In this document: piece by piece, positions 1 through 64,000 of the stretch
Position numbering within the stretch: position 1 is the stretch's first letter
How the letters are laid out: each line of letters begins with the position of its first letter
Assembly: GCA_030647415.1 (NCBI GenBank)
Contig: JAUSKB010000026.1
Span: 10,894 to 74,893 of the forward strand
Reading direction: 5' to 3'
Length of the DNA stretch: 64,000 nucleotides
Source of the DNA: a bacterium
Lineage (GTDB): Bacteria > Patescibacteriota > Minisyncoccia > UBA6257 > GWB1-50-10
The notes under the pieces: model-generated
What the model was told of the DNA's origin: nothing
Seen by the model: the letters and a program-made list of their open reading frames with translations, nothing else
Database searches by the model: none
Position numbers and translations under genes: made by a program

Positions 1-86
1 GTTCCATGGAATTGCGACTATGCTCGCGGGAATGAAAGGTCGACTAGAACCCATCTCAAAAAGAGGTCTCCCGAACAGCACACATA

Positions 87-2033
87 ATGAAACCAACAAC
101 ACCAGCAGAGAACGCCCGCCCTGCCAGCCCGCTTCGCCGAAACATCAGCCCAGCCTCGACTCGACGTCTCGGCGAGGCGGGCGAGGCAAGCCGGCTAGGC
201 AGGCGCGCCCCAAAACCGGCCCGTCAGGGCATCCGCGCCGCGGGCTCACGCGGCAATAAAGAGATTCGCCCGCCGGCCGCCCGCCAGCTCGTCCGACCGA
301 GTCATCCGGGCGGACCGGACGGACAGGTAGGCGTGCACCCCGGCCATCCGCCGGCGCCGCACAACCCCGACACACTCCGATGGATTGCCTTGGGGGGGCT
401 CGAGGAGATCGGGCGGAACATGATGCTCCTCGAGTACCGGGATGAGATTCTCGCCATCGACGCGGGACTTCTCTTCGCCGCGGGCGAGGAGACGCCGGGC
501 GTCGACTACATCATCCCGAACACCACCTACCTCGAGGAGCGCAAGAAAAATATCAAAGCGCTCATCATCACGCACGCGCACTACGACCATATCGGGGCTA
601 TCCCCCACGTCATGGATAAGATTGGGAACCCGCTCATCTACACCACAGAGCTCTCGAAGGAAATTATCATGAAGCGCCAGGGTGATTATCCAACGAGCGC
701 GAAGCCGCGATTCAACATCGTGAGGCCCGGCGAGACGCACCAGCTCGGGAAGTACTTTGCCATCACCTTGTTCGATGTGGTCCACAACATACCAGAGGGG
801 TTTGGTATGATCATCCGGACACCCATCGGGAACATCGTCCACCCGGGCGAGTTCAAGTTCGACTACGACCATGAGGGGAAGCCGAGGGGCTTGGACATCT
901 GGAAGCGGGTCGGCGAGGAGGGTATTCACACCCTCATGCTCGACTCGACCGGTGCGGAGGTACCGGGATATTCAGTGTCGGAGCGTGTCGTCGAGACAGA
1001 GCTTGAGAAGGTCTTCCGCGCCGCGCCGGGGAGAATCCTCGTCGGAACCTTCGCCTCGCTCCTCGACCGACTGGGTGAAATCGTGAAAATCGCGGAAAAA
1101 ATCGGCCGCCACGTGGCGGTCACCGGACGTTCCATGTCCACGAACCTCCAGATCGCCCAAAACCTCCACTACTTCAAATTCGAGAAGGGCACCATCATCC
1201 CCTTGGAGGAGATCGGAAAGTACCGCGACGAGAAGCTCCTCATCCTCTGCACGGGCGCGCAGGGCGAACCGAAGGGCGCGCTGATGCGCATCGCGACGGG
1301 CGAGCACCGGCAGCTCAAGGTGAGAACAACGGACACCATCGTGCTCTCCTCCTCGGCAATTCCGGGAAACGAGCGGAGCATCCAGAACCTGAAGGATGGG
1401 CTCGCCCGGCAGGGCGCCATGGTCTACCACAACAAGATGCTCGACATCCACTCGTCGGGTCACGCGCCACAGGAGGAGCTGAAGGAGGTCATGCGGCTCG
1501 TGAAGCCCCGGTTTTTCCTGCCTATCCACGGCTACTACTTCATGCGCTGGCGAAACGCCCGCCACGCGGAGGAGGCGCTCGGCATGAAGCCGGAACACAC
1601 CCTCCTCGCGGACAACGGCATCGTGGTGGAGTTCGGGAAGGACTTCGCCCGCGTGACGAACGAGGAGGTTCCCTCCTCCTACGTCATGGTGGACGGCCTG
1701 GGCGTGGGCGACGTGGGTGAGGTGGTCCTGCGGGACCGAAAAACGCTCGCCGAGGAGGGCATGCTCGTCATCATTGTGACCCTCACGAAGCGCGACGGGC
1801 GCATCCTGAAGAACCCCGACATCATCTCCCGTGGCTTCATCTACCTAAAGGACAACCACGAGCTCCTAGACGAGCTCCGCGCGAAGATTCGCGGCATCCT
1901 CTCGCGTATCCCGCGCCACCAGTCCGTGGACGCCGAGTACGCGAAGACCCTGATTCGCGACCAAATCGGCCAGTTCATCTTCACGAAAACGAAGCGTCGT
2001 CCTATGATCTTACCCGTCCTTATCGAAATCTAG
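87..2033 (+). CDS. rnj: Ribonuclease J (metallo-beta-lactamase / beta-CASP RNase). The catalytic core starts near aa ~95 (LGGLEEIGRNM). The true start may be the in-frame GTG at ~333, so the first ~80 aa of this ORF (Arg/Pro-rich) may not be translated.
   Basis: HAHYDHIG metal-binding motif is present. The ORF is near-collinear with B. subtilis RNase J1 through the C-terminal KTKRRPMILPVLIEI. The N-terminal LGGLEEIGRN box is present. Confidence 0.85.
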   Translation: MKPTTPAENARPASPLRRNISPASTRRLGEAGEASRLGRRAPKPARQGIRAAGSRGNKEIRPPAARQLVRPSHPGGPDGQVGVHPGHPPAPHNPDTLRWIALGGLEEIGRNMMLLEYRDEILAIDAGLLFAAGEETPGVDYIIPNTTYLEERKKNIKALIITHAHYDHIGAIPHVMDKIGNPLIYTTELSKEIIMKRQGDYPTSAKPRFNIVRPGETHQLGKYFAITLFDVVHNIPEGFGMIIRTPIGNIVHPGEFKFDYDHEGKPRGLDIWKRVGEEGIHTLMLDSTGAEVPGYSVSERVVETELEKVFRAAPGRILVGTFASLLDRLGEIVKIAEKIGRHVAVTGRSMSTNLQIAQNLHYFKFEKGTIIPLEEIGKYRDEKLLILCTGAQGEPKGALMRIATGEHRQLKVRTTDTIVLSSSAIPGNERSIQNLKDGLARQGAMVYHNKMLDIHSSGHAPQEELKEVMRLVKPRFFLPIHGYYFMRWRNARHAEEALGMKPEHTLLADNGIVVEFGKDFARVTNEEVPSSYVMVDGLGVGDVGEVVLRDRKTLAEEGMLVIIVTLTKRDGRILKNPDIISRGFIYLKDNHELLDELRAKIRGILSRIPRHQSVDAEYAKTLIRDQIGQFIFTKTKRRPMILPVLIEI

Positions 2034-2046
2034 GGTGGCTCCCGAA

Positions 2047-2074
2047 GTCCGACCCCGCCGTGGCGGGGTCGGAC
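2047..2074. repeat. GC hairpin gtccgaccccgcc-gtgg-cggggtcggac downstream of rnj. A second 15-bp-stem hairpin lies at 2101-2134 (ttgctaaaacccgct-catag-agcgggttttagcaa).
   Basis: Perfect inverted repeats read directly. The same 'accccgcc..ggcggggt' core recurs at 4403-4419 and 20083-20126. Confidence 0.6.
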
Positions 2075-2199
2075 TTCCAAATATTGGTCCTGCGCCGATT
2101 TTGCTAAAACCCGCTCATAGAGCGGGTTTTAGCAAAAAAATTGACAGAAAATAATTCTCGTGATAGAAAGAAGTTAGTCCACAAACAAAAAGGAGGAAG

Positions 2200-2691
2200 A
2201 TGTTTACTTTGACTGTGAAACATCCAGGCGTGCGCCCGGAAATCATCTCGGGTCTCTTTGATCCGCGGTATGGGTATATTCTCGACCTTCGCACCGGTAA
2301 TCGGAAGGAGGATGGAACGTTGGTCTTCATCCTCTCAATTGATGTGGTCGAGAAAGAGGGTGGGTGCATACTCGGAAGGTTCGAATTCGAGGAGATTGTA
2401 GAATTTTTCGGCGAAATGGGAGTTCGTGTTTCGGATGCTCTCTTCCACCCACGCCGAGATATACTGGACGCGATTGCCACAGAAATCGTAGAGAATCACT
2501 GGCTCTCCAAAAATCATGAAAGGCTTACTATCACGGCCCTCCCCACTGGAAAGGCTGGTGGGGTAAACTACGAAAGCGGCCTCAATATGACTCCAAATAG
2601 GCCCAACGAAAAACTCCAATACTTCCCTCTCGCCCCTCAAAAACCGGATTCCGTGGAAGATTTGGAGGGGGTTTTCGAAGACCCTGATTGA
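2200..2691 (+). CDS. Hypothetical protein, paralogue of the 3934..4353 product.
   Basis: RBS aaggagg lies 7 nt upstream. Shares a block (LVFILSIDVVEKEGGCILGRFEFEEIVEFF vs WKFVLSIEVFPDDHSKVLGEFEFEQLLEFP) with ORF 3934..4353. Confidence 0.6.
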   Translation: MFTLTVKHPGVRPEIISGLFDPRYGYILDLRTGNRKEDGTLVFILSIDVVEKEGGCILGRFEFEEIVEFFGEMGVRVSDALFHPRRDILDAIATEIVENHWLSKNHERLTITALPTGKAGGVNYESGLNMTPNRPNEKLQYFPLAPQKPDSVEDLEGVFEDPD

Positions 2692-2700
2692 ACGTTCATA

Positions 2701-2729
2701 CGGCCCCGCGCATGCGGGGCCGCTTTTTT
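2701..2729 (+). terminator. Rho-independent terminator (cggccccgcg-catg-cggggccg followed by TTTTTT).
   Basis: GC hairpin plus U-run immediately after the stop of 2200..2691. Confidence 0.7.
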
Positions 2730-2867
2730 CACCCTAGGCCCCAGAGGCGAAGCCTCTGGAAAACCTTTTGTGGTATAATATGGACAATATTCCTTCAAAG
2801 ATTCGCCAGCAGGAGGCTGCGACATATTCCACCACCGCGCCAAACACATCTCGCCTCCAAACTCCAG

Positions 2868-2905
2868 TGTCTCAAATTTGTATCATATGATACAAATTTG
2901 AGACA
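2868..2905. repeat. Perfect 38-bp palindrome tgtctcaaatttgtatcata|tgatacaaatttgagaca, between the convergent gene ends 2691 and 2958.
   Basis: Read directly. The centre is CATATG. It is AT-rich and sits 3' of the toxin gene. Confidence 0.8.
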
Positions 2906-2957
2906 TCTGTCTTTTTATCATTTGTGCTCTGAACGAACGCGTCGGCCGGCCGCAAAC

Positions 2958-3215
2958 CTACTGGTACACCTTGTGGTTGCCTACAGAGTAGAAATACACC
3001 ACCTCCCCCTCGCCTCGCTGGAACACAATCCGGTACCTGAATCCAATTGAGAAAGACCAGAAATCTTTCAAACGGCCGTGGAGCTTGTGCGCACCGAGCC
3101 GCGTATCAAACGAATCGACACGGAACAGAGCTTCGCGTTTCTCTGCCTCAATCTGCGTCTTGTGGGGGAGTTTTTTATATTCTCGTATGAATTTCGGTGC
3201 GTATACAATTCTCAT
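2958..3215 (-). CDS. Type II toxin, RelE/ParE family (mRNA interferase / plasmid-stabilisation toxin).
   Basis: The C-terminal GRLKDFWSFSIGFRYRIVF...VVYFYSVGNHKVYQ is a typical RelE/ParE signature. The 85-aa product begins 7 nt after the antitoxin stop. Confidence 0.75.
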   Translation of the reverse strand: MRIVYAPKFIREYKKLPHKTQIEAEKREALFRVDSFDTRLGAHKLHGRLKDFWSFSIGFRYRIVFQRGEGEVVYFYSVGNHKVYQ

Positions 3216-3221
3216 GAATCG

Positions 3222-3446
3222 TTACGCGCGCCCTCGCAAACTTTTCAGTGAATGCAGTATCCTCCCCTTTCCTCGCGCAATGTCGCGTTGCGCCTCTCGA
3301 AGCTCTTGAAGCACCTGCTCTTCGTCCCAAAGACGAAGAAGGTCTCTAAAAAACTCGCTTTTCGTCGCATAGCGTCCGCTTGCGACCGCACACTCAACTT
3401 TTTTTGCAAGTTCGGAAGGGAGCGAAATATTGATGATGTTTCTCAT
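3222..3446 (-). CDS. Type II antitoxin, ParD/CopG-like ribbon-helix-helix.
   Basis: N-terminal IINISLPSELAKKVECAVASGRYATKSEFFRDLLRLW matches the ParD RHH pattern. It is encoded immediately upstream of the toxin. Confidence 0.65.
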   Translation of the reverse strand: MRNIINISLPSELAKKVECAVASGRYATKSEFFRDLLRLWDEEQVLQELREAQRDIARGKGRILHSLKSLRGRA

Positions 3447-3540
3447 GAATCAGGTTCTCACCTATAATGCTCGTGCGACTCTTTTCGGCATTGTAACATA
3501 TATTATTACAGGCGCAAGTGAGGTTGTGGCAACCTGGTGC

Positions 3541-3568
3541 TTGACAAATAGAATAAGTGTGTTAAGAT
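3541..3568 (+). promoter_or_regulatory. Sigma70-like promoter: TTGACA, 16-nt spacer, TAAGAT.
   Basis: Consensus -35 hexamer with proper spacing. It faces the ORF-less structured region 3575-3890. Confidence 0.45.
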
Positions 3569-3574
3569 GCTATC

Positions 3575-3890
3575 AGAATTTTTTCCTGTCGAGCGGCGCT
3601 TGCGGTGGGCATGCGCGACAGCGTGCGGTACAGCGTCATGAGGCCAATTTCCACTCCCGGAAATCCCTTGACGCCATTTCAAGGAAGAGTGGGGTGAGAG
3701 TCTCGGGCGGTTCCTGCCGTCTGGGGAGAGATGACCTTGCTCGTCCACTGTCGACTATGGAAGGTCGGCACGTCTGGGCAACCGGACGGTGGATGCAGGA
3801 TAGCTTCCATAACTGGGCCCGGCAATTCGATTGTCGGGCCCTTCCAATTTCCGGGACGTTGACGCTGGCGTCCGATACGTGGTAGAAGAT
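3575..3890 (+). ncRNA. Unassigned structured non-coding region. It may be a long leader of gene 3934..4353 or a ncRNA of unknown class, and it ends in a tRNA-like stem gggcccggcaattcgattgtcgggccc.
   Basis: ORFs open in all six frames. The hypothetical 151-aa translation is Cys/Trp/Arg-rich. The region is GC-rich with many local hairpins. It has partial similarity to RNase P P4 strands, but weaker than the locus at 7950-8470. Confidence 0.25.
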
Positions 3891-3933
3891 ATGTAGTTCA
3901 CGTGCGCATTTATCACATTTAATAGGAGGTTCC

Positions 3934-4353
3934 ATGCAGATTTCAATTCTGGCGCTCATCAGCAGACAACAAATTCATTCGGAGTATTTCGCCCGCCGGT
4001 ACGCCTACATGCTGAAACTGCGACCGATGGAAACCGGTGAATGGAAGTTCGTCCTCTCCATCGAGGTGTTTCCAGACGACCATAGTAAGGTCCTCGGGGA
4101 GTTCGAGTTCGAACAACTGCTCGAATTCCCACCACAGGTGACTATGAGCGTCATGGACAGCTTTTTCGCTGAACCGAAGAAAAAGCTTGTCGCTCTGGAG
4201 ACACTCGTCAAAAAATACGCAAAGTTCGATTTCGAGGACGGCGTCGTCCGTATCGAAGCGCTACATATAGATTACGTGAGTAACCTAAATATGGTGGCGA
4301 ACAAGCCCGATGCACAACTTCTGCATTTTCCGTTCACTTCCCTGCCCAAATAA
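3934..4353 (+). CDS. Hypothetical protein, paralogue of the 2200..2691 product.
   Basis: RBS taggagg. Shares the conserved block with the paralogue (see above). Confidence 0.6.
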   Translation: MQISILALISRQQIHSEYFARRYAYMLKLRPMETGEWKFVLSIEVFPDDHSKVLGEFEFEQLLEFPPQVTMSVMDSFFAEPKKKLVALETLVKKYAKFDFEDGVVRIEALHIDYVSNLNMVANKPDAQLLHFPFTSLPK

Positions 4354-4402
4354 TGAAGGTTTGGGCTTGGAGAAAGAAATGCTCATCGTTCTAAATTACG
4401 AC

Positions 4403-4432
4403 CCCGCCGTGGCGGGGCCGCTTTTGTTTTTT
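4403..4432 (+). terminator. Rho-independent terminator (ccccgcc-gtgg-cggggc followed by a T-run).
   Basis: Hairpin plus cttttgtttttt after the stop of 3934..4353. Same core as the hairpin at 2051-2070. Confidence 0.65.
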
Positions 4433-4525
4433 GCCCGCGCTCTTGAGACTCAGCATGGAATTCCTCGCGCGTGGCGCAGGGCGGGTCGTTGGTTACACAC
4501 AGAATTGCGCATACGAGGAATCTGT

Positions 4526-5524
4526 ATGAAAATGATCTCAATGAATCCAGAAAAAAGCTCCGCTCGTAATCTCCCGAAGAGCGGCGAGTTAGATATCGAA
4601 CGGGCGCTCGAGCGGACGCGCCTCATGCCCGAAACAGCGCGTGTGACACTCGCAACGGTCCGTGAGTTCGTGCCTAAAGGTCCGGTAGCCACACTCGACT
4701 ACACGATCGCCGACAGCGCCGGCGTGCCGAGTGTTGAGCGGTGGAATCGCACGGAAGGGCGTGACGGAACCCTGCTCGGCTTCTCATACACTGATGGCGG
4801 CGAAACCATTTTAAACTTTGATCACCATAGTCGCGCGAGAGAGTTTGAGCGGCGCGTTTCAACCACAAACCTCGTTTCCCAGTTCCTCCGCGAGGGAAAT
4901 GTGGTCGAGGGCGTGCCGCTCATTCACCACACTGATTGTGACAGCGTGCTCGCGAGCCTCCTCGCAAGCGGCGGCGCGGAATCAAATGAGCTATTCGACA
5001 ACGCGGCGATTGCGGCAGATCACACGGGCGCGCGGAATGAAATTGCAGACCTCCTCCAGGCACTTGGACCATTCCGCGACTACACGCGGTCACTGTACGC
5101 CCTCAATGCACTCCTCCACGGAGAGCAACTCGATGGTGAAACAAGAGCACGTGTCGAAAAACGGCAGCGCGATCGTGCGCAGGTAGCTGCGCTCCCGTTC
5201 GAGACGTTTGCTCACCGCGTAGTACTTGCCCACATCAAGGACCGTGTCGACGGGGAGCTTGCTCCGGCGGCGTTCCCCCGCGCAGCTGTAATCCTTCTCG
5301 CCAGACCAATGCCTGACGTTTCAAACCGATGGGAAATAAAGGTGCGTGCGGGACTTGCCTTCCCCGAAGGGCGCTCGCTCCACGAGCTATCGCTTGATGC
5401 ATACGGCGGAAGATGGAACGCGGGGAGCACAAAACGCAGCGGAGGTACAGCGCTCACCCCAGAGCACTACGCGGAGCTCGTGAGCCGGCAAATCGAAGAA
5501 GTATTCGGGAATCAGCGGGCATAG
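4526..5524 (+). CDS. Hypothetical protein (~332 aa). The start was moved to MKMISMN, downstream of the terminator.
   Basis: The long ORF 4310..5524 spans a terminator hairpin, so I took the first ATG after it. No confident family assignment. Confidence 0.5.
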   Translation: MKMISMNPEKSSARNLPKSGELDIERALERTRLMPETARVTLATVREFVPKGPVATLDYTIADSAGVPSVERWNRTEGRDGTLLGFSYTDGGETILNFDHHSRAREFERRVSTTNLVSQFLREGNVVEGVPLIHHTDCDSVLASLLASGGAESNELFDNAAIAADHTGARNEIADLLQALGPFRDYTRSLYALNALLHGEQLDGETRARVEKRQRDRAQVAALPFETFAHRVVLAHIKDRVDGELAPAAFPRAAVILLARPMPDVSNRWEIKVRAGLAFPEGRSLHELSLDAYGGRWNAGSTKRSGGTALTPEHYAELVSRQIEEVFGNQRA

Positions 5525-5580
5525 CTTCCCTTTTTCTGGAGTTCGCCTATGCTAGAGGTATCGAAGCGGAAGCTTGCGGT

Positions 5581-6606
5581 ATGACAACAAAAAAACTAAC
5601 ACCAAAAGCGGAGGGGGCACCCAAGAGAAAACCAGTGCTCGTTTCTGGCATCCAGCCGACCGGGAAGCTCCATCTCGGGAACTACCTCGGCGCCCTGAAG
5701 CATTTCGTGGAGCTCCAGAATTCGGGGAAATACAACTGCTATTTCTTTATTGCCGATCTCCACTCCATGACGGAGGCGTACAATCCGGACGAAAAGCCCT
5801 CCCAGATCCTCGATCTTGCGGCGGACTACCTCGCGGCAGGTATTGATTCCAAACAATCAATCTTGTTCGTGCAGTCGGAGGTACCGGCGCACGCGGAGCT
5901 CGCGTGGATTTTGAATACGGTGACACCCATAGGCGAGCTCAAGCGCATGACGCAGTTCAAGGAGAAGGGCGGAACCGACGGGGACGCAACAAATGCCGGC
6001 CTGTTTGACTACCCAGTCCTCATGGCGGCGGATATCCTTCTGTACAACGCGGCGGTCGTGCCAGTCGGCGACGATCAGGATCAGCACTTGGAGCTCACCC
6101 GGACGCTCGTGCGACGATTCAATAAGCGCTACGGTGACACCTTCGTCGAACCCCAACCGCTCCACACGAACGTGCTGCGGCTCATGAGTCTGGACGACCC
6201 AAGGCGGAAAATGTCAAAATCTCGCTCCGCGGGATGCCTCTTCCTCGACGATGAGCCGGCGGTGATCCGAAAGAAAATCATGCGCGCGGTCACCGACTCG
6301 GGGAACGAGGTGCTCGCGGAGGTCGAGGGGAAACCCGCGATGACGAACCTCCTCCTCATCTACAGCGCCCTCTCGGGAATCGCAGTGCGGGATATCGAAA
6401 AGAAGTACGCGGGGAAGGGGTACGGCGAATTCAAGAAGGGCCTCGCGGAGGTCGTGGTAAATTCACTCACACCTTTCCAAGCGGCGAAAAAAAAGCTGAA
6501 ACCGGCGATCGTCGAGAAAGCGCTGGACGATGGTGCGAAGCAGGCGCGTACGGTCGCCATAAAAAAGCTCCGCGAGGTCTACGCCAGCGTGGGCCTTATG
6601 CGGTAA
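5581..6606 (+). CDS. trpS: Tryptophanyl-tRNA synthetase.
   Basis: Class I HIGH-region variant GIQPTGKLHLGNYLGA, typical of TrpRS. KMSKS motif present. ~340 aa. Confidence 0.9.
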   Translation: MTTKKLTPKAEGAPKRKPVLVSGIQPTGKLHLGNYLGALKHFVELQNSGKYNCYFFIADLHSMTEAYNPDEKPSQILDLAADYLAAGIDSKQSILFVQSEVPAHAELAWILNTVTPIGELKRMTQFKEKGGTDGDATNAGLFDYPVLMAADILLYNAAVVPVGDDQDQHLELTRTLVRRFNKRYGDTFVEPQPLHTNVLRLMSLDDPRRKMSKSRSAGCLFLDDEPAVIRKKIMRAVTDSGNEVLAEVEGKPAMTNLLLIYSALSGIAVRDIEKKYAGKGYGEFKKGLAEVVVNSLTPFQAAKKKLKPAIVEKALDDGAKQARTVAIKKLREVYASVGLMR

Positions 6607-6609
6607 ATT

Positions 6610-7392
6610 ATGCCCTCTACAAAACCACTTGAGGGAGTTGGGCTTTCCGAACGACAGGCACGAGTATACCTCGGCACGCTTGAACTCGGACGTGGCACCG
6701 TTCAGGAAATAGCAGTGAAGTGCGGCGAAAAACGGGTAACGACGCATGTGATTCTTATAGAGCTCGAGTCAAAGGGACTCGTTCGGTTTATAAAATCCGG
6801 GAAACATCGGATTGTCGAAACAACCCCCCCGGAGTCACTCCTTGCACTCATTCGCGACCAGGAGCGCCTGCTCCGCGTCCGTGAGGAAACACTGCGTAAA
6901 ACGCTTCCGGAGCTCTCGATGGTCTATAATCTTGCGCACGCGAGTCCGACCGTGAAATTCTATGAAGGTCCGGAGGGCATCCGCGCACTCCGCGAAGAAG
7001 CGCTTCGTGCAAGCAGTAAGGTGAAGCGCGTAGTGGGATTTGTATCAATCGACAAGCTTTTCGCGGCATTCGGTAAGGGCGAGCAGGAATTTTCGTTGGA
7101 GCGCGTACAACGCGGTATCCGTTCCCGAGTCATCTACACCACGAAAAGCGGTCCGCGACCTGACGCGACAAGCCCAAAGCTCCTCCGCGAAGCGAGGTTT
7201 GTCCCGCCGGAAAAGTTCCCATTCCAGAGCGACATATCCATCTACGGCGACAAGGTTTCCTTTGTGGCGCTCACCGGGAACTTGAATGGGGTCATGATCA
7301 CCAGCAAGAGTATCGCAGATACCATGCTCGCTATCTTTGAACTCGCCTGGATCCAGGCGGAAAAAACCGACCGGGCGGCACGCGGTGAGTAA
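6610..7392 (+). CDS. TrmB-family transcriptional regulator.
   Basis: N-terminal wHTH (LSERQARVYLGTLELGRGTVQEIA) and overall length and architecture match TrmB-like regulators. Confidence 0.65.
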   Translation: MPSTKPLEGVGLSERQARVYLGTLELGRGTVQEIAVKCGEKRVTTHVILIELESKGLVRFIKSGKHRIVETTPPESLLALIRDQERLLRVREETLRKTLPELSMVYNLAHASPTVKFYEGPEGIRALREEALRASSKVKRVVGFVSIDKLFAAFGKGEQEFSLERVQRGIRSRVIYTTKSGPRPDATSPKLLREARFVPPEKFPFQSDISIYGDKVSFVALTGNLNGVMITSKSIADTMLAIFELAWIQAEKTDRAARGE

Positions 7393-7407
7393 TTCTGCCA
7401 CTGGGGC

Positions 7408-7436
7408 TTGACAAAAAATTATATAGGAGCTATAAT
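7408..7436 (+). promoter_or_regulatory. Perfect sigma70 consensus promoter: TTGACA, 17 nt, TATAAT.
   Basis: Read directly. No ORF lies downstream. Confidence 0.6.
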
Positions 7437-7442
7437 TGCGCC

Positions 7443-7800
7443 AGAATTATTAATTCACCGTTTCATCCACCCATCGGAGACCGACGTATGGGATGGTAGA
7501 CCTTAAGCCACAGCCTCGTCGCAGGTGTATACGCATGCATCGCATGCATGTCCACCTGCCGTCGAGGAGGGGCATAAATAAAGATTTTCGGTCTAACCAC
7601 TTACTACCAAGAAAGGAGATTTAGTTATGTTCTGGTAGTCTGCGGCGTTTATTAGATGTTGGAACCGGGCGTCGAGCCGCGACGCGAAAAGGTTCCTATG
7701 GATTACCTCTAATAATATGATGTGTGTTTCTCACTCATAGATATAGAGGGGTGTACATATTCTGGAGCGATGACGCAAGTCGTCGCTCCTTTTTTATTTA
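7443..7800 (+). ncRNA. Candidate ~350-nt sRNA of unknown class, between a consensus promoter and a strong terminator.
   Basis: Terminator hairpin ggagcgatgac-gcaa-gtcgtcgctcc followed by TTTTTTATTT at ~7766-7800. Internal palindromes include gcatgcatcgcatgcatg. A hairpin (ctaccaagaa...ttctggtag) sequesters an SD plus ATG-TTC-TGG-TAG mini-ORF. Confidence 0.4.
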
Positions 7801-7913
7801 CAATCAGTATTTTTGACTAATATACTGTTAAAATAATATAACTTTATTGTTACTACATATGATTAAATTAGATATATGATGGTTTATATAGGTATAATAA
7901 GAGTTATATGCTA

Positions 7914-7942
7914 TTGACAAATAAAACAAGCGGGTGTATACT
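7914..7942 (+). promoter_or_regulatory. Sigma70-like promoter: TTGACA, 17 nt, TATACT.
   Basis: Read directly. Lies upstream of the RNase P RNA candidate. Confidence 0.55.
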
Positions 7943-7954
7943 GTCACCAGAAAC

Positions 7955-8470
7955 TTGAGATTTGGACAAGTACATAGGAATTTCAGGGGAAGGGTTCCCC
8001 CTCCCAGTCTTAATACCGAGGGGCCTTCCCCTGAAATTCCTATGCGCCAAGCCATACCGAGACGAAAGTCCACGGGTATAAGACTAAGACGCAGAGGAGC
8101 TATGCGGCAGCCACTTCTTCATTCGTTCCATCCCTTACAAGAAACGAATGAGGAGGTGCTCTTGGGGTAACTGGGGACTTTTTCCCCATCATGCTTTCTG
8201 GGTGATATGGATAACCTAGTTGGCAAATACCACAAGTGAGATCGTCAAGTGATGTCGTCTTGACGACCAGCCGCGAGGGTTTGCTGGCTCGTACAGCCAG
8301 CGAGAGCGCTTTTTCCTACAGAGGCATTTCTGCAACTGCACTAAATTTGCATCAAGGTGCACGGCAGTATGACTTTTGCAAGGGTTTCCCGCTCGTTCCA
8401 AGTAATGCGCAGTTTTGGTCATTACAGAAAATGACCTACTGAAGCAGAGCGGTTCCGATCGGCCGACTGG
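7955..8470 (+). ncRNA. rnpB: RNase P RNA candidate with an unusually long P3-like hairpin (22-bp perfect stem at ~7971-8042).
   Basis: Landmarks occur in the correct order: CGAAAGUCCACGGG (P4 5' strand, ~8062), GGGGUAACUGGGG (~8170), GGGUGAUAUGG (~8200), UUACAGAAAAUGACC (P4 3' strand, ~8424). The P4 strands are ~360 nt apart. No ORFs. A hairpin follows at 8475-8495. Confidence 0.55.
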
Positions 8471-8557
8471 AACGCAGCGCGGGTCGAACCCGCGCTAGGA
8501 CGAACCACGCCAGGTGCGTGGAGAAACATACAGTTTGTGGGGTGATTGGAAAAAACC

Positions 8558-8618
8558 AATCGCCCCTACACTCGAGGTCATCACATGGTGTGGTGCACTC
8601 GACGGTAGGAAAGTGAAC
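8558..8618 (+). promoter_or_regulatory. Conserved ~55-nt structured leader motif, copy 1 (cccctacactcgag-GTCATCAC..GGTG-cactcgacggtagg), ~35 nt upstream of the 8651 ATG.
   Basis: Three copies lie at 8558, 9438 and 10031. The outer stems cctac/gtagg and tcgag/ctcga are conserved. The inner hairpin shows covariation (cacaTGGtgtg vs cacggAGACGccgtg). Confidence 0.5.
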
Positions 8619-8650
8619 ATTCACAAACTAATGGCTAGGAGAGTAACACT

Positions 8651-8917
8651 ATGTGCACACGACGTATGAACGGCAACACCGGCTGCTACATGCACCTCTC
8701 GAAAATCCGCATCTATCCTCCCTGCACGGCCCACCAGATGCCACTGGTCCCGCCCGTCCACTCGCAAGCCGAACTTCGAGAGCAAATCGCCGAAGGGCGC
8801 CGCCGTGCCGAGGAACAGACCGCACGTCTCCGCAAGAAAGGCATCCTGCCACACGCCAGCCCACCAGTTCATCAAAAGGTTTCGGAGCTTCCTTCTATAA
8901 AAGCTCTCCATACCTGA
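8651..8917 (+). CDS. Hypothetical small protein (88 aa) with a Cys-rich N-terminus.
   Basis: RBS aggaga 8 nt upstream. Preceded by leader motif copy 1. Confidence 0.45.
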   Translation: MCTRRMNGNTGCYMHLSKIRIYPPCTAHQMPLVPPVHSQAELREQIAEGRRRAEEQTARLRKKGILPHASPPVHQKVSELPSIKALHT

Positions 8918-8982
8918 GGCCACGAGAAACGCTCGTAGCTTCAGCAATGGAAAATTCATAACTTAATATGGGAGGAATTAGT

Positions 8983-9405
8983 ATGGGAACAATCATTCAT
9001 CCTTGCGAAGTACCCGGATGCCCAATCAAAGGCGAGGCTTCAAAGATGTTCAATCTGAAAAAGCTGCCGGGAAAGCCGCTCGTCGTCGTCTGCGCGAAGC
9101 ATGCACGGATGGCGCGGAAAGAGGGTGTAAAGGCATACAACCTTCAGAGCACCTTCGAGTACGAGGCGGAACGGGTCAAGGAGCGAGAGGGGGCCGCGGC
9201 GTTCATTCGGGCGCACAGCCGGACGAACGGCCGCGGGTACGGAATGCGGGAGCTGGCGAAAATCAACGGAAACGGCAACAAACAACGAAAGGAAGTGCGC
9301 GATGAGAAAGTTCCCATTACGAATCCCCCTCTCCAAGAAACCGGGGAGGGCGCAGGGAATGAAGCGGGGAGCGAAGGGGTACGACCGCACGCGCTCGCGG
9401 CGTGA
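8983..9405 (+). CDS. Hypothetical protein with a putative zinc ribbon (CEVPGC...C..H).
   Basis: RBS gggagg then ATG at 8983. The upstream in-frame ATG at 8968 lacks an RBS. Confidence 0.5.
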   Translation: MGTIIHPCEVPGCPIKGEASKMFNLKKLPGKPLVVVCAKHARMARKEGVKAYNLQSTFEYEAERVKEREGAAAFIRAHSRTNGRGYGMRELAKINGNGNKQRKEVRDEKVPITNPPLQETGEGAGNEAGSEGVRPHALAA

Positions 9406-9437
9406 GGTTCGAAAAGAAGTGCGGGGCGATGGCTAGC

Positions 9438-9500
9438 ATTGCCCCTACACTCGAGGTCATCACGGAGACGCCGTGGTGGGCTCGACGGTAGAAAATAGAA
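9438..9500 (+). promoter_or_regulatory. Structured leader motif, copy 2.
   Basis: gcccctacactcgaggtcatcacggagacgccgtggtgggctcgacggtagaaaat. Followed by RBS aaggag and the ATG at 9522. Confidence 0.5.
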
Positions 9501-9521
9501 CTTTTATAAAAGGAGTTTCAT

Positions 9522-10004
9522 ATGCGACAGAAACAGAAGGAGTACTTACGTACACTCGGATTTCCAACGAGCGGCGGAAAGGATGAGCTCATCGACCCCG
9601 CGGATGGCACCATCAATGCAGATGTCGTCGCAAAACGCATCTTCAAGTTCGCGCGCGGCAAGCGGATTATGGTCGCGTTCCACGAAGAGGCAAGCGGACC
9701 ACTCACGGTGATCGAGGGAAGGCTAGACTGTATCGCAAACATCTTCGGGAGTCATCTGGAGCTTACACAGGTGAAGCTGCTCCAGGGAGATATAGCAACA
9801 CTCGACCGTATACACTACCAGCGGGCGGGGGAACGCCAAAAATTCCTCTTCTGCTGCGCCGACTTCGCGAGGAGACATGACCCATCGAAGGATGATTTGC
9901 TTGTGGTGGACATCTCAACCATCTCGCACATCAACATGGACGGCGAGCGTATATACGCGTGCGTCCCGGTTGGTGACAGGTGCGTGCTCCGATTCGGGAG
10001 GTAG
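9522..10004 (+). CDS. Hypothetical protein (160 aa).
   Basis: RBS aaggag. Preceded by leader motif copy 2. Confidence 0.5.
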   Translation: MRQKQKEYLRTLGFPTSGGKDELIDPADGTINADVVAKRIFKFARGKRIMVAFHEEASGPLTVIEGRLDCIANIFGSHLELTQVKLLQGDIATLDRIHYQRAGERQKFLFCCADFARRHDPSKDDLLVVDISTISHINMDGERIYACVPVGDRCVLRFGR

Positions 10005-10030
10005 GTACCTGGAGCAATCGCGAACAGCGC

Positions 10031-10095
10031 GATTGCTCCTACACTCGAGGTCATCACGGAGACGCCGTGGTGGGCTCGATGGTAGAAAATGAACC
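10031..10095 (+). promoter_or_regulatory. Structured leader motif, copy 3.
   Basis: gctcctacactcgaggtcatcacggagacgccgtggtgggctcgatggtagaaaat. Followed by RBS gaggag and the ATG at 10120. Confidence 0.5.
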
Positions 10096-10119
10096 TTACA
10101 AATAAAAACAGAGGAGCAT

Positions 10120-10728
10120 ATGGCGTCGTGTGATCGATGTAAACGGACGTATGAGGATATTTACGAGGGTTGTACCGGAAATCAGGGATGGGGATGTGCA
10201 GCGTCTGCTGTAAAGCGGGACGGGAACATCTACGTCAGCGCTGGGTACGGATCAAAGTTCGACCTTTGCCTAATCAAAGTGGTCGGAGAAGAGGGAGTGG
10301 GAGTTTCAGTTGGCATGGAGATCTGCGACGCGTGCATCGAGAAGTTTATCAAGGAGGGGGTGGCAATCCACGACCATGCGTTCTGTGATCGCGTCCTCGA
10401 GGAACGTTGGCGAGCAGGCGAGCACAGCCCCACAGAGGAGATTGACCCGTTCACGGCAGCATGTGGAGGCATCACGAACGTCACTCCAATCGTCTGCCCG
10501 ACGTGCGGCAAAGACGGGGTGTGGCGGGACTGCAGGTTCTGCTGGTGCTGCGGAGCGCCGAACGTGTGGTTCGACGAGGGGGAATTTCCGGAGTCACCGG
10601 AGGCGCGGGCAGACTGCAAAGCTGGGCACCCGTGCATCAAAGAGGATGCCGCGGATGATCCCGAGGTCAGGCGTATGTACGCAGAGCGTCCGTTCTGCCT
10701 CGACTGCGGGAAGAGAATTTTCGAATAG
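10120..10728 (+). CDS. Cys-rich hypothetical protein (202 aa) with multiple CxxC pairs (zinc-ribbon-like).
   Basis: CDRC, CDAC, CPTCG, CRFCWCCG and CLDCG pairs are read from the translation. RBS and leader copy 3 lie upstream. Confidence 0.55.
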   Translation: MASCDRCKRTYEDIYEGCTGNQGWGCAASAVKRDGNIYVSAGYGSKFDLCLIKVVGEEGVGVSVGMEICDACIEKFIKEGVAIHDHAFCDRVLEERWRAGEHSPTEEIDPFTAACGGITNVTPIVCPTCGKDGVWRDCRFCWCCGAPNVWFDEGEFPESPEARADCKAGHPCIKEDAADDPEVRRMYAERPFCLDCGKRIFE

Positions 10729-10730
10729 CA

Positions 10731-10762
10731 AACCCCCGACCATCGGTCGGGGGTTACTCTGT
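10731..10762. terminator. Bidirectional terminator hairpin cccccgacc-atc-ggtcggggg between convergent genes.
   Basis: Perfect 9-bp GC stem. It overlaps the stop of the minus-strand ORF 10754..11065. Confidence 0.6.
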
Positions 10763-11065
10763 TCGAGCGTCCATTCGTGCGGCGCGAGCTGCCCTTGGTG
10801 AGAAGAATTCGCCAGTGAACTCCTTCGCACCCGCGCGCTTGAACGCGCGCGATTGCCACAAAATCTGCACAGATAATGATTCCCCGCGGAGTTCCGTGAG
10901 TTCATTCTCAAAACATTCAGCGCCGTACGACCTACCCCGGCGCGGCTTCGTAAGAACGAGAAAGCGCCGTTTCCCCGCTGGATCGCGATGTCGCTCTCCG
11001 AACTCCGCCCCGCGTTTTCTACCAAACGCCATTGTGCGCACCTGCGCCTCCGTCATTTTTTTCAT
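10754..11065 (-). CDS. Hypothetical basic protein (103 aa).
   Basis: Strong RBS (aaggagg) 4 nt before the ATG on the minus strand. Arg/Lys-rich. Confidence 0.5.
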   Translation of the reverse strand: MKKMTEAQVRTMAFGRKRGAEFGERHRDPAGKRRFLVLTKPRRGRSYGAECFENELTELRGESLSVQILWQSRAFKRAGAKEFTGEFFSPRAARAARMDARTE

Positions 11066-11132
11066 ACAACCTCCTTAATATTCTGCATATGGTTGTAGCA
11101 CCAAACGACTCTGGTGGCAAGTACTACCGTTT

Positions 11133-14100
11133 CTATTTTGCGAGCCACAGACGGACCGGCATACCATCGAGCGTTGTTGCCGCCTCCGCGTCGAAGCGCC
11201 TCGGGACGCCGAACGTGAGCGCGGACGCCCGGACCTCGCGGCACACCAGCTTGGTGTCACGTGTAAGGATGAACCGGAGCTCCTCCGGCACCTCGACCGC
11301 GAGCGCGATCGGGTCCCGCGGCGAGAGCTTCGCGTCCTGCCGGAGCTCCTGAACCGCGCGGACGAACTCGCGGCGCCACCCCTCCTCTTTGAGTTCGTGC
11401 GTGATGACGGTGTCGAGCACCACCGGCTCCGAGATATTCGGATCAAAGACAATCTCCTTCACATTGACCTCATCCTTGAGGAGTTCGAGAAGTTCTGCTT
11501 TCCCCTGCAGTGTCCGGCCTTTCGCCGTTAGGCGAGATAATACCTGCCGGACCTTTATACCCGCCGTGGAACGAGCGGCGAGCCCCGCGCTCGCGAGCCG
11601 CCGCACCTCCGCCATGTCGGTGATGAGCTGTTTGTTGTCCCTCGGCTTCGCTCGGGCCGTTCGAGGCTCTGAGGAGCCCTCAGGCTCTCGAAGAGATGGT
11701 GAGCTTGTCGAACCATTTGTTGTTTGTCGTTTGTTTGCTGTCGGCCAGTCGGCAAGGTGCACCGAACGGTCAGCCTTCCCGGACACGAGCGATCGGTAGA
11801 GCGCCTCGGCGAAGAATGGGGTGAAGGGGGCGAGGAGCCGCGCAGTCGTCACGAGCGCGTACCCGAGGACCGCGGACGCTTCCTGGTGGTCAAGATCAGA
11901 GTCGGGATGCTGGAGCCGGCGGCGTGAACGCCGTATGAACCACCGTGAGAGGTCGCCCACGAACTCACCTACGACCCGCGCGGCGCCGCCGGGGTCGTAC
12001 GCCTCGAGCGCTCCGGTCGCCGCGGCAATCGTCTCGTCGAGCCGCGCGAGCACCCACCGGTCGAGCACATGTGTCGCTTTTGGTTGCTTGTTTGTTGTCC
12101 CTCGCTTCTGCTCGGGATGAACCATTTGTTTGTTTGTTTGTTGTCGGTTATTCCCATACGTCGCGAAGAACACAAACGAGTTGTAGAGGATACCGAACAG
12201 CTCCCGGCTCGCCGTCGCGAGGTCCCGTTCGTCGAACCGCTTCGGCTCCCCCGGCGGGTTCACGATAAAGAAGTACCAGCGGATGGCGTCCATACCGTGG
12301 GCATCGGCCGCGACCCAGGGGTCCACGGTGTTCCCCTTCGACTTCGACATCTTCTGCCCGTTCTTGTCGAGCACGTGACCCATCGAGATGACGTTCTTGA
12401 ATGGGGCCTTCTTGCCGAGGAGGGTCGCGACGGCGAGGAGGGTGTAGAACCAGCCCCGCGTCTGGTCTATGGCCTCCGAGATGTAATCCGCCGGGTAGGG
12501 TAGTTTCTGTATACTCGTCTCTTGTCTCTTGTCTCTGACCCGTTGTTGGTTGTCAGTCGTAGGTTGTCGGTTACCAAACGGGTAGTGCGCCTGCGCAAAC
12601 GGCATCGCACCGGAGTCGAACCAGACGTCTACTACGTCCGGGATGCGATGCATTGTCCCGTCCCGCTTGGCGGGATCTCGCGAAGCTCGACACTTCGCGC
12701 AGGGGTAGGTCACCTCGTCGATGTACGGTCGGTGAAGGTCGAGTTCTCCAAATCGGTTCCGCGGAAGCGGGATGGGTTCCACCTCACGCGCCTTGCCTTT
12801 CATCGGGTACGAGCCGGAGTCTGCAGCTTCCTGAGCCTCCGTATTCGTCCATCCATGCATCGCCGCCTCAAGCATCCAAAGTGGGTCGCCATGACTTACC
12901 ACCACGATGGTCTTGTTCTGGTGCATTCTATCCACTTCCGTAATGAAATCGTACATCCGGCGGCGGACGTCATTGCGCGACTCCCCGCCCTCCGGCGCCA
13001 CCGCGAATCCATCGGGGGCATTCTTACAAAGGAGGACGTGTTCATCCGCAGACCTGCCGTTCAGAATGCCACAACGAAGTTCCTGCAATCGCTCATCGGT
13101 TATAACCTTCGTAATCCCCGCCGCTGTAGCGATGAGCGTTGCAGTCTCTTGGGTGCGCTGTAGGGGCGAGGCGTAGACAGCATCGACACCCTCTTTCGCC
13201 AGCTTCAGAGCGGTTGCCTCTACATCGGACCGGCCTTTCAGGGTCAAATGGTAGCCTTTCTGTATCGGCAAGCAATCCAATAGTCGTTCAAGGTTGCTCT
13301 CCGCCTCGCCGTGCCGCACGAGGATATACCGGTTCGTTGATTTCGGAAGCTTCGCCGAAACCTCCGCGATGCTTCCCAACACCTCCGTGTGCGCGCACTG
13401 CTCGCACCGCCAGACCGGGAGCGGCGTCCCCCAGTACCGCGCGCGGGAAATTGCCCAGTCCTTCACCTCGCGGAGCCACTCGCCGAACCGGCCGTCCTTT
13501 AGATGCGCCGGCACCCAGTTGATTGTCTGGTTCGCCGCAATGAGCTTCTCGCGGAGCGAACTCATCCGGATGAACCAGGAGGTGCGGGCGTAGTAGATGA
13601 GCGGCGTCGAACAGCGCCAGCAGAACGGGTACTCGTGCGCGATGGTCTCGCGCTTCAGGAGCGAGCCCTGCTTTTCGAGCGCGGCGATGATTGCCTCCGT
13701 CGTCTCCTTTTCAATAACGGGGTCCTTGTGTTTCACCGTCCGTCCCGCGAACTCCGCCACATCCTTCGTGAACCGGGCCTGCTCGTCCACCGTATGGTGC
13801 TGGGGGAGCCCCACCTTCACGCCGAGCTGGTAGTCATCCTCGCCATACATAACCGCGGTGTGGACCACGCCCGTGCCGTCCGTCGTCGTCACGAACCCCG
13901 CCGGATAGACCTGGTACGCCGCCTCTGTCTGGAGCGGCTTCACATCGAAGAGCGGGTGATATCGCAAACCTTCAAGATAACTTCCTATAAAAGTCGAAAG
14001 CACTTTGTGGTAGGGGTTATCCTTGAACTTATGCTGAACCAGATTCGGATTAGCGCTTGGAACTCCGGGCATAGTCCATCGTTCATGAATCTCTTGAGCT

Positions 14101-14897
14101 AATATGACTTTCTCCTTCCCATTCTCGTGTTCGGCGATTACGTACTCAACAGCAGGTTTGACTGCGAGCGCTACGTTCCCCGGGAGTGTCCAGGGCGTCG
14201 TGGTCCACGAGAGGATGTAGGTCCGGTCGTCAGTTGTGAAGTTCCCGATTTTCTGGCCCTTTTCCAGTTTGAATTTCACATACACCGACTCATCATTCAC
14301 CTCCTTATATCCCTGCGCGAGCTCATGGGTGGAAAGCACCGTGCCGCACCGCGGGCACCACGGGACTACCTTGCGGCCCTCGAAGAGGAGCTTCTTGCGG
14401 TGAATCTCCTTCAGGATCCACCAGAGCGACTCCATGTATGTCGCGTCGTAGGTGACGTACGGGTGTTCCATGTCGAGCCAGAAACCCATCCGCTCGGTGA
14501 GCCGCTCCCACTCGTCCTTGTACTTCCACACCGAGGTGCGGCACGCCTCATTGAACTTCTCCACGCCGTACGTCTCGATGTCCCGCTTGGACTTCAAACC
14601 AAGCTGCTTCTCCACCTCGAGCTCCACGGGGAGACCGTGCGTGTCCCACCCGCCCTTCCGGGGCACGCGGAACCCCCGCATCGTCTTGTACCGGCAAATG
14701 ACGTCCTTGAAGGAGCGTGCGATGACATGGTGGATGCCGGGCCGGGCATTCGCGGTCGGTGGTCCCTCGTAGAACACGAAGGTCTTCTTCGCCGGGCGCT
14801 GGGCGATGGATTTCTGGAAAATCCCGTTCAGTTTCCAAAACTTGAGGACCTCCTCCTCGATCTTCGGGAGTGAGAACGACTCGAGATGCTTCAGCAT
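11133..14897 (-). CDS. ileS: Isoleucyl-tRNA synthetase carrying an embedded histidine-phosphatase (PGAM-like) domain and three low-complexity Q/T/N-rich insertions.
   Basis: The N-terminus MLKHLESFSLPKIEEEVLKFW and the KMSKS motif are collinear with IleRS. Residues ~555-745 (nt ~12776-13346) carry the RHG motif (YILVRHGEAESN) and a second His motif (VVVSHGDPLWML). The likely start is M38 of the track ORF (TTG/ATG, ~14897); the ORF extends to 15008. Confidence 0.88.
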   Translation of the reverse strand: MLKHLESFSLPKIEEEVLKFWKLNGIFQKSIAQRPAKKTFVFYEGPPTANARPGIHHVIARSFKDVICRYKTMRGFRVPRKGGWDTHGLPVELEVEKQLGLKSKRDIETYGVEKFNEACRTSVWKYKDEWERLTERMGFWLDMEHPYVTYDATYMESLWWILKEIHRKKLLFEGRKVVPWCPRCGTVLSTHELAQGYKEVNDESVYVKFKLEKGQKIGNFTTDDRTYILSWTTTPWTLPGNVALAVKPAVEYVIAEHENGKEKVILAQEIHERWTMPGVPSANPNLVQHKFKDNPYHKVLSTFIGSYLEGLRYHPLFDVKPLQTEAAYQVYPAGFVTTTDGTGVVHTAVMYGEDDYQLGVKVGLPQHHTVDEQARFTKDVAEFAGRTVKHKDPVIEKETTEAIIAALEKQGSLLKRETIAHEYPFCWRCSTPLIYYARTSWFIRMSSLREKLIAANQTINWVPAHLKDGRFGEWLREVKDWAISRARYWGTPLPVWRCEQCAHTEVLGSIAEVSAKLPKSTNRYILVRHGEAESNLERLLDCLPIQKGYHLTLKGRSDVEATALKLAKEGVDAVYASPLQRTQETATLIATAAGITKVITDERLQELRCGILNGRSADEHVLLCKNAPDGFAVAPEGGESRNDVRRRMYDFITEVDRMHQNKTIVVVSHGDPLWMLEAAMHGWTNTEAQEAADSGSYPMKGKAREVEPIPLPRNRFGELDLHRPYIDEVTYPCAKCRASRDPAKRDGTMHRIPDVVDVWFDSGAMPFAQAHYPFGNRQPTTDNQQRVRDKRQETSIQKLPYPADYISEAIDQTRGWFYTLLAVATLLGKKAPFKNVISMGHVLDKNGQKMSKSKGNTVDPWVAADAHGMDAIRWYFFIVNPPGEPKRFDERDLATASRELFGILYNSFVFFATYGNNRQQTNKQMVHPEQKRGTTNKQPKATHVLDRWVLARLDETIAAATGALEAYDPGGAARVVGEFVGDLSRWFIRRSRRRLQHPDSDLDHQEASAVLGYALVTTARLLAPFTPFFAEALYRSLVSGKADRSVHLADWPTANKRQTTNGSTSSPSLREPEGSSEPRTARAKPRDNKQLITDMAEVRRLASAGLAARSTAGIKVRQVLSRLTAKGRTLQGKAELLELLKDEVNVKEIVFDPNISEPVVLDTVITHELKEEGWRREFVRAVQELRQDAKLSPRDPIALAVEVPEELRFILTRDTKLVCREVRASALTFGVPRRFDAEAATTLDGMPVRLWLAK

Positions 14898-15029
14898 GAT
14901 GTATAGATATTCTACCGAAAGAATGTACCGAGAGCCACTGTGGCGGGCTAGCGCTTGACGCGCGATATAAAAAGTTGTAATAAGAGTACAGACGGATTTT
15001 CCCAACAAACCACAATATAAGGAGGGCGT

Positions 15030-15398
15030 ATGAGTAGACGAATGTGCTATAGCGTACTTCTGGGAGCTCTTGGAATCACGCTAGCCATCTCGCTTGCGGG
15101 GTGCGAACGGTGGAAAACATTCCGATTCTCATTCAGTAATCGGACGGTGAGTGCCATCGTCGCGAAAATTGACGGTGAGCGGCTCGGCGAGGTTGGGGCG
15201 GGCGAGACACGGCAGTTCGAGCACGAAATCAGAGTGCTTGAGTCATCGCCGACAGGGTACGGGCAAACGGACGAAGCGGAGGTGACGGCTTCCGCAGAAA
15301 ATCTGCGGACAGGGAAAGTGACGCGAGAGATGCGCCGACGCGTGTACCGCGACCGGGTGAACCACTTTGATATCAACACCTGGGACTTCTCGCCATAA
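15030..15398 (+). CDS. Putative lipoprotein (lipobox LAGC).
   Basis: RBS aaggagg. Signal peptide with LAGC lipobox. Confidence 0.6.
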   Translation: MSRRMCYSVLLGALGITLAISLAGCERWKTFRFSFSNRTVSAIVAKIDGERLGEVGAGETRQFEHEIRVLESSPTGYGQTDEAEVTASAENLRTGKVTREMRRRVYRDRVNHFDINTWDFSP

Positions 15399-15400
15399 AA

Positions 15401-15440
15401 TGAAAACGGCGCCGCTCATGCGGCGCCGAAACTGTTTCTT
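15401..15440. terminator. Bidirectional terminator hairpin ggcgccgc-tcat-gcggcgcc between convergent genes.
   Basis: Perfect 8-bp GC stem with A/T runs on both sides. Confidence 0.6.
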
Positions 15441-15867
15441 ATCCGGCTTTGGGGCCTCGGAAAACCCACCAACAAAGGATTGCGCCATAAAAGATTTCCA
15501 TGCAGGAATCTTTCCTTGAACCGGGCGCCTGCTGGGCATGCTGGGCAAGTGGAACGAGCAGGTCTCCATCCCGCTCGAACACGCTGTCCTTGATCGTATC
15601 CGTTCCCAACTCATTGAAGCTACGCAGAGCCTCCATGAATGTTGCTACGTTGATTGTGTTGGCTCCTAACTCGAGCTGTTCCCGGAAGAATGAGTACAAT
15701 ATGACAAAACCGTTCCTCCAAGGATTCGATTGGTCTTTGATACACGCGGTGATGGTGGGCTGTTCCGACATGAACCGCCTCACTCGGTTAGTGAGCTTCT
15801 CTCCGTCGGCAGAGGCATTCAAAAATACAGCGAACAACTCTCCCAACGCGTGTTTTGCCTTCTCCAT
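15439..15867 (-). CDS. Hypothetical protein (142 aa).
   Basis: RBS aggag upstream on the minus strand. Confidence 0.5.
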   Translation of the reverse strand: MEKAKHALGELFAVFLNASADGEKLTNRVRRFMSEQPTITACIKDQSNPWRNGFVILYSFFREQLELGANTINVATFMEALRSFNELGTDTIKDSVFERDGDLLVPLAQHAQQAPGSRKDSCMEIFYGAILCWWVFRGPKAG

Positions 15868-15978
15868 TCAACATCTCCTTGTGAAAAAGTGGATACGGGT
15901 GAATTATTTTCTCCGAACATCATAAGTCTTAAATATTAGATTTGTCAATAGCAGACTTCCGGCCGCAAAAACAAAATA

Positions 15979-16014
15979 GCCCGCCGCTCGCTACTACTCG
16001 CCACCCAGCAAAAA
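15979..16014. repeat. Direct repeat copy 1 (aaaatagcccgccgctcgctactactcgccacccagcaaaaa), flanking an AT-rich cassette.
   Basis: A near-identical copy lies at 16661-16700. Together they bracket the membrane-protein gene 16064..16546. Confidence 0.6.
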
Positions 16015-16063
16015 TGAGTTACTAAAATTGTAAGCCAACCCTAAAAAGATATATACTACTGTA

Positions 16064-16546
16064 ATGAAAAACTTACTTAAAGTTTCCTCGGCATTAGCAA
16101 TCGTGGCTGGTCTTGTGCTGGTCACGGGTAGTATTTGGGGCATTTATTTTACATACAGAAACATTGCTCAAGAGAAAATTGTAACTCCAGCTGATTCGTC
16201 CATCCCAGAAAAGCCGGTACGTGGACCTTTGACGCTTAAAGCGCAGGCTGACATTATCCGAGAGCATACGCTGAAAATGACTGGTGGAAAAACATATGCT
16301 GAAATGCCTCGACAAATTGTAAAACTAGAAGAAAACAACCAGCCGGTATTGGGCGATGACGGCAAACCCGTCATGGTGGCAAATACCGCGCGGGATATCT
16401 GGATCACGGCAACAACCCTAACCACAGCTCTTCATCTTGGCATCCTCACGTATGTATTTTCCGGCCTTATCCTATTGTTTGGCCTTATCTCTATCTGGAC
16501 GGGCATTGTGTTTTACACTTTGAGCCGAAGAGGAAACTTTGCATAA
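16064..16546 (+). CDS. Hypothetical membrane protein (160 aa) in an AT-rich segment.
   Basis: N-terminal TM helix and C-terminal hydrophobic stretch. Local GC is clearly lower than the flanks. Confidence 0.5.
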   Translation: MKNLLKVSSALAIVAGLVLVTGSIWGIYFTYRNIAQEKIVTPADSSIPEKPVRGPLTLKAQADIIREHTLKMTGGKTYAEMPRQIVKLEENNQPVLGDDGKPVMVANTARDIWITATTLTTALHLGILTYVFSGLILLFGLISIWTGIVFYTLSRRGNFA

Positions 16547-16660
16547 ATTTTCGACCGGAATTTTTGGCGGTGATCATTCTGGCATTGTTACAATATTTTC
16601 AAGTAATTTGAATTGGGTGTGGGGGAATTCCGCCATTCCTTTGCAAAAAATAGAGGCCAG

Positions 16661-16700
16661 TCCCGCCGCCGCTCGCTACCACTCGCCACCCAGCAAAAAA
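16661..16700. repeat. Direct repeat copy 2 (aaaatagaggccagtcccgccgccgctcgctaccactcgccacccagcaaaaaa), followed by a terminator hairpin.
   Basis: Matches copy 1 over ~35-45 nt. Followed by caccgc-agttcta-gcggtg plus TTTTT. Confidence 0.6.
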
Positions 16701-16752
16701 CACCGCAGTTCTACCGCGGTGTTTTTCTGTGACTCGTGGCGGAGGATTTCGC

Positions 16753-16992
16753 TTAAACCAATCGCTTATTTCTGAATGCAAAGCCGGAGCTGGATTTTAA
16801 ATATCGCTCAAAATCATAGGCCATCATCTTCTCCATGAAAGCTCCGTACCAGACAATTTGGTATGGGGCTTTTGCTCTCGTCGACTTCGTTTCTCCAGAA
16901 TTATGCTCCTTCAGCCTGCTTCTGAGGTCGGCAGTCACGCCTATGTAGTAGCTCTCGTCCACTTTGCTCCGCAAGATGTAAACGTACCACAT
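16753..16992 (-). CDS. GIY-YIG nuclease superfamily protein (UPF0213-like).
   Basis: MWYVYILRSKVDESYYIGVTADLRSRLKEHNSG is the canonical GIY-YIG motif. Start taken at the M just before YVYIL. Confidence 0.7.
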   Translation of the reverse strand: MWYVYILRSKVDESYYIGVTADLRSRLKEHNSGETKSTRAKAPYQIVWYGAFMEKMMAYDFERYLKSSSGFAFRNKRLV

Positions 16993-17131
16993 GGTTGAAT
17001 TATACTCCCCCACTTCGGTGAACCTACGCGGGGTCCACCACCCCACGTCGCTAAAGCTCTGCGGGGTCCACCACTTCGCATTTCGCAGTGCTACGCACCG
17101 CGAAGCCCCCTCCGGTAAGGAGGGGGCGAAG

Positions 17132-17461
17132 TGGTGGAGGCGGAGGGATTGAACCCTCTTCCAGGGAATTCACCGAAGGCACTCTACAAGCTTAGTTCTT
17201 GCGAACGAAGGTGCTCCGCTAGTTTAATCCCGTGAAGCGCGAAGCGGCCCCACAAGACGAGTCTCGAATATTACACCGGCTGATTCCTACGAGACATGAG
17301 AGGCCGATGCCGGCATTACGCGAATGCGAACGCCGGAACTGCAACCGTTCGGTTGGCAGATATAGTGTTTGACCGGTTGTATCCGCCAGAGGCGGACGGG
17401 CGAGACGATCAGCTCGGCCTGCAACCCTCAATGGATGTTCCTTGTCGATGCGTGCGCCCCC
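17132..17461 (-). ncRNA. ssrA: tmRNA (SsrA), ~330 nt. Predicted tag peptide ANRTVAVPAFAFA-stop.
   Basis: 5' GGGGGCG pairs with 3' CGCCUCC-ACCA including G3:U70. 3' end GGAAGAGGGUUCAAUCCCUCCGCCUCCACCA resembles E. coli GGACGCGGGUUCAACUCCCGCCAGCUCCACCA. The mRNA-like region reads GCC AAC CGA ACG GUU GCA GUU CCG GCG UUC GCA UUC GCG UAA, with resume codon ~nt 105. smpB lies immediately upstream. Confidence 0.8.
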
Positions 17462-17495
17462 ATATTGATATAACAAATAATCTACGACCGACAAC

Positions 17496-17960
17496 CTACA
17501 ACGGACCACTCGACGGACTCGCCCTCCGGATCTCGCGGTCGGTCTCGCGTTTCCTGATGACGTCGCGCTTATCCCCTTTCTTCCTGCTCCGGGCGAGACC
17601 GAGCGCGACCTTCAGCTTCCCGTTCCGAGAGTATAGTCGCAGTGGAATGATTGTCAAACCGCGTTCCTTCGTCGAACCGATGAGTGCGGCAATCTCCTTT
17701 TTATGTAGGAGGAGCCGCCGGGACCGCTTCTGGTCATGCTTTTCCTGCCCCGGGGGGAGGTTCTTCGGTTGGTACGGCGGGATGTCGAGGTTCAGAAGCC
17801 AGAGCTCGGCGCCGCGGACGATGGCGTGCGACCCGCCAAGGTTCGCCCGGCCCAACGCAACAGACTTAACCTCGAACCCCTTGAGCTCGATGCCCGCCTC
17901 GATGGTCTCGAGGATTTCGTAGTCGAAGGTGGCCCTCCGGTTGACGGCGAGGTCTGACAT
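17496..17960 (-). CDS. smpB: SsrA-binding protein SmpB.
   Basis: NRRATFDYEILETIEAGIELKGFEVKS... and the C-terminal basic tail (KKGDKRDVIRKRE) match SmpB throughout. Confidence 0.9.
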   Translation of the reverse strand: MSDLAVNRRATFDYEILETIEAGIELKGFEVKSVALGRANLGGSHAIVRGAELWLLNLDIPPYQPKNLPPGQEKHDQKRSRRLLLHKKEIAALIGSTKERGLTIIPLRLYSRNGKLKVALGLARSRKKGDKRDVIRKRETDREIRRASPSSGPL

Positions 17961-18007
17961 TGATAGGTTCAGGGTAGCACACTACTTCACTAATTGAGGA
18001 GGAGAAT

Positions 18008-18406
18008 ATGGGACAGATATATCCGATGGGACAGACGGTCGCGCAGTTCGCCGCGAACCAGCTCACTAGTCTTTTACGGGCGGGAAAAATACTTAACCCG
18101 TTTGAGAAAGAGGAGGCACTTAATTGTCTTGAGAGCATTTCATTGCTCAAAAGAAACGGCGACCAGCGAATGTGTGTCATCTGCAAGACGCATAAACAAA
18201 CGGGGCCGGCCTTGCCCCTCATGCCGCTATGTCATTCGCACCTGCACGTCATCATCGATGCGAGCGCCCGTACGGATATTCGTCCGGAAGATTCGACCTG
18301 CCATTGCGGACAATGCACCTTATTGTACTTCTCGGGCTGCGAGAGAAAAATTCCGGTGTGGGAAGGGCAGTGTTACAGCTACCTTGAGAAGATTCTGTGC
18401 TTGTAG
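18008..18406 (+). CDS. Cys/His-rich hypothetical protein (132 aa), zinc-finger-like.
   Basis: RBS gaggagg. Multiple C/H pairs (CVICKTHK, CHSHLH, CHCGQC). Confidence 0.5.
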   Translation: MGQIYPMGQTVAQFAANQLTSLLRAGKILNPFEKEEALNCLESISLLKRNGDQRMCVICKTHKQTGPALPLMPLCHSHLHVIIDASARTDIRPEDSTCHCGQCTLLYFSGCERKIPVWEGQCYSYLEKILCL

Positions 18407-18416
18407 CTCGGTAGTG

Positions 18417-18447
18417 GACGGACTCGCGCGAGTCCGTCATTTTTTTT
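18417..18447 (+). terminator. Rho-independent terminator gacggactcgcg-cgagtccgtc followed by TTTTTTTT.
   Basis: Perfect stem plus U-run. Confidence 0.7.
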
Positions 18448-18475
18448 CCCTCTTGCCTGTGCTTTAATAAGAACC

Positions 18476-20068
18476 ATGCGAGCACAAATCCGCGCCGCGA
18501 TAGCCGACCTCGTCCCGCCCGGGACGGCAATCGAAGTGGTCCCGGCGGACCACGAAGACATGGGTGACTACTCGACCCGCGTGGCGTTCACACTCTCAAA
18601 AGTGCTCGGGAGGCCGCCGGTTGCGATTGCGGAGGATATCGCGGCGGCGCTCAAGAAAAAACATCCGGACCTTGTCCGTGACGCCGTCGCCGCCACGCCG
18701 GGGTTCCTGAACATCACGCTCACGGACGCCGCACTCCAGAGCGTCGTCACTGAAGTACTTGAGAAGGGCAGTGGTTACGGCCCCAATAAGCTCCCCGAGG
18801 CCGAGCGGGAGCACATACAGGTGGAGTACATCTCCGCGAACCCGACCGGACCCCTCACGCTCGCAAACGGCCGCGGCGGATTCCTCGGGGACGTCATCTC
18901 AAACGCGCTCATGGCCGTGGGGCACATGGTGGAGCGCGAGTACTACGTGAATGACACTGGGAATCAGATCGAAACTCTCGGGAAATCCATACTCGCGGCC
19001 GCGGGGAAGATTCCGCCGGAAGAGACCTTCTACAAGGGCGACTACGTCCGCATCTGGGCGGAGGCGCATTTGAAGGATGTGGAGCGGCTCGCGAGCGACC
19101 CCCACGAGCTGGGCCGCACGGCGGCGCGGGACTTCCTTACGGTCATGAAATCCGTCGTGGAGGGCAAGGCGGGTATCCTCTTCGACCGGTACACATCGGA
19201 ATATGACGACATCCGCGCGAAGGGGTACCCAGAAAAGGCGCTCGCCCTATTCCGCATGAAAGGCGTGGCGTACGAGGCGGATGGCACCGTCTGGCTCAAG
19301 ACCACCGACTTCGGCGACGATAAGGACCGCGTGCTCGTCATGAAAACAGGCGAGCCGACCTACTTCCTTGCGGATGCCGGCCACTACATCGAGACCGTGG
19401 AGCGCGGATTCACGTGGAAGATTAACATCCTCGGGCCGGACCACTACGGGTACGTGGCGCGCATCCAGGCCGCCGCGAAGCTTGTGGAGCTCCAAAAATC
19501 CGAGGTGCTTATCACACAGGCGGTGCGGCTCATTGAGAACGGGGTGGAGCGGAAGATGTCGAAACGCAGTGGAACCTTTGTGGCGTTCAACGAACTCGTG
19601 GAGGAGGTACTGCCCGACGCCGCGCGATTCTTCTTCCTCTCGGTGGCGCCCGAATCACACATGGATTTCGACCTCACGCTCGCGAAGGAGCGGTCCAACA
19701 AGAACCCCGTCTTCTACGCCCAGTATGCCTACGTCCGCGCGGTGAAGGTGCTCGAGAGGTTCGGGGGTGAACCAAATCAAACGACGCCGCTCACCCCCCT
19801 CACCGGCGCGAAGGACCGCCGCCTCATGCGCCTCATCGCCGACTACCCCGCTGCCGTCGAGGATACGGCGCGCGATTACCGCGTCCACCGCCTCACGCAG
19901 TACGCCTCGGCGCTCGCTAAGGGTCTCCACGACTGGTACGAGACGGAGCACGTAGTGGGAGAGGCGCCGGACGTCGCCCGTGCGCGCGCGGCGCTCCTTG
20001 CCGCCGTGAAAATCACCTTCGAGAACCTCTTCTCCGTCATCGGCATCACCGCCCCAAGCGAGATGTGA
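18476..20068 (+). CDS. argS: Arginyl-tRNA synthetase.
   Basis: Class I signature SANPTGPLTLANGRGG, MSKRSG motif and C-terminal DALR anticodon-binding region. ~530 aa. Confidence 0.9.
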   Translation: MRAQIRAAIADLVPPGTAIEVVPADHEDMGDYSTRVAFTLSKVLGRPPVAIAEDIAAALKKKHPDLVRDAVAATPGFLNITLTDAALQSVVTEVLEKGSGYGPNKLPEAEREHIQVEYISANPTGPLTLANGRGGFLGDVISNALMAVGHMVEREYYVNDTGNQIETLGKSILAAAGKIPPEETFYKGDYVRIWAEAHLKDVERLASDPHELGRTAARDFLTVMKSVVEGKAGILFDRYTSEYDDIRAKGYPEKALALFRMKGVAYEADGTVWLKTTDFGDDKDRVLVMKTGEPTYFLADAGHYIETVERGFTWKINILGPDHYGYVARIQAAAKLVELQKSEVLITQAVRLIENGVERKMSKRSGTFVAFNELVEEVLPDAARFFFLSVAPESHMDFDLTLAKERSNKNPVFYAQYAYVRAVKVLERFGGEPNQTTPLTPLTGAKDRRLMRLIADYPAAVEDTARDYRVHRLTQYASALAKGLHDWYETEHVVGEAPDVARARAALLAAVKITFENLFSVIGITAPSEM

Positions 20069-20082
20069 CCAGAGTTTGACTA

Positions 20083-20126
20083 AAGAACATTCTAACCCCG
20101 CCAAGGCGGGGTTAGAATGTTCTTGC
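20083..20126. repeat. Long perfect hairpin (20-bp stem) aagaacattctaaccccgcc-aagg-ggcggggttagaatgttctt, downstream of argS.
   Basis: Read directly. Shares the accccgcc/ggcggggt core with the hairpins at 2051 and 4403. No U-run follows. Confidence 0.6.
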
Positions 20127-20287
20127 TTACCCGTACTCACTTGACACACAAACTGTACAGCAGTACAAGGGGGGTAGCGTGGGGCGAACCCGCATTCACA
20201 AAAAAACCGCCGTACCGCGCCTTCGGGCATCCGGTAGCGGCACGCGTTCCTCGGAACGCGGTTTACTTCGGCTTCGGCCGAGAAAGG

Positions 20288-21421
20288 ATGGTTGATATGA
20301 ACCGGTACACACCGCTAAAGAGCGAGTTAGCAGCATATGGAAACCCACAGGAAACGGTCTGGCTCGCACAAACGTTAAAACAAATCTCCGATGCCAAACA
20401 GCAAATCGGGACTGTTGAAATATTCTTTCAACACACGGTACGCGTCATATGTGAAACCAACAATGCCAAGCGCCAAACGGAACTTGGCATCTACGCTGAC
20501 AATATCATCGGGTGGCTTTGGAGGGCCATCGAGGAGGCGGAATTCAACCCGTTCCTGGGCAGCGACGGAACCAGGTGGTGGTGGACTACCGCCAACGGTG
20601 AGTACGACAAGCGAGTGAACCCGGCGAGACGCGAGGCTCATAGAAAAAAGGTGGAGTGTGCCATGCGGCTCGAGAAATGGCTCTTCCCGTTCCGATATGC
20701 CAAAGGTCCGAAAACGGCGCTGTCGAAAGCGCACCTGAACATCCTCCGCACAATAGCGGAACAGTTCTACGGCACCGATGACGACACGGAGGCGAAATGC
20801 TTGTTCGACTTCCTCCGCACGTGCTACCTCACGGGCCATGACCAGGACTGCGACGAGGTGCTTACCGCACTTCGGACCGCGCGAGGACCCCGGGATGCCG
20901 AGCGGGACATCCGATTCGCGATTGACGCGATGGATACGCGCATCGGCGAAACGTCGGAAATTGCCCTGCTCTTGATGCACCGCAGGGCAAAAAATCTCGA
21001 GAGATGCCGGCAGAGGCGGGAGGTCAGGTTATCCAGTACCACGTATCCGCTCTCGCGTGCGGCATTCGACCTGGTGGAGCTCACCGCGGAACAAATCTCC
21101 TCGTCCGACACCGCTATTCGTGACCTCTGCGAGATGCTAGGAAGCCCGGTGGAAAATGTGTGCCACACTCTTGAGCCGGTCGGAAAACGGACAATTTCGC
21201 TTGCATACGTCTCTGTGAACGAGGTGGTCGTTTCTTTCACCAAGATACAGCAGTCATACGATATGGACGAGCCATACCGGGAATTCGACAAGGCGTTCTG
21301 TATCGTGGGGGAATGGCGCAGAAAGCACCCGGACGCGCCTCGGGTGAGGTTCCAGTTGAAAGTAAAAGCGGGAGGAGCACGTGTCCAAGAGTTGGCGTCG
21401 CCGCCAACTCGCACGCGGTGA
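20288..21421 (+). CDS. Hypothetical protein (~377 aa).
   Basis: RBS aaagga then ATG at 20288. The preceding part of the track ORF spans the argS terminator region. No family assigned. Confidence 0.5.
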   Translation: MVDMNRYTPLKSELAAYGNPQETVWLAQTLKQISDAKQQIGTVEIFFQHTVRVICETNNAKRQTELGIYADNIIGWLWRAIEEAEFNPFLGSDGTRWWWTTANGEYDKRVNPARREAHRKKVECAMRLEKWLFPFRYAKGPKTALSKAHLNILRTIAEQFYGTDDDTEAKCLFDFLRTCYLTGHDQDCDEVLTALRTARGPRDAERDIRFAIDAMDTRIGETSEIALLLMHRRAKNLERCRQRREVRLSSTTYPLSRAAFDLVELTAEQISSSDTAIRDLCEMLGSPVENVCHTLEPVGKRTISLAYVSVNEVVVSFTKIQQSYDMDEPYREFDKAFCIVGEWRRKHPDAPRVRFQLKVKAGGARVQELASPPTRTR

Positions 21422-21430
21422 GTATACAAA

Positions 21431-21455
21431 GACCGGGCTCGTCCCGGTCTTTTTT
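21431..21455 (+). terminator. Rho-independent terminator gaccgggc-tcgt-cccggtc followed by TTTTTT.
   Basis: Read directly. Confidence 0.7.
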
Positions 21456-21545
21456 ATCGCGCCATAACATGCGCATCATTGACTTTCTGACGTTTGGTGG
21501 TATCGTACCCATCGGTATCATTTCATTCACATATTGGAGTTGCTA

Positions 21546-21883
21546 TGAACGTCAACGAAGAGATCCGTGCCGCCATCAAGGGATTTGTCGCGGTCGCGAA
21601 GAAGGTGCGAATCTCGTGTAGTAAGGACGGCGGAATCACCACCACTACCCTCTCTGGGGCGGAGGCGGTCAAGCGCATCGAAGAGCTCGTCGAGAAAGCT
21701 GAGATCTCGCGAATTAAAATCATGAGCTCAAAGAAAGAGATTGCCAGCTTCCCATTCATCGGGGGCACCGTCGCCGCGGCGGCGGTCGCCATCTTCGCCC
21801 TTCCCCTCGCGCTACTCGGCATGGCGGCGCTCATCCTAGGCGAATGCGACGTCGAAATCGAGGCAAAAGAGAAACAGCGGTAG
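21546..21883 (+). CDS. Hypothetical protein with a C-terminal TM anchor (112 aa).
   Basis: RBS ggag. Hydrophobic C-terminal segment. Confidence 0.45.
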
Positions 21884-22011
21884 CTCTGTATTCATTCACC
21901 GCCCCCTCCAAGGGGCGGCTTTGTTTCCGGAACCAATTTGACTATTAATACCTTTTATATTAGAATATACATACGATATTTCACAATTCATAATCAAATT
22001 TTGGAGGGCAC

Positions 22012-23223
22012 ATGCCCCAGAAAAAAGTGATTGTTATCGGCACTGGCCACCTTGCCGACGTGACCGAGGACAAGCTCGCTGAGGGTGCGAAGTTCGAGGT
22101 TATACGAATCAAGTCGAAGACCTTCCAATTCGACGAGGATACGGACATCCAGGAAGAATCGCTCCAGTATGCAAAAGAGCGACTCGTCGAGGCGGGTATC
22201 CAGAAAGCGTTTGTGGTGTGTCTCGTAGACAGCACGGATGGCCTGAATGTGCACGTCCTCCTCGCTGTGGCGGAACTTCGTCCGGACATCCCCACATTCG
22301 TGTCAATCATCGACGAGACAATCTATCACAACGTGTCTGGCTTCGACCACAATGTGGTCGTCGTGAATCCTGCTAAGATCGCCGAGCCAGCGTTCATCAG
22401 CGCGCTCGAGGAGCGACTCCCGAAGCAACGCTCGTTTATGGACCAAGTCGTCCAGCGAACGCTCGAGTTGCCGCCGCCAAAAAAGTCCCGCGCCGCGGTC
22501 TTCATGACCGCGCTCATCCTCGTCATGATGGGGATTGATATCCTCTTCTTCATGATGACGGAGGGGCTCTCGTTCACAAAGGCCTACTACTACTTCGCGA
22601 GCGAGGTGACCTCGTTCTCGTTCGGCGACGTGATGGTGAAGCAGTACGACCCGTGGATCGAGAATACCCGCACCACGCTACTGCTCATGACCTTCGCAAT
22701 CGTCCCTATTGGCATCGGCATCATCGCCGGCACCTGGTGGGCGCATCTGAACGAACTCCGAACCACCGGCAAGCGCCGGTACCGGATGCGAGACCACATC
22801 GTTGTGTGCGGACTCGGAAATCTCGGGTACCGCATCGCGGAAACTCTCTTCGAAAAAGGGCTGCGGGTCCTCGTGATCGAGCGCGAGCTCGAGACGCCGA
22901 ACGTGGAGCTCGCACGAGCGCGGGGCATCCCGGTCATGATCGCGGACGCGACGGCGCGCTACGCGCTCACGAACGCAAACGTAGGGAGGGCCGCCGCGAT
23001 CATATCCGCGGTGAATGACGATATGCAGTCGCTCAAGATCGGTCTCGGCGCGCGGTGGTTCAATCCGAATCTCCGCATCGTGCTCCGCATCTTCGACCGC
23101 GGCACCGCGAACGCAATCTGCGAGCGCTTCGGCATCCAGTTCGCCCTGTCGATGTCCGATATGGCGTCAGACAAGATCGTGGGCGACATTCTCCAGCTCG
23201 CAGGCACGCCGCGAGCGAATTGA
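22012..23223 (+). CDS. Potassium-channel family protein with two TrkA-N/RCK NAD-binding domains.
   Basis: N-terminal Rossmann VIVIGTGHLA. Central TM region with a pore-like TSFSFGDV. Second Rossmann HIVVCGLGNLGYRIA. Confidence 0.65.
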   Translation: MPQKKVIVIGTGHLADVTEDKLAEGAKFEVIRIKSKTFQFDEDTDIQEESLQYAKERLVEAGIQKAFVVCLVDSTDGLNVHVLLAVAELRPDIPTFVSIIDETIYHNVSGFDHNVVVVNPAKIAEPAFISALEERLPKQRSFMDQVVQRTLELPPPKKSRAAVFMTALILVMMGIDILFFMMTEGLSFTKAYYYFASEVTSFSFGDVMVKQYDPWIENTRTTLLLMTFAIVPIGIGIIAGTWWAHLNELRTTGKRRYRMRDHIVVCGLGNLGYRIAETLFEKGLRVLVIERELETPNVELARARGIPVMIADATARYALTNANVGRAAAIISAVNDDMQSLKIGLGARWFNPNLRIVLRIFDRGTANAICERFGIQFALSMSDMASDKIVGDILQLAGTPRAN

Positions 23224-23240
23224 ATAACAGTAAACAAAAA

Positions 23241-23272
23241 GCCCCGGAATCATTCCGGGGCTTACTTTTTTC
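23241..23272. terminator. Bidirectional terminator gccccggaat-c-attccggggc flanked by A/T runs.
   Basis: Sits between the convergent gene ends 23223 and 23277. Confidence 0.7.
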
Positions 23273-23276
23273 TGCT

Positions 23277-23894
23277 TTAGAAGGTCACGCCAATACCAGC
23301 GTAGACCTTCACAAATTCTGTCTGCGTCGGGCTCCCATACGCGAACACCTTCGCGTACAGGTTTCCATACGTGGCCTTCAAAACCAGCCCCAGGTCAATC
23401 GCGGTTTCCGCGCCAGGCAGAAAATCGCGATACACCTGCTGGGAGAGGCCCAGGTCCCAATGCGGTGCGACGGCATACAGCCATTCGCCCCATTGGTAGA
23501 AACATTCCTGGTACCCCGCTACCCCGAAGGACGGTTGGATCAGGGTAATGAAGGAGAAGTCCCCAGATCTCCCCCAGAAATATATCTCGGGAGAAATACC
23601 TTGGTAAGTCGGGCCACCGATGTATCCCAAGGCCCCAGTGACGGTAAAACTGTCTCCCCCGAACGTCTTGCCAATAAAGCCGGTGACGGCTTTTTCAGCG
23701 TCAAAATTATACCGGACGTCGAGAAGAATCGGGCTTTCGGGTGTCATCCCGTACATGTACCACGGAATGATATCGAACCGTCCGTGGATCCCGTTCACGC
23801 GCGTCTCCTTGAAGTACAGAGACGCATCATGCTGTGACAACGCGGCTACGCTCGTGAGCATGAGCACCGTGAGTAAAGTTAATTTTTTCTTCAA
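23277..23894 (-). CDS. Putative outer-membrane beta-barrel protein with a signal peptide and C-terminal Phe.
   Basis: N-terminal signal peptide (MKKKLTLLTVLMLTSVAALS). Gly/Tyr/aromatic-rich alternating pattern. The C-terminus YAGIGVTF matches the OMP beta-signal. Confidence 0.5.
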   Translation of the reverse strand: MKKKLTLLTVLMLTSVAALSQHDASLYFKETRVNGIHGRFDIIPWYMYGMTPESPILLDVRYNFDAEKAVTGFIGKTFGGDSFTVTGALGYIGGPTYQGISPEIYFWGRSGDFSFITLIQPSFGVAGYQECFYQWGEWLYAVAPHWDLGLSQQVYRDFLPGAETAIDLGLVLKATYGNLYAKVFAYGSPTQTEFVKVYAGIGVTF

Positions 23895-24068
23895 GATCCC
23901 TCCTCTTTTTTTGAATTCAAACGTTTGCTGGATAAATTATAGCAATATAAAAACTAGATGTCAATATCTCGTGCGCAAATTCAAATATACGATATTATTG
24001 ACTTATTTATTAATAAGTTTTATTATATAATCAGTTTTTTATTCACACCACATATACAGGAGGAAGGC

Positions 24069-25055
24069 ATGACTATGAGCAAACTCTTCGCCAAAACCTA
24101 TGGCTTTGACGACGGACACAAGCAAAAAGAGCCGGCACAGGTCTGGTTCACGCACTCTATTGATGGGCTGGTACTTTTTGTCGTGTTCTACACACAGGCG
24201 TGCCGATGGGGCAAATGTGCGGGATGCAATCTCCCCTCGCTCTCATCGAGTCACCACATAGGATACCTGGATATCATGAAGCAGGTTGATACGCTCTTCA
24301 GCCGCACCGACGTTCGAAAACATCGAAAAGATATCCGCCAGGTGGTACTCTCCAACAACGGCTCGGTGTTCGACCAGGAAATATTCTCGACTACGGCGCT
24401 CATGTACTTCATGGCCGTCGTGAACCGCGAGCTCCCCAACCTGGCAGTGCTTACCATCGAAACCCAGCCGGACTACGTGGATATGGAGGAATTGGAAATC
24501 CTCGCTCGGGCAATCCACGAAGGCACCACCCCGACCACGCTTGAGGTCGCCATCGGCTTCGAGGCATACGACGACCGAATCCGCAACAAGGTCTTTCTGA
24601 AGGGGCTCTCGCTCCGAGAGGTTGAAAATCTCGCGGAAAAGCTCGCAAAACACGGGTTCCGCCTGAAATGCTACTTCATGCAGAAACCTGTTCCTGATAT
24701 GACCGATGAGGAGGCGGTGCGCGATATTCAGGATGGCATCGACTACCTGCACAAGCTTGCGACTAGATTCGGGATCGCGGTGACGATGCACCTCAACCCG
24801 ACATACGCCGCACGAGGCACCATACTTGAGACCGCACTCAAAAATGGAATCTACGCCCCGCCGAGGCTCGCTGATGTTGCACGCGCCGCACGGTATGCCC
24901 AGGGGAAACGTGTTGCAGTGCACTTCGGTCTGAACGATGAGGGGCTCGCCACGGAAGGTGGCTCCTTCATCCGCCCCGGTGAGGAGGAGTTCCTCAAAAT
25001 GTTGGAGAGGTTCAATGAGACACAGGACTTTTCTCTCATTGAAGAAAAGGGGTAG
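24069..25055 (+). CDS. Radical SAM superfamily protein (TIGR01212/YhcC- or Elp3-like).
   Basis: Cys cluster ACRWGKCAGCN. Glycine-rich VVLSNNGSVFD. LTIETQPDYVD and LEVAIGFEAYDDRIRNKV resemble the Elp3/YhcC IETRPD and VQS..D motifs. RBS aggagg. Confidence 0.5.
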   Translation: MTMSKLFAKTYGFDDGHKQKEPAQVWFTHSIDGLVLFVVFYTQACRWGKCAGCNLPSLSSSHHIGYLDIMKQVDTLFSRTDVRKHRKDIRQVVLSNNGSVFDQEIFSTTALMYFMAVVNRELPNLAVLTIETQPDYVDMEELEILARAIHEGTTPTTLEVAIGFEAYDDRIRNKVFLKGLSLREVENLAEKLAKHGFRLKCYFMQKPVPDMTDEEAVRDIQDGIDYLHKLATRFGIAVTMHLNPTYAARGTILETALKNGIYAPPRLADVARAARYAQGKRVAVHFGLNDEGLATEGGSFIRPGEEEFLKMLERFNETQDFSLIEEKG

Positions 25056-25064
25056 AAGTACAGA

Positions 25065-25096
25065 AACCCGCTCGATATGAGCGGGTTTGCTTTTTC
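25065..25096 (+). terminator. Rho-independent terminator aaacccgctc-gatat-gagcgggttt followed by a T-run.
   Basis: Read directly. Confidence 0.7.
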
Positions 25097-25216
25097 GGGT
25101 ATATTTGACAAAAAATGACTTCCCTGCTATAAGAACAATAGCTTTTTCCAATGGAGCAGACTAGCTCACCAGCTAATCGCGCTCCCTATACATTCCACTA
25201 ATAAAAGGAGGTACCG

Positions 25217-26887
25217 ATGAAACACGCTGCGATGCTTTTCGCGGTGGTGGCGATCCTTATGTGCATTTTTGCACAGGGATTTGCTCAGAAGATTGAAACC
25301 ATCCAGGCAAGACCGCTGGTCGACGTTGTAACGGACCAGCTCCGTTCGGTGTCTGACCAAGACGCCATCCCTGTCATCACGTGGGGTGGTGACGTCGCCA
25401 CGCAGTACGCTTTGGAGAAGGGGCTTATCTCGGGACGTCTGTTCCTGGAAAACAACTTCGTGAAGCAGGTGCGTATGTGCGTGCAAGGGAAGACCCCGTA
25501 CATTCGCGGTACCGCAGGCATGGTAAATGCGGCGGCAGAGGCGCTTGAGGCAAAGGGGATCACCCTCGTGCCTATATACAAACTCACCTGGTCAACGGGT
25601 GGCGATGTCTTGGTGGTTCGAAACACCATCAAGAAGCTCTCCGACCTGCGCGGAAAGAAGATTGCTCTGCAATTGTATGGTCCACACATGGACCTCATTG
25701 CAAACATACTTTTGAACGCAAAGGTGAGTCCTAACGAGGTCACATTCGTCTGGTTCGAGGAGCTCACCCTACCAGGGGCGGGCTACCAAGGGCCGATTCG
25801 GAACCCCGTTGAAGCATTCCAGCATGACCAGACGATTGACGCGGTGCTCTGCATCGATATTGACGCTGCATCGCTTACAGCGAGTGAAGGTGGGGTCCCC
25901 GGCGCACGGAAAGCCTTCTCGACTGCGACCGCCTCTCGGATCATATCCGACTGGTACGCGGTGAGGAGTGACTACCTCGAAGCAAATCGGACGACCGTCG
26001 AGAAATTTGTCGGTGGTCTCATGAAGGGTCAGGAAGGATTCAGTGACCTCCAGAAAAACTGGAAGTCGCAGAAGGACGAGTGGAATTCAATCCTCCAAAA
26101 GTCCGCAAACCTCCTACTCGGCTCCGCAAATCTCGGAAGTGATGTAGCAGGCATGCTCCAGGGCTGCACGTTCGTTGATTACAACGGCAACATGCAGTTC
26201 TTCACCGGGAAAGGCGGTACAAGAAACATGGAGACGCTCACAAAAGAGATTCAGTCTTCCTTCGTAAAGATGGGCATCATGCGATCGCGTGTGAACCTCA
26301 CTGATGCGAACTGGAACTATGCCGCACTCGCGGCGGGACTCCGGTACGCAAAGAGCGTACCCGCGGAACCAACGGAAGCCTACAACCCCAAAAAGGTTGA
26401 GGCGTTCGTGGCGAAAAGAATCGAAGGCGAGTCGGGCTCATTCGCGGAGAGTGCAATGCTCCCCTCGTTCGAAATCCTCTTCAAGCCAAACCAGACCGAG
26501 TTCTCAACCGATGAGTACTCGGATAACTTCCGCGAAGCGCAGGGAGCTATCGATGCGTTCGGTGGCGCCATCGTCGTCGTTGAAGGTCATTCTGACCCAA
26601 CGAAGGTCGCAAAGATGCGCGTTGCGAATGACCCAACAGTGGCGCTCGTCGAACAGGCGGCAAAAAACACCTCACTCGAGCGGGCAAATGAAGTTCGAAA
26701 AAGTTTCATCGCATTCTGCAAGAAGCGCGGTACACCCATTGATGCCTCAAAGGTTACAGTGGCGGGTGTTGGAGTGAAGCACCCCAAGTACCCGAAACCG
26801 GCAACGGAGGAGCAGTGGAAGCAGAACTTCCGTGTCGTCTTCCGCATGGTTTCACTCGAGGGCGAATCAACTTCATTTGAAAAGTGA
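25217..26887 (+). CDS. Secreted NMT1/SsuA-like substrate-binding protein fused to a C-terminal OmpA-like peptidoglycan-binding domain.
   Basis: Signal peptide. Periplasmic-binding-protein-like body. C-terminal VVEGHSDPTKVAK...SLERANEVRKSF...GVGVKHP matches the OmpA_C pattern (GHTD...LS.RRA..V). Promoter TTGACA-17-TATAAG at 25105-25133. RBS aaaggagg. Confidence 0.6.
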   Translation: MKHAAMLFAVVAILMCIFAQGFAQKIETIQARPLVDVVTDQLRSVSDQDAIPVITWGGDVATQYALEKGLISGRLFLENNFVKQVRMCVQGKTPYIRGTAGMVNAAAEALEAKGITLVPIYKLTWSTGGDVLVVRNTIKKLSDLRGKKIALQLYGPHMDLIANILLNAKVSPNEVTFVWFEELTLPGAGYQGPIRNPVEAFQHDQTIDAVLCIDIDAASLTASEGGVPGARKAFSTATASRIISDWYAVRSDYLEANRTTVEKFVGGLMKGQEGFSDLQKNWKSQKDEWNSILQKSANLLLGSANLGSDVAGMLQGCTFVDYNGNMQFFTGKGGTRNMETLTKEIQSSFVKMGIMRSRVNLTDANWNYAALAAGLRYAKSVPAEPTEAYNPKKVEAFVAKRIEGESGSFAESAMLPSFEILFKPNQTEFSTDEYSDNFREAQGAIDAFGGAIVVVEGHSDPTKVAKMRVANDPTVALVEQAAKNTSLERANEVRKSFIAFCKKRGTPIDASKVTVAGVGVKHPKYPKPATEEQWKQNFRVVFRMVSLEGESTSFEK

Positions 26888-26898
26888 GGGGGCAACCC

Positions 26899-27651
26899 AT
26901 GAAATCATACTGGATTATTACCCTCGTCCTCCTGTTCGGGCTCGGTAGCTGCGTACAAAAGCAGTCCTCGGGGTCAGGTACGGTTGAGAAGGTTGAGGAA
27001 AAGGCGGAGGTCGCTGCAGAAAACGGTGGCATTCCGCTCGATGAGAACCTTCCTGGGGCCGCAATCAGCCTCCAGAAAAACTTCTATGTGATTCTGGACT
27101 GCTCCGGCTCCATGGCTGAAGACGTGTGCGGTGGTGGCGATAAGTCATTCTATGACAAGATGCGCGCCGCACAATGGGCAACCACGGAGTTCGTGGCGAA
27201 GGTCCCCAAGGACGTTAATCTCGGGCTCTGCCTACTCACCGACGGCGACGTCGTGGAGGTGGTGCCGCTTTCGACTGATCGTGCGGCATTCCTCGCTGCC
27301 GTCCAAGCAACGGGGAGTGGTGGCGGTACCCCACTCGGTGAAGCAATCGTCGTTGCGACGAATAAGCTTGCCGAGCGCTACAAGCTCCAGCTCGGGTACG
27401 GCGAGTACCGAATCATCGCGATCACCGACGGCGAAGCGACCGGCATGTCGATTGATCGGGCCGGCGAGTATGCTCGAAAATCCGGCTTCCCGATTTACAC
27501 GATCGGTTTCTGTATGGACGCCGATCATTCGCTCCGGAAATACTCAACGAGCTACCGAACCGCGAACTCCTCCATAGACCTTGCAAAAGGCCTCGAGGAG
27601 ACCCTCGGCGAGGCAGACTCGTTCGACCCCACCACATTCGGTGGGAAATAG
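26899..27651 (+). CDS. Lipoprotein with a von Willebrand factor A (VWA) domain.
   Basis: Lipobox LGSC. MIDAS-like DCSGSM ... TPLG ... ITDGE. Confidence 0.7.
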   Translation: MKSYWIITLVLLFGLGSCVQKQSSGSGTVEKVEEKAEVAAENGGIPLDENLPGAAISLQKNFYVILDCSGSMAEDVCGGGDKSFYDKMRAAQWATTEFVAKVPKDVNLGLCLLTDGDVVEVVPLSTDRAAFLAAVQATGSGGGTPLGEAIVVATNKLAERYKLQLGYGEYRIIAITDGEATGMSIDRAGEYARKSGFPIYTIGFCMDADHSLRKYSTSYRTANSSIDLAKGLEETLGEADSFDPTTFGGK

Positions 27652-27819
27652 AAGTAGTAAGCAGTAAAGAAACAGGCCCCCGGCACCATGCTGGGGGTTT
27701 TTGCTTTCTGATCTTTCTAGGCATGCCTTAAAAGGCAAACGAAATTGACAAAATCACCACTTTCTGCTAGTGTACTCCCAGTATATTCATAACAGAAAAA
27801 CAACCTAAAGGAGTAAGAA

Positions 27820-29385
27820 ATGAAGCAGAAAGCACTAGGGATAGCGCTCTTCATCGTGCTCGTTGGAGGGCTTGTGGTTGGAGTCCTGTGGGTGCTCAAA
27901 CCCACGTTCTTCAAAAACAAACTCACAAAAACGAGCGACGCATCCAACGTATCGGAAACGATACGCATGGGCGGCGACGACTACTACGGGTACTTCTTCC
28001 TGACAGCTCAGGAGACCCGCAGTCAGCTCGCCGCACAGGGGATGCAGGTGAACTACGTGGATGATGGCGGAAACTACGCCGATCGTCTCAAGAAGTTCGC
28101 CGATGATGAGTACGACGCAATTGTGCTCCCCGTAAAGGAGTACCTCCAGCATGGGAAAGCACACGGGTACCCGGGTGTCATTACCATGGGTATTGCAGAA
28201 TCACGGGGTGCAGATGGTCTCACAGTTCTCACCAACCGCGTGCCGTCGGCAACCGTGAAAGCGCTGAATAACCCAAACCTGAAATTCGTCTACACGGACG
28301 CGAGTCCGTCCGAGTTTCTCGTCGACTTCACGGTTGCGGACTTCGGCCTCAACCAACTCCGCGCGAGTTCACACTGGCGGGTGCCGGTGGGTTCCTGCAA
28401 AGAGGTGTTCGAGCGGCTGAAGCGGGGCGAGGGAGACGTGTTCGTCCTCTGGGAACCATACCTGTCCGAAGCCCTGCGTCTGCCGAATGTGCAGTACGTG
28501 TGGGGGTCAGACAAGGCTGCCGGATACATTATCGATGTCGTCGTTTTTCGACGCGACTATGTCGACAAGAAACATGAGCAGGTCCTCAACTTCCTCAAGG
28601 CGTACTTCCGCTCGCTCGACACCTACGAGAGCGACCAGGGACGCCTCATCCAAGAGGTCGAGGAGAACCTGTCGAGCCGCGGGTTCGACAAGAGTATCGC
28701 GCCATCGATCGTCAAAAAAATCGATTGGTTCGATCTCCGCGAGAACCTCGAGCAGCAGTTCGCGATTCCCGCGACACCTGGAGCACCGGCGCGCGACGGC
28801 ATCGTGAACACGATCATCGCATGCAGGAACGCCATGATACGCATGGGGCGCATCCAGAGCGATCCGCTCCCCGAAGGAAACCCGCTGTTTATTATAAACA
28901 GCAGCTTTCTGAAGGAACTGGCATCAACCGGTGTCGCACCTGTCAGCGTGGGAGGATCTCAGATAACTGAATTTCTCCCGCTCACCGATGGGCAGTGGAA
29001 ACAGCTCCAGGAAGTCGGTTCGCTCCGATTGGAGCAAATTACCTTCCAGCGAGGGACAAACTACCTCGACGACTTCGGTAAAACCAAGGTCGACGAGCTG
29101 GCCCAGCTCCTCGCAAACAACTATCCAGGGTACCGAATCCTCGTCCGAGGCCACACGGCTCCGGGCGACGATGAATCTGACAATCTCCGGCTCTCTACAG
29201 AGCGAGCGGAGGTGGTGAAACAGCGGCTCATCGCGGTGCACGCCATTAACGAAAACCGCGTGTATGCGAGCGGCGTAGGGAGCAGCATGCCCCCACCGTC
29301 AGATCCGACTATTCCACCGAGGGAACGAATGATGCGGCTCGCACGAGTCGAGTTCGTCCTCCTCGAAAAAGATTTTCCACTCTAA
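27820..29385 (+). CDS. Membrane-anchored SsuA/NMT1-like binding protein with a C-terminal OmpA-like domain, paralogous in architecture to 25217..26887.
   Basis: N-terminal TM helix. C-terminal ILVRGHTAPGDDESDNLRLSTERAEVVKQRL...RVYASGVG matches OmpA_C. Confidence 0.55.
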   Translation: MKQKALGIALFIVLVGGLVVGVLWVLKPTFFKNKLTKTSDASNVSETIRMGGDDYYGYFFLTAQETRSQLAAQGMQVNYVDDGGNYADRLKKFADDEYDAIVLPVKEYLQHGKAHGYPGVITMGIAESRGADGLTVLTNRVPSATVKALNNPNLKFVYTDASPSEFLVDFTVADFGLNQLRASSHWRVPVGSCKEVFERLKRGEGDVFVLWEPYLSEALRLPNVQYVWGSDKAAGYIIDVVVFRRDYVDKKHEQVLNFLKAYFRSLDTYESDQGRLIQEVEENLSSRGFDKSIAPSIVKKIDWFDLRENLEQQFAIPATPGAPARDGIVNTIIACRNAMIRMGRIQSDPLPEGNPLFIINSSFLKELASTGVAPVSVGGSQITEFLPLTDGQWKQLQEVGSLRLEQITFQRGTNYLDDFGKTKVDELAQLLANNYPGYRILVRGHTAPGDDESDNLRLSTERAEVVKQRLIAVHAINENRVYASGVGSSMPPPSDPTIPPRERMMRLARVEFVLLEKDFPL

Positions 29386-29406
29386 CTAACAAAAAGGAGG
29401 CAGTAC

Positions 29407-30366
29407 ATGAATTCCAAGCGGGGACGCGACGCCCCCTCAGGGAACGTCGCAGCTCCAACACCGGAGGACTTCAAAGGGTCCTCGGTGCAGAGACACGTGC
29501 TGGCCCAAGCGAGCAAGGAGCCACTCACCGTGATTCCCCTCGCTATTGGAACGGTCTGCGTGCTTGCGGGGGTCGTGCTCGTTGCACCAGCAGCTCTCAT
29601 CGCGGGACTTCTTAGTGGAGGGGTGAGTGCCGGATCATTCATCTGGCACTACTTCATCAAAGGAGAGCGTGTCGCCGAAGAGTATGTGCAGGAGCTCCGA
29701 ACACGTCGCGACGAGGCGCAGCGTCAATCAATCCGTGACTTCGCACGAGAGTGCGAGAATGCAGGTTTTGACGAAGGCGCAAAGGAAGCGGGTGAGCTTA
29801 AAGAAGCCTACTACCGTCTCCGCGATTTCCTAATCGGAGATAGCGTGGAAGGGAAAAGTACCGAGAGTGGGCAGTACTACTTTCTGCTCGCGGAGAATAC
29901 CTTCCAACATGGCATCGAACTGCTCCGCCAAGCGATGAACACATTCCGTGCGCTCCAAAAAATGGATACCCATTCGCTTGAGGAAGAGCGTGACACGTGG
30001 GTTGCAGAGCTTGCTAAACTTGAGAAATCAAAGCAGAAAAAAGAGAGTGAACTCACCAACCTGCGGACGAAGATTGAGAGTCACCAAAAGCGGCTCGAGG
30101 TCTTTTCACAGCAGGAAGAGTACATTCAAGAGCTCATGGCACGGTGTGAGGTCTGTGAATCAGCCCTCGATACCTCATATATGCAACTCACCCGACTCAT
30201 CACGAGCACTGGCAAGGTTTCGCTCGCTGAAAAAACTGACGCACTCACCGAACTTGAACGAGCGGTGCAAGCCGCAAAAAAAGTCGAGGAGAAGCTTCGA
30301 TCAACAAGCGGTGCCATGACCAGAGAAGAGGAGGCTGTCTACGAACGGGCAGGACAGAAAAATTAA
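29407..30366 (+). CDS. Membrane-anchored coiled-coil protein (319 aa).
   Basis: RBS aaaaggagg. One TM region, then a long heptad-rich, charged segment. Confidence 0.5.
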   Translation: MNSKRGRDAPSGNVAAPTPEDFKGSSVQRHVLAQASKEPLTVIPLAIGTVCVLAGVVLVAPAALIAGLLSGGVSAGSFIWHYFIKGERVAEEYVQELRTRRDEAQRQSIRDFARECENAGFDEGAKEAGELKEAYYRLRDFLIGDSVEGKSTESGQYYFLLAENTFQHGIELLRQAMNTFRALQKMDTHSLEEERDTWVAELAKLEKSKQKKESELTNLRTKIESHQKRLEVFSQQEEYIQELMARCEVCESALDTSYMQLTRLITSTGKVSLAEKTDALTELERAVQAAKKVEEKLRSTSGAMTREEEAVYERAGQKN

Positions 30367-30394
30367 ACAATCACACTAACAGAAAGGAATAGTA

Positions 30395-31216
30395 ATGGAA
30401 GAGGGAAATATTGGATTCTTTGCGGCACTGTGGAGATTTTTCACGCTCTACAAGCTGCGAAAAACATTGGGGCTCGTGAGGGCTGCCGATCGGCAATTCT
30501 CAGGTTCCGTGGAAGGCATCAGTGACGCATTCGACATCACACACGACGACATGGTAACCCGCTATAAGGGGTTCCGTGACGCTGTGTCGCAGGTCGAGGC
30601 GATTGCCGAACAGAAACGCGCACGGTTTGAAGACCTCAACACCGAAGAAACGGACCTGATCAGGAAACGCGACGGCGCAATTGCGCTAGCAGAGAAGGCA
30701 AAAACCGCAAACGACACCGCAGCATATGACAAGCACGCGAAGGCGTACGAGGCGTTCCAGCTCCGCATTGATGAGATTGAGACAGAACAGGCACAACTCG
30801 AAACCGAGCTCAAGGAACTTGGTGGAACGATGGATAAATATCTCATGCAGCTCTCTGAGATGCAGCGGGAGATACAGCGATTACCGAAACAGAAGGCCGA
30901 GGAGATCGCGAAGTTCATCACCTCCAAGCAGATCATTAGCTTAAACGATCGTTTGCAAAACCTGCAGACGTCGCTTGAGCGTGGACCAATCGATGTTGTA
31001 CTGAAGGCAAATCGGGAATTGAGCGCCAAGGCGCGTATTTCCGAGAAACTCTCTGGGGCAGACGTGAAGCTCCAGGACGCGCAATACGACAAAGAGGGAA
31101 AAACCGCGGCGGCGCGAGGAAAGCTCGATGCAATACTTGCCGCTCGAGCAGCGGAAAAAGACGCAAAGTCCGGTACCAAAAAACCGGAGGAGCGTCCGGA
31201 TCTCGTAAGGCAGTAA
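30395..31216 (+). CDS. Coiled-coil protein, possibly PspA/IM30 family.
   Basis: N-terminal amphipathic GFFAALWRFFTLYKL, then ~220 aa of coiled-coil-like sequence with PspA-like length and composition. The assignment is tentative. Confidence 0.35.
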   Translation: MEEGNIGFFAALWRFFTLYKLRKTLGLVRAADRQFSGSVEGISDAFDITHDDMVTRYKGFRDAVSQVEAIAEQKRARFEDLNTEETDLIRKRDGAIALAEKAKTANDTAAYDKHAKAYEAFQLRIDEIETEQAQLETELKELGGTMDKYLMQLSEMQREIQRLPKQKAEEIAKFITSKQIISLNDRLQNLQTSLERGPIDVVLKANRELSAKARISEKLSGADVKLQDAQYDKEGKTAAARGKLDAILAARAAEKDAKSGTKKPEERPDLVRQ

Positions 31217-31288
31217 CAGTAGTAACACCTGGTGGGCGGAGAAACACTCCCCCACCAGATTCATTTTTCACTTTTAAGGGAGGTTGTA

Positions 31289-32383
31289 ATGAAACGAACA
31301 CTGTCTGTTCTCTGTATCCTCTTTGCGCTCTGTATTGCTGCGTTGCAGCCGGCAAGCGCGAAGGGCGAGAAGAAGAAAACATTCGTCGTGAAGTGGTCAA
31401 TCTACGTGGGATGGATGCCGTGGCCGTACGCGGAGTACAGCGGCATTTTGAAGAAGCACGCTGCAAAGCACGGGATTACCATTCAACTCGAGCAGGCGTC
31501 GTACATCGCCACACTCAATGAATTCACCGCACGAAAGGCGGACGCGGTCGTCGCAACGAACATGGATATCTTGAACATGTCTGCGGCAGCCGGCATCCCC
31601 TGCGTCGCCATGATTGTGGGGGACTACTCCAACGACAACGACCAGGTACTTGGGCGAGGAGTCTCGAACATGCAGGGACTTGCGGGACAAGACGTCCTGA
31701 TGGTTCAGGGAACGGTATCGCAGTACCTTGTTGCTCGTGGGCTCGAGATGAACGGTATGCGAGAGGACCAGATCGTCATTCAAAATACGAATGACGAGAA
31801 CCAGATTCCCAACATATTCCGGGACAACGCGTCTTTGAAGGCCCTCGTCACCTGGAACCCGATGGTGCTTGAAATCCGGCAGATGCCGGGTGTGAAGAAG
31901 CTCTTCGGGTCCGCGCAGATTCCAGGGGAAATCCTTGACCTCATGATTGTGAACAAGGATGTTCTGGACGCAAACCCCGCACTCGGGAAGGCACTCACGG
32001 GCGCATGGTACGAAACCATGGCGCTCATGCAGAAACGAGGAAAAGCATCGGACGACGCCATCATCTACATGGCGGACAAATCGGGCAATCCGAAGGCGTC
32101 TGATGAAACGAAGCTCACCGAATTCCGGTCGCAGCTCGCGACCACCGCGATGTTCTACAACGCTGCGGACGCGGTGGAATTTACCTTGAACTCGAACTTC
32201 AAGGTCGCCATGGACCGGGTGCGAAAATTCAGCTTCAAAAATGGTTTGTTCGGAGAGGGAGTGAAGTCAGTTGATGACGTGGGAATTCAGTTCCCCGACG
32301 GATCTATTTTGGGGAATCCCAAGCGGATTCGTCTGTGGTTCGACACCACGTACATGAAGCTTGCCGCAGAGGGCAAGCTGTAG
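31289..32383 (+). CDS. ABC transporter substrate-binding protein, NitT/TauT (SsuA/NMT1) family.
   Basis: Signal peptide (MKRTLSVLCILFALCIAALQPASA). RBS gggagg. It is the first gene of the SBP-permease-ATPase operon. Confidence 0.7.
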   Translation: MKRTLSVLCILFALCIAALQPASAKGEKKKTFVVKWSIYVGWMPWPYAEYSGILKKHAAKHGITIQLEQASYIATLNEFTARKADAVVATNMDILNMSAAAGIPCVAMIVGDYSNDNDQVLGRGVSNMQGLAGQDVLMVQGTVSQYLVARGLEMNGMREDQIVIQNTNDENQIPNIFRDNASLKALVTWNPMVLEIRQMPGVKKLFGSAQIPGEILDLMIVNKDVLDANPALGKALTGAWYETMALMQKRGKASDDAIIYMADKSGNPKASDETKLTEFRSQLATTAMFYNAADAVEFTLNSNFKVAMDRVRKFSFKNGLFGEGVKSVDDVGIQFPDGSILGNPKRIRLWFDTTYMKLAAEGKL

Positions 32384-32507
32384 GAAGAGTGGGTAGGGTA
32401 GTCATCATCTGAATCGGGGGTTGACAAACCCCCGATTTTTATTTACAATGGAGCCAGCGATATTTACAGTTTAATACTTCAATCACAACACAGAAAGGAA
32501 TTGTCAG

Positions 32508-33395
32508 TTGCAAACAATACTCAAATCTCGTGTGGCGCACTTCGTGCAGCTACTCACAAGCTTCACTTGTAATGTCGCAACCTACCTCTCCCGAATCTTC
32601 GGGATGGACGGGAAAACGACCAGGACGTGGAAGTTGGTGCTATCATGGCTCCCCATCATTCTTCTTGCGGGGTGGTATACAACAACAGCATACCATCGCA
32701 CCGAGGAGAATCCTGATGAGAAGCTCACACCGACGCCAACAAAAGTTTACGAGGCCTTTCAGCGGTATGCGCTCGAGCCAGATAAGGCAGGCGACTACCG
32801 GCTTTGGAAGGATGTTCGAGCGAGTGGCGAACGCTTTCTTTGGGCGCTTCCCTGGCTCTTCCTTGCCGCGCTCGTGGGGCTCCATATGGGGCTCTATCAA
32901 TGGGTGGAGGACCTCTCTTTGAGGAGTCTTACGGTGGTGGATAAAATACCGCCGATCCTGCTCCTCGCACTCATCTTCGTAGTGCTCGGTACGGGCGATA
33001 TAGCAAAAGTGGCAATCATTGTGATTACCGTCTTCCCGACTATTGCGCTCGACACGCAGCTTATCACGAAGAGCTTCCCAAAAGAACTTAGGATAAAGGC
33101 AAAAACGCTTGGGGCGAGCAATGCGGAGATCACCTATCTAGTGGTCTTCAAAAATATCTTTCCCCGGGTGCTCCACGTCTTCCGATCAAGCTTGAAGGCG
33201 ATCTTTCTGGCGCTTCTTGCCGCAGAGGCAGTGGTCTCCGCGGTCGGCATTGGGTACCGGACCTTCTACGTCCAGCGATTCAGTGCTGTGGACGTAATTC
33301 TGGTGTACGTTATCACCGCGACGCTCGCACTTGTCACTATCGATCTTAGTATTCGGTGGTACGTGCGGCTACGCTACAAATGGCTCGACAAATAG
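32508..33395 (+). CDS. ABC transporter permease (NitT/TauT family).
   Basis: Multiple TM helices. TTG start with RBS gaaagga. Followed by the ATPase gene. Confidence 0.7.
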   Translation: MQTILKSRVAHFVQLLTSFTCNVATYLSRIFGMDGKTTRTWKLVLSWLPIILLAGWYTTTAYHRTEENPDEKLTPTPTKVYEAFQRYALEPDKAGDYRLWKDVRASGERFLWALPWLFLAALVGLHMGLYQWVEDLSLRSLTVVDKIPPILLLALIFVVLGTGDIAKVAIIVITVFPTIALDTQLITKSFPKELRIKAKTLGASNAEITYLVVFKNIFPRVLHVFRSSLKAIFLALLAAEAVVSAVGIGYRTFYVQRFSAVDVILVYVITATLALVTIDLSIRWYVRLRYKWLDK

Positions 33396-33410
33396 GAAAG
33401 GAGATAAAGA

Positions 33411-34370
33411 ATGAGCTTCATTGAGCTTACAGACGTCCATCAGGCCTATGGACACAAGCGAGTCCTGAATGACATCGACCTCCGAATCAGGGAGGGGGAA
33501 TTCACAACCATTGTGGGTCCCACCGGCTGCGGGAAATCAACCATGCTCCGACTCATACTCGGAAGTGAGCAGCCAGTTCGTGGCAGTGTCACTATCGAAG
33601 GAACACCGGTCACGGGAATCCATCGTGACCGAGGGATAGTCTTCCAACAGTACGGTTTATTTCCGAACCTGACCGTGCTCGAAAACATCATGTTCGGCCC
33701 TGTCCACGAGCGGCACTCGTTCGTGGGCGGCATCATCGGCAGGGCAATCATAAAGCTCCGCCGAGGAGCTGAGTGTTGGCTCGGAAAACGCGTCGGGAAC
33801 CTTCTCCCGAAGGGACCGCTCTATGCCATTGAGGAGCAGGCCTTGGAGTACCTGAACCGCATCGGCCTCAGCGAGGCTGACGCGGGGAAGTACCCCTTCG
33901 AACTCTCAGGTGGCATGAGGCAACGCGTCGCAATCGCGTCGGCGGCCATCATGAAGCCGAAAGTCTTTCTGATGGACGAACCGTTCGGTGCGCTCGACGC
34001 GGTGACGCGCCAGAAGATGCAGCAGTTCATTTTGGAACTTCACCAGAAGTACCAAATGACCATCTTCTTCGTTACCCACGAACTCCGCGAAGCATTGTTT
34101 CTCGGTACGCGCGTCATCGCGCTCTCGCAGTACTACAAAACGGATAATGGAGGTGAGCCGGGTACGCAGGGGTCCAAGATAATCTCTGATTTTCCACTGC
34201 AAAGAACATCAACACTGGATGAGAAGTACTCTCCGGAGTTGAATGCAATTGAAAAACAGCTTATGGAAGATCTCGACGGATCAAAGAAGAAATACATTGG
34301 TGACTTTCACCTCACCCATCCTGACTCGTTCCGAACAGTGGATGCGGCGGAGTGGAGGAGGACCTCATGA
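33411..34370 (+). CDS. ABC transporter ATP-binding protein.
   Basis: Walker A GPTGCGKST. Signature LSGGMRQRVAIA. Walker B FLMDEPFGALD. Confidence 0.85.
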   Translation: MSFIELTDVHQAYGHKRVLNDIDLRIREGEFTTIVGPTGCGKSTMLRLILGSEQPVRGSVTIEGTPVTGIHRDRGIVFQQYGLFPNLTVLENIMFGPVHERHSFVGGIIGRAIIKLRRGAECWLGKRVGNLLPKGPLYAIEEQALEYLNRIGLSEADAGKYPFELSGGMRQRVAIASAAIMKPKVFLMDEPFGALDAVTRQKMQQFILELHQKYQMTIFFVTHELREALFLGTRVIALSQYYKTDNGGEPGTQGSKIISDFPLQRTSTLDEKYSPELNAIEKQLMEDLDGSKKKYIGDFHLTHPDSFRTVDAAEWRRTS

Positions 34371-36100
34371 ACGCACCTCGGTTTATTGAACAGCTCCACG
34401 AGGCGTACCGGTTCCGGGGAAAGGGCATCGTGCTCTTCACCGGCAATGTGAATGATCTCTTCTGGAGCCCCAATAGTGGTCGCTACCTTTCGCTGGAGCA
34501 AGTACTTCAAAATGAGCTCCAGGAGACTATGACCATCCTGCGGTACGACATAGGCACCGGGGTGGAATTCGTAGGAAACGGCGCGGAAGAGTATGTCGAG
34601 GCGACATACTCATACGCGAACGTGCTCTCTGAAAAAAAGACGAAAACACCAATAGCGGATCTGGTGGTAGATGTCCGCCATAGCCCGCTCCCCAATCTGG
34701 TACTCCTCAAGGACCTCATGCACGCCTTTCGGCGGGCACGAATCATGGAGGAAACCCGAGAAAAGAAGGATAGGCGCGGACATGGAGAAAAACCTCTCTG
34801 CCTCGTTGTTCAGCATACGGGAATGCTGTTTCCTGAAGGAGACGGCTCACGCCTAAGTGACGCGGACCGGGAACGGCTGGCGTTCTTCCTCTCATGGGTG
34901 AATGACCCCGCGTTCGCATCAAGCTCCGAGCTTATCATCCTGGTAAGCTCGGTACGCGCCGAAGTGAATACGAAGGTGACCGCCCTGCCGCATGCGGCGC
35001 ACATCGAGATACAGCTCCCTAACTCCGACGAACGGACGCACTTCACGGAACGATTCCTTGAAAACAACACGGTGTCGTTCGAAAAGTCGAAGGAGCTGTT
35101 CATCGAGAGTGCTGCGGGACTCACCATCACAACGATGCATGAGCTGCTGCGATTCTCCGCATCAAACAAAGGCGAAATCACCAGAGGGCAAGTGGTCGAT
35201 GAGGTAAATCGCCTGCTCCAGGCGAAATTGGGCGACATCATTCGGATCAAGTATCCGACGCATCGGTCAACCGATATCGTCGGGTATGCGAGAACGAAGG
35301 AACTCTTGCAGTATACATTCGAGCGGTGCGAGGATCCGGAAACTGCGGTTTCTGCGGTGCTCGTAGCGGGATCGAACGGAGTCGGCAAGACCTTTCACCT
35401 TGAGGCGTTCGCCGCGGAATCCGGGAGGGTTGTCATCGAACTCGGCAACATCCGTGGGTCGTACTTCAGTGAAACAGATCGGTTCTTCGAGATGTTTCGC
35501 TGGTACGTCTCAACGCTCGGACGCATCTTAATCCTCGTAGATGAGGCGCATACCGCTTTCGGCAGCGTGCACGGGAACGACACCCACGAAACGGAGAAGC
35601 GGCTCGCAGGGAACGTCATCAAGATGATGGGCGACCCATCCCTTTTAGGGAAGGTTGTCTGGGGTCTCATGACCTCACGACCCGACGAGCTCGACCCAGA
35701 CGTGAAGAGCCGAGCGCCGATTCAGATTCCCATCTTTGATTTGGAAGATGCGGAGCGGAAAAGCTACATCCGGGAAATCTTCCTGAAGAAGAAGATGGAA
35801 CTCACGGACGAGGAGCTTGAGACGGTCTTCGCGAAGACGCTCTACTACTCAAACCGCGACTTTCGAAACTTCGTCGCGGAAGTGCTGGCGGAGCGAAAAC
35901 GTCAACAAAAGGAAATACCTATTGTTGACGTGCTTGGCCGATGGCAAGCAAGTCGATCCATTATGTCGAAGCGACACTTCCAGGAGCTCATTGCTGCACT
36001 TCACTGCAGCTACATCGAACTCCTTCCGAAGCGACTGACCGAGATGAAAGAAGGCGAGATCGAGCGCCAGGTAGAAATACTGAAGCACTCGATACTCTAA
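34367..36100 (+). CDS. AAA+ family ATPase with a ~300-aa N-terminal domain of unknown function, translationally coupled to the ABC ATPase (ATGA overlap).
   Basis: Walker A VLVAGSNGVGKT. Walker B ILILVDEAH. RBS ggaggagga. Confidence 0.65.
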   Translation: MNAPRFIEQLHEAYRFRGKGIVLFTGNVNDLFWSPNSGRYLSLEQVLQNELQETMTILRYDIGTGVEFVGNGAEEYVEATYSYANVLSEKKTKTPIADLVVDVRHSPLPNLVLLKDLMHAFRRARIMEETREKKDRRGHGEKPLCLVVQHTGMLFPEGDGSRLSDADRERLAFFLSWVNDPAFASSSELIILVSSVRAEVNTKVTALPHAAHIEIQLPNSDERTHFTERFLENNTVSFEKSKELFIESAAGLTITTMHELLRFSASNKGEITRGQVVDEVNRLLQAKLGDIIRIKYPTHRSTDIVGYARTKELLQYTFERCEDPETAVSAVLVAGSNGVGKTFHLEAFAAESGRVVIELGNIRGSYFSETDRFFEMFRWYVSTLGRILILVDEAHTAFGSVHGNDTHETEKRLAGNVIKMMGDPSLLGKVVWGLMTSRPDELDPDVKSRAPIQIPIFDLEDAERKSYIREIFLKKKMELTDEELETVFAKTLYYSNRDFRNFVAEVLAERKRQQKEIPIVDVLGRWQASRSIMSKRHFQELIAALHCSYIELLPKRLTEMKEGEIERQVEILKHSIL

Positions 36101-36109
36101 TCAATAGGA

Positions 36110-36138
36110 CGCCCCCGACCACATGTCGGGGCGTTTTT
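36110..36138. terminator. Bidirectional terminator cgcccccgac-cacat-gtcggggcg followed by TTTTT.
   Basis: Sits between the convergent gene ends 36100 and 36150. Confidence 0.7.
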
Positions 36139-36149
36139 GCATACAAACC

Positions 36150-36764
36150 CTACTTCTCGTACTCCGCGATGCACTTCCGGATTTCGCGCTCGAGGTAGTC
36201 GGCACGCCAGCGGTCTTTCGCCGGCAAAAGATGCCGGAGGTGTAGGGCGAGCGGGAGGTAGTACTGTTTCGTCTCTTGAATCTGGTCGCGCTGCTTCGTC
36301 TTCGTGCACCCGTAGAGCGTGCGGAGGTTGTGGAGGCGGTCGGCGAGCTTCACGAGAAGTACCTTCGCCGAGGCGTACTCGACAAGCCGCGCGACGTACC
36401 CGGGCTTCGGCTTCTTCGTGAGAAGCTGGAGCCCCACCACCACCTGCTTCCCGAAGTTCAGCTCTATGCGGTACGGCGTGAGGATGTGTGAGTCCTCGAG
36501 CGTGTCGTGGAGGAGAGCCATCACGATGGTCTCCGCATCGTCTACCCGGAGCTCGTTTACGAGTATCCAGGCAACCGACTTCGGGTGCTCGAAGTAGCGG
36601 ACGTGCCCCACCTCGCGCATCTGGTTCATGTGGCCATACTTCGCGAGGATGTAGGCGGTCATAACCTGCTCGAGGCCGCGCGGCGAGAGAATCGGGGTGA
36701 GCTTCCGTAGGAAGGCGTGGCGGCCGACCGGCGCGTATCCCTGTGGCGTTCGTTGTGGAGGCAT
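36150..36764 (-). CDS. HD-domain guanosine polyphosphate pyrophosphohydrolase (small alarmone hydrolase, RelA/SpoT HD-domain homologue).
   Basis: HD motif ETIVMALLHDTLEDS and KLADRLHNLRTL, typical of the RelA/SpoT hydrolase domain. Start taken at the internal Met (MPPQ), so the upstream ~55 aa of the track ORF is probably not translated. Confidence 0.65.
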   Translation of the reverse strand: MPPQRTPQGYAPVGRHAFLRKLTPILSPRGLEQVMTAYILAKYGHMNQMREVGHVRYFEHPKSVAWILVNELRVDDAETIVMALLHDTLEDSHILTPYRIELNFGKQVVVGLQLLTKKPKPGYVARLVEYASAKVLLVKLADRLHNLRTLYGCTKTKQRDQIQETKQYYLPLALHLRHLLPAKDRWRADYLEREIRKCIAEYEK

Positions 36765-36786
36765 GGATTCAGTATAAAGAATGGCG

Positions 36787-38046
36787 CTAGACAAACGATA
36801 TGATGAGGCCGATGCCCGCGGCGGCCATAACGGCGACGGTGAGCCACCCCGCAACGAGGGTTCCTCGCCGCTCCCGGTACTTGCCCAGCACGTCCGCGCG
36901 CCGCGCGACAAGGAGAATGAGCACAAGGAGCGGCGGCGCCAAAAGCCCGTTCAGCGCCGCGGCGTAGTAGAGGAGCTTGAAGGGTGGAATGGACAGAAAG
37001 TTCAGGAAGAGCCCGATGAGCGTCGCCGCTCCAAGTACGCCGTAGAAACCGCGGGCGCGGCGGAATTTGAGGGAGAGCCCCTCGCGCCACCCTGCCGCCT
37101 CCGCGACCGCGTAGGAGGCGGACCCGGCGAGGACCGGCACGCCCAAGAGGCCGGCGCCCACGATGCCGAGCGCGAAGAGCGCGGCGGTAAACGGTCCCGC
37201 GAGGGGCACGAGTGCCTGCGCCGCCTGGTCCGCGGTCTCGATGTTGGTGATGCCGTTCGCATGGAGCGTCGCGGCGGCCGTCACCATGATGAACCAGGCA
37301 ATGAGATTTGAGAGGAACATGCCAATCACCGTGTCGCGTCGCATGGCGCGCACCGCCCGACCGGTCACCGTGGGCGTTCCTTCACCCATCGCGTGCAATC
37401 GGTGATGCGCCACCTCCTCCTCCACCTCCTCATCCGCCTGCCAAAAGAAGAGGTAGGGCGAGATGGTCGTGCCGAGGAAGGCGACGAGCGCTAAGAGGTA
37501 CCCGGATGAAAATTCAACCTTCGGTACTATGGTCGCGAGGAGGAGCGCCCCCCAATCCGCACCGACGATGAACGCGGTCGCGACGTATGCGAGAAATGCG
37601 AGCGTGAGCCACTTCAGAATTTTCGCGTACTGCCGGTACGGTATGAGCACCTCAAGCGCGAGGATGCCAAGCGTGAATGCGATGAGGAGAACCGGAACGG
37701 GGAGCGGAAGCACCAACCCGGCGGCGGCAGCCATCGCGCCGAGGTCGGCGCCGATGTTCACCACGTTCGCGACGACGAGGAGCGTGACCGCGCCCCAGAG
37801 CACCCGGCGGCCGTAGTGCGCCTTCACCACCGCGGCGATGCCCCTGCCCGAGACGAGCCCGATTCGCCCACAAATCTCCTGTACCACCGCCATGAGCGGA
37901 AAGGTGAAGAGGGGCGCCCACAGCTGGCCCGTGCCGAAGGCGGCGCCGACCTGCGTGTAGGTCGCGATGCCCGACGAGTCGTTGTCGGACATGCCGGTCA
38001 CGAACCCGGGCCCGAGCCGCCGCCAGAATCTTCGGAGCGCACCCAT
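36787..38046 (-). CDS. mntH: NRAMP-family divalent metal (Mn2+/Fe2+) transporter.
   Basis: GPGFVTGMSDNDSSGIATY (variant of the Nramp GPGFL..DPGN motif). ~11 TM segments. 419 aa. Confidence 0.8.
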   Translation of the reverse strand: MGALRRFWRRLGPGFVTGMSDNDSSGIATYTQVGAAFGTGQLWAPLFTFPLMAVVQEICGRIGLVSGRGIAAVVKAHYGRRVLWGAVTLLVVANVVNIGADLGAMAAAAGLVLPLPVPVLLIAFTLGILALEVLIPYRQYAKILKWLTLAFLAYVATAFIVGADWGALLLATIVPKVEFSSGYLLALVAFLGTTISPYLFFWQADEEVEEEVAHHRLHAMGEGTPTVTGRAVRAMRRDTVIGMFLSNLIAWFIMVTAAATLHANGITNIETADQAAQALVPLAGPFTAALFALGIVGAGLLGVPVLAGSASYAVAEAAGWREGLSLKFRRARGFYGVLGAATLIGLFLNFLSIPPFKLLYYAAALNGLLAPPLLVLILLVARRADVLGKYRERRGTLVAGWLTVAVMAAAGIGLIISFV

Positions 38047-38057
38047 ATGATAGTCAG

Positions 38058-38186
38058 TTTACCCTGTTAGAAATTTACACGCTAACGTACATCTACCTAC
38101 CCATGTGTAGCAATAACGCACCATTTCAAGCATCAGGCCTGCATGTCCGGTAGGCGGGTGTGTATGTAAATTTCTAACATGGTAAA
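38058..38186. mobile_element. MITE-like palindromic element M1 (129 bp), with TIRs tttaccctgttagaaatttacac / gtgtatgtaaatttctaacatggtaaa.
   Basis: Read directly. It begins 12 nt upstream of the mntH ATG. Related copies lie at 44733, 60667, 60792 and a degenerate one at 62195. Confidence 0.55.
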
Positions 38187-38224
38187 TAAACAACGCGCGG
38201 GTTCTCCGCGCGTCGACCGATCTA

Positions 38225-38560
38225 CTAGCGCCCCGCAGGAAACGATGTCCGATCCCCGGATGCGACGGTAAAAAAGAGCTCCCCAAAGAAGGCCGGCTCC
38301 CAAAATCGCCCGTCTGGGAAATGCGCGTTCCCGAACGCAACCGCATCTACTCGCTCGACAAAATAATACCCGTTGAGGCCTTCTGACATTTCAGTTGTAC
38401 CAAACCGGAACCCCCATGCGTTCGCCTTCGCCGACGTCAAAATGCCGAGCCGCTCGAGATGCGCACAGCTCCTTTGAAAATGCCTCCATTCCAGCGAACC
38501 CTCTGGGGTCGCTGTTGCCTCCACAAACTGATCGTGAAGGGTGCCCCACCCTATGGTCAT
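38225..38560 (-). CDS. Hypothetical protein, tandem paralogue of the 38625..38978 product.
   Basis: Shares LE.LG.LT..K...WGF and YF..R.D.A.FG blocks with the neighbour. Confidence 0.45.
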   Translation of the reverse strand: MTIGWGTLHDQFVEATATPEGSLEWRHFQRSCAHLERLGILTSAKANAWGFRFGTTEMSEGLNGYYFVERVDAVAFGNAHFPDGRFWEPAFFGELFFTVASGDRTSFPAGR

Positions 38561-38624
38561 ACTATCCTCCTAGAATAACTGGTACCATCCTACTGTCGTG
38601 GTAGACGCCTGTTAATAAAAATAT

Positions 38625-38978
38625 TTAGAGCTCTCCAAATTGATGGAGCATCCAGAATCCACCAAAACACAGCTTTCCAAAGAGCGCCGCATCGTCCCGC
38701 CTCACGAAGTAGAAGTCGTCGAGACCTCTCGCCACTTTCTCATCACGGAAAAAGGATTCAAACCCCCATGAACCTTCTTTCTCGCGTGTCAGTACCCCGA
38801 GCTGTTCGAGTTGTTTACAATTCTCAAAAAATACTTGGCACTCCGGAGCTTCCCCTTGCCTACCATATGCTGTAAAGTACTGATCACCAAGTAGTTTCCA
38901 GTCCCTCTCGGTTACCATAGTGTCCCCATATATTGTGAAAGATATTGTGACACTACTCGCCTTCGCTGGTTCGGTCAA
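38625..38978 (-). CDS. Hypothetical protein, tandem paralogue.
   Basis: See above. Confidence 0.45.
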   Translation of the reverse strand: MTEPAKASSVTISFTIYGDTMVTERDWKLLGDQYFTAYGRQGEAPECQVFFENCKQLEQLGVLTREKEGSWGFESFFRDEKVARGLDDFYFVRRDDAALFGKLCFGGFWMLHQFGEL

Positions 38979-39028
38979 CAGTACCCGATCCCGTTTACAT
39001 TTCGGGGCTCATCGGGTAGCATGGGTTC

Positions 39029-39529
39029 ATTCAGTATCGGATCAACAACTACATCACCGCACCGGAGGTCCGGGTGGTCGGCGCCGACAATGAGAGCTTG
39101 GGCGTCCTCCCGATCGCGGAAGCTCTCCAGCTCGCCCGGGACCAGGGTCTGGACCTCATTGAGGTCGCCCCGAACGCTAAGCCGCCCGTCGCCCGGATTA
39201 TCGCCTACGATAAGTTCCGGTACCAAAAGGAGAAGGAGTTCAAGAAGCAGCGGCTTGCCCAGCGTGTGAAAGACCTGAAGCAGGTCCGCATCACGGTGCG
39301 AATGGGAAAGAATGACCTTGAGGTCCGGCTGAAGAAGGTTGAGGAGTTCCTCACCAACGGGCACCGCGTCGAGATCATGATCGCGCTCCGCGGGCGCGAG
39401 AAGGGAAATAAGGAGTGGGGCTTGCAGAAACTCGCCGCCTTCCGTACACTCATCAAGACTCCATTCACGGTGGTGATGCCGCCGCGGTGGGGCGGCCGGG
39501 GGTTCATCACCCAGATAGCTAAAAAATAA
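39029..39529 (+). CDS. infC: Translation initiation factor IF-3, with a probable non-AUG (AUU) start.
   Basis: INNYITAPEVRVVGADNESLGVLPIAEALQLARDQGLDLIEV... matches IF-3 N- and C-domains. The frame opens after a TAG at 39017 with no in-frame ATG before the conserved N-terminus. ATT at 39029 parallels the E. coli infC AUU start. Confidence 0.75.
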   Translation: MQYRINNYITAPEVRVVGADNESLGVLPIAEALQLARDQGLDLIEVAPNAKPPVARIIAYDKFRYQKEKEFKKQRLAQRVKDLKQVRITVRMGKNDLEVRLKKVEEFLTNGHRVEIMIALRGREKGNKEWGLQKLAAFRTLIKTPFTVVMPPRWGGRGFITQIAKK

Positions 39530-39708
39530 TGCAAAAAAGCTACTCAACTCGCCTGAAGATTACCGGCCGCGGCAAGATTCGCCGCCGGTCGACCACGCTC
39601 GGACATTCCCGGATGAACAAGACGGGCGCCCAGATTCGACATAAGCGGCGGCTCCGGAAGCTCGCCGGCATCCACCGCGAGGAACTCTCCAGGAATCTCA
39701 CAAATTAA
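39528..39708 (+). CDS. rpmI: 50S ribosomal protein L35.
   Basis: Translation MQKSYSTRLKITGRGKIRRRSTTLGHSRMNKTGAQIRHKRRLRKLAGIHREELSRNLTN. Overlaps the infC stop (taATG). Below the ORF-track length cutoff. Confidence 0.8.
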
Positions 39709-39717
39709 CGAATACGT

Positions 39718-40062
39718 ATGACCCGAGTCAAACGAGGTACGAGTGCCACTAAAAAACGCCGTAGCGTCCTGAAACAGGCGAAGGGGTTCCGTTGGGGCAG
39801 GAAGTCAAAGGAACGCGCCGCAAAGGAGGCGCTCCTCCACTCACAGTCCCGCGCCTTCAAGGGGCGGAAGGAGAAGAAGCGCGTCTACCGCGCGCTCTGG
39901 AACGTCCGCTTGAACGCCGCAGTCCGCGAGCACGGCATGACGTACAGCACCTTTATTGCCGCGCTGAAGAAAAAAGGGGTGAAGCTCGACCGGAAGGTGC
40001 TCTCCGAGCTCGCCGTGAAACATCCGGACATATTCAAGCGCATCGTCGAATTCGTCCGCTAG
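39718..40062 (+). CDS. rplT: 50S ribosomal protein L20.
   Basis: MTRVKRGTSATKKRRSVLKQAKGFRWGRKS...AALKKKGVKLDRKVLSELAV matches L20. Confidence 0.9.
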   Translation: MTRVKRGTSATKKRRSVLKQAKGFRWGRKSKERAAKEALLHSQSRAFKGRKEKKRVYRALWNVRLNAAVREHGMTYSTFIAALKKKGVKLDRKVLSELAVKHPDIFKRIVEFVR

Positions 40063-40073
40063 CAAATCGAGAA

Positions 40074-40095
40074 CCTCCCACCCGGGAGGTTTTTT
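40074..40095 (+). terminator. Rho-independent terminator cctccc-acc-cgggagg followed by TTTTT.
   Basis: Read directly after the rplT stop. Confidence 0.7.
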
Positions 40096-40456
40096 AGTCA
40101 CTCTCCAGAAGCTTATACCCGAACCGCTTGAGATCGATTTTCCCCTGCTCTATTTTCACACCTTCCCGCTTCAGCATCTTGATCTTCCGTTTGGTCCCGC
40201 GCGCGAACCCGCCCACCATTCCGTCCGACCGGACGACGCGATGGCACGGAACTGTGCGGGCGCCTGCCCTGAGCGGAGCCGAAGGGAACGGGTTCCGGTT
40301 CATCGCGTTCCCCACGGCGCGGGAGGCGCCGGGCCGCCCGACCGCCCGGGCGAGCGCGGCATAGGTCGTCACCTTCCCACGAGGAACACGGCGAAGCACC
40401 TGGTAGACCCGGGCAGTGAAGGTCGGCGCGAAATTGCTGCGGTGGTAAATATTCAT
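40094..40456 (-). CDS. ogt: Methylated-DNA-protein-cysteine methyltransferase DNA-binding domain protein (Ogt/MGMT-like).
   Basis: Active-site VPCHRVV. 120 aa. Confidence 0.8.
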   Translation of the reverse strand: MNIYHRSNFAPTFTARVYQVLRRVPRGKVTTYAALARAVGRPGASRAVGNAMNRNPFPSAPLRAGARTVPCHRVVRSDGMVGGFARGTKRKIKMLKREGVKIEQGKIDLKRFGYKLLESD

Positions 40457-40464
40457 GAATTTAC

Positions 40465-40502
40465 AGAGGCGAGACCTCAGGGCTCCCCGAGGTCTCGCCT
40501 CT
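40465..40502. repeat. REP-like hairpin H1 agaggcgagacctc-agggctcccc-gaggtctcgcctct.
   Basis: 13-bp perfect stem. Related copies lie at 41116 and 56286. Confidence 0.6.
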
Positions 40503-40545
40503 ATCGGCTTTCGGTTTGAATCCCCAAGGTTTCACCTCGGGAAGC

Positions 40546-41079
40546 TCAGGGGCGGATTGGCGGCGGCCGATACCTATGATGCACCCGATTCCCGTGTGCC
40601 GCTTTCGGTCCGACCTGCCCCCCGCGGCTCAGCGGGACGGGGCTCACCAGCTCGTACGCCCGCTTCAGGTTCCGCTTGAGATTCGGAGCCACGAGCATCC
40701 GGAGCGCGTCACGGTACAGAAACCAGCCGTACCCTTCGTGGGGCTCGCCGGGCGCGTCGTCGCCCCGTGCGGGGAGAGTGATGGCGATCTTCTTCGTCTC
40801 GGCGAGATAATAGGTAATGGTCTTGAAGATACGCTCGCGATCTCGGGTGAACACAAACTGGTCACGAATCTTGAAGTGGTGTTTGAACCGAAGGTCTCCC
40901 TCCGCAATGCCGGTCTCCTCCTCAACCTCCCGGAGCGCCGCCTTGAAGTTGGACTCGCCGTCTAGCTTCCCCTTCGGGAAGCTCCAATTCCGGCCGCCGT
41001 GATACGTAAGGAGAAATTTCGGTCCGTCCGACGTCTGCCGGTAGATGATCATGCCTGCTGATATTTCTCGGGATACCAT
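40546..41079 (-). CDS. NUDIX hydrolase.
   Basis: Nudix box GKLDGESNFKAALREVEEETGI. Start chosen at an internal Met so that hairpin H2 stays intergenic; the track ORF runs to 41163. Confidence 0.65.
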   Translation of the reverse strand: MVSREISAGMIIYRQTSDGPKFLLTYHGGRNWSFPKGKLDGESNFKAALREVEEETGIAEGDLRFKHHFKIRDQFVFTRDRERIFKTITYYLAETKKIAITLPARGDDAPGEPHEGYGWFLYRDALRMLVAPNLKRNLKRAYELVSPVPLSRGGQVGPKAAHGNRVHHRYRPPPIRP

Positions 41080-41115
41080 GAAAGGTTTGGTGTGGGGCAA
41101 TAATACCACGAAACC

Positions 41116-41153
41116 AGAGGCGAGACCTCGGGGAACCTTGAGGTCTCGCCTCT
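41116..41153. repeat. REP-like hairpin H2 agaggcgagacctc-ggggaacctt-gaggtctcgcctct.
   Basis: Identical loop to H3, with compensatory stem differences. Confidence 0.6.
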
Positions 41154-41175
41154 GGGGAATCATCCGGGCATTTCT

Positions 41176-41853
41176 CTATCGGTGCCCACCCGGCAAATGC
41201 GGTCCACCGGTCGGCGGCGGGGTAGCGGGAACGGCGGTCGGTGCGGGAAACAAGACACGCGGCACCGTGAGAAGGAGGAACGCCGACCCAAACGAGAGCC
41301 CGCCCGCGACAAGGTAGAGGGCGGTGAAACCGAGGAGCTGGGCAATCGCACCCCCAATGAACGCGGAGGCACCAGAAACCAGGGCGACACCGGTCCCGTC
41401 GAGCGCCCAATCGAACGCGCCCGACCCTTTGTCGAGGTGGCGCGAAAAGATGGCATACCATGCCGGCGAGTAGAACCCGAAGGCAACGCCCTGGACCAGC
41501 GCGACCGCAAAGAGCCCCACAGGGGTCGTGATGGTGAGGTAGGCGAGCGCCGAGACGCCGCCGAGTATGAGGCCGAAAATGAGCGCGTGAAAGTCATCGC
41601 GTTCCCCGTTATGCCGGTCGATATAGACCGCGACCGGCATCTGAACCGCGGCGCGCGTCGCCCAGTAGATGGCGACGGCGACGCCGACCGTGATTGCATC
41701 CGCTCCCACAATGCGGTCGAGAACAAAGAGCGCGAAGATTGGACCCACGAGCCCCCAACCGCCCCAAAAGAGGAGGTCACCCACGACGAACGCCCGGACG
41801 ATCCGGTTCACCGTCGGAAACTTCAAACGAATGTGGATGCTGCCGAGATCCAT
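41176..41853 (-). CDS. MFS-like half-transporter (6 TM, 226 aa). Possibly a truncated MFS pseudogene or a split transporter.
   Basis: About six hydrophobic segments with MFS-like loops. The upstream in-frame extension overlaps the Clp gene end. Start taken at MDLGS. Confidence 0.45.
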   Translation of the reverse strand: MDLGSIHIRLKFPTVNRIVRAFVVGDLLFWGGWGLVGPIFALFVLDRIVGADAITVGVAVAIYWATRAAVQMPVAVYIDRHNGERDDFHALIFGLILGGVSALAYLTITTPVGLFAVALVQGVAFGFYSPAWYAIFSRHLDKGSGAFDWALDGTGVALVSGASAFIGGAIAQLLGFTALYLVAGGLSFGSAFLLLTVPRVLFPAPTAVPATPPPTGGPHLPGGHR

Positions 41854-41858
41854 GGTAG

Positions 41859-44384
41859 TTATGCGGTTACCGAGAACTGGAAGGTGTCCCCCTCGACGTC
41901 GAGCTCGATTGCGTTCCCCCGGTCGATCTCCTTTCGGAGCAACTTTTCCGCAAGCACGCTCTTCACGCGCTCCGAGATGGTCGCACGGAGCGGCCGGGCG
42001 CCGAACGTGGGGCTCCACCCCAGCTCGGCGAGCCTCCGAATCGCGGCGTCTGTCGCGGCGAGCTCGATGCCGTGCGTCTCGCGGAGCGAATCGGCAACAT
42101 CGCGGATGAGGAACCCGGCGATGGTCGCGATCTCGTCTACGGAGAGGTTCCGAAACACAATGATATCAGAAAAACGGTTCAGGAGCTCGGGCCGGAAGTA
42201 CTCGGTGAGTTTTGACTTCAATTCGTCGGAAATATCCTCGGTCGTTCTGCCTTTTTTGACCTCATCCTGGATGTAGACCGAGTGCGCATTCGAGGTTGCG
42301 ATAATGATGGTATTCGAAAAATCCGCTGTGCGTCCGAGACTGTCGGTGAGCCGACCGTCGTCGAATACCTGGAGAAAGAGGTTCAGGATGTCCGAATGCG
42401 CCTTCTCGAACTCGTCGAGGAGGATGAGGCTGTACGGATCGCGGAGCACCGCGTCGGTTAAAGCTCCGGTCCGCTCGCCGTCCGGCGTGCCGATGAACCG
42501 CTGGATACTCGACTTCTCCTGATACTCGGACATGTCAAACCGGTGCATGAGGTCCTTCGAACCGAACTGTATGGCGGTCAGTATCTTCGCAAGCTCCGTC
42601 TTCCCCACCCCGGTCGGCCCCACGAAGAGGAAGGTGGCGATGGGACCGGACGAGCGCGCGAGCCCGCTCCGGTACTCACGAAGCGCGCGGGCGACCGCCG
42701 TGACCGCCGGCGCCTGGTTCACGAGCTTCCGGTGAATGAGCGCCTCGAGGTTTAGGAGCTTTTCCGTTTCGGCGGTCCCCGCCTGCTGAATGGGAATTTT
42801 GCTCTGTGTCTCCGCAACAGCAATGACCGTTGCCTCGTCGAGCGTCGTGCGTCGCTCGGCGGCTGCCTTCGCGAGCGCGAGCTTCAGAAGGTCTAAGGCA
42901 CTCCCGGGCAGGAGCTTATGCCGGAAGTACCGATGCGCGAGCTGTACCGCACGGCGAGCCGCGTGGAAGGTGATGACAATGCGGTACTCGCGCTCCAAAA
43001 GCAGGGCTGCGTAGACGAGAAATCGGGTGGCTTCGGCTTCCGTAATTTCATCGATGGGCACCGTCTCGAAAAGCTCGAGGAAGTCGGTCCGTTGCTCGAT
43101 ATACTGCTTGAACTCCCGCGGGAAGGTCTCACAGATGACCGGAATCGCCGCACTCCGGAAAACCGGCAGGAGAAGGTCGATGGGGTTCACCGCACCCTTG
43201 CCGGCGAGTCGAAAGAGGTCGTGCACGTTCGGCAGGAAGAGCACGATGTTACCGGCGAGCGCGATTTCCTCGACGACCTTCCCGAGCCGCCCCGCGAGCA
43301 CCTCGGTGGACGCATTCGCGATAAGTTCCGTGAGGTTCACCTCTACAAGCCGCTTGTCAAAAAGCACCGGGGGCACCTGGTCCTTCACCATCCGGAATGC
43401 GAGGTGGGCGATTATCGTGGATTTGCCGGAACCCGGCTCGCCCACCAGGATGGCGTTCGGCTTCCCCGGACGTGCAATGACGTTCAAGAGGGTAGAAAAC
43501 TCACGTTCGTGGCCGATGAGGAGCCCGATCTTCTCTGCTCGAGCGAGGTCGGTGAGATCGGTTGAGTACCGGTCGAGCGCCGGCGTCGGCCGTGCGGTCC
43601 ACGCACGGTTCATCGTTCGGTGCCGGAGAAATTTCGGCTGGTGCGCAAACCCGCTAAGCATTGCCGGCGTCCGGCGAATGGGTCCAAAGAGCTTTCGCCA
43701 GCGGCCGAAAATCGCCGCCTCCTGAATGTCCGGCGCAGTCACCTCGAAGAGTCGAAATAGTTTCCCTACTTGCGGGTGCCCTACCGCGGTCGCGGCCACG
43801 AAGAGGTTCCGCGGTTCAATAAATTGCTCGTTCGTTCCCCGCGCGTTCTCGAATGCGGCGATGACGAGCGCTTCGACGGGGTCGGTGCCGGGCGAATCAG
43901 TCTCTGGCTCGACCCCCTCCCCGTGCCGAAGTTCGGCGCTCCGCTCCATATACTCGGTGAGGCGCGCGAGGAATTCCTCGCGCGGAATGTCGAGCCGGCG
44001 GAGCGCCTCGCGGATATCGGGAATGTCCGAAAGTCCCAAGAGAAGCACTAGGTGAAAATCCTGACCGAACGCCTTCGCTTTTCTGACCGCCGCATTCAAA
44101 GCCCGAAACGCGCGGGGTGTGAGCGACTGCCCGACATTCACCCGGCTCCCCGGCAGGTCGCTCACTGTCCGTTCGGCCTCGCCGAAGTGGAGCAGTCGGT
44201 CGCCGAGAAACAGGACGAACAGCGCTCCCAGCCACTGGAGCTGGCTCACGCGTGAAATGAGGAGGAGCGCGGTCGAGGCGGTAAGCACCGTGTACGCGCA
44301 AATCCCGACGAGTCGGACGAAAAACTCGCCGGGAGCGGTCATGGTAAGTCGGGCGTCGCTGAAGGTGAGCGTTTTCATTTTCAC
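41859..44384 (-). CDS. ClpA/ClpB/ClpC-family AAA+ chaperone with two predicted N-terminal TM helices.
   Basis: Two Clp_N-like repeats. D1 Walker A GEPGSGKST. D2 Walker A LFVGPTGVGKTELAK. Sensor and arginine-finger regions present. The N-terminal ~70 aa are hydrophobic. Confidence 0.8.
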   Translation of the reverse strand: MKMKTLTFSDARLTMTAPGEFFVRLVGICAYTVLTASTALLLISRVSQLQWLGALFVLFLGDRLLHFGEAERTVSDLPGSRVNVGQSLTPRAFRALNAAVRKAKAFGQDFHLVLLLGLSDIPDIREALRRLDIPREEFLARLTEYMERSAELRHGEGVEPETDSPGTDPVEALVIAAFENARGTNEQFIEPRNLFVAATAVGHPQVGKLFRLFEVTAPDIQEAAIFGRWRKLFGPIRRTPAMLSGFAHQPKFLRHRTMNRAWTARPTPALDRYSTDLTDLARAEKIGLLIGHEREFSTLLNVIARPGKPNAILVGEPGSGKSTIIAHLAFRMVKDQVPPVLFDKRLVEVNLTELIANASTEVLAGRLGKVVEEIALAGNIVLFLPNVHDLFRLAGKGAVNPIDLLLPVFRSAAIPVICETFPREFKQYIEQRTDFLELFETVPIDEITEAEATRFLVYAALLLEREYRIVITFHAARRAVQLAHRYFRHKLLPGSALDLLKLALAKAAAERRTTLDEATVIAVAETQSKIPIQQAGTAETEKLLNLEALIHRKLVNQAPAVTAVARALREYRSGLARSSGPIATFLFVGPTGVGKTELAKILTAIQFGSKDLMHRFDMSEYQEKSSIQRFIGTPDGERTGALTDAVLRDPYSLILLDEFEKAHSDILNLFLQVFDDGRLTDSLGRTADFSNTIIIATSNAHSVYIQDEVKKGRTTEDISDELKSKLTEYFRPELLNRFSDIIVFRNLSVDEIATIAGFLIRDVADSLRETHGIELAATDAAIRRLAELGWSPTFGARPLRATISERVKSVLAEKLLRKEIDRGNAIELDVEGDTFQFSVTA

Positions 44385-44387
44385 CGG

Positions 44388-44732
44388 TCAGCCAGCGAAC
44401 GCGAGGAAAAGGAGGGTGGGCGGGATGCCGAGCCATACCGCGTACACTACGACCGCGATGGAAAGTAGTACGGCATACACGGCGGTCGCGGCGGCGAGGC
44501 GGCCGATACGGAACAGAAAGCCGAGAACATACCCGATAACCGAGTAGTCCTTGTAGAGCGGTTGAAAGAGGTTTTGGAGCGTTACCCGCCAGGCGAGTGT
44601 GTGGTCCAGGGCCTGGAGCCGATTTACCACGCCGTTCCAGTAGATGCGCATGCTGTGCACGTACCAGTGCCGGAGGAACTCACCGACATGGAACGCGGCG
44701 TGCCGGACGACGTATACTACGGCGGAATTCAT
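44388..44732 (-). CDS. Small hypothetical membrane protein, first gene of the Clp operon.
   Basis: Two or three TM helices. Its stop lies 3 nt from the clp ATG. Confidence 0.5.
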   Translation of the reverse strand: MNSAVVYVVRHAAFHVGEFLRHWYVHSMRIYWNGVVNRLQALDHTLAWRVTLQNLFQPLYKDYSVIGYVLGFLFRIGRLAAATAVYAVLLSIAVVVYAVWLGIPPTLLFLAFAG

Positions 44733-44832
44733 CCCGTTAGAAATGTGATATTGGTAGATACGCCGACAACGTATCTGCTTCGTGGGTTCGTGGGTTAATG
44801 GACATTAGATTCAAAGCAAAATTTCTAACGGG
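44733..44832. mobile_element. MITE-like palindromic element M2 (100 bp), with TIRs cccgttagaaatgtga / caaaatttctaacggg.
   Basis: Starts at the nucleotide after the 44732 start codon. Has an internal hairpin agatacg..cgtatct. Confidence 0.5.
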
Positions 44833-45033
44833 ATTCATTGCTTTCATTATAGAGAAAAGATAAACAATAAACGACAAACAAAAAACGTCCCGGCTACTGC
44901 CAGGACGTCACACCATGAATTTCACCGAAACCATCCACATACGTAGGTGAGCATCCCTATTACGAATACCACCCACCACCATCGCACCACCATGGTCATC
45001 ATAGACTCTCCGATTCGAATCATAAGACCTCCG

Positions 45034-45411
45034 TTAATATGGGGAGAATCGTTCCCACAAAAGAAAAATGCGAATGACGACTCCCCACGCCACCGTCACG
45101 AAAATCGGGGTAAGCACTATCCGCACGGGCGAAGCATCCGGTTGTAGGAAAAACGACGCTACCCAGCCTCCCGCAACCCAAACGCCGAAAACAATTAACA
45201 CCTCCAACGCGCGAGACGGGCCGAACTTCCGGCGATTGAAGAGAGGGAGTAGTCCCTCCCATAACATGAGTGGCCACGAGACCAGACACAGCAGAAAACC
45301 GATACCATCCCCGAAGTAGCACGGGAAATTGAACCGGGGCGCAATCAATATGCCCCTGCCCGAAATGAAAAATACCGTGAGCACGGCGGCAACACAGCCG
45401 ACTGTTTCCAT
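45034..45411 (-). CDS. Hypothetical membrane protein (125 aa).
   Basis: Four predicted TM helices. Confidence 0.45.
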   Translation of the reverse strand: METVGCVAAVLTVFFISGRGILIAPRFNFPCYFGDGIGFLLCLVSWPLMLWEGLLPLFNRRKFGPSRALEVLIVFGVWVAGGWVASFFLQPDASPVRIVLTPIFVTVAWGVVIRIFLLWERFSPY

Positions 45412-45497
45412 ATATACCTCCTAAAAAGTTGTACTGCCCTCCTTATACGGCACGCCACACGAATATGCAAATGCTAGTGGTGGGTTGAGTGTCTGCG

Positions 45498-45532
45498 GAA
45501 GTCGGACTCCCCCACGTAAGTCCGACTTCCCA
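45498..45532 (-). terminator. Hairpin ggaagtcggact-cccccacgta-agtccgacttcc downstream of the UDG gene.
   Basis: 12-bp perfect stem. Confidence 0.55.
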
Positions 45533-45549
45533 AATATTGAATTCGTGGG

Positions 45550-55154: not shown

Positions 55155-56267
55155 TTACACCCATCCGGTAAGGTGCGCCACCTCGTAGGCGATGGCGGCG
55201 AGGAAGATGGGAACCAGGAGCCAGCTTGCGAACCGCCACGGATGGTGTGGGAAGGCGCGACGCCACATCATGACAATGAAGATGCCCTCGAGCGAGAGGA
55301 AGACGCCGCCCGCAAACCCGATTGCAGTAAAAAACTCTCGTACGCCGGCGACATAGAGCGCGAGCGGGGCGGCAATAGCAACCGTCGCGGCGAGCGCCTT
55401 CTTCCACCGCAGGTCGCGCTCGAGGGTTTCCTCTACGTTCACGCCGATAATCACGTACGAGGTCCAGAGGGTTACCAGACCGAGCGTGCCTAGGGTAACC
55501 GGAAGCCATGGTGCGGCGCCCACAAGGCTCGAAACCGCGTCCGGCCCCGCAGCGGGCGCGAGCCGGAGCACGCCGACCACGAAGGCGAGGTAGATGACCG
55601 CGGGGAGTGCCGTTCCCCACGCGATGACGCGCCCGAGCGGGAACGGCTTGCCGCTCGCCCGAACGGCGCGTGCCAGCTCCACCGCTTTCCCCACCGCGGG
55701 ACGGCCGGCGAACGCGAAGAGGAATGGTCCAAAGGGGAGGAGAAATACGCCGAGGGAGAGGGGCTGCGCAAGCGGCGCAGTAAACGGCGCGGCGGGGACG
55801 GCGAGCACGGCAAGGACGATCGCAAGAATTGCGACGACACCTATCGCCTCGCCCCAGCCAAGCCATGAGGTTTTGAGAAAGAGTGCGACGGACCCGAGCG
55901 CCCAGAAGACCACCGCACCGACGATCCCCATGCCCGGCAGGACGAGCTCAACAAACGCCGGGGCGAGGATGAGGTAGATGGTGAGAACTAGGACAAGCTC
56001 AAGGAGAATGATGCCACCTGCAGTAGGCGCCATCCGGCGTGGCAGATAGGCCTCCGCAAGCTTCACAAACTGCCCGCTATCGACGCGTGTCTCAAGGAGC
56101 GCCGCGTACATGCGATGGATCGCCACATACACGCCCGCAAACGCAACGAGATAGAGAGCGCTTGTCCCGAGGCCAAGCGTTCGAACTACGAAGGGCAGGG
56201 AGAACATCCCTGCCCCGATGATGGTGCCGGAGAGGAGCGCGACGGCAAGAAAGCGTGGAAATTTCAT
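55155..56267 (-). CDS. Amino-acid permease-like membrane protein (HAAAP / Trp-Tyr permease-like).
   Basis: N-terminal LLSGTIIGAGMFSLPFV resembles the aromatic amino acid permease motif. About 11 TM helices. Confidence 0.55.
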   Translation of the reverse strand: MKFPRFLAVALLSGTIIGAGMFSLPFVVRTLGLGTSALYLVAFAGVYVAIHRMYAALLETRVDSGQFVKLAEAYLPRRMAPTAGGIILLELVLVLTIYLILAPAFVELVLPGMGIVGAVVFWALGSVALFLKTSWLGWGEAIGVVAILAIVLAVLAVPAAPFTAPLAQPLSLGVFLLPFGPFLFAFAGRPAVGKAVELARAVRASGKPFPLGRVIAWGTALPAVIYLAFVVGVLRLAPAAGPDAVSSLVGAAPWLPVTLGTLGLVTLWTSYVIIGVNVEETLERDLRWKKALAATVAIAAPLALYVAGVREFFTAIGFAGGVFLSLEGIFIVMMWRRAFPHHPWRFASWLLVPIFLAAIAYEVAHLTGWV

Positions 56268-56285
56268 GGGGAAGAACTGAAACCA

Positions 56286-56323
56286 AGAGGCGAAACCTCG
56301 GGGAACCTTGAGGTTTCGCCTCG
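56286..56323. repeat. REP-like hairpin H3 agaggcgaaacctc-ggggaacctt-gaggtttcgcctcg.
   Basis: Same loop as H2. The stem differs by a compensatory pair (gagacctc/gaggtctc vs gaaacctc/gaggtttc). Confidence 0.6.
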
Positions 56324-56350
56324 TATGTATCCCGTTCCCAGTATCCGAAT

Positions 56351-56683
56351 CTAGGACTTATCTGTCAGGTATACTTTGTTCCCCTCATGCACCTTCTCCT
56401 TCACCTTGATGCCGATCTCCTGCGCCTTCTTCGCGACCGCGATGGGCTGGTGGTCGTACTGCATGGAGGCGATGGGTTGCGTAAAATCGGTGTGCGCTCC
56501 GAGGAACCGCACAGTCGCTCCGACCTTCACCGGCTTCGAGAACTTCACGATGCCGACCGAGATGTGGTCAAAGAAGTGCGTGACAATGCCGATGGGTTTG
56601 CCGAGCTTCGGCTTCGGTTGTGCCGCCGGACGCTTCGCCGCGGTCTTCCGTGCTGGTTGCTTCGTCTTTTTTACCGTTGCCAT
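56351..56683 (-). CDS. Hypothetical protein with a basic N-terminal tail (110 aa).
   Basis: Lys/Ala/Pro-rich N-terminus followed by a beta-rich domain. No family assigned. Confidence 0.45.
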   Translation of the reverse strand: MATVKKTKQPARKTAAKRPAAQPKPKLGKPIGIVTHFFDHISVGIVKFSKPVKVGATVRFLGAHTDFTQPIASMQYDHQPIAVAKKAQEIGIKVKEKVHEGNKVYLTDKS

Positions 56684-56858
56684 ACGATTATGATACCAAT
56701 ATACCTGCCCGCAATGCTACGCATAGCGTTGCAGGCGGGCGAATGGTACGAATGATGCTAATCATACGAATAGATACCAATTAGTATTATTCGTATCATT
56801 TCCGCCTGAGGCGGATCGGCCTTCGGCGGACGCATGAATTAGCATATTAGTATCGCAC

Positions 56859-57653
56859 TTACAATATTCGACCTTTGACGCCGTTCTTCTTTTCATCACG
56901 TTCGATAAGGTCAAGAACGCGGTCTATGAGGTCGCCGGGATCTTCCGAGTAGACGACGTTGCCGGAACCGCGGTGCGCCGCCTCGATGATTTGCGGCAGG
57001 AGGTTCGTGGTGCCACCGGCGCCCGTGAGGACCCCTTGCGGCTTGTCATCCTCGAACGCATCAGTGAACTCGTTCAGGGTACCCATGCGGCCGCACATCG
57101 TTATGAGCGCGTCCGATGAGCGGGTGAAAAGGAGATTTCTGCCCGAGTAGCCGAACCCGGTATAGATGACGAGGTCGTGGTAGTCGAGTGGGAGGCGATA
57201 CGTCTTCACGTGCGCCGCTTTCGATGAGGCGGGCGAGAGACCGATGACGATGCCGCCTTCCGCCTTCGCGCCTTTCGCCGCCCAGTACGGCAGGCCGGTT
57301 GTCGCGCCGGTTATGAGTACCATGCCGCGCTTCGCAATCTCCCGACCGACCTGCTCGGCCTTCTCGATGGCGTCGGCGTTGCAGTGGCTCGTCTCCGCGG
57401 CACCCGAAACACCAATTTTGTACCGGAGGTGGTGTGCGTGGAGGTTATGGTTTGTCGGTTTCGCACCGACCGCGGCGTCGGTCGCAGCGGGGTGCCGCCC
57501 CTCGGTTACCGTCGCGCCATCCGATTTTCCGCGAGCCCGCTCCGCCGGAGCTTGAGCGAGGCGAGCTGGCGGACGAAGGTTCGCCTCGTTTCCCGGAATC
57601 CCGGTGGCGGGAGACGCCCCATCTATCATTCGATGTGTTTGTGGCATGGTCAC
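56859..57653 (-). CDS. LOG/TIGR00725-family Rossmann-fold nucleotide-binding protein with an ~80-aa disordered N-terminal extension.
   Basis: YKIGVSGAAE ... TGATTGLPYWAAKGAKAEGG ... TMCGRMGTLNEF matches LOG-family motifs (GGG.G.M...PGG.GT.EE). Its start overlaps the stop of the upstream beta-CASP gene. Confidence 0.6.
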   Translation of the reverse strand: MTMPQTHRMIDGASPATGIPGNEANLRPPARLAQAPAERARGKSDGATVTEGRHPAATDAAVGAKPTNHNLHAHHLRYKIGVSGAAETSHCNADAIEKAEQVGREIAKRGMVLITGATTGLPYWAAKGAKAEGGIVIGLSPASSKAAHVKTYRLPLDYHDLVIYTGFGYSGRNLLFTRSSDALITMCGRMGTLNEFTDAFEDDKPQGVLTGAGGTTNLLPQIIEAAHRGSGNVVYSEDPGDLIDRVLDLIERDEKKNGVKGRIL

Positions 57654-57656
57654 TCG

Positions 57657-59024
57657 CTATGATAGCACCGCGCTGTCGCCGAGAGAAGGAACGACGGCAT
57701 CAACCGCGAATTCGTCGCGGATTTTCTGCGCAAGCGGTTCCGCCTGGTCCGCATCGCCCTGTACAACAAAGGCGCGGGTGAGCGTGAGTCGGAGCGGCTC
57801 CACCCATCGCAAGAGCTGCGGCTGGTCCGCGTGTGCCGAGTAGCCGGAGAGGGAGTACTTCCTCGCACGCACCGGCACTGTCTCCCCAAATATCTTTACC
57901 GTCTCGGCACCCTCGAGTACCATGCGACCCAAGGACCCCACCCCCTGGTACCCGATGAAGAGAATGGCGCTTTTCGGGTCCGATAGGTACCGGCGCTCGT
58001 GGTGGAGAATTCGCCCGCCGTTCGACATGCCGGCGCCGGCCACGATGACCTTTGGGGGCGACACTTCGTTGATCTGCTTCGATTCTTCCGTCGTGAGCGT
58101 GAGCCGGAGTCCGGGGAAGTTGAAAATATTCTCCCCATCTCTGATGAGCTCCACCGCATGCTCATTGAAGTAGGTGTGGTCGCGCGCGTACTTCTGGTAG
58201 ATCGCGGTGAGCTTGATGGCGAGCGGGCTGTCGATGAACACCGGCACCGTGGGCACGCGGCCGTGCTCGATGAGCTGGTTCAGCTCGAAAAGGAGCTCCT
58301 GCGTGCGTTCGAGGGCGAAGGCGGGAATCATAAGCGTGCCGCCCGCGGCCGCCGTGTTTTCGATGACGTCTTCCAGGATGTCGCGGCGCCGGTCAAGCTC
58401 CTCATGCACGCGGCCGCCGTATGTGGATTCGACGAGCACATAGTCCGCGTCCGTGAAATACTCGACCGGATTGATGAGCGGCTCCGGCATATTACCAAGG
58501 TCGCCCGAGAAGACGATGCGCTTGCCGCCTGCCTCGACGAGAATCGAAGCGGAACCGAGAATGTGGCCTGCATCGTACAGGGTCGCGGTGATGTCGCCGA
58601 CCGTAATCGGCTCGTGGTACGGCACCTTCCGCCAAATCGAGAGCGTAGTAGCCACGTCCTCCACGCGGTAAAGCGGAGCGTGCTTCTTTTTCCTTGCCTC
58701 TTCCTCAAGGAGGTGCTCGGAATCAAGGAGGAGGAACTCGGCAACGTCCTTCGTGGGCGGCGTGGAGTAGATGGGGCAGGTGAGCCCCGCCTTCACCAGC
58801 TGTGGCAACCGCCCGATGTGGTCTACGTGCCCGTGCGTAATGAAAACCGCGTCAATTGACTTCGGGTCGTACGGGAACGGCTCGTAATTGTGCCGCTCGC
58901 CGAAGCTCGACCCCTGGTGGAGACCGCAATCAACGAGAATTTTCGTGGTCTCGGTCTCAAGGAGGTAGTTTGACCCGGTCGTGCCGCCGCAACCGCCGCA
59001 GAAGGTAAGTGTGGGGGGTTTCAT
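57657..59024 (-). CDS. MBL-fold beta-CASP RNA-metabolising nuclease (CPSF/RNase J-like).
   Basis: HGHVDHIG metal motif. Beta-CASP region. C-terminal H residue motif (SGYSAHAD). Confidence 0.75.
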   Translation of the reverse strand: MKPPTLTFCGGCGGTTGSNYLLETETTKILVDCGLHQGSSFGERHNYEPFPYDPKSIDAVFITHGHVDHIGRLPQLVKAGLTCPIYSTPPTKDVAEFLLLDSEHLLEEEARKKKHAPLYRVEDVATTLSIWRKVPYHEPITVGDITATLYDAGHILGSASILVEAGGKRIVFSGDLGNMPEPLINPVEYFTDADYVLVESTYGGRVHEELDRRRDILEDVIENTAAAGGTLMIPAFALERTQELLFELNQLIEHGRVPTVPVFIDSPLAIKLTAIYQKYARDHTYFNEHAVELIRDGENIFNFPGLRLTLTTEESKQINEVSPPKVIVAGAGMSNGGRILHHERRYLSDPKSAILFIGYQGVGSLGRMVLEGAETVKIFGETVPVRARKYSLSGYSAHADQPQLLRWVEPLRLTLTRAFVVQGDADQAEPLAQKIRDEFAVDAVVPSLGDSAVLS

Positions 59025-59130
59025 GAGCGTGTGTTCATTCTAGCGGAACTTGTACCGCTTTCCCATCACATCCGATTGACACGCGTCTAATTGCAAGCGA
59101 TTATGCACACTAGAACATCTTGGAGGGGTT

Positions 59131-59400
59131 ATGATATTCGAACTCATCGGCGGAGTGGTGGTCTTCGGGGCATTACTCGTCGTCGGGTACGCCTCGGCGA
59201 TCAACAACGTGGCGGCGAGATATTCGTTTGCGGCGTGCGTCACCGCGTCGACACTCATTGGGATACTTTTGCTCTTCGCGTTCCGGTTCGTCTTCGGCAA
59301 TCATTGGGAAGCAGACGCAGCCGCAGGGGCAATCTTCGTCGGATTTGTCATCGGCGACGTCGTGATGGCCATTCGAAAGAGGGGTTTGCGCATGCGGTAG
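59131..59400 (+). CDS. Small hypothetical membrane protein (89 aa).
   Basis: RBS ggagggg. Two or three TM helices. Confidence 0.45.
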   Translation: MIFELIGGVVVFGALLVVGYASAINNVAARYSFAACVTASTLIGILLLFAFRFVFGNHWEADAAAGAIFVGFVIGDVVMAIRKRGLRMR

Positions 59401-59428
59401 AAGACTTCAGCCCCCACCGGGGGCTGAT

Positions 59429-60667
59429 TCATTTCTTCATCGCGGCGAGCTCCTCCTCTGCCACCTGCCGCTCGTTCCACGGGACCGTCTCGCCGTTCGC
59501 GATGCGGATCACGGTCTCACTCCCCTTCCCGGTTAGCACAACTGCGTCGCCGGGCCGCGCGAGATGAAATGCTTTCCGGATGGCCATACGGCGGTCCAGG
59601 ATGCGGAAGGTCTGGTCCTCCCGCAGTCGCCGGGGCGAGGCGTCCAAAAATCCCCGCGCGATGGCGTCTAAAATTCGCTCCGGCACCTCGTCGAACGGGT
59701 CCTCGTTCGTCAAAACCACCACGTCGCACGCTTCGGCGGCGATTTTTCCCATGACCGGCCGTTTCCACGCGTCACGACCTCCTGCCGCCGACCCAAAAAC
59801 GCCAATGAGGCGAGTGCCGGGGGCGAGCAACGAACGAACCGCGCCGTAGATGGCGAGGAACGAATCGGGCGTGTGTGCGTAGTCCACGATGACCTGAAAC
59901 GGCTCTGTCTGCACGCGCTCGAACCGGCCCGCGAGACCGCGGAACGACTGGAGTGCGGCGACGATGGCCGCTTCAGGCGCCCCGAGCGCCTCGGCGACCG
60001 CCGCCGCCGCGGCCACATTCTGCATGTTGAACGGCGCGGCAAGCCACACATTCGCCTCGGCCGCCGAACGAACTGCCGCAGAGAGGTCGGCGGGACTGAA
60101 CCGTGTCACCGCATGCCCCGGCACGGACCGAGCGACATCCTCGAAATGCCTTACGTTCGCATCATCCGCGTTCACCGCAAACCGCCGAACCCGCTTCGCG
60201 GAGGACGCAAGCGACCGGAAGAAATCGAGCTTCGCCCCACGGTACGCCTCGAAGGAGCCGTGCGATTCCACGTGCTCCGGCGAGAGATTGTTGAATACGG
60301 CAACGTCCCAATCGATGAACCGGTGCCGGTGTTGCCGGATACCCTCGGAGGACACTTCGATGAGGGCGTGCGTCGCGCCGGCGGCGGCCGCGTCGCGGAG
60401 GAAGTGTTGGAGGCGGCCGCGCCCCGGCATGGTATTGCCGTACGGGTTCGCGCCCGTCTCATCGGCGATGATGCGGTGCACAGTCGAAAGGAGCGCCGGG
60501 CGCCGGTGGTCCGCAAGAAGCATCGCGCGGATGAGCTCGAGCACGGTGGACTTGCCCTTCGTCCCGGTCACCCCGACCACGACGAGCTTCCGGCCCGGCC
60601 GGCCGTACCAGACGGCCCCCGCGAATGCGAAGAAGAGGTGGTAGCTGTTGAGTAGTTTCCGGTACAT
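59429..60667 (-). CDS. Mur ligase family protein (MurE/MurF/MurT-like).
   Basis: ATP-binding GVTGTKGKST motif. Mur ligase middle and C-terminal domains. 412 aa. Confidence 0.7.
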   Translation of the reverse strand: MYRKLLNSYHLFFAFAGAVWYGRPGRKLVVVGVTGTKGKSTVLELIRAMLLADHRRPALLSTVHRIIADETGANPYGNTMPGRGRLQHFLRDAAAAGATHALIEVSSEGIRQHRHRFIDWDVAVFNNLSPEHVESHGSFEAYRGAKLDFFRSLASSAKRVRRFAVNADDANVRHFEDVARSVPGHAVTRFSPADLSAAVRSAAEANVWLAAPFNMQNVAAAAAVAEALGAPEAAIVAALQSFRGLAGRFERVQTEPFQVIVDYAHTPDSFLAIYGAVRSLLAPGTRLIGVFGSAAGGRDAWKRPVMGKIAAEACDVVVLTNEDPFDEVPERILDAIARGFLDASPRRLREDQTFRILDRRMAIRKAFHLARPGDAVVLTGKGSETVIRIANGETVPWNERQVAEEELAAMKK

Positions 60668-60778
60668 TTACCCTGTTAGAAGTTTACATACACTCATAGC
60701 GTGCGGATTACGTGTATTTCTTGAAACAGTACTGTGTTTATGGATACCGTGTGCGCGTAAACTTCTAACAGGGTGAAT
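60667..60778. mobile_element. MITE-like palindromic element M3 (~112 bp), with TIRs tttaccctgttagaagtttacat / gcgtaaacttctaacagggtgaat.
   Basis: Begins at the nucleotide after the 60667 start codon. Confidence 0.55.
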
Positions 60779-60791
60779 CTCCTTTTTCCTT

Positions 60792-60903
60792 TTTACCCTG
60801 TTAGAGATTTGCACGCACACCACTTGCTATATACGTTTATGTACCAGTACGAACAGAATATGCAGTGCATAAAGATTGTATGCAAATCTCTAACAGGGTG
60901 AAT
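60792..60903. mobile_element. MITE-like palindromic element M4 (~112 bp), with TIRs tttaccctgttagagatttgca / tgcaaatctctaacagggtgaat (perfect).
   Basis: Tandem to M3, separated by a 13-nt spacer. Ends 9 nt before the ruvA stop. Confidence 0.55.
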
Positions 60904-60911
60904 CTTTTTTC

Positions 60912-61517
60912 TTATTTCCTCCCCAGCATCTTTAACGCCTCCTTCAGCCGCGCCTCGGTGGTGGTGCCGCCTGCCCCGACGGCACCGTCGGGGTCCGCCG
61001 ACCCGAGCTGTTCAATCGCGTGCCGCGCCTCCGCCCGCTGGTACCCGAGCATCACGAGCGCCTCCTCTACTTCGAGGTTCACGTCCATGGACTTCGTGCG
61101 CTCCATTGCGCCCACGAGCGCCACGCGGCTCTGGAGCTCGAGCACGATGCGCTCCGCCGTCCGCTTCCCGATGCCGGACGCCCGCGCGAGGAGGTCGGTT
61201 CGCCGCTCGAGGATGGCCGCCTGGATATTCGGCACCGTGTCGAGGTCGAGGATGCCGAGCGCCGTCTTCGGCCCCACGCCGGAGACAGAAATAAGCAGGT
61301 CAAAAAGCTTGAGCGACTGCTCATCCGGGAAGCCATAGAGGTCAAGCGCGTCCTCCTTCACCGCGAGGTGGGTGTAGAGGGTGACCTCCGCGCCCGTCAT
61401 CGGAAGACCCGCGAGCGTCTTTCCGCCCGCAAACACCTTGTACCCCACGCCGCCGCACGAAACGACCGCGAAGGTCTCGCCTCGTCCCGCGAGCGTCCCC
61501 GTGAGCTGGTGGATCAT
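60912..61517 (-). CDS. ruvA: Holliday junction DNA helicase subunit RuvA.
   Basis: MIHQLTGTL...VGYKV N-domain, HhH motifs (LISVSGVGPKTALGIL) and C-terminal domain. Confidence 0.85.
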   Translation of the reverse strand: MIHQLTGTLAGRGETFAVVSCGGVGYKVFAGGKTLAGLPMTGAEVTLYTHLAVKEDALDLYGFPDEQSLKLFDLLISVSGVGPKTALGILDLDTVPNIQAAILERRTDLLARASGIGKRTAERIVLELQSRVALVGAMERTKSMDVNLEVEEALVMLGYQRAEARHAIEQLGSADPDGAVGAGGTTTEARLKEALKMLGRK

Positions 61518-61626
61518 ACCTTCAGTATAGGCGGATAGCGCTCATGCGCGGAATATTGACAATTTACAAGTATAAAAGTATAATACAAAGCAGATTCATT
61601 CACCAAAAACAAATATTGGAGGTTGT

Positions 61627-62133
61627 ATGAAAAAATGGTTGAAGCGGACGGCGGTAGCAATCCTCGCCCTTGTTGCGTACGTGAACATTGGACATTTAGT
61701 CAATGAGGGCGTGTGGCGAATGCATTTTTACGCGAAAGAAGCGCCAGTATCTTTCGTGATATTCCCGGCCCCCCAGATGTTCGGGGTCGGAAATGTCAGT
61801 TTCGGAAAACTTGGAGGGCAGATGCGAAACGGTGCTGGGACTTTTGAAGAATATCGGGATCTCCCCTTAGGTGGTAAGTGGATGGGCGTGTTTGTATGGC
61901 CCATCACTCTTGTAGTGTTCTGGGGTGTAGCAATTATTTGCTGGATCGTCCAAGTGCTGTTATGGGCATGGGATGGGATAGTTCTTGCGCTCTCGTTCCT
62001 GTTCTCGGGAGAATTGGTTGAGTTAATGGTGCAAATCGGGTTCTGGTGGAATCTGATCGCCATCATGATGGTCGCGACGATCATTCGCTTGTTATACCAG
62101 GTATTTAAAAAAAATGCGAGCGAGCAGAGATGA
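61627..62133 (+). CDS. Hypothetical membrane protein (168 aa).
   Basis: RBS ggagg. Several TM helices. Confidence 0.5.
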   Translation: MKKWLKRTAVAILALVAYVNIGHLVNEGVWRMHFYAKEAPVSFVIFPAPQMFGVGNVSFGKLGGQMRNGAGTFEEYRDLPLGGKWMGVFVWPITLVVFWGVAIICWIVQVLLWAWDGIVLALSFLFSGELVELMVQIGFWWNLIAIMMVATIIRLLYQVFKKNASEQR

Positions 62134-62194
62134 GGTGTAGACAGTTCGCCCACCGGAATCCGGCGGGCGAATCATTTTCATGCTGGTTGAATTT

Positions 62195-62299
62195 GACCCC
62201 GTATAGAGTTTTACGCACGCACCGTGGCGTGCATAGGCGTTGGCTCATAAACCAGTCGGGCGCTTTGGGTGGGATGGAAACGTAAAACTCCGACGGGTG
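62195..62299. mobile_element. Degenerate MITE-like copy M5 (ccccgtatagagttttacgcacgc ... cgtaaaactccgacgggtg), abutting the rpsT promoter.
   Basis: About 70% match of both arms to the M4 TIR. The -35 TTGACT of rpsT starts at 62301. Confidence 0.35.
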
Positions 62300-62300
62300 T

Positions 62301-62329
62301 TTGACTTCACGCCCCACATCCGGTTTAAT
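62301..62329 (+). promoter_or_regulatory. rpsT promoter: TTGACT, 17 nt, TTTAAT.
   Basis: Read directly. The ATG is at 62340. Confidence 0.55.
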
Positions 62330-62339
62330 GGACGGTGAT

Positions 62340-62600
62340 ATGCCACGAACCAAGACCGCCAAAAAGGAGCTCCGGAAGAACGTCCGCCGGCGGGCGCAAA
62401 ACCTCTCCCGCCAGAAGCGCATGCGCACTTCGGTGAAGACCTACCAGAAGCTCGTCATCGCGGGAGACCTTGATGGCGCTCGCGCCAACCTGCCGCAGGT
62501 CATGCAGACCTTGGACAAGCTCGCGAAGGTGGGGTACATCAAGCGCGGGAAGGCGGACCGCATGAAATCGAGGCTCGCAAAAAAACTCAAGGCAAAATAG
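62340..62600 (+). CDS. rpsT: 30S ribosomal protein S20.
   Basis: MPRTKTAKKELRKNVRRRAQNLSRQKRMRTSVKTY... matches S20. Followed by terminator cccgcacgtgcggg-TTTTT at 62625-62645. Confidence 0.85.
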   Translation: MPRTKTAKKELRKNVRRRAQNLSRQKRMRTSVKTYQKLVIAGDLDGARANLPQVMQTLDKLAKVGYIKRGKADRMKSRLAKKLKAK

Positions 62601-62763
62601 GAAAAATTCGACACAAAGAAAAATCCCGCACGTGCGGGTTTTTCTTCGGTTACCATAATACTATTTCTCGGCACGGTTATCTTATATGCACACCAAATAA
62701 AATATTGCAGTGGAGAAAATTTAAATTAAGAATCATCTGGGCTCGTGTGCCCTCCTTCAAATT

Positions 62764-62991
62764 TTAAACTCCCCCACCTTCTAATAATCTCTTACGAATC
62801 TCTTCTCTCCGAACCGAGGCAGCATTATCTGAAATTGGAGCACCAGCCTCCACCTCTTCTGCACTCTGCCGGTCGTGAAGCGCCCTAGTTTCATCCTCCA
62901 TTTTACGGAGAGTCTCTTTCTCCTCTTCCGAGAGTTCTTGCTTTTTCAGCCCGCCATCACGAATAATTTCTCCAAACTTATTTGAGGGCAT
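62764..62991 (-). CDS. Hypothetical small acidic protein. Start uncertain; the track ORF extends to 63168.
   Basis: Glu/Lys-rich C-terminal half. Palindromic box P_c lies just upstream. Confidence 0.3.
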   Translation of the reverse strand: MPSNKFGEIIRDGGLKKQELSEEEKETLRKMEDETRALHDRQSAEEVEAGAPISDNAASVRREEIRKRLLEGGGV

Positions 62992-63160
62992 GAGGATAGT
63001 ATATGCACGACTGTACGGTTTTTCAACGGTATGTTTGTGGCTTCGTGCACGGTACGAGCCGAGCTTGGGACGTACCCACATTGATACGTTACTGTGTTGC
63101 GGTAGGTGTTCGGATTTCAAGGGGAACCTCGGTCCGTCGCTAATATATGCCGCGCTCACC

Positions 63161-63190
63161 GATTCCATTTTCTCGTATAGGACGGCAGTC
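63161..63190. promoter_or_regulatory. Palindromic box tctcgtataggacggcagtcctatacgaga.
   Basis: 30-bp near-perfect palindrome between the PaaX-like gene 2 stop and the next gene's start. Confidence 0.5.
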
Positions 63191-63258
63191 CTATACGAGA
63201 AAAAAGATTGAAAGAGATGAGTAGATTGTAAACCTAAATCAATCTTCGGTTCCCCCTC

Positions 63259-63894
63259 CTATCGCGTCCGGTCCCTGAGCGTCCCCTCCCTCCCCACCTC
63301 GAAGATCTCCAGATGATGCAGTACGCCGAGCTCGCGGGCATCCTTCAGGAACTGGTCCGGCAGGGGCTTAGTGCCCAGCCACATGCTCTGGTGGACCTTG
63401 CGGTACCCGTGGTTTATGAGCACCTCACGGACCCAGGCGCGCTTCCACCGCTCGCGCTCGGGGATGTCATAGGAGACGATAGTGATGACGGTGCGCCCGG
63501 GCTCCGGTGCGTACGAGTGGGGGTTTGGAGTTAAAGTGACCGTGCGTCGCTCGCGCTCGCGAATCCCTCGAATACTGAGCTTGAACCGCGCGGCCTCGCC
63601 GCGCTCGCGCTTCTCGACCAGGCCTTCCTGAATGAGTCGGGAAATTGTCCGTAGATACTGTAGACGCGACTTGAGACGCGCTTCGCGAGCCGCGACGCGC
63701 TCGCGATATTTCTGATCCAGTTTCGCGACCGCGCGACCATACCCGGGACGCGGAGTGTACCGCTTCCCGCCGGGTGCGCCCGCGGGCGTCGGCTGGGAGA
63801 GGACGTCCCAAAGCTCCTCGGCAACCCACTCCGCATGGGTGAGTGTAATGAGTACTCGCGTCCTTAGGGAATCCCGAATTCCTCCATGCGCCAT
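63259..63894 (-). CDS. PaaX-family transcriptional regulator (paralogue 2).
   Basis: VITIVSYDIPERERWKRAWVREVL...YRKVHQSMWLG. About 60% identical to paralogue 1 over the C-terminal 120 aa. Confidence 0.6.
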   Translation of the reverse strand: MAHGGIRDSLRTRVLITLTHAEWVAEELWDVLSQPTPAGAPGGKRYTPRPGYGRAVAKLDQKYRERVAAREARLKSRLQYLRTISRLIQEGLVEKRERGEAARFKLSIRGIRERERRTVTLTPNPHSYAPEPGRTVITIVSYDIPERERWKRAWVREVLINHGYRKVHQSMWLGTKPLPDQFLKDARELGVLHHLEIFEVGREGTLRDRTR

Positions 63895-63900
63895 AGGTTC

Positions 63901-63938
63901 ATTTTACCACATAGGACGGCCGTCCTATGTGGTAAAAT
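63901..63938. promoter_or_regulatory. Perfect 38-bp palindromic box attttaccacataggacggccgtcctatgtggtaaaat upstream of PaaX-like gene 2.
   Basis: Read directly. Lies 7 nt upstream of the start codon. Confidence 0.55.
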
Positions 63939-64000
63939 GGATATGATAAAGTGCTGTCCACGCTATACCGTGAACTGCACCAACCGGAGACGTTCTACAC

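Follow-up and report, generated by a model that had tools for sequence, protein, structure and literature searches.

Palindromic elements immediately 5' of start codons in Patescibacteria: a probable MITE-like family resembling the Correia elements of Neisseria

A family of palindromic repeats found immediately 5' of start codons in an uncultured Patescibacteria (CPR) bacterium probably consists of non-autonomous, MITE-like mobile elements that work like the Correia elements (CREE) of Neisseria. Although the family is new, it belongs to a kind already known and is not a new type of regulator. The elements are small and non-coding, share terminal inverted repeats, and are present as dispersed homologous copies with filled and empty orthologous sites, as MITEs are. 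The genomes of Patescibacteria are very small and streamlined. A literature search for MITE-type or palindromic repeats in Patescibacteria found nothing relevant, and the group goes unmentioned in a review of prokaryotic MITEs published in 2024.

The window, the whole stretch of 64,000 nucleotides that was analyzed, contains four clear copies and one decayed copy, all having in common the inverted arms TTYACCCTGTTAGARRTTTRC. A sequence-only reading of this DNA had proposed the four clear copies, and each was located exactly where that reading had placed it. The five copies are as follows.

38058..38186, no strand assigned: copy 1, 129 bp, arms TTTACCCTGTTAGAAATTTAC and GTAAATTTCTAACATGGTAAA, with the 'B' arm towards mntH
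44733..44832, no strand assigned: copy 2, 100 bp, variant arms CCCGTTAGAAAT and ATTTCTAACGGG
60667..60778, no strand assigned: copy 3, 112 bp, AAGTTTAC-type arms, with the 'A' arm towards murE
60792..60903, no strand assigned: copy 4, 112 bp, AGATTTGC-type arms, internal polarity opposite to that of copy 3
62191..62299, no strand assigned: copy 5, degenerate, matching the family profile at E = 0.013

The fifth, degenerate copy, also proposed earlier, held up in part: its match to the family profile covers the full length but is marginal (nhmmer E = 0.013, 11.4 bits). The inner arm of this copy, GAGTTTTAC, pairs, and the GTTAGA core has been lost from both arms. As had been claimed, it abuts the rpsT -35 box, ending 1-2 nt before TTGACT (62301-62306). 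Copy 4 ends 8 nt from the ruvA stop codon. The copies of the window are 100-129 bp long and include no conserved ORF. A typical copy is about 105 bp long, its interior is free, and its terminal inverted repeats, 21-26 nt in length, are built around the core ACCCTGTTAGA. The GC content of the elements is 32-47% versus 56-62% for the genomes that carry them. The core CCNGTTAGAR occurs seven times in the window versus 0.64 times expected, a count reached by none of 100 shuffles.

Additional copies were found in relatives and in other CPR lineages, supporting the earlier proposal of a real MITE-like palindromic family. Close relatives (about 85% nucleotide identity) carry many copies of about 105 bp with related interiors. 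High-GC relatives have two to three copies per 2-kb contig, and the nhmmer scores show a preferred orientation. Interior homology and subfamilies were detected among the copies by nhmmer and alignment. These results show that the family comprises multiple copies, falls into subfamilies and has an internal polarity. The proximity to start codons claimed for three copies was confirmed: a long ORF begins 0-11 nt from copies 1-3, and the adjoining genes (mntH, the clp-leader gene and murE) are all on the minus strand. The same arrangement was found at nine more loci in relatives (L009, L017, L020, L031, L035, two in L037 and two in L042), where a long ORF begins 0-16 nt away from one end of an element. 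The genes at these nine loci include pheS, relA, nusA, recO, an HD-domain gene, mntH and murE, and the arrangement at nusA in L031 is a tandem resembling copies 3 and 4. Housekeeping genes with no relation to one another thus have their start codons 0-16 nt from copies of the family. Several contigs terminate within element copies, and because of this the elements are a practical cause of assembly breaks.

Comparison with orthologous loci lacking the element identified empty sites in relatives, which shows that the copies are lineage-specific insertions. A syntenic relative (L059/L060), whose ClpB is 66% identical, lacks the element at all three window loci. There, 9 nt separate the 106-aa gene from Nramp at the empty mntH site, the gap between ruvA and murE is 5 nt (L059), and the clp-leader gene is leaderless, with the arrangement TATAAT-7 nt-ATG. 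The clp-leader gene also lacks the element in L058, a 74% relative, and ruvA is followed by murE without an element in L012. A copy found in L037 5' of the HD-domain gene has no counterpart in the window, where the site is empty (36748-36789). On either side of copy 2 stands ATGAAT, a 6-bp duplication in which the start codon is included. A clean target duplication was found at this copy only; the T-N-N-A flanks of the others (TTTA...TAAA) fit a TA duplication or an extension of the inverted repeat equally.

The junctions of copies 1 and 2 with their genes include the following features.

38047..38057, minus strand: leader of 11 nt, CTGACTATCAT, separating copy 1 from the mntH ATG, also present in L037
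38191..38215, minus strand: hairpin of the upstream gene resembling an intrinsic terminator, its end 3-4 nt short of the far arm of copy 1
44727..44732, minus strand: gene-side direct repeat ATGAAT (ATTCAT on the plus strand), start codon and codon 2 of the clp-leader gene
44833..44838, minus strand: far direct repeat ATGAAT, 7 nt downstream of TATAAT and at the leaderless-start position of the relatives
44846..44851, minus strand: TATAAT, a perfect -10 hexamer of the clp-leader gene, now parted from the gene by copy 2

The mntH ATG, at 38046, is 11 nt off copy 1. The leader and the arm end of copy 1 together read GGGTAAACT-9 nt-ATG, which gives a -10-like TAAACT, and similar leaders precede pheS (L020) and relA (L017). 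The ATG of the clp-leader gene (114 aa), at 44732, abuts copy 2, and in relatives TATAAT lies 6 or 7 nt before the ATG of this gene. The murE ATG, at 60667, overlaps the final base of copy 3 (GGGTAAATG). The gene-side ends read GGGTAAA and the far ends mostly GGGTGAA. By consensus match, about half of the gene-side ends have a promoter-like site with a -10-like hexamer that stops 4-9 nt short of the ATG; examples are L035, with TTGACG-18-TAAACT-6-ATG, and L049, with TTGCAA-17-TAAAAT-6-ATG. The promoter-like reading fails at copies 2 and 3, recO and nusA, and copy 1 scores just 7/12. In the window, the -10-like signature near ATGs was found at five genes versus about three expected, a modest enrichment, and free TTTAAA sites showed no nearness to gene starts.

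The arm fills the spacer of the promoter-like sites, as would be expected if the arms were paired operators of a conserved CPR transcription factor, located between -35 and -10, and the family marked its regulon. The arm sequence is kept across distant CPR lineages with GC contents from 33% to 62%, related arms being present in Kazan, Moraniibacteriota, Staskawiczbacteria and other Patescibacteria MAGs, and L049 holds a 44-bp perfect palindrome without an interior. However, the genes concerned are of mixed kinds, only 7 loci among 185,579 species genomes had the exact arm, and both the insertion polymorphism and the interior homology between copies are traits of mobile DNA. Paired operators are a very improbable explanation.

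The inner arm had been described as variable between copies and matched within a copy, and analysis of 21 elements confirmed this. A standard pair was formed in 80% of the arm cells, with joint changes on both sides at arm columns 15/46, 16/45, 20/41 and 25/36. The covariation score was 0.212, compared with 0.145 ± 0.014 for shuffles (0 of 500 reached 0.212), and slid partners scored at most 0.137. Folding of each window copy produced a stable hairpin closed by a terminal stem of 14-21 bp, with z-scores of -3.8 to -6.7. The joint changes show that the two arms of one copy evolve in concert.

Stable hairpins with jointly changing arms are also what a host-selected cis-regulatory RNA would produce, namely a long 5'-UTR hairpin controlling translation or mRNA processing, for example through RNase III cleavage or by joining the Shine-Dalgarno sequence and AUG across the stem base. 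Because it lies downstream of TATAAT, which is 7 nt upstream of the first ATGAAT, copy 2 would have to be transcribed, and it is likely transcribed as a hairpin; copies 3 and 4 may be transcribed in this way too. At murE in the window and L009, and at recO in L042, a purine-rich, Shine-Dalgarno-like AAGGAGA, AAGAGA or TAGGG immediately precedes the stem and the ATG immediately follows it, which leaves the two effectively about 5-6 nt apart across the stem base. In addition, both full arms at the murE locus match at 23/23 positions between genomes whose coding DNA is 85% identical. We nonetheless consider this explanation unlikely. The downstream genes have no functional relation, presence or absence differs among close relatives, a gene may be faced by either element end, and the interiors and loops are not conserved. 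The mismatches between arms on the sense strand comprise 18 G.U versus 26 A.C, with no G.U enrichment, and position 3 is C.A on the sense strand in seven elements; therefore, they give no pointer to selection on a sense RNA. Copy 1 comes directly after an intrinsic terminator, so a full 5'-UTR hairpin is probably not transcribed there. With Rfam 15, only the tmRNA and one tRNA matched the window, and the elements gave just weak sub-threshold matches to miRNA-precursor hairpin models. No consistent upstream ORF was found across the elements, and the low-GC lineages do not have the Shine-Dalgarno-hairpin-AUG layout. The sequence-only reading had attributed the arm covariation to selection for a 5'-UTR RNA hairpin "rather than simple transposon copies", a claim that the empty orthologous sites, the target duplication at copy 2, the mismatch counts and the terminator at copy 1 do not support.

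At mntH and murE, orthologous copies have identical outer arms and identical junctions on both sides, but their interiors cannot be aligned. Simple transposition gives no account of this interior turnover at fixed junctions, seen at two orthologous loci. The A/B polarity at mntH is opposite in the window and L037 with the same junctions, a pattern that fits invertible promoters (invertons), in which a shared recombinase flips the interior between the arms and switches the adjacent genes. Also in keeping with invertons are the 21-26 bp inverted repeats adjoining gene starts and an inward promoter-like site from the 'A' arm (TTCACC-16-TACAAT), and inversion of Correia elements has been reported (PMC10969869). 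In L037, however, the flipped interior shows no significant similarity to that of copy 1 (z = 0.7), and the inner arms are not the same either, which means that the interior was replaced and not inverted. The murE locus has a single orientation in three independent assemblies, no recombinase gene was found among the scanned window ORFs, and the interiors are merely 60-85 bp long. The inverton class was rejected on these grounds, and we find it hardly credible.

The same loci could be explained if a conserved CPR recombinase or DNA-binding factor used the arms as fixed docking sites, and the interiors, occasionally with gene cargo such as the 2.7-kb rSAM/TrmB island, were swapped between loci as cassettes. 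Such swapping would account for the same outer arms and junctions with unrelated interiors at mntH and murE, as well as for the conservation of the arms across CPR lineages with GC contents of 33% to 62%, and each gene start would then have an exchangeable promoter or leader module. We regard cassette swapping as quite unlikely. The ends of the island are as follows.

49092..49119, no strand assigned: left inverted repeat of the island, TTGTACCAAGTTAGAAC..., possibly related to the family
51740..51767, no strand assigned: right inverted repeat of the island

The left end reads TCTAACTTGGTACAAT-9 nt-ATG of the minus-strand gene 48203-49081, and its layout is that of the elements (TCTAAC-4 nt-TACAAT-9 nt-ATG). 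As a string, the match noted earlier between the outer arms and the repeats of the island (ACC..GTTAGAAC) is real, but its reading as one family fared less well: in other genomes, an rSAM-TrmB pair 82% identical to that of the island is flanked by other inverted repeats without GTTAGA. The relation between island and elements thus appears weak.

In the preferred reading, a mobile family resembling CREE, an element would land in A/T-rich core-promoter or ribosome-binding-spacer DNA beside start codons, in a host where some genes would lack a Shine-Dalgarno sequence and have a -10-like hexamer placed 5-6 nt upstream of the ATG. The insertion may be tolerated for two reasons. The gene-side GGGTAAA(CT) would preserve or provide a -10-like hexamer, the 17-nt arm serving as the promoter spacer, and a transcribed element would form a hairpin that folds away between the ATG and the signal upstream of it. 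Processes acting on the DNA, either correction templated by a hairpin or cruciform or recombination of one arm with the other, and not selection on the mRNA, would maintain the identity of the arms within a copy.

Neither a transposase nor an autonomous element with the same ends was found among the 37 window ORFs scanned or in the loci of relatives. Arm-pattern scans of genome and metagenome collections gave no pair of matches more than about 215 bp apart among the matches listed. Integron attC sites, which function with the IntI integrase, have the core-site order 5'-RYYYAAC...GTTRRRY-3'. The order in the elements, GTTAGA...TCTAAC, is inside-out, and no integrase was found in the scanned window ORFs. 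TIGR-Tas arrays have box C (RUGAUGA) and box D around spacer pairs, beside a Nop-domain tas gene (bioRxiv 10.64898/2026.09.09.750476); RTGATGA was found in 0 of 14 elements on either strand, and the annotated ORFs included no Nop-domain protein.

An expanding palindrome 0-16 nt from the starts of essential genes (murE, pheS, nusA, relA and recO) would rewire their promoters or leaders, and the element could act as a lineage marker. The family would also offer a second, independent system in which to study how Correia-type elements move and why they gather 5' of genes.

Among known small repeats, ERIC/IRU and RUP/BOX are likewise 100-130-bp imperfect palindromes in transcribed intergenic DNA, found in either orientation, with internally shortened or lengthened forms and variable presence among relatives (PMC2229807, PMC3049150). 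Their sequences are unrelated to the elements, which are far more tightly bound to start codons. REPINs share with the elements a long hairpin-forming non-coding structure, arms kept complementary by coordinated changes, the lack of an obvious target duplication and persistence at orthologous sites (PMC3116915). However, REPINs are described as extragenic, whereas the copies found here stand at start codons, and their arms are neither short palindromes nor carriers of a GTAG-type motif. Assignment to the REPINs was rejected, the arms not being internally palindromic and no RAYT (Y1 transposase) being present among the annotated ORFs in the 64 kb of genome covered. The closest likeness is to the CREE, which are 104-108 or 153-157 bp long, compared with about 105 bp here, have promoters at their ends, are mostly 5' of genes, have terminal TA/CA variants and form RNase III hairpins (PMC2649163; PMC10969869). 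Both families have two types of terminal inverted repeat (21-26 nt here) that confer polarity, a location mostly 5' of genes, promoter hexamers or, here, promoter-like ones at the ends (consensus matches in about half of the copies), an A of the ATG that is the last base of some copies, terminal variants (here TTTA or TTCA beside CCC) and transcripts that can form hairpins, and neither has a known transposase (PMC2649163, PMC10969869). Identity by sequence was rejected, as the Correia repeat TATAG[CT]GGATTAA... (PMC2649163) is absent from the arms; the CREE end is TATAGCGGATTAACAAAAATCAGGAC, and the Patescibacteria arms are TTYACCCTGTTAGA.... The present elements also differ in their host, a Patescibacterium, in having no recognized IHF site, and in flanks where a TA duplication is indistinguishable from an extension of the inverted repeat, one copy having a 6-bp duplication. 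Unlike CREE, they have related arms common to several CPR lineages and interiors that turn over at fixed junctions.

The four clear palindromic copies described in the sequence-only reading were recovered exactly, and the degenerate fifth was found by a family profile as a marginal full-length match (E = 0.013). The profile was built from 14 family members, and its scan detected no further copies in the window. The five copies, with their neighbors, are listed below; numbers prefixed with L, used hereafter, denote comparison loci or contigs from relatives or from other genomes and metagenomes.

38058-38186, copy 1: 11 nt from the start of an NRAMP/MntH gene (mntH) on the minus strand
44733-44832, copy 2: flush with the start of a 114-aa ORF (clp-leader gene) heading a ClpA/B/C-type ATPase gene, minus strand
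60667-60778, copy 3: last base overlapped by the ATG of the MurE gene, minus strand
60792-60903, copy 4: 8 nt from the RuvA end, minus strand
62191-62294, copy 5: degenerate

The genes neighboring the copies are all on the minus strand, and the proposed location immediately 5′ of genes was borne out for mntH, the clp-leader gene and murE. The four clear copies have inverted arms in common (consensus TTYACCCTGTTAGARRTTTRC; the arm pair of the family is written as ACCCTGTTAGA ... TCTAACAGGGT), and the core CCNGTTAGAR occurs seven times in the window, compared with 0.64 expected by chance. Each clear copy folded into a hairpin with a terminal stem of 14-21 bp (z-scores -3.8 to -6.7). A search of the window against Rfam identified tmRNA and tRNA alone. 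The elements had no match at the gathering score, so that their identification as a curated RNA failed, and at relaxed thresholds they produced weak sub-threshold matches to miRNA-precursor hairpin models only. Two Logan contigs (L008 and L013) break within the interior of copy 3, which may reflect population heterogeneity or low coverage.

The same reading had taken the palindromes for 5′-UTR hairpins under selection rather than simple transposon copies. Comparison of orthologous loci shows instead that the copies are insertions. In L059, a syntenic 86-kb contig of a more distant relative (ClpB 66% identical to that of the window), all three window sites compared are empty: the ruvA-murE gap is 5 nt, Nramp lies 9 nt from its upstream gene, and the clp-leader gene begins 7 nt past TATAAT. 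The clp-leader site is also empty in L058 (74%), which reads TCTATAATGAAACC-ATG. The window has TCTATAATGAAAGCA-ATGAAT-[copy 2]-ATGAAT-TCCGCC at this promoter, i.e., the start codon and codon 2 are duplicated on either side of the 100-bp element. The first ATGAAT keeps the ancestral distance to the -10 box and the second heads the gene, an arrangement with the form of a classical target-site duplication. Conversely, an HD-domain gene in L037 is preceded by a copy, and at this place the window has only a 42-nt spacer (TATACT-6 nt-ATG). A tandem resembling copies 3 and 4 is found upstream of nusA in L031. Proximity to start codons could have resulted from TTTAAA being a scarce target, a possibility that was rejected because none of the five free TTTAAA sites of the window is close to a gene start.

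Arms do change together within a copy, and this covariation is real. However, an RNA hairpin selected in the 5′ UTR is unsupported as the main explanation. Selection on the sense RNA would favor G.U pairs, yet the arm mismatches on the strand of the adjacent gene comprise 18 G.U versus 26 A.C, and seven elements have C.A at arm position 3 on that strand. Complementarity thus looks strand-symmetric, as expected of a process at the DNA level. In addition, copy 1 directly follows an intrinsic terminator, and upstream ORFs are not conserved.

Comparison of occupied sites revealed a further property of the elements. L009, whose coding DNA is 85% identical to that of the window, has the same junctions at murE and both arms identical at 23 of 23 positions, but the element interiors do not align, whichever orientation is tried. 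The mntH elements of the window and L037 agree in both junctions and in the outer arm; the inner arms of the L037 element differ, its polarity is opposite to that of copy 1, and its interior is nearest to copy 4 (79% identical). Simple inversion at mntH was rejected since the flipped interior showed no significant similarity (z = 0.7). As outer arms and junctions are kept while interiors differ, the interiors turn over faster than neutral drift allows; possible causes are arm-mediated exchange between copies, recurrent insertion at a hot spot, and an unstable palindrome center. The far arm of the L037 mntH element is split by a 93-bp GC-rich segment (L037:29-121; TTTACC|...|ACCTGTTAGGG) with ACC repeated on both sides, which may be another small mobile element.

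A long ORF begins 0-16 nt outside the element end at nine more loci from relatives, and in L041 a phosphoglucomutase-like gene is separated by 26 nt from a lone arm. Pfam identified the relatives' adjacent genes as pheS, relA/spoT, nusA, recO, the HD-domain gene and the phosphoglucomutase-like gene, which have no obvious common function. The two arms of an element are distinguishable, which gives it an internal polarity: either the A arm (..TTTRCATACA..) or the B arm (..GTGCGYGTAAA..) can face the gene. Gene-side ends are mostly GGGTAAA and far ends mostly GGGTGAA. Read with the bases that follow it, the gene-side end in many cases yields a -10-like hexamer (TAAACT, TAAAAT, TATAGT) 6-9 nt before the ATG, and GGGTAAACT marks a candidate terminal promoter. 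The 17-nt arm would then be the spacer, with a -35-like hexamer, by consensus match, at its inner edge. A consensus scan located promoter-like sites in L035 (TTGACG-18-TAAACT) and L049 (TTGCAA-17-TAAAAT). A looser scan found them in about half of 16 loci, with copy 1 scoring only 7 of 12 and no such site for copy 2, copy 3/L009 (murE), recO or nusA.

The stretch from element to ATG contains no Shine-Dalgarno sequence. Such a sequence is present in 17 of the 41 window genes, with strong AAGGAGG sites in some. In five window genes lacking Shine-Dalgarno sequences, among them ruvA (TATACT-GAAGGT-ATG), 5-6 nt separate a TAnnnT hexamer from the start codon downstream, only a modest excess over the approximately three expected by chance (examples are 61518-61535, 46171-46190, 63895-63912 and 16046-16063). 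This spacing suggests that these genes have leaderless mRNAs. At murE and recO, the stem is immediately preceded by a purine-rich Shine-Dalgarno-like motif and immediately followed by the ATG; therefore, the folded hairpin would leave motif and ATG about 5-6 nt apart. We infer both the promoter-like and the Shine-Dalgarno-like readings of element ends from consensus matches. Coupling to an upstream ORF that crosses the element and ends at the arm TAA before the ATG was rejected: it applies to copy 2 only (a 33-codon ORF), and no consistent element-crossing ORF was found across 13 loci. Read outward, the arm has TAA in all three frames.

Homologues of MurE and Clp assign the window to Patescibacteria, close to Jorgensenbacteria and Paceibacteria; in that clade, a short MurE without the N-terminal domain is normal. 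The 21-nt arm pattern was found at 7 loci among 185,579 species genomes, four of them in named CPR MAGs (Kazan, Moraniibacteriota, Staskawiczbacteria and a "Patescibacteria group" bacterium), and at 42 loci in metagenomes. At many of these loci, the arm has an inverted partner at a distance of 40-215 nt. Five of the metagenome loci (L025, L028, L047, L048 and L051) share a single arm within another repeat and were set aside as unrelated. Viral contigs were dismissed as carriers, their only two matches being in coding-like sequence and taken as chance. Contigs of one group (58-62% GC, the majority from sample Ga0209211) share about 85% identity with the window in their coding DNA and have 2-3 copies per 2 kb; the interiors of these copies are homologous to one another and form subfamilies. 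Shortened forms occur, such as a perfect 44-bp palindrome without interior in L049. Eight metagenome or genome contigs of 38-45% GC (L007, L014, L019, L038, L045, L052, L053 and L055) carry a near-identical 100-nt family member, followed after about 10 nt by a reverse transcriptase ORF, the product of which has motifs of the diversity-generating-retroelement type, by eye only (..LGNLTSQ.., YADDF).

The sequence-only reading also proposed kinship with the 2.7-kb island (49092-51767). The island contains genes for a TrmB-like regulator and a B12-binding radical SAM protein (rSAM), has low GC (42-46%) and encodes no transposase. Imperfect inverted repeats of about 60 nt bound it, with ACCAAGTTAGAAC in their outer part, and its left end has the layout of the small elements (TCTAAC-4 nt-TACAAT-9 nt-ATG). 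However, in L067-L069 the rSAM-TrmB pair, 82% identical, has different flanking repeats; therefore, a link to the family is possible but weak. These homologous pairs without GTTAGA repeats, and the missing transposase, led us to reject the island as an autonomous or cargo member. Close homologues of the TrmB-like protein come mainly from short contigs, an indication of repeated or mobile DNA. Other features of the window are as follows.

8559-10104: three tandemly spaced repeats of 66-100 nt (ATTGCCCCTACACTCGAGGTCATCAC...GTGGTGGGCTCGACGGTAGAAAA) at intervals of ~590-880 nt, upstream of small ORFs without assigned function
11133-15008, minus strand: 1291-aa IleRS-like class I aminoacyl-tRNA synthetase with a His_Phos_1 (histidine-phosphatase) domain inserted at residues 562-726, within the catalytic domain
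40455-40502, 41111-41163, 56281-56322: GC-rich hairpin (GAGGCGAGACCTCGGGG..CCGAGGTCTCGCCTC) at gene ends; the copies look like a shared terminator-type repeat
51768-52416: several partial copies of the tRNA-Arg(CCG) 3′ end (..GCCCTCATGAGG..), between the island and the tRNA-Arg(CCG) gene (52342-52416); the segment from this gene to an ABC-transporter gene varies among relatives, as at an integration hot spot
52580-53332, 63259-63894, both minus strand: paralogous PaaX_M-domain genes; such genes adjoin a TrmB homologue in L061-L066
52519-52559, 53240-53280, 63167-63207, 63901-63941: second palindrome family, ~40 nt (..ACCATAATGGACGGCCGTCTATTACGGT..), bracketing each PaaX_M-domain gene and recurring downstream of mntH in a relative (L037:1542-1585)

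A literature search on MITE-type repeats in Patescibacteria found nothing. Among known systems, the inverton reading failed a defining test, TIGR stem-loop arrays were rejected as the elements have no box C motif, and integron attC sites because the order of the core sites is wrong and no integrase was found among the window ORFs scanned. To our knowledge, the spacing and sequence are unlike the consensus sequences of LexA, CIRCE or CtsR-type operators. REPINs, which require REP units and a RAYT gene (PMC3116915), have the hairpin and compensated arms in common with the elements, but neither REP units nor a RAYT gene was seen here. As an analogue, the Correia element of Neisseria comes closest (PMC2649163, PMC10969869). 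The Patescibacteria family has no sequence similarity to it, and is thus a new family that works like Correia elements rather than a member of them. Patescibacteria thus have a genuine, hitherto unrecognised family of Correia-like MITEs, with gene starts as its insertion sites.
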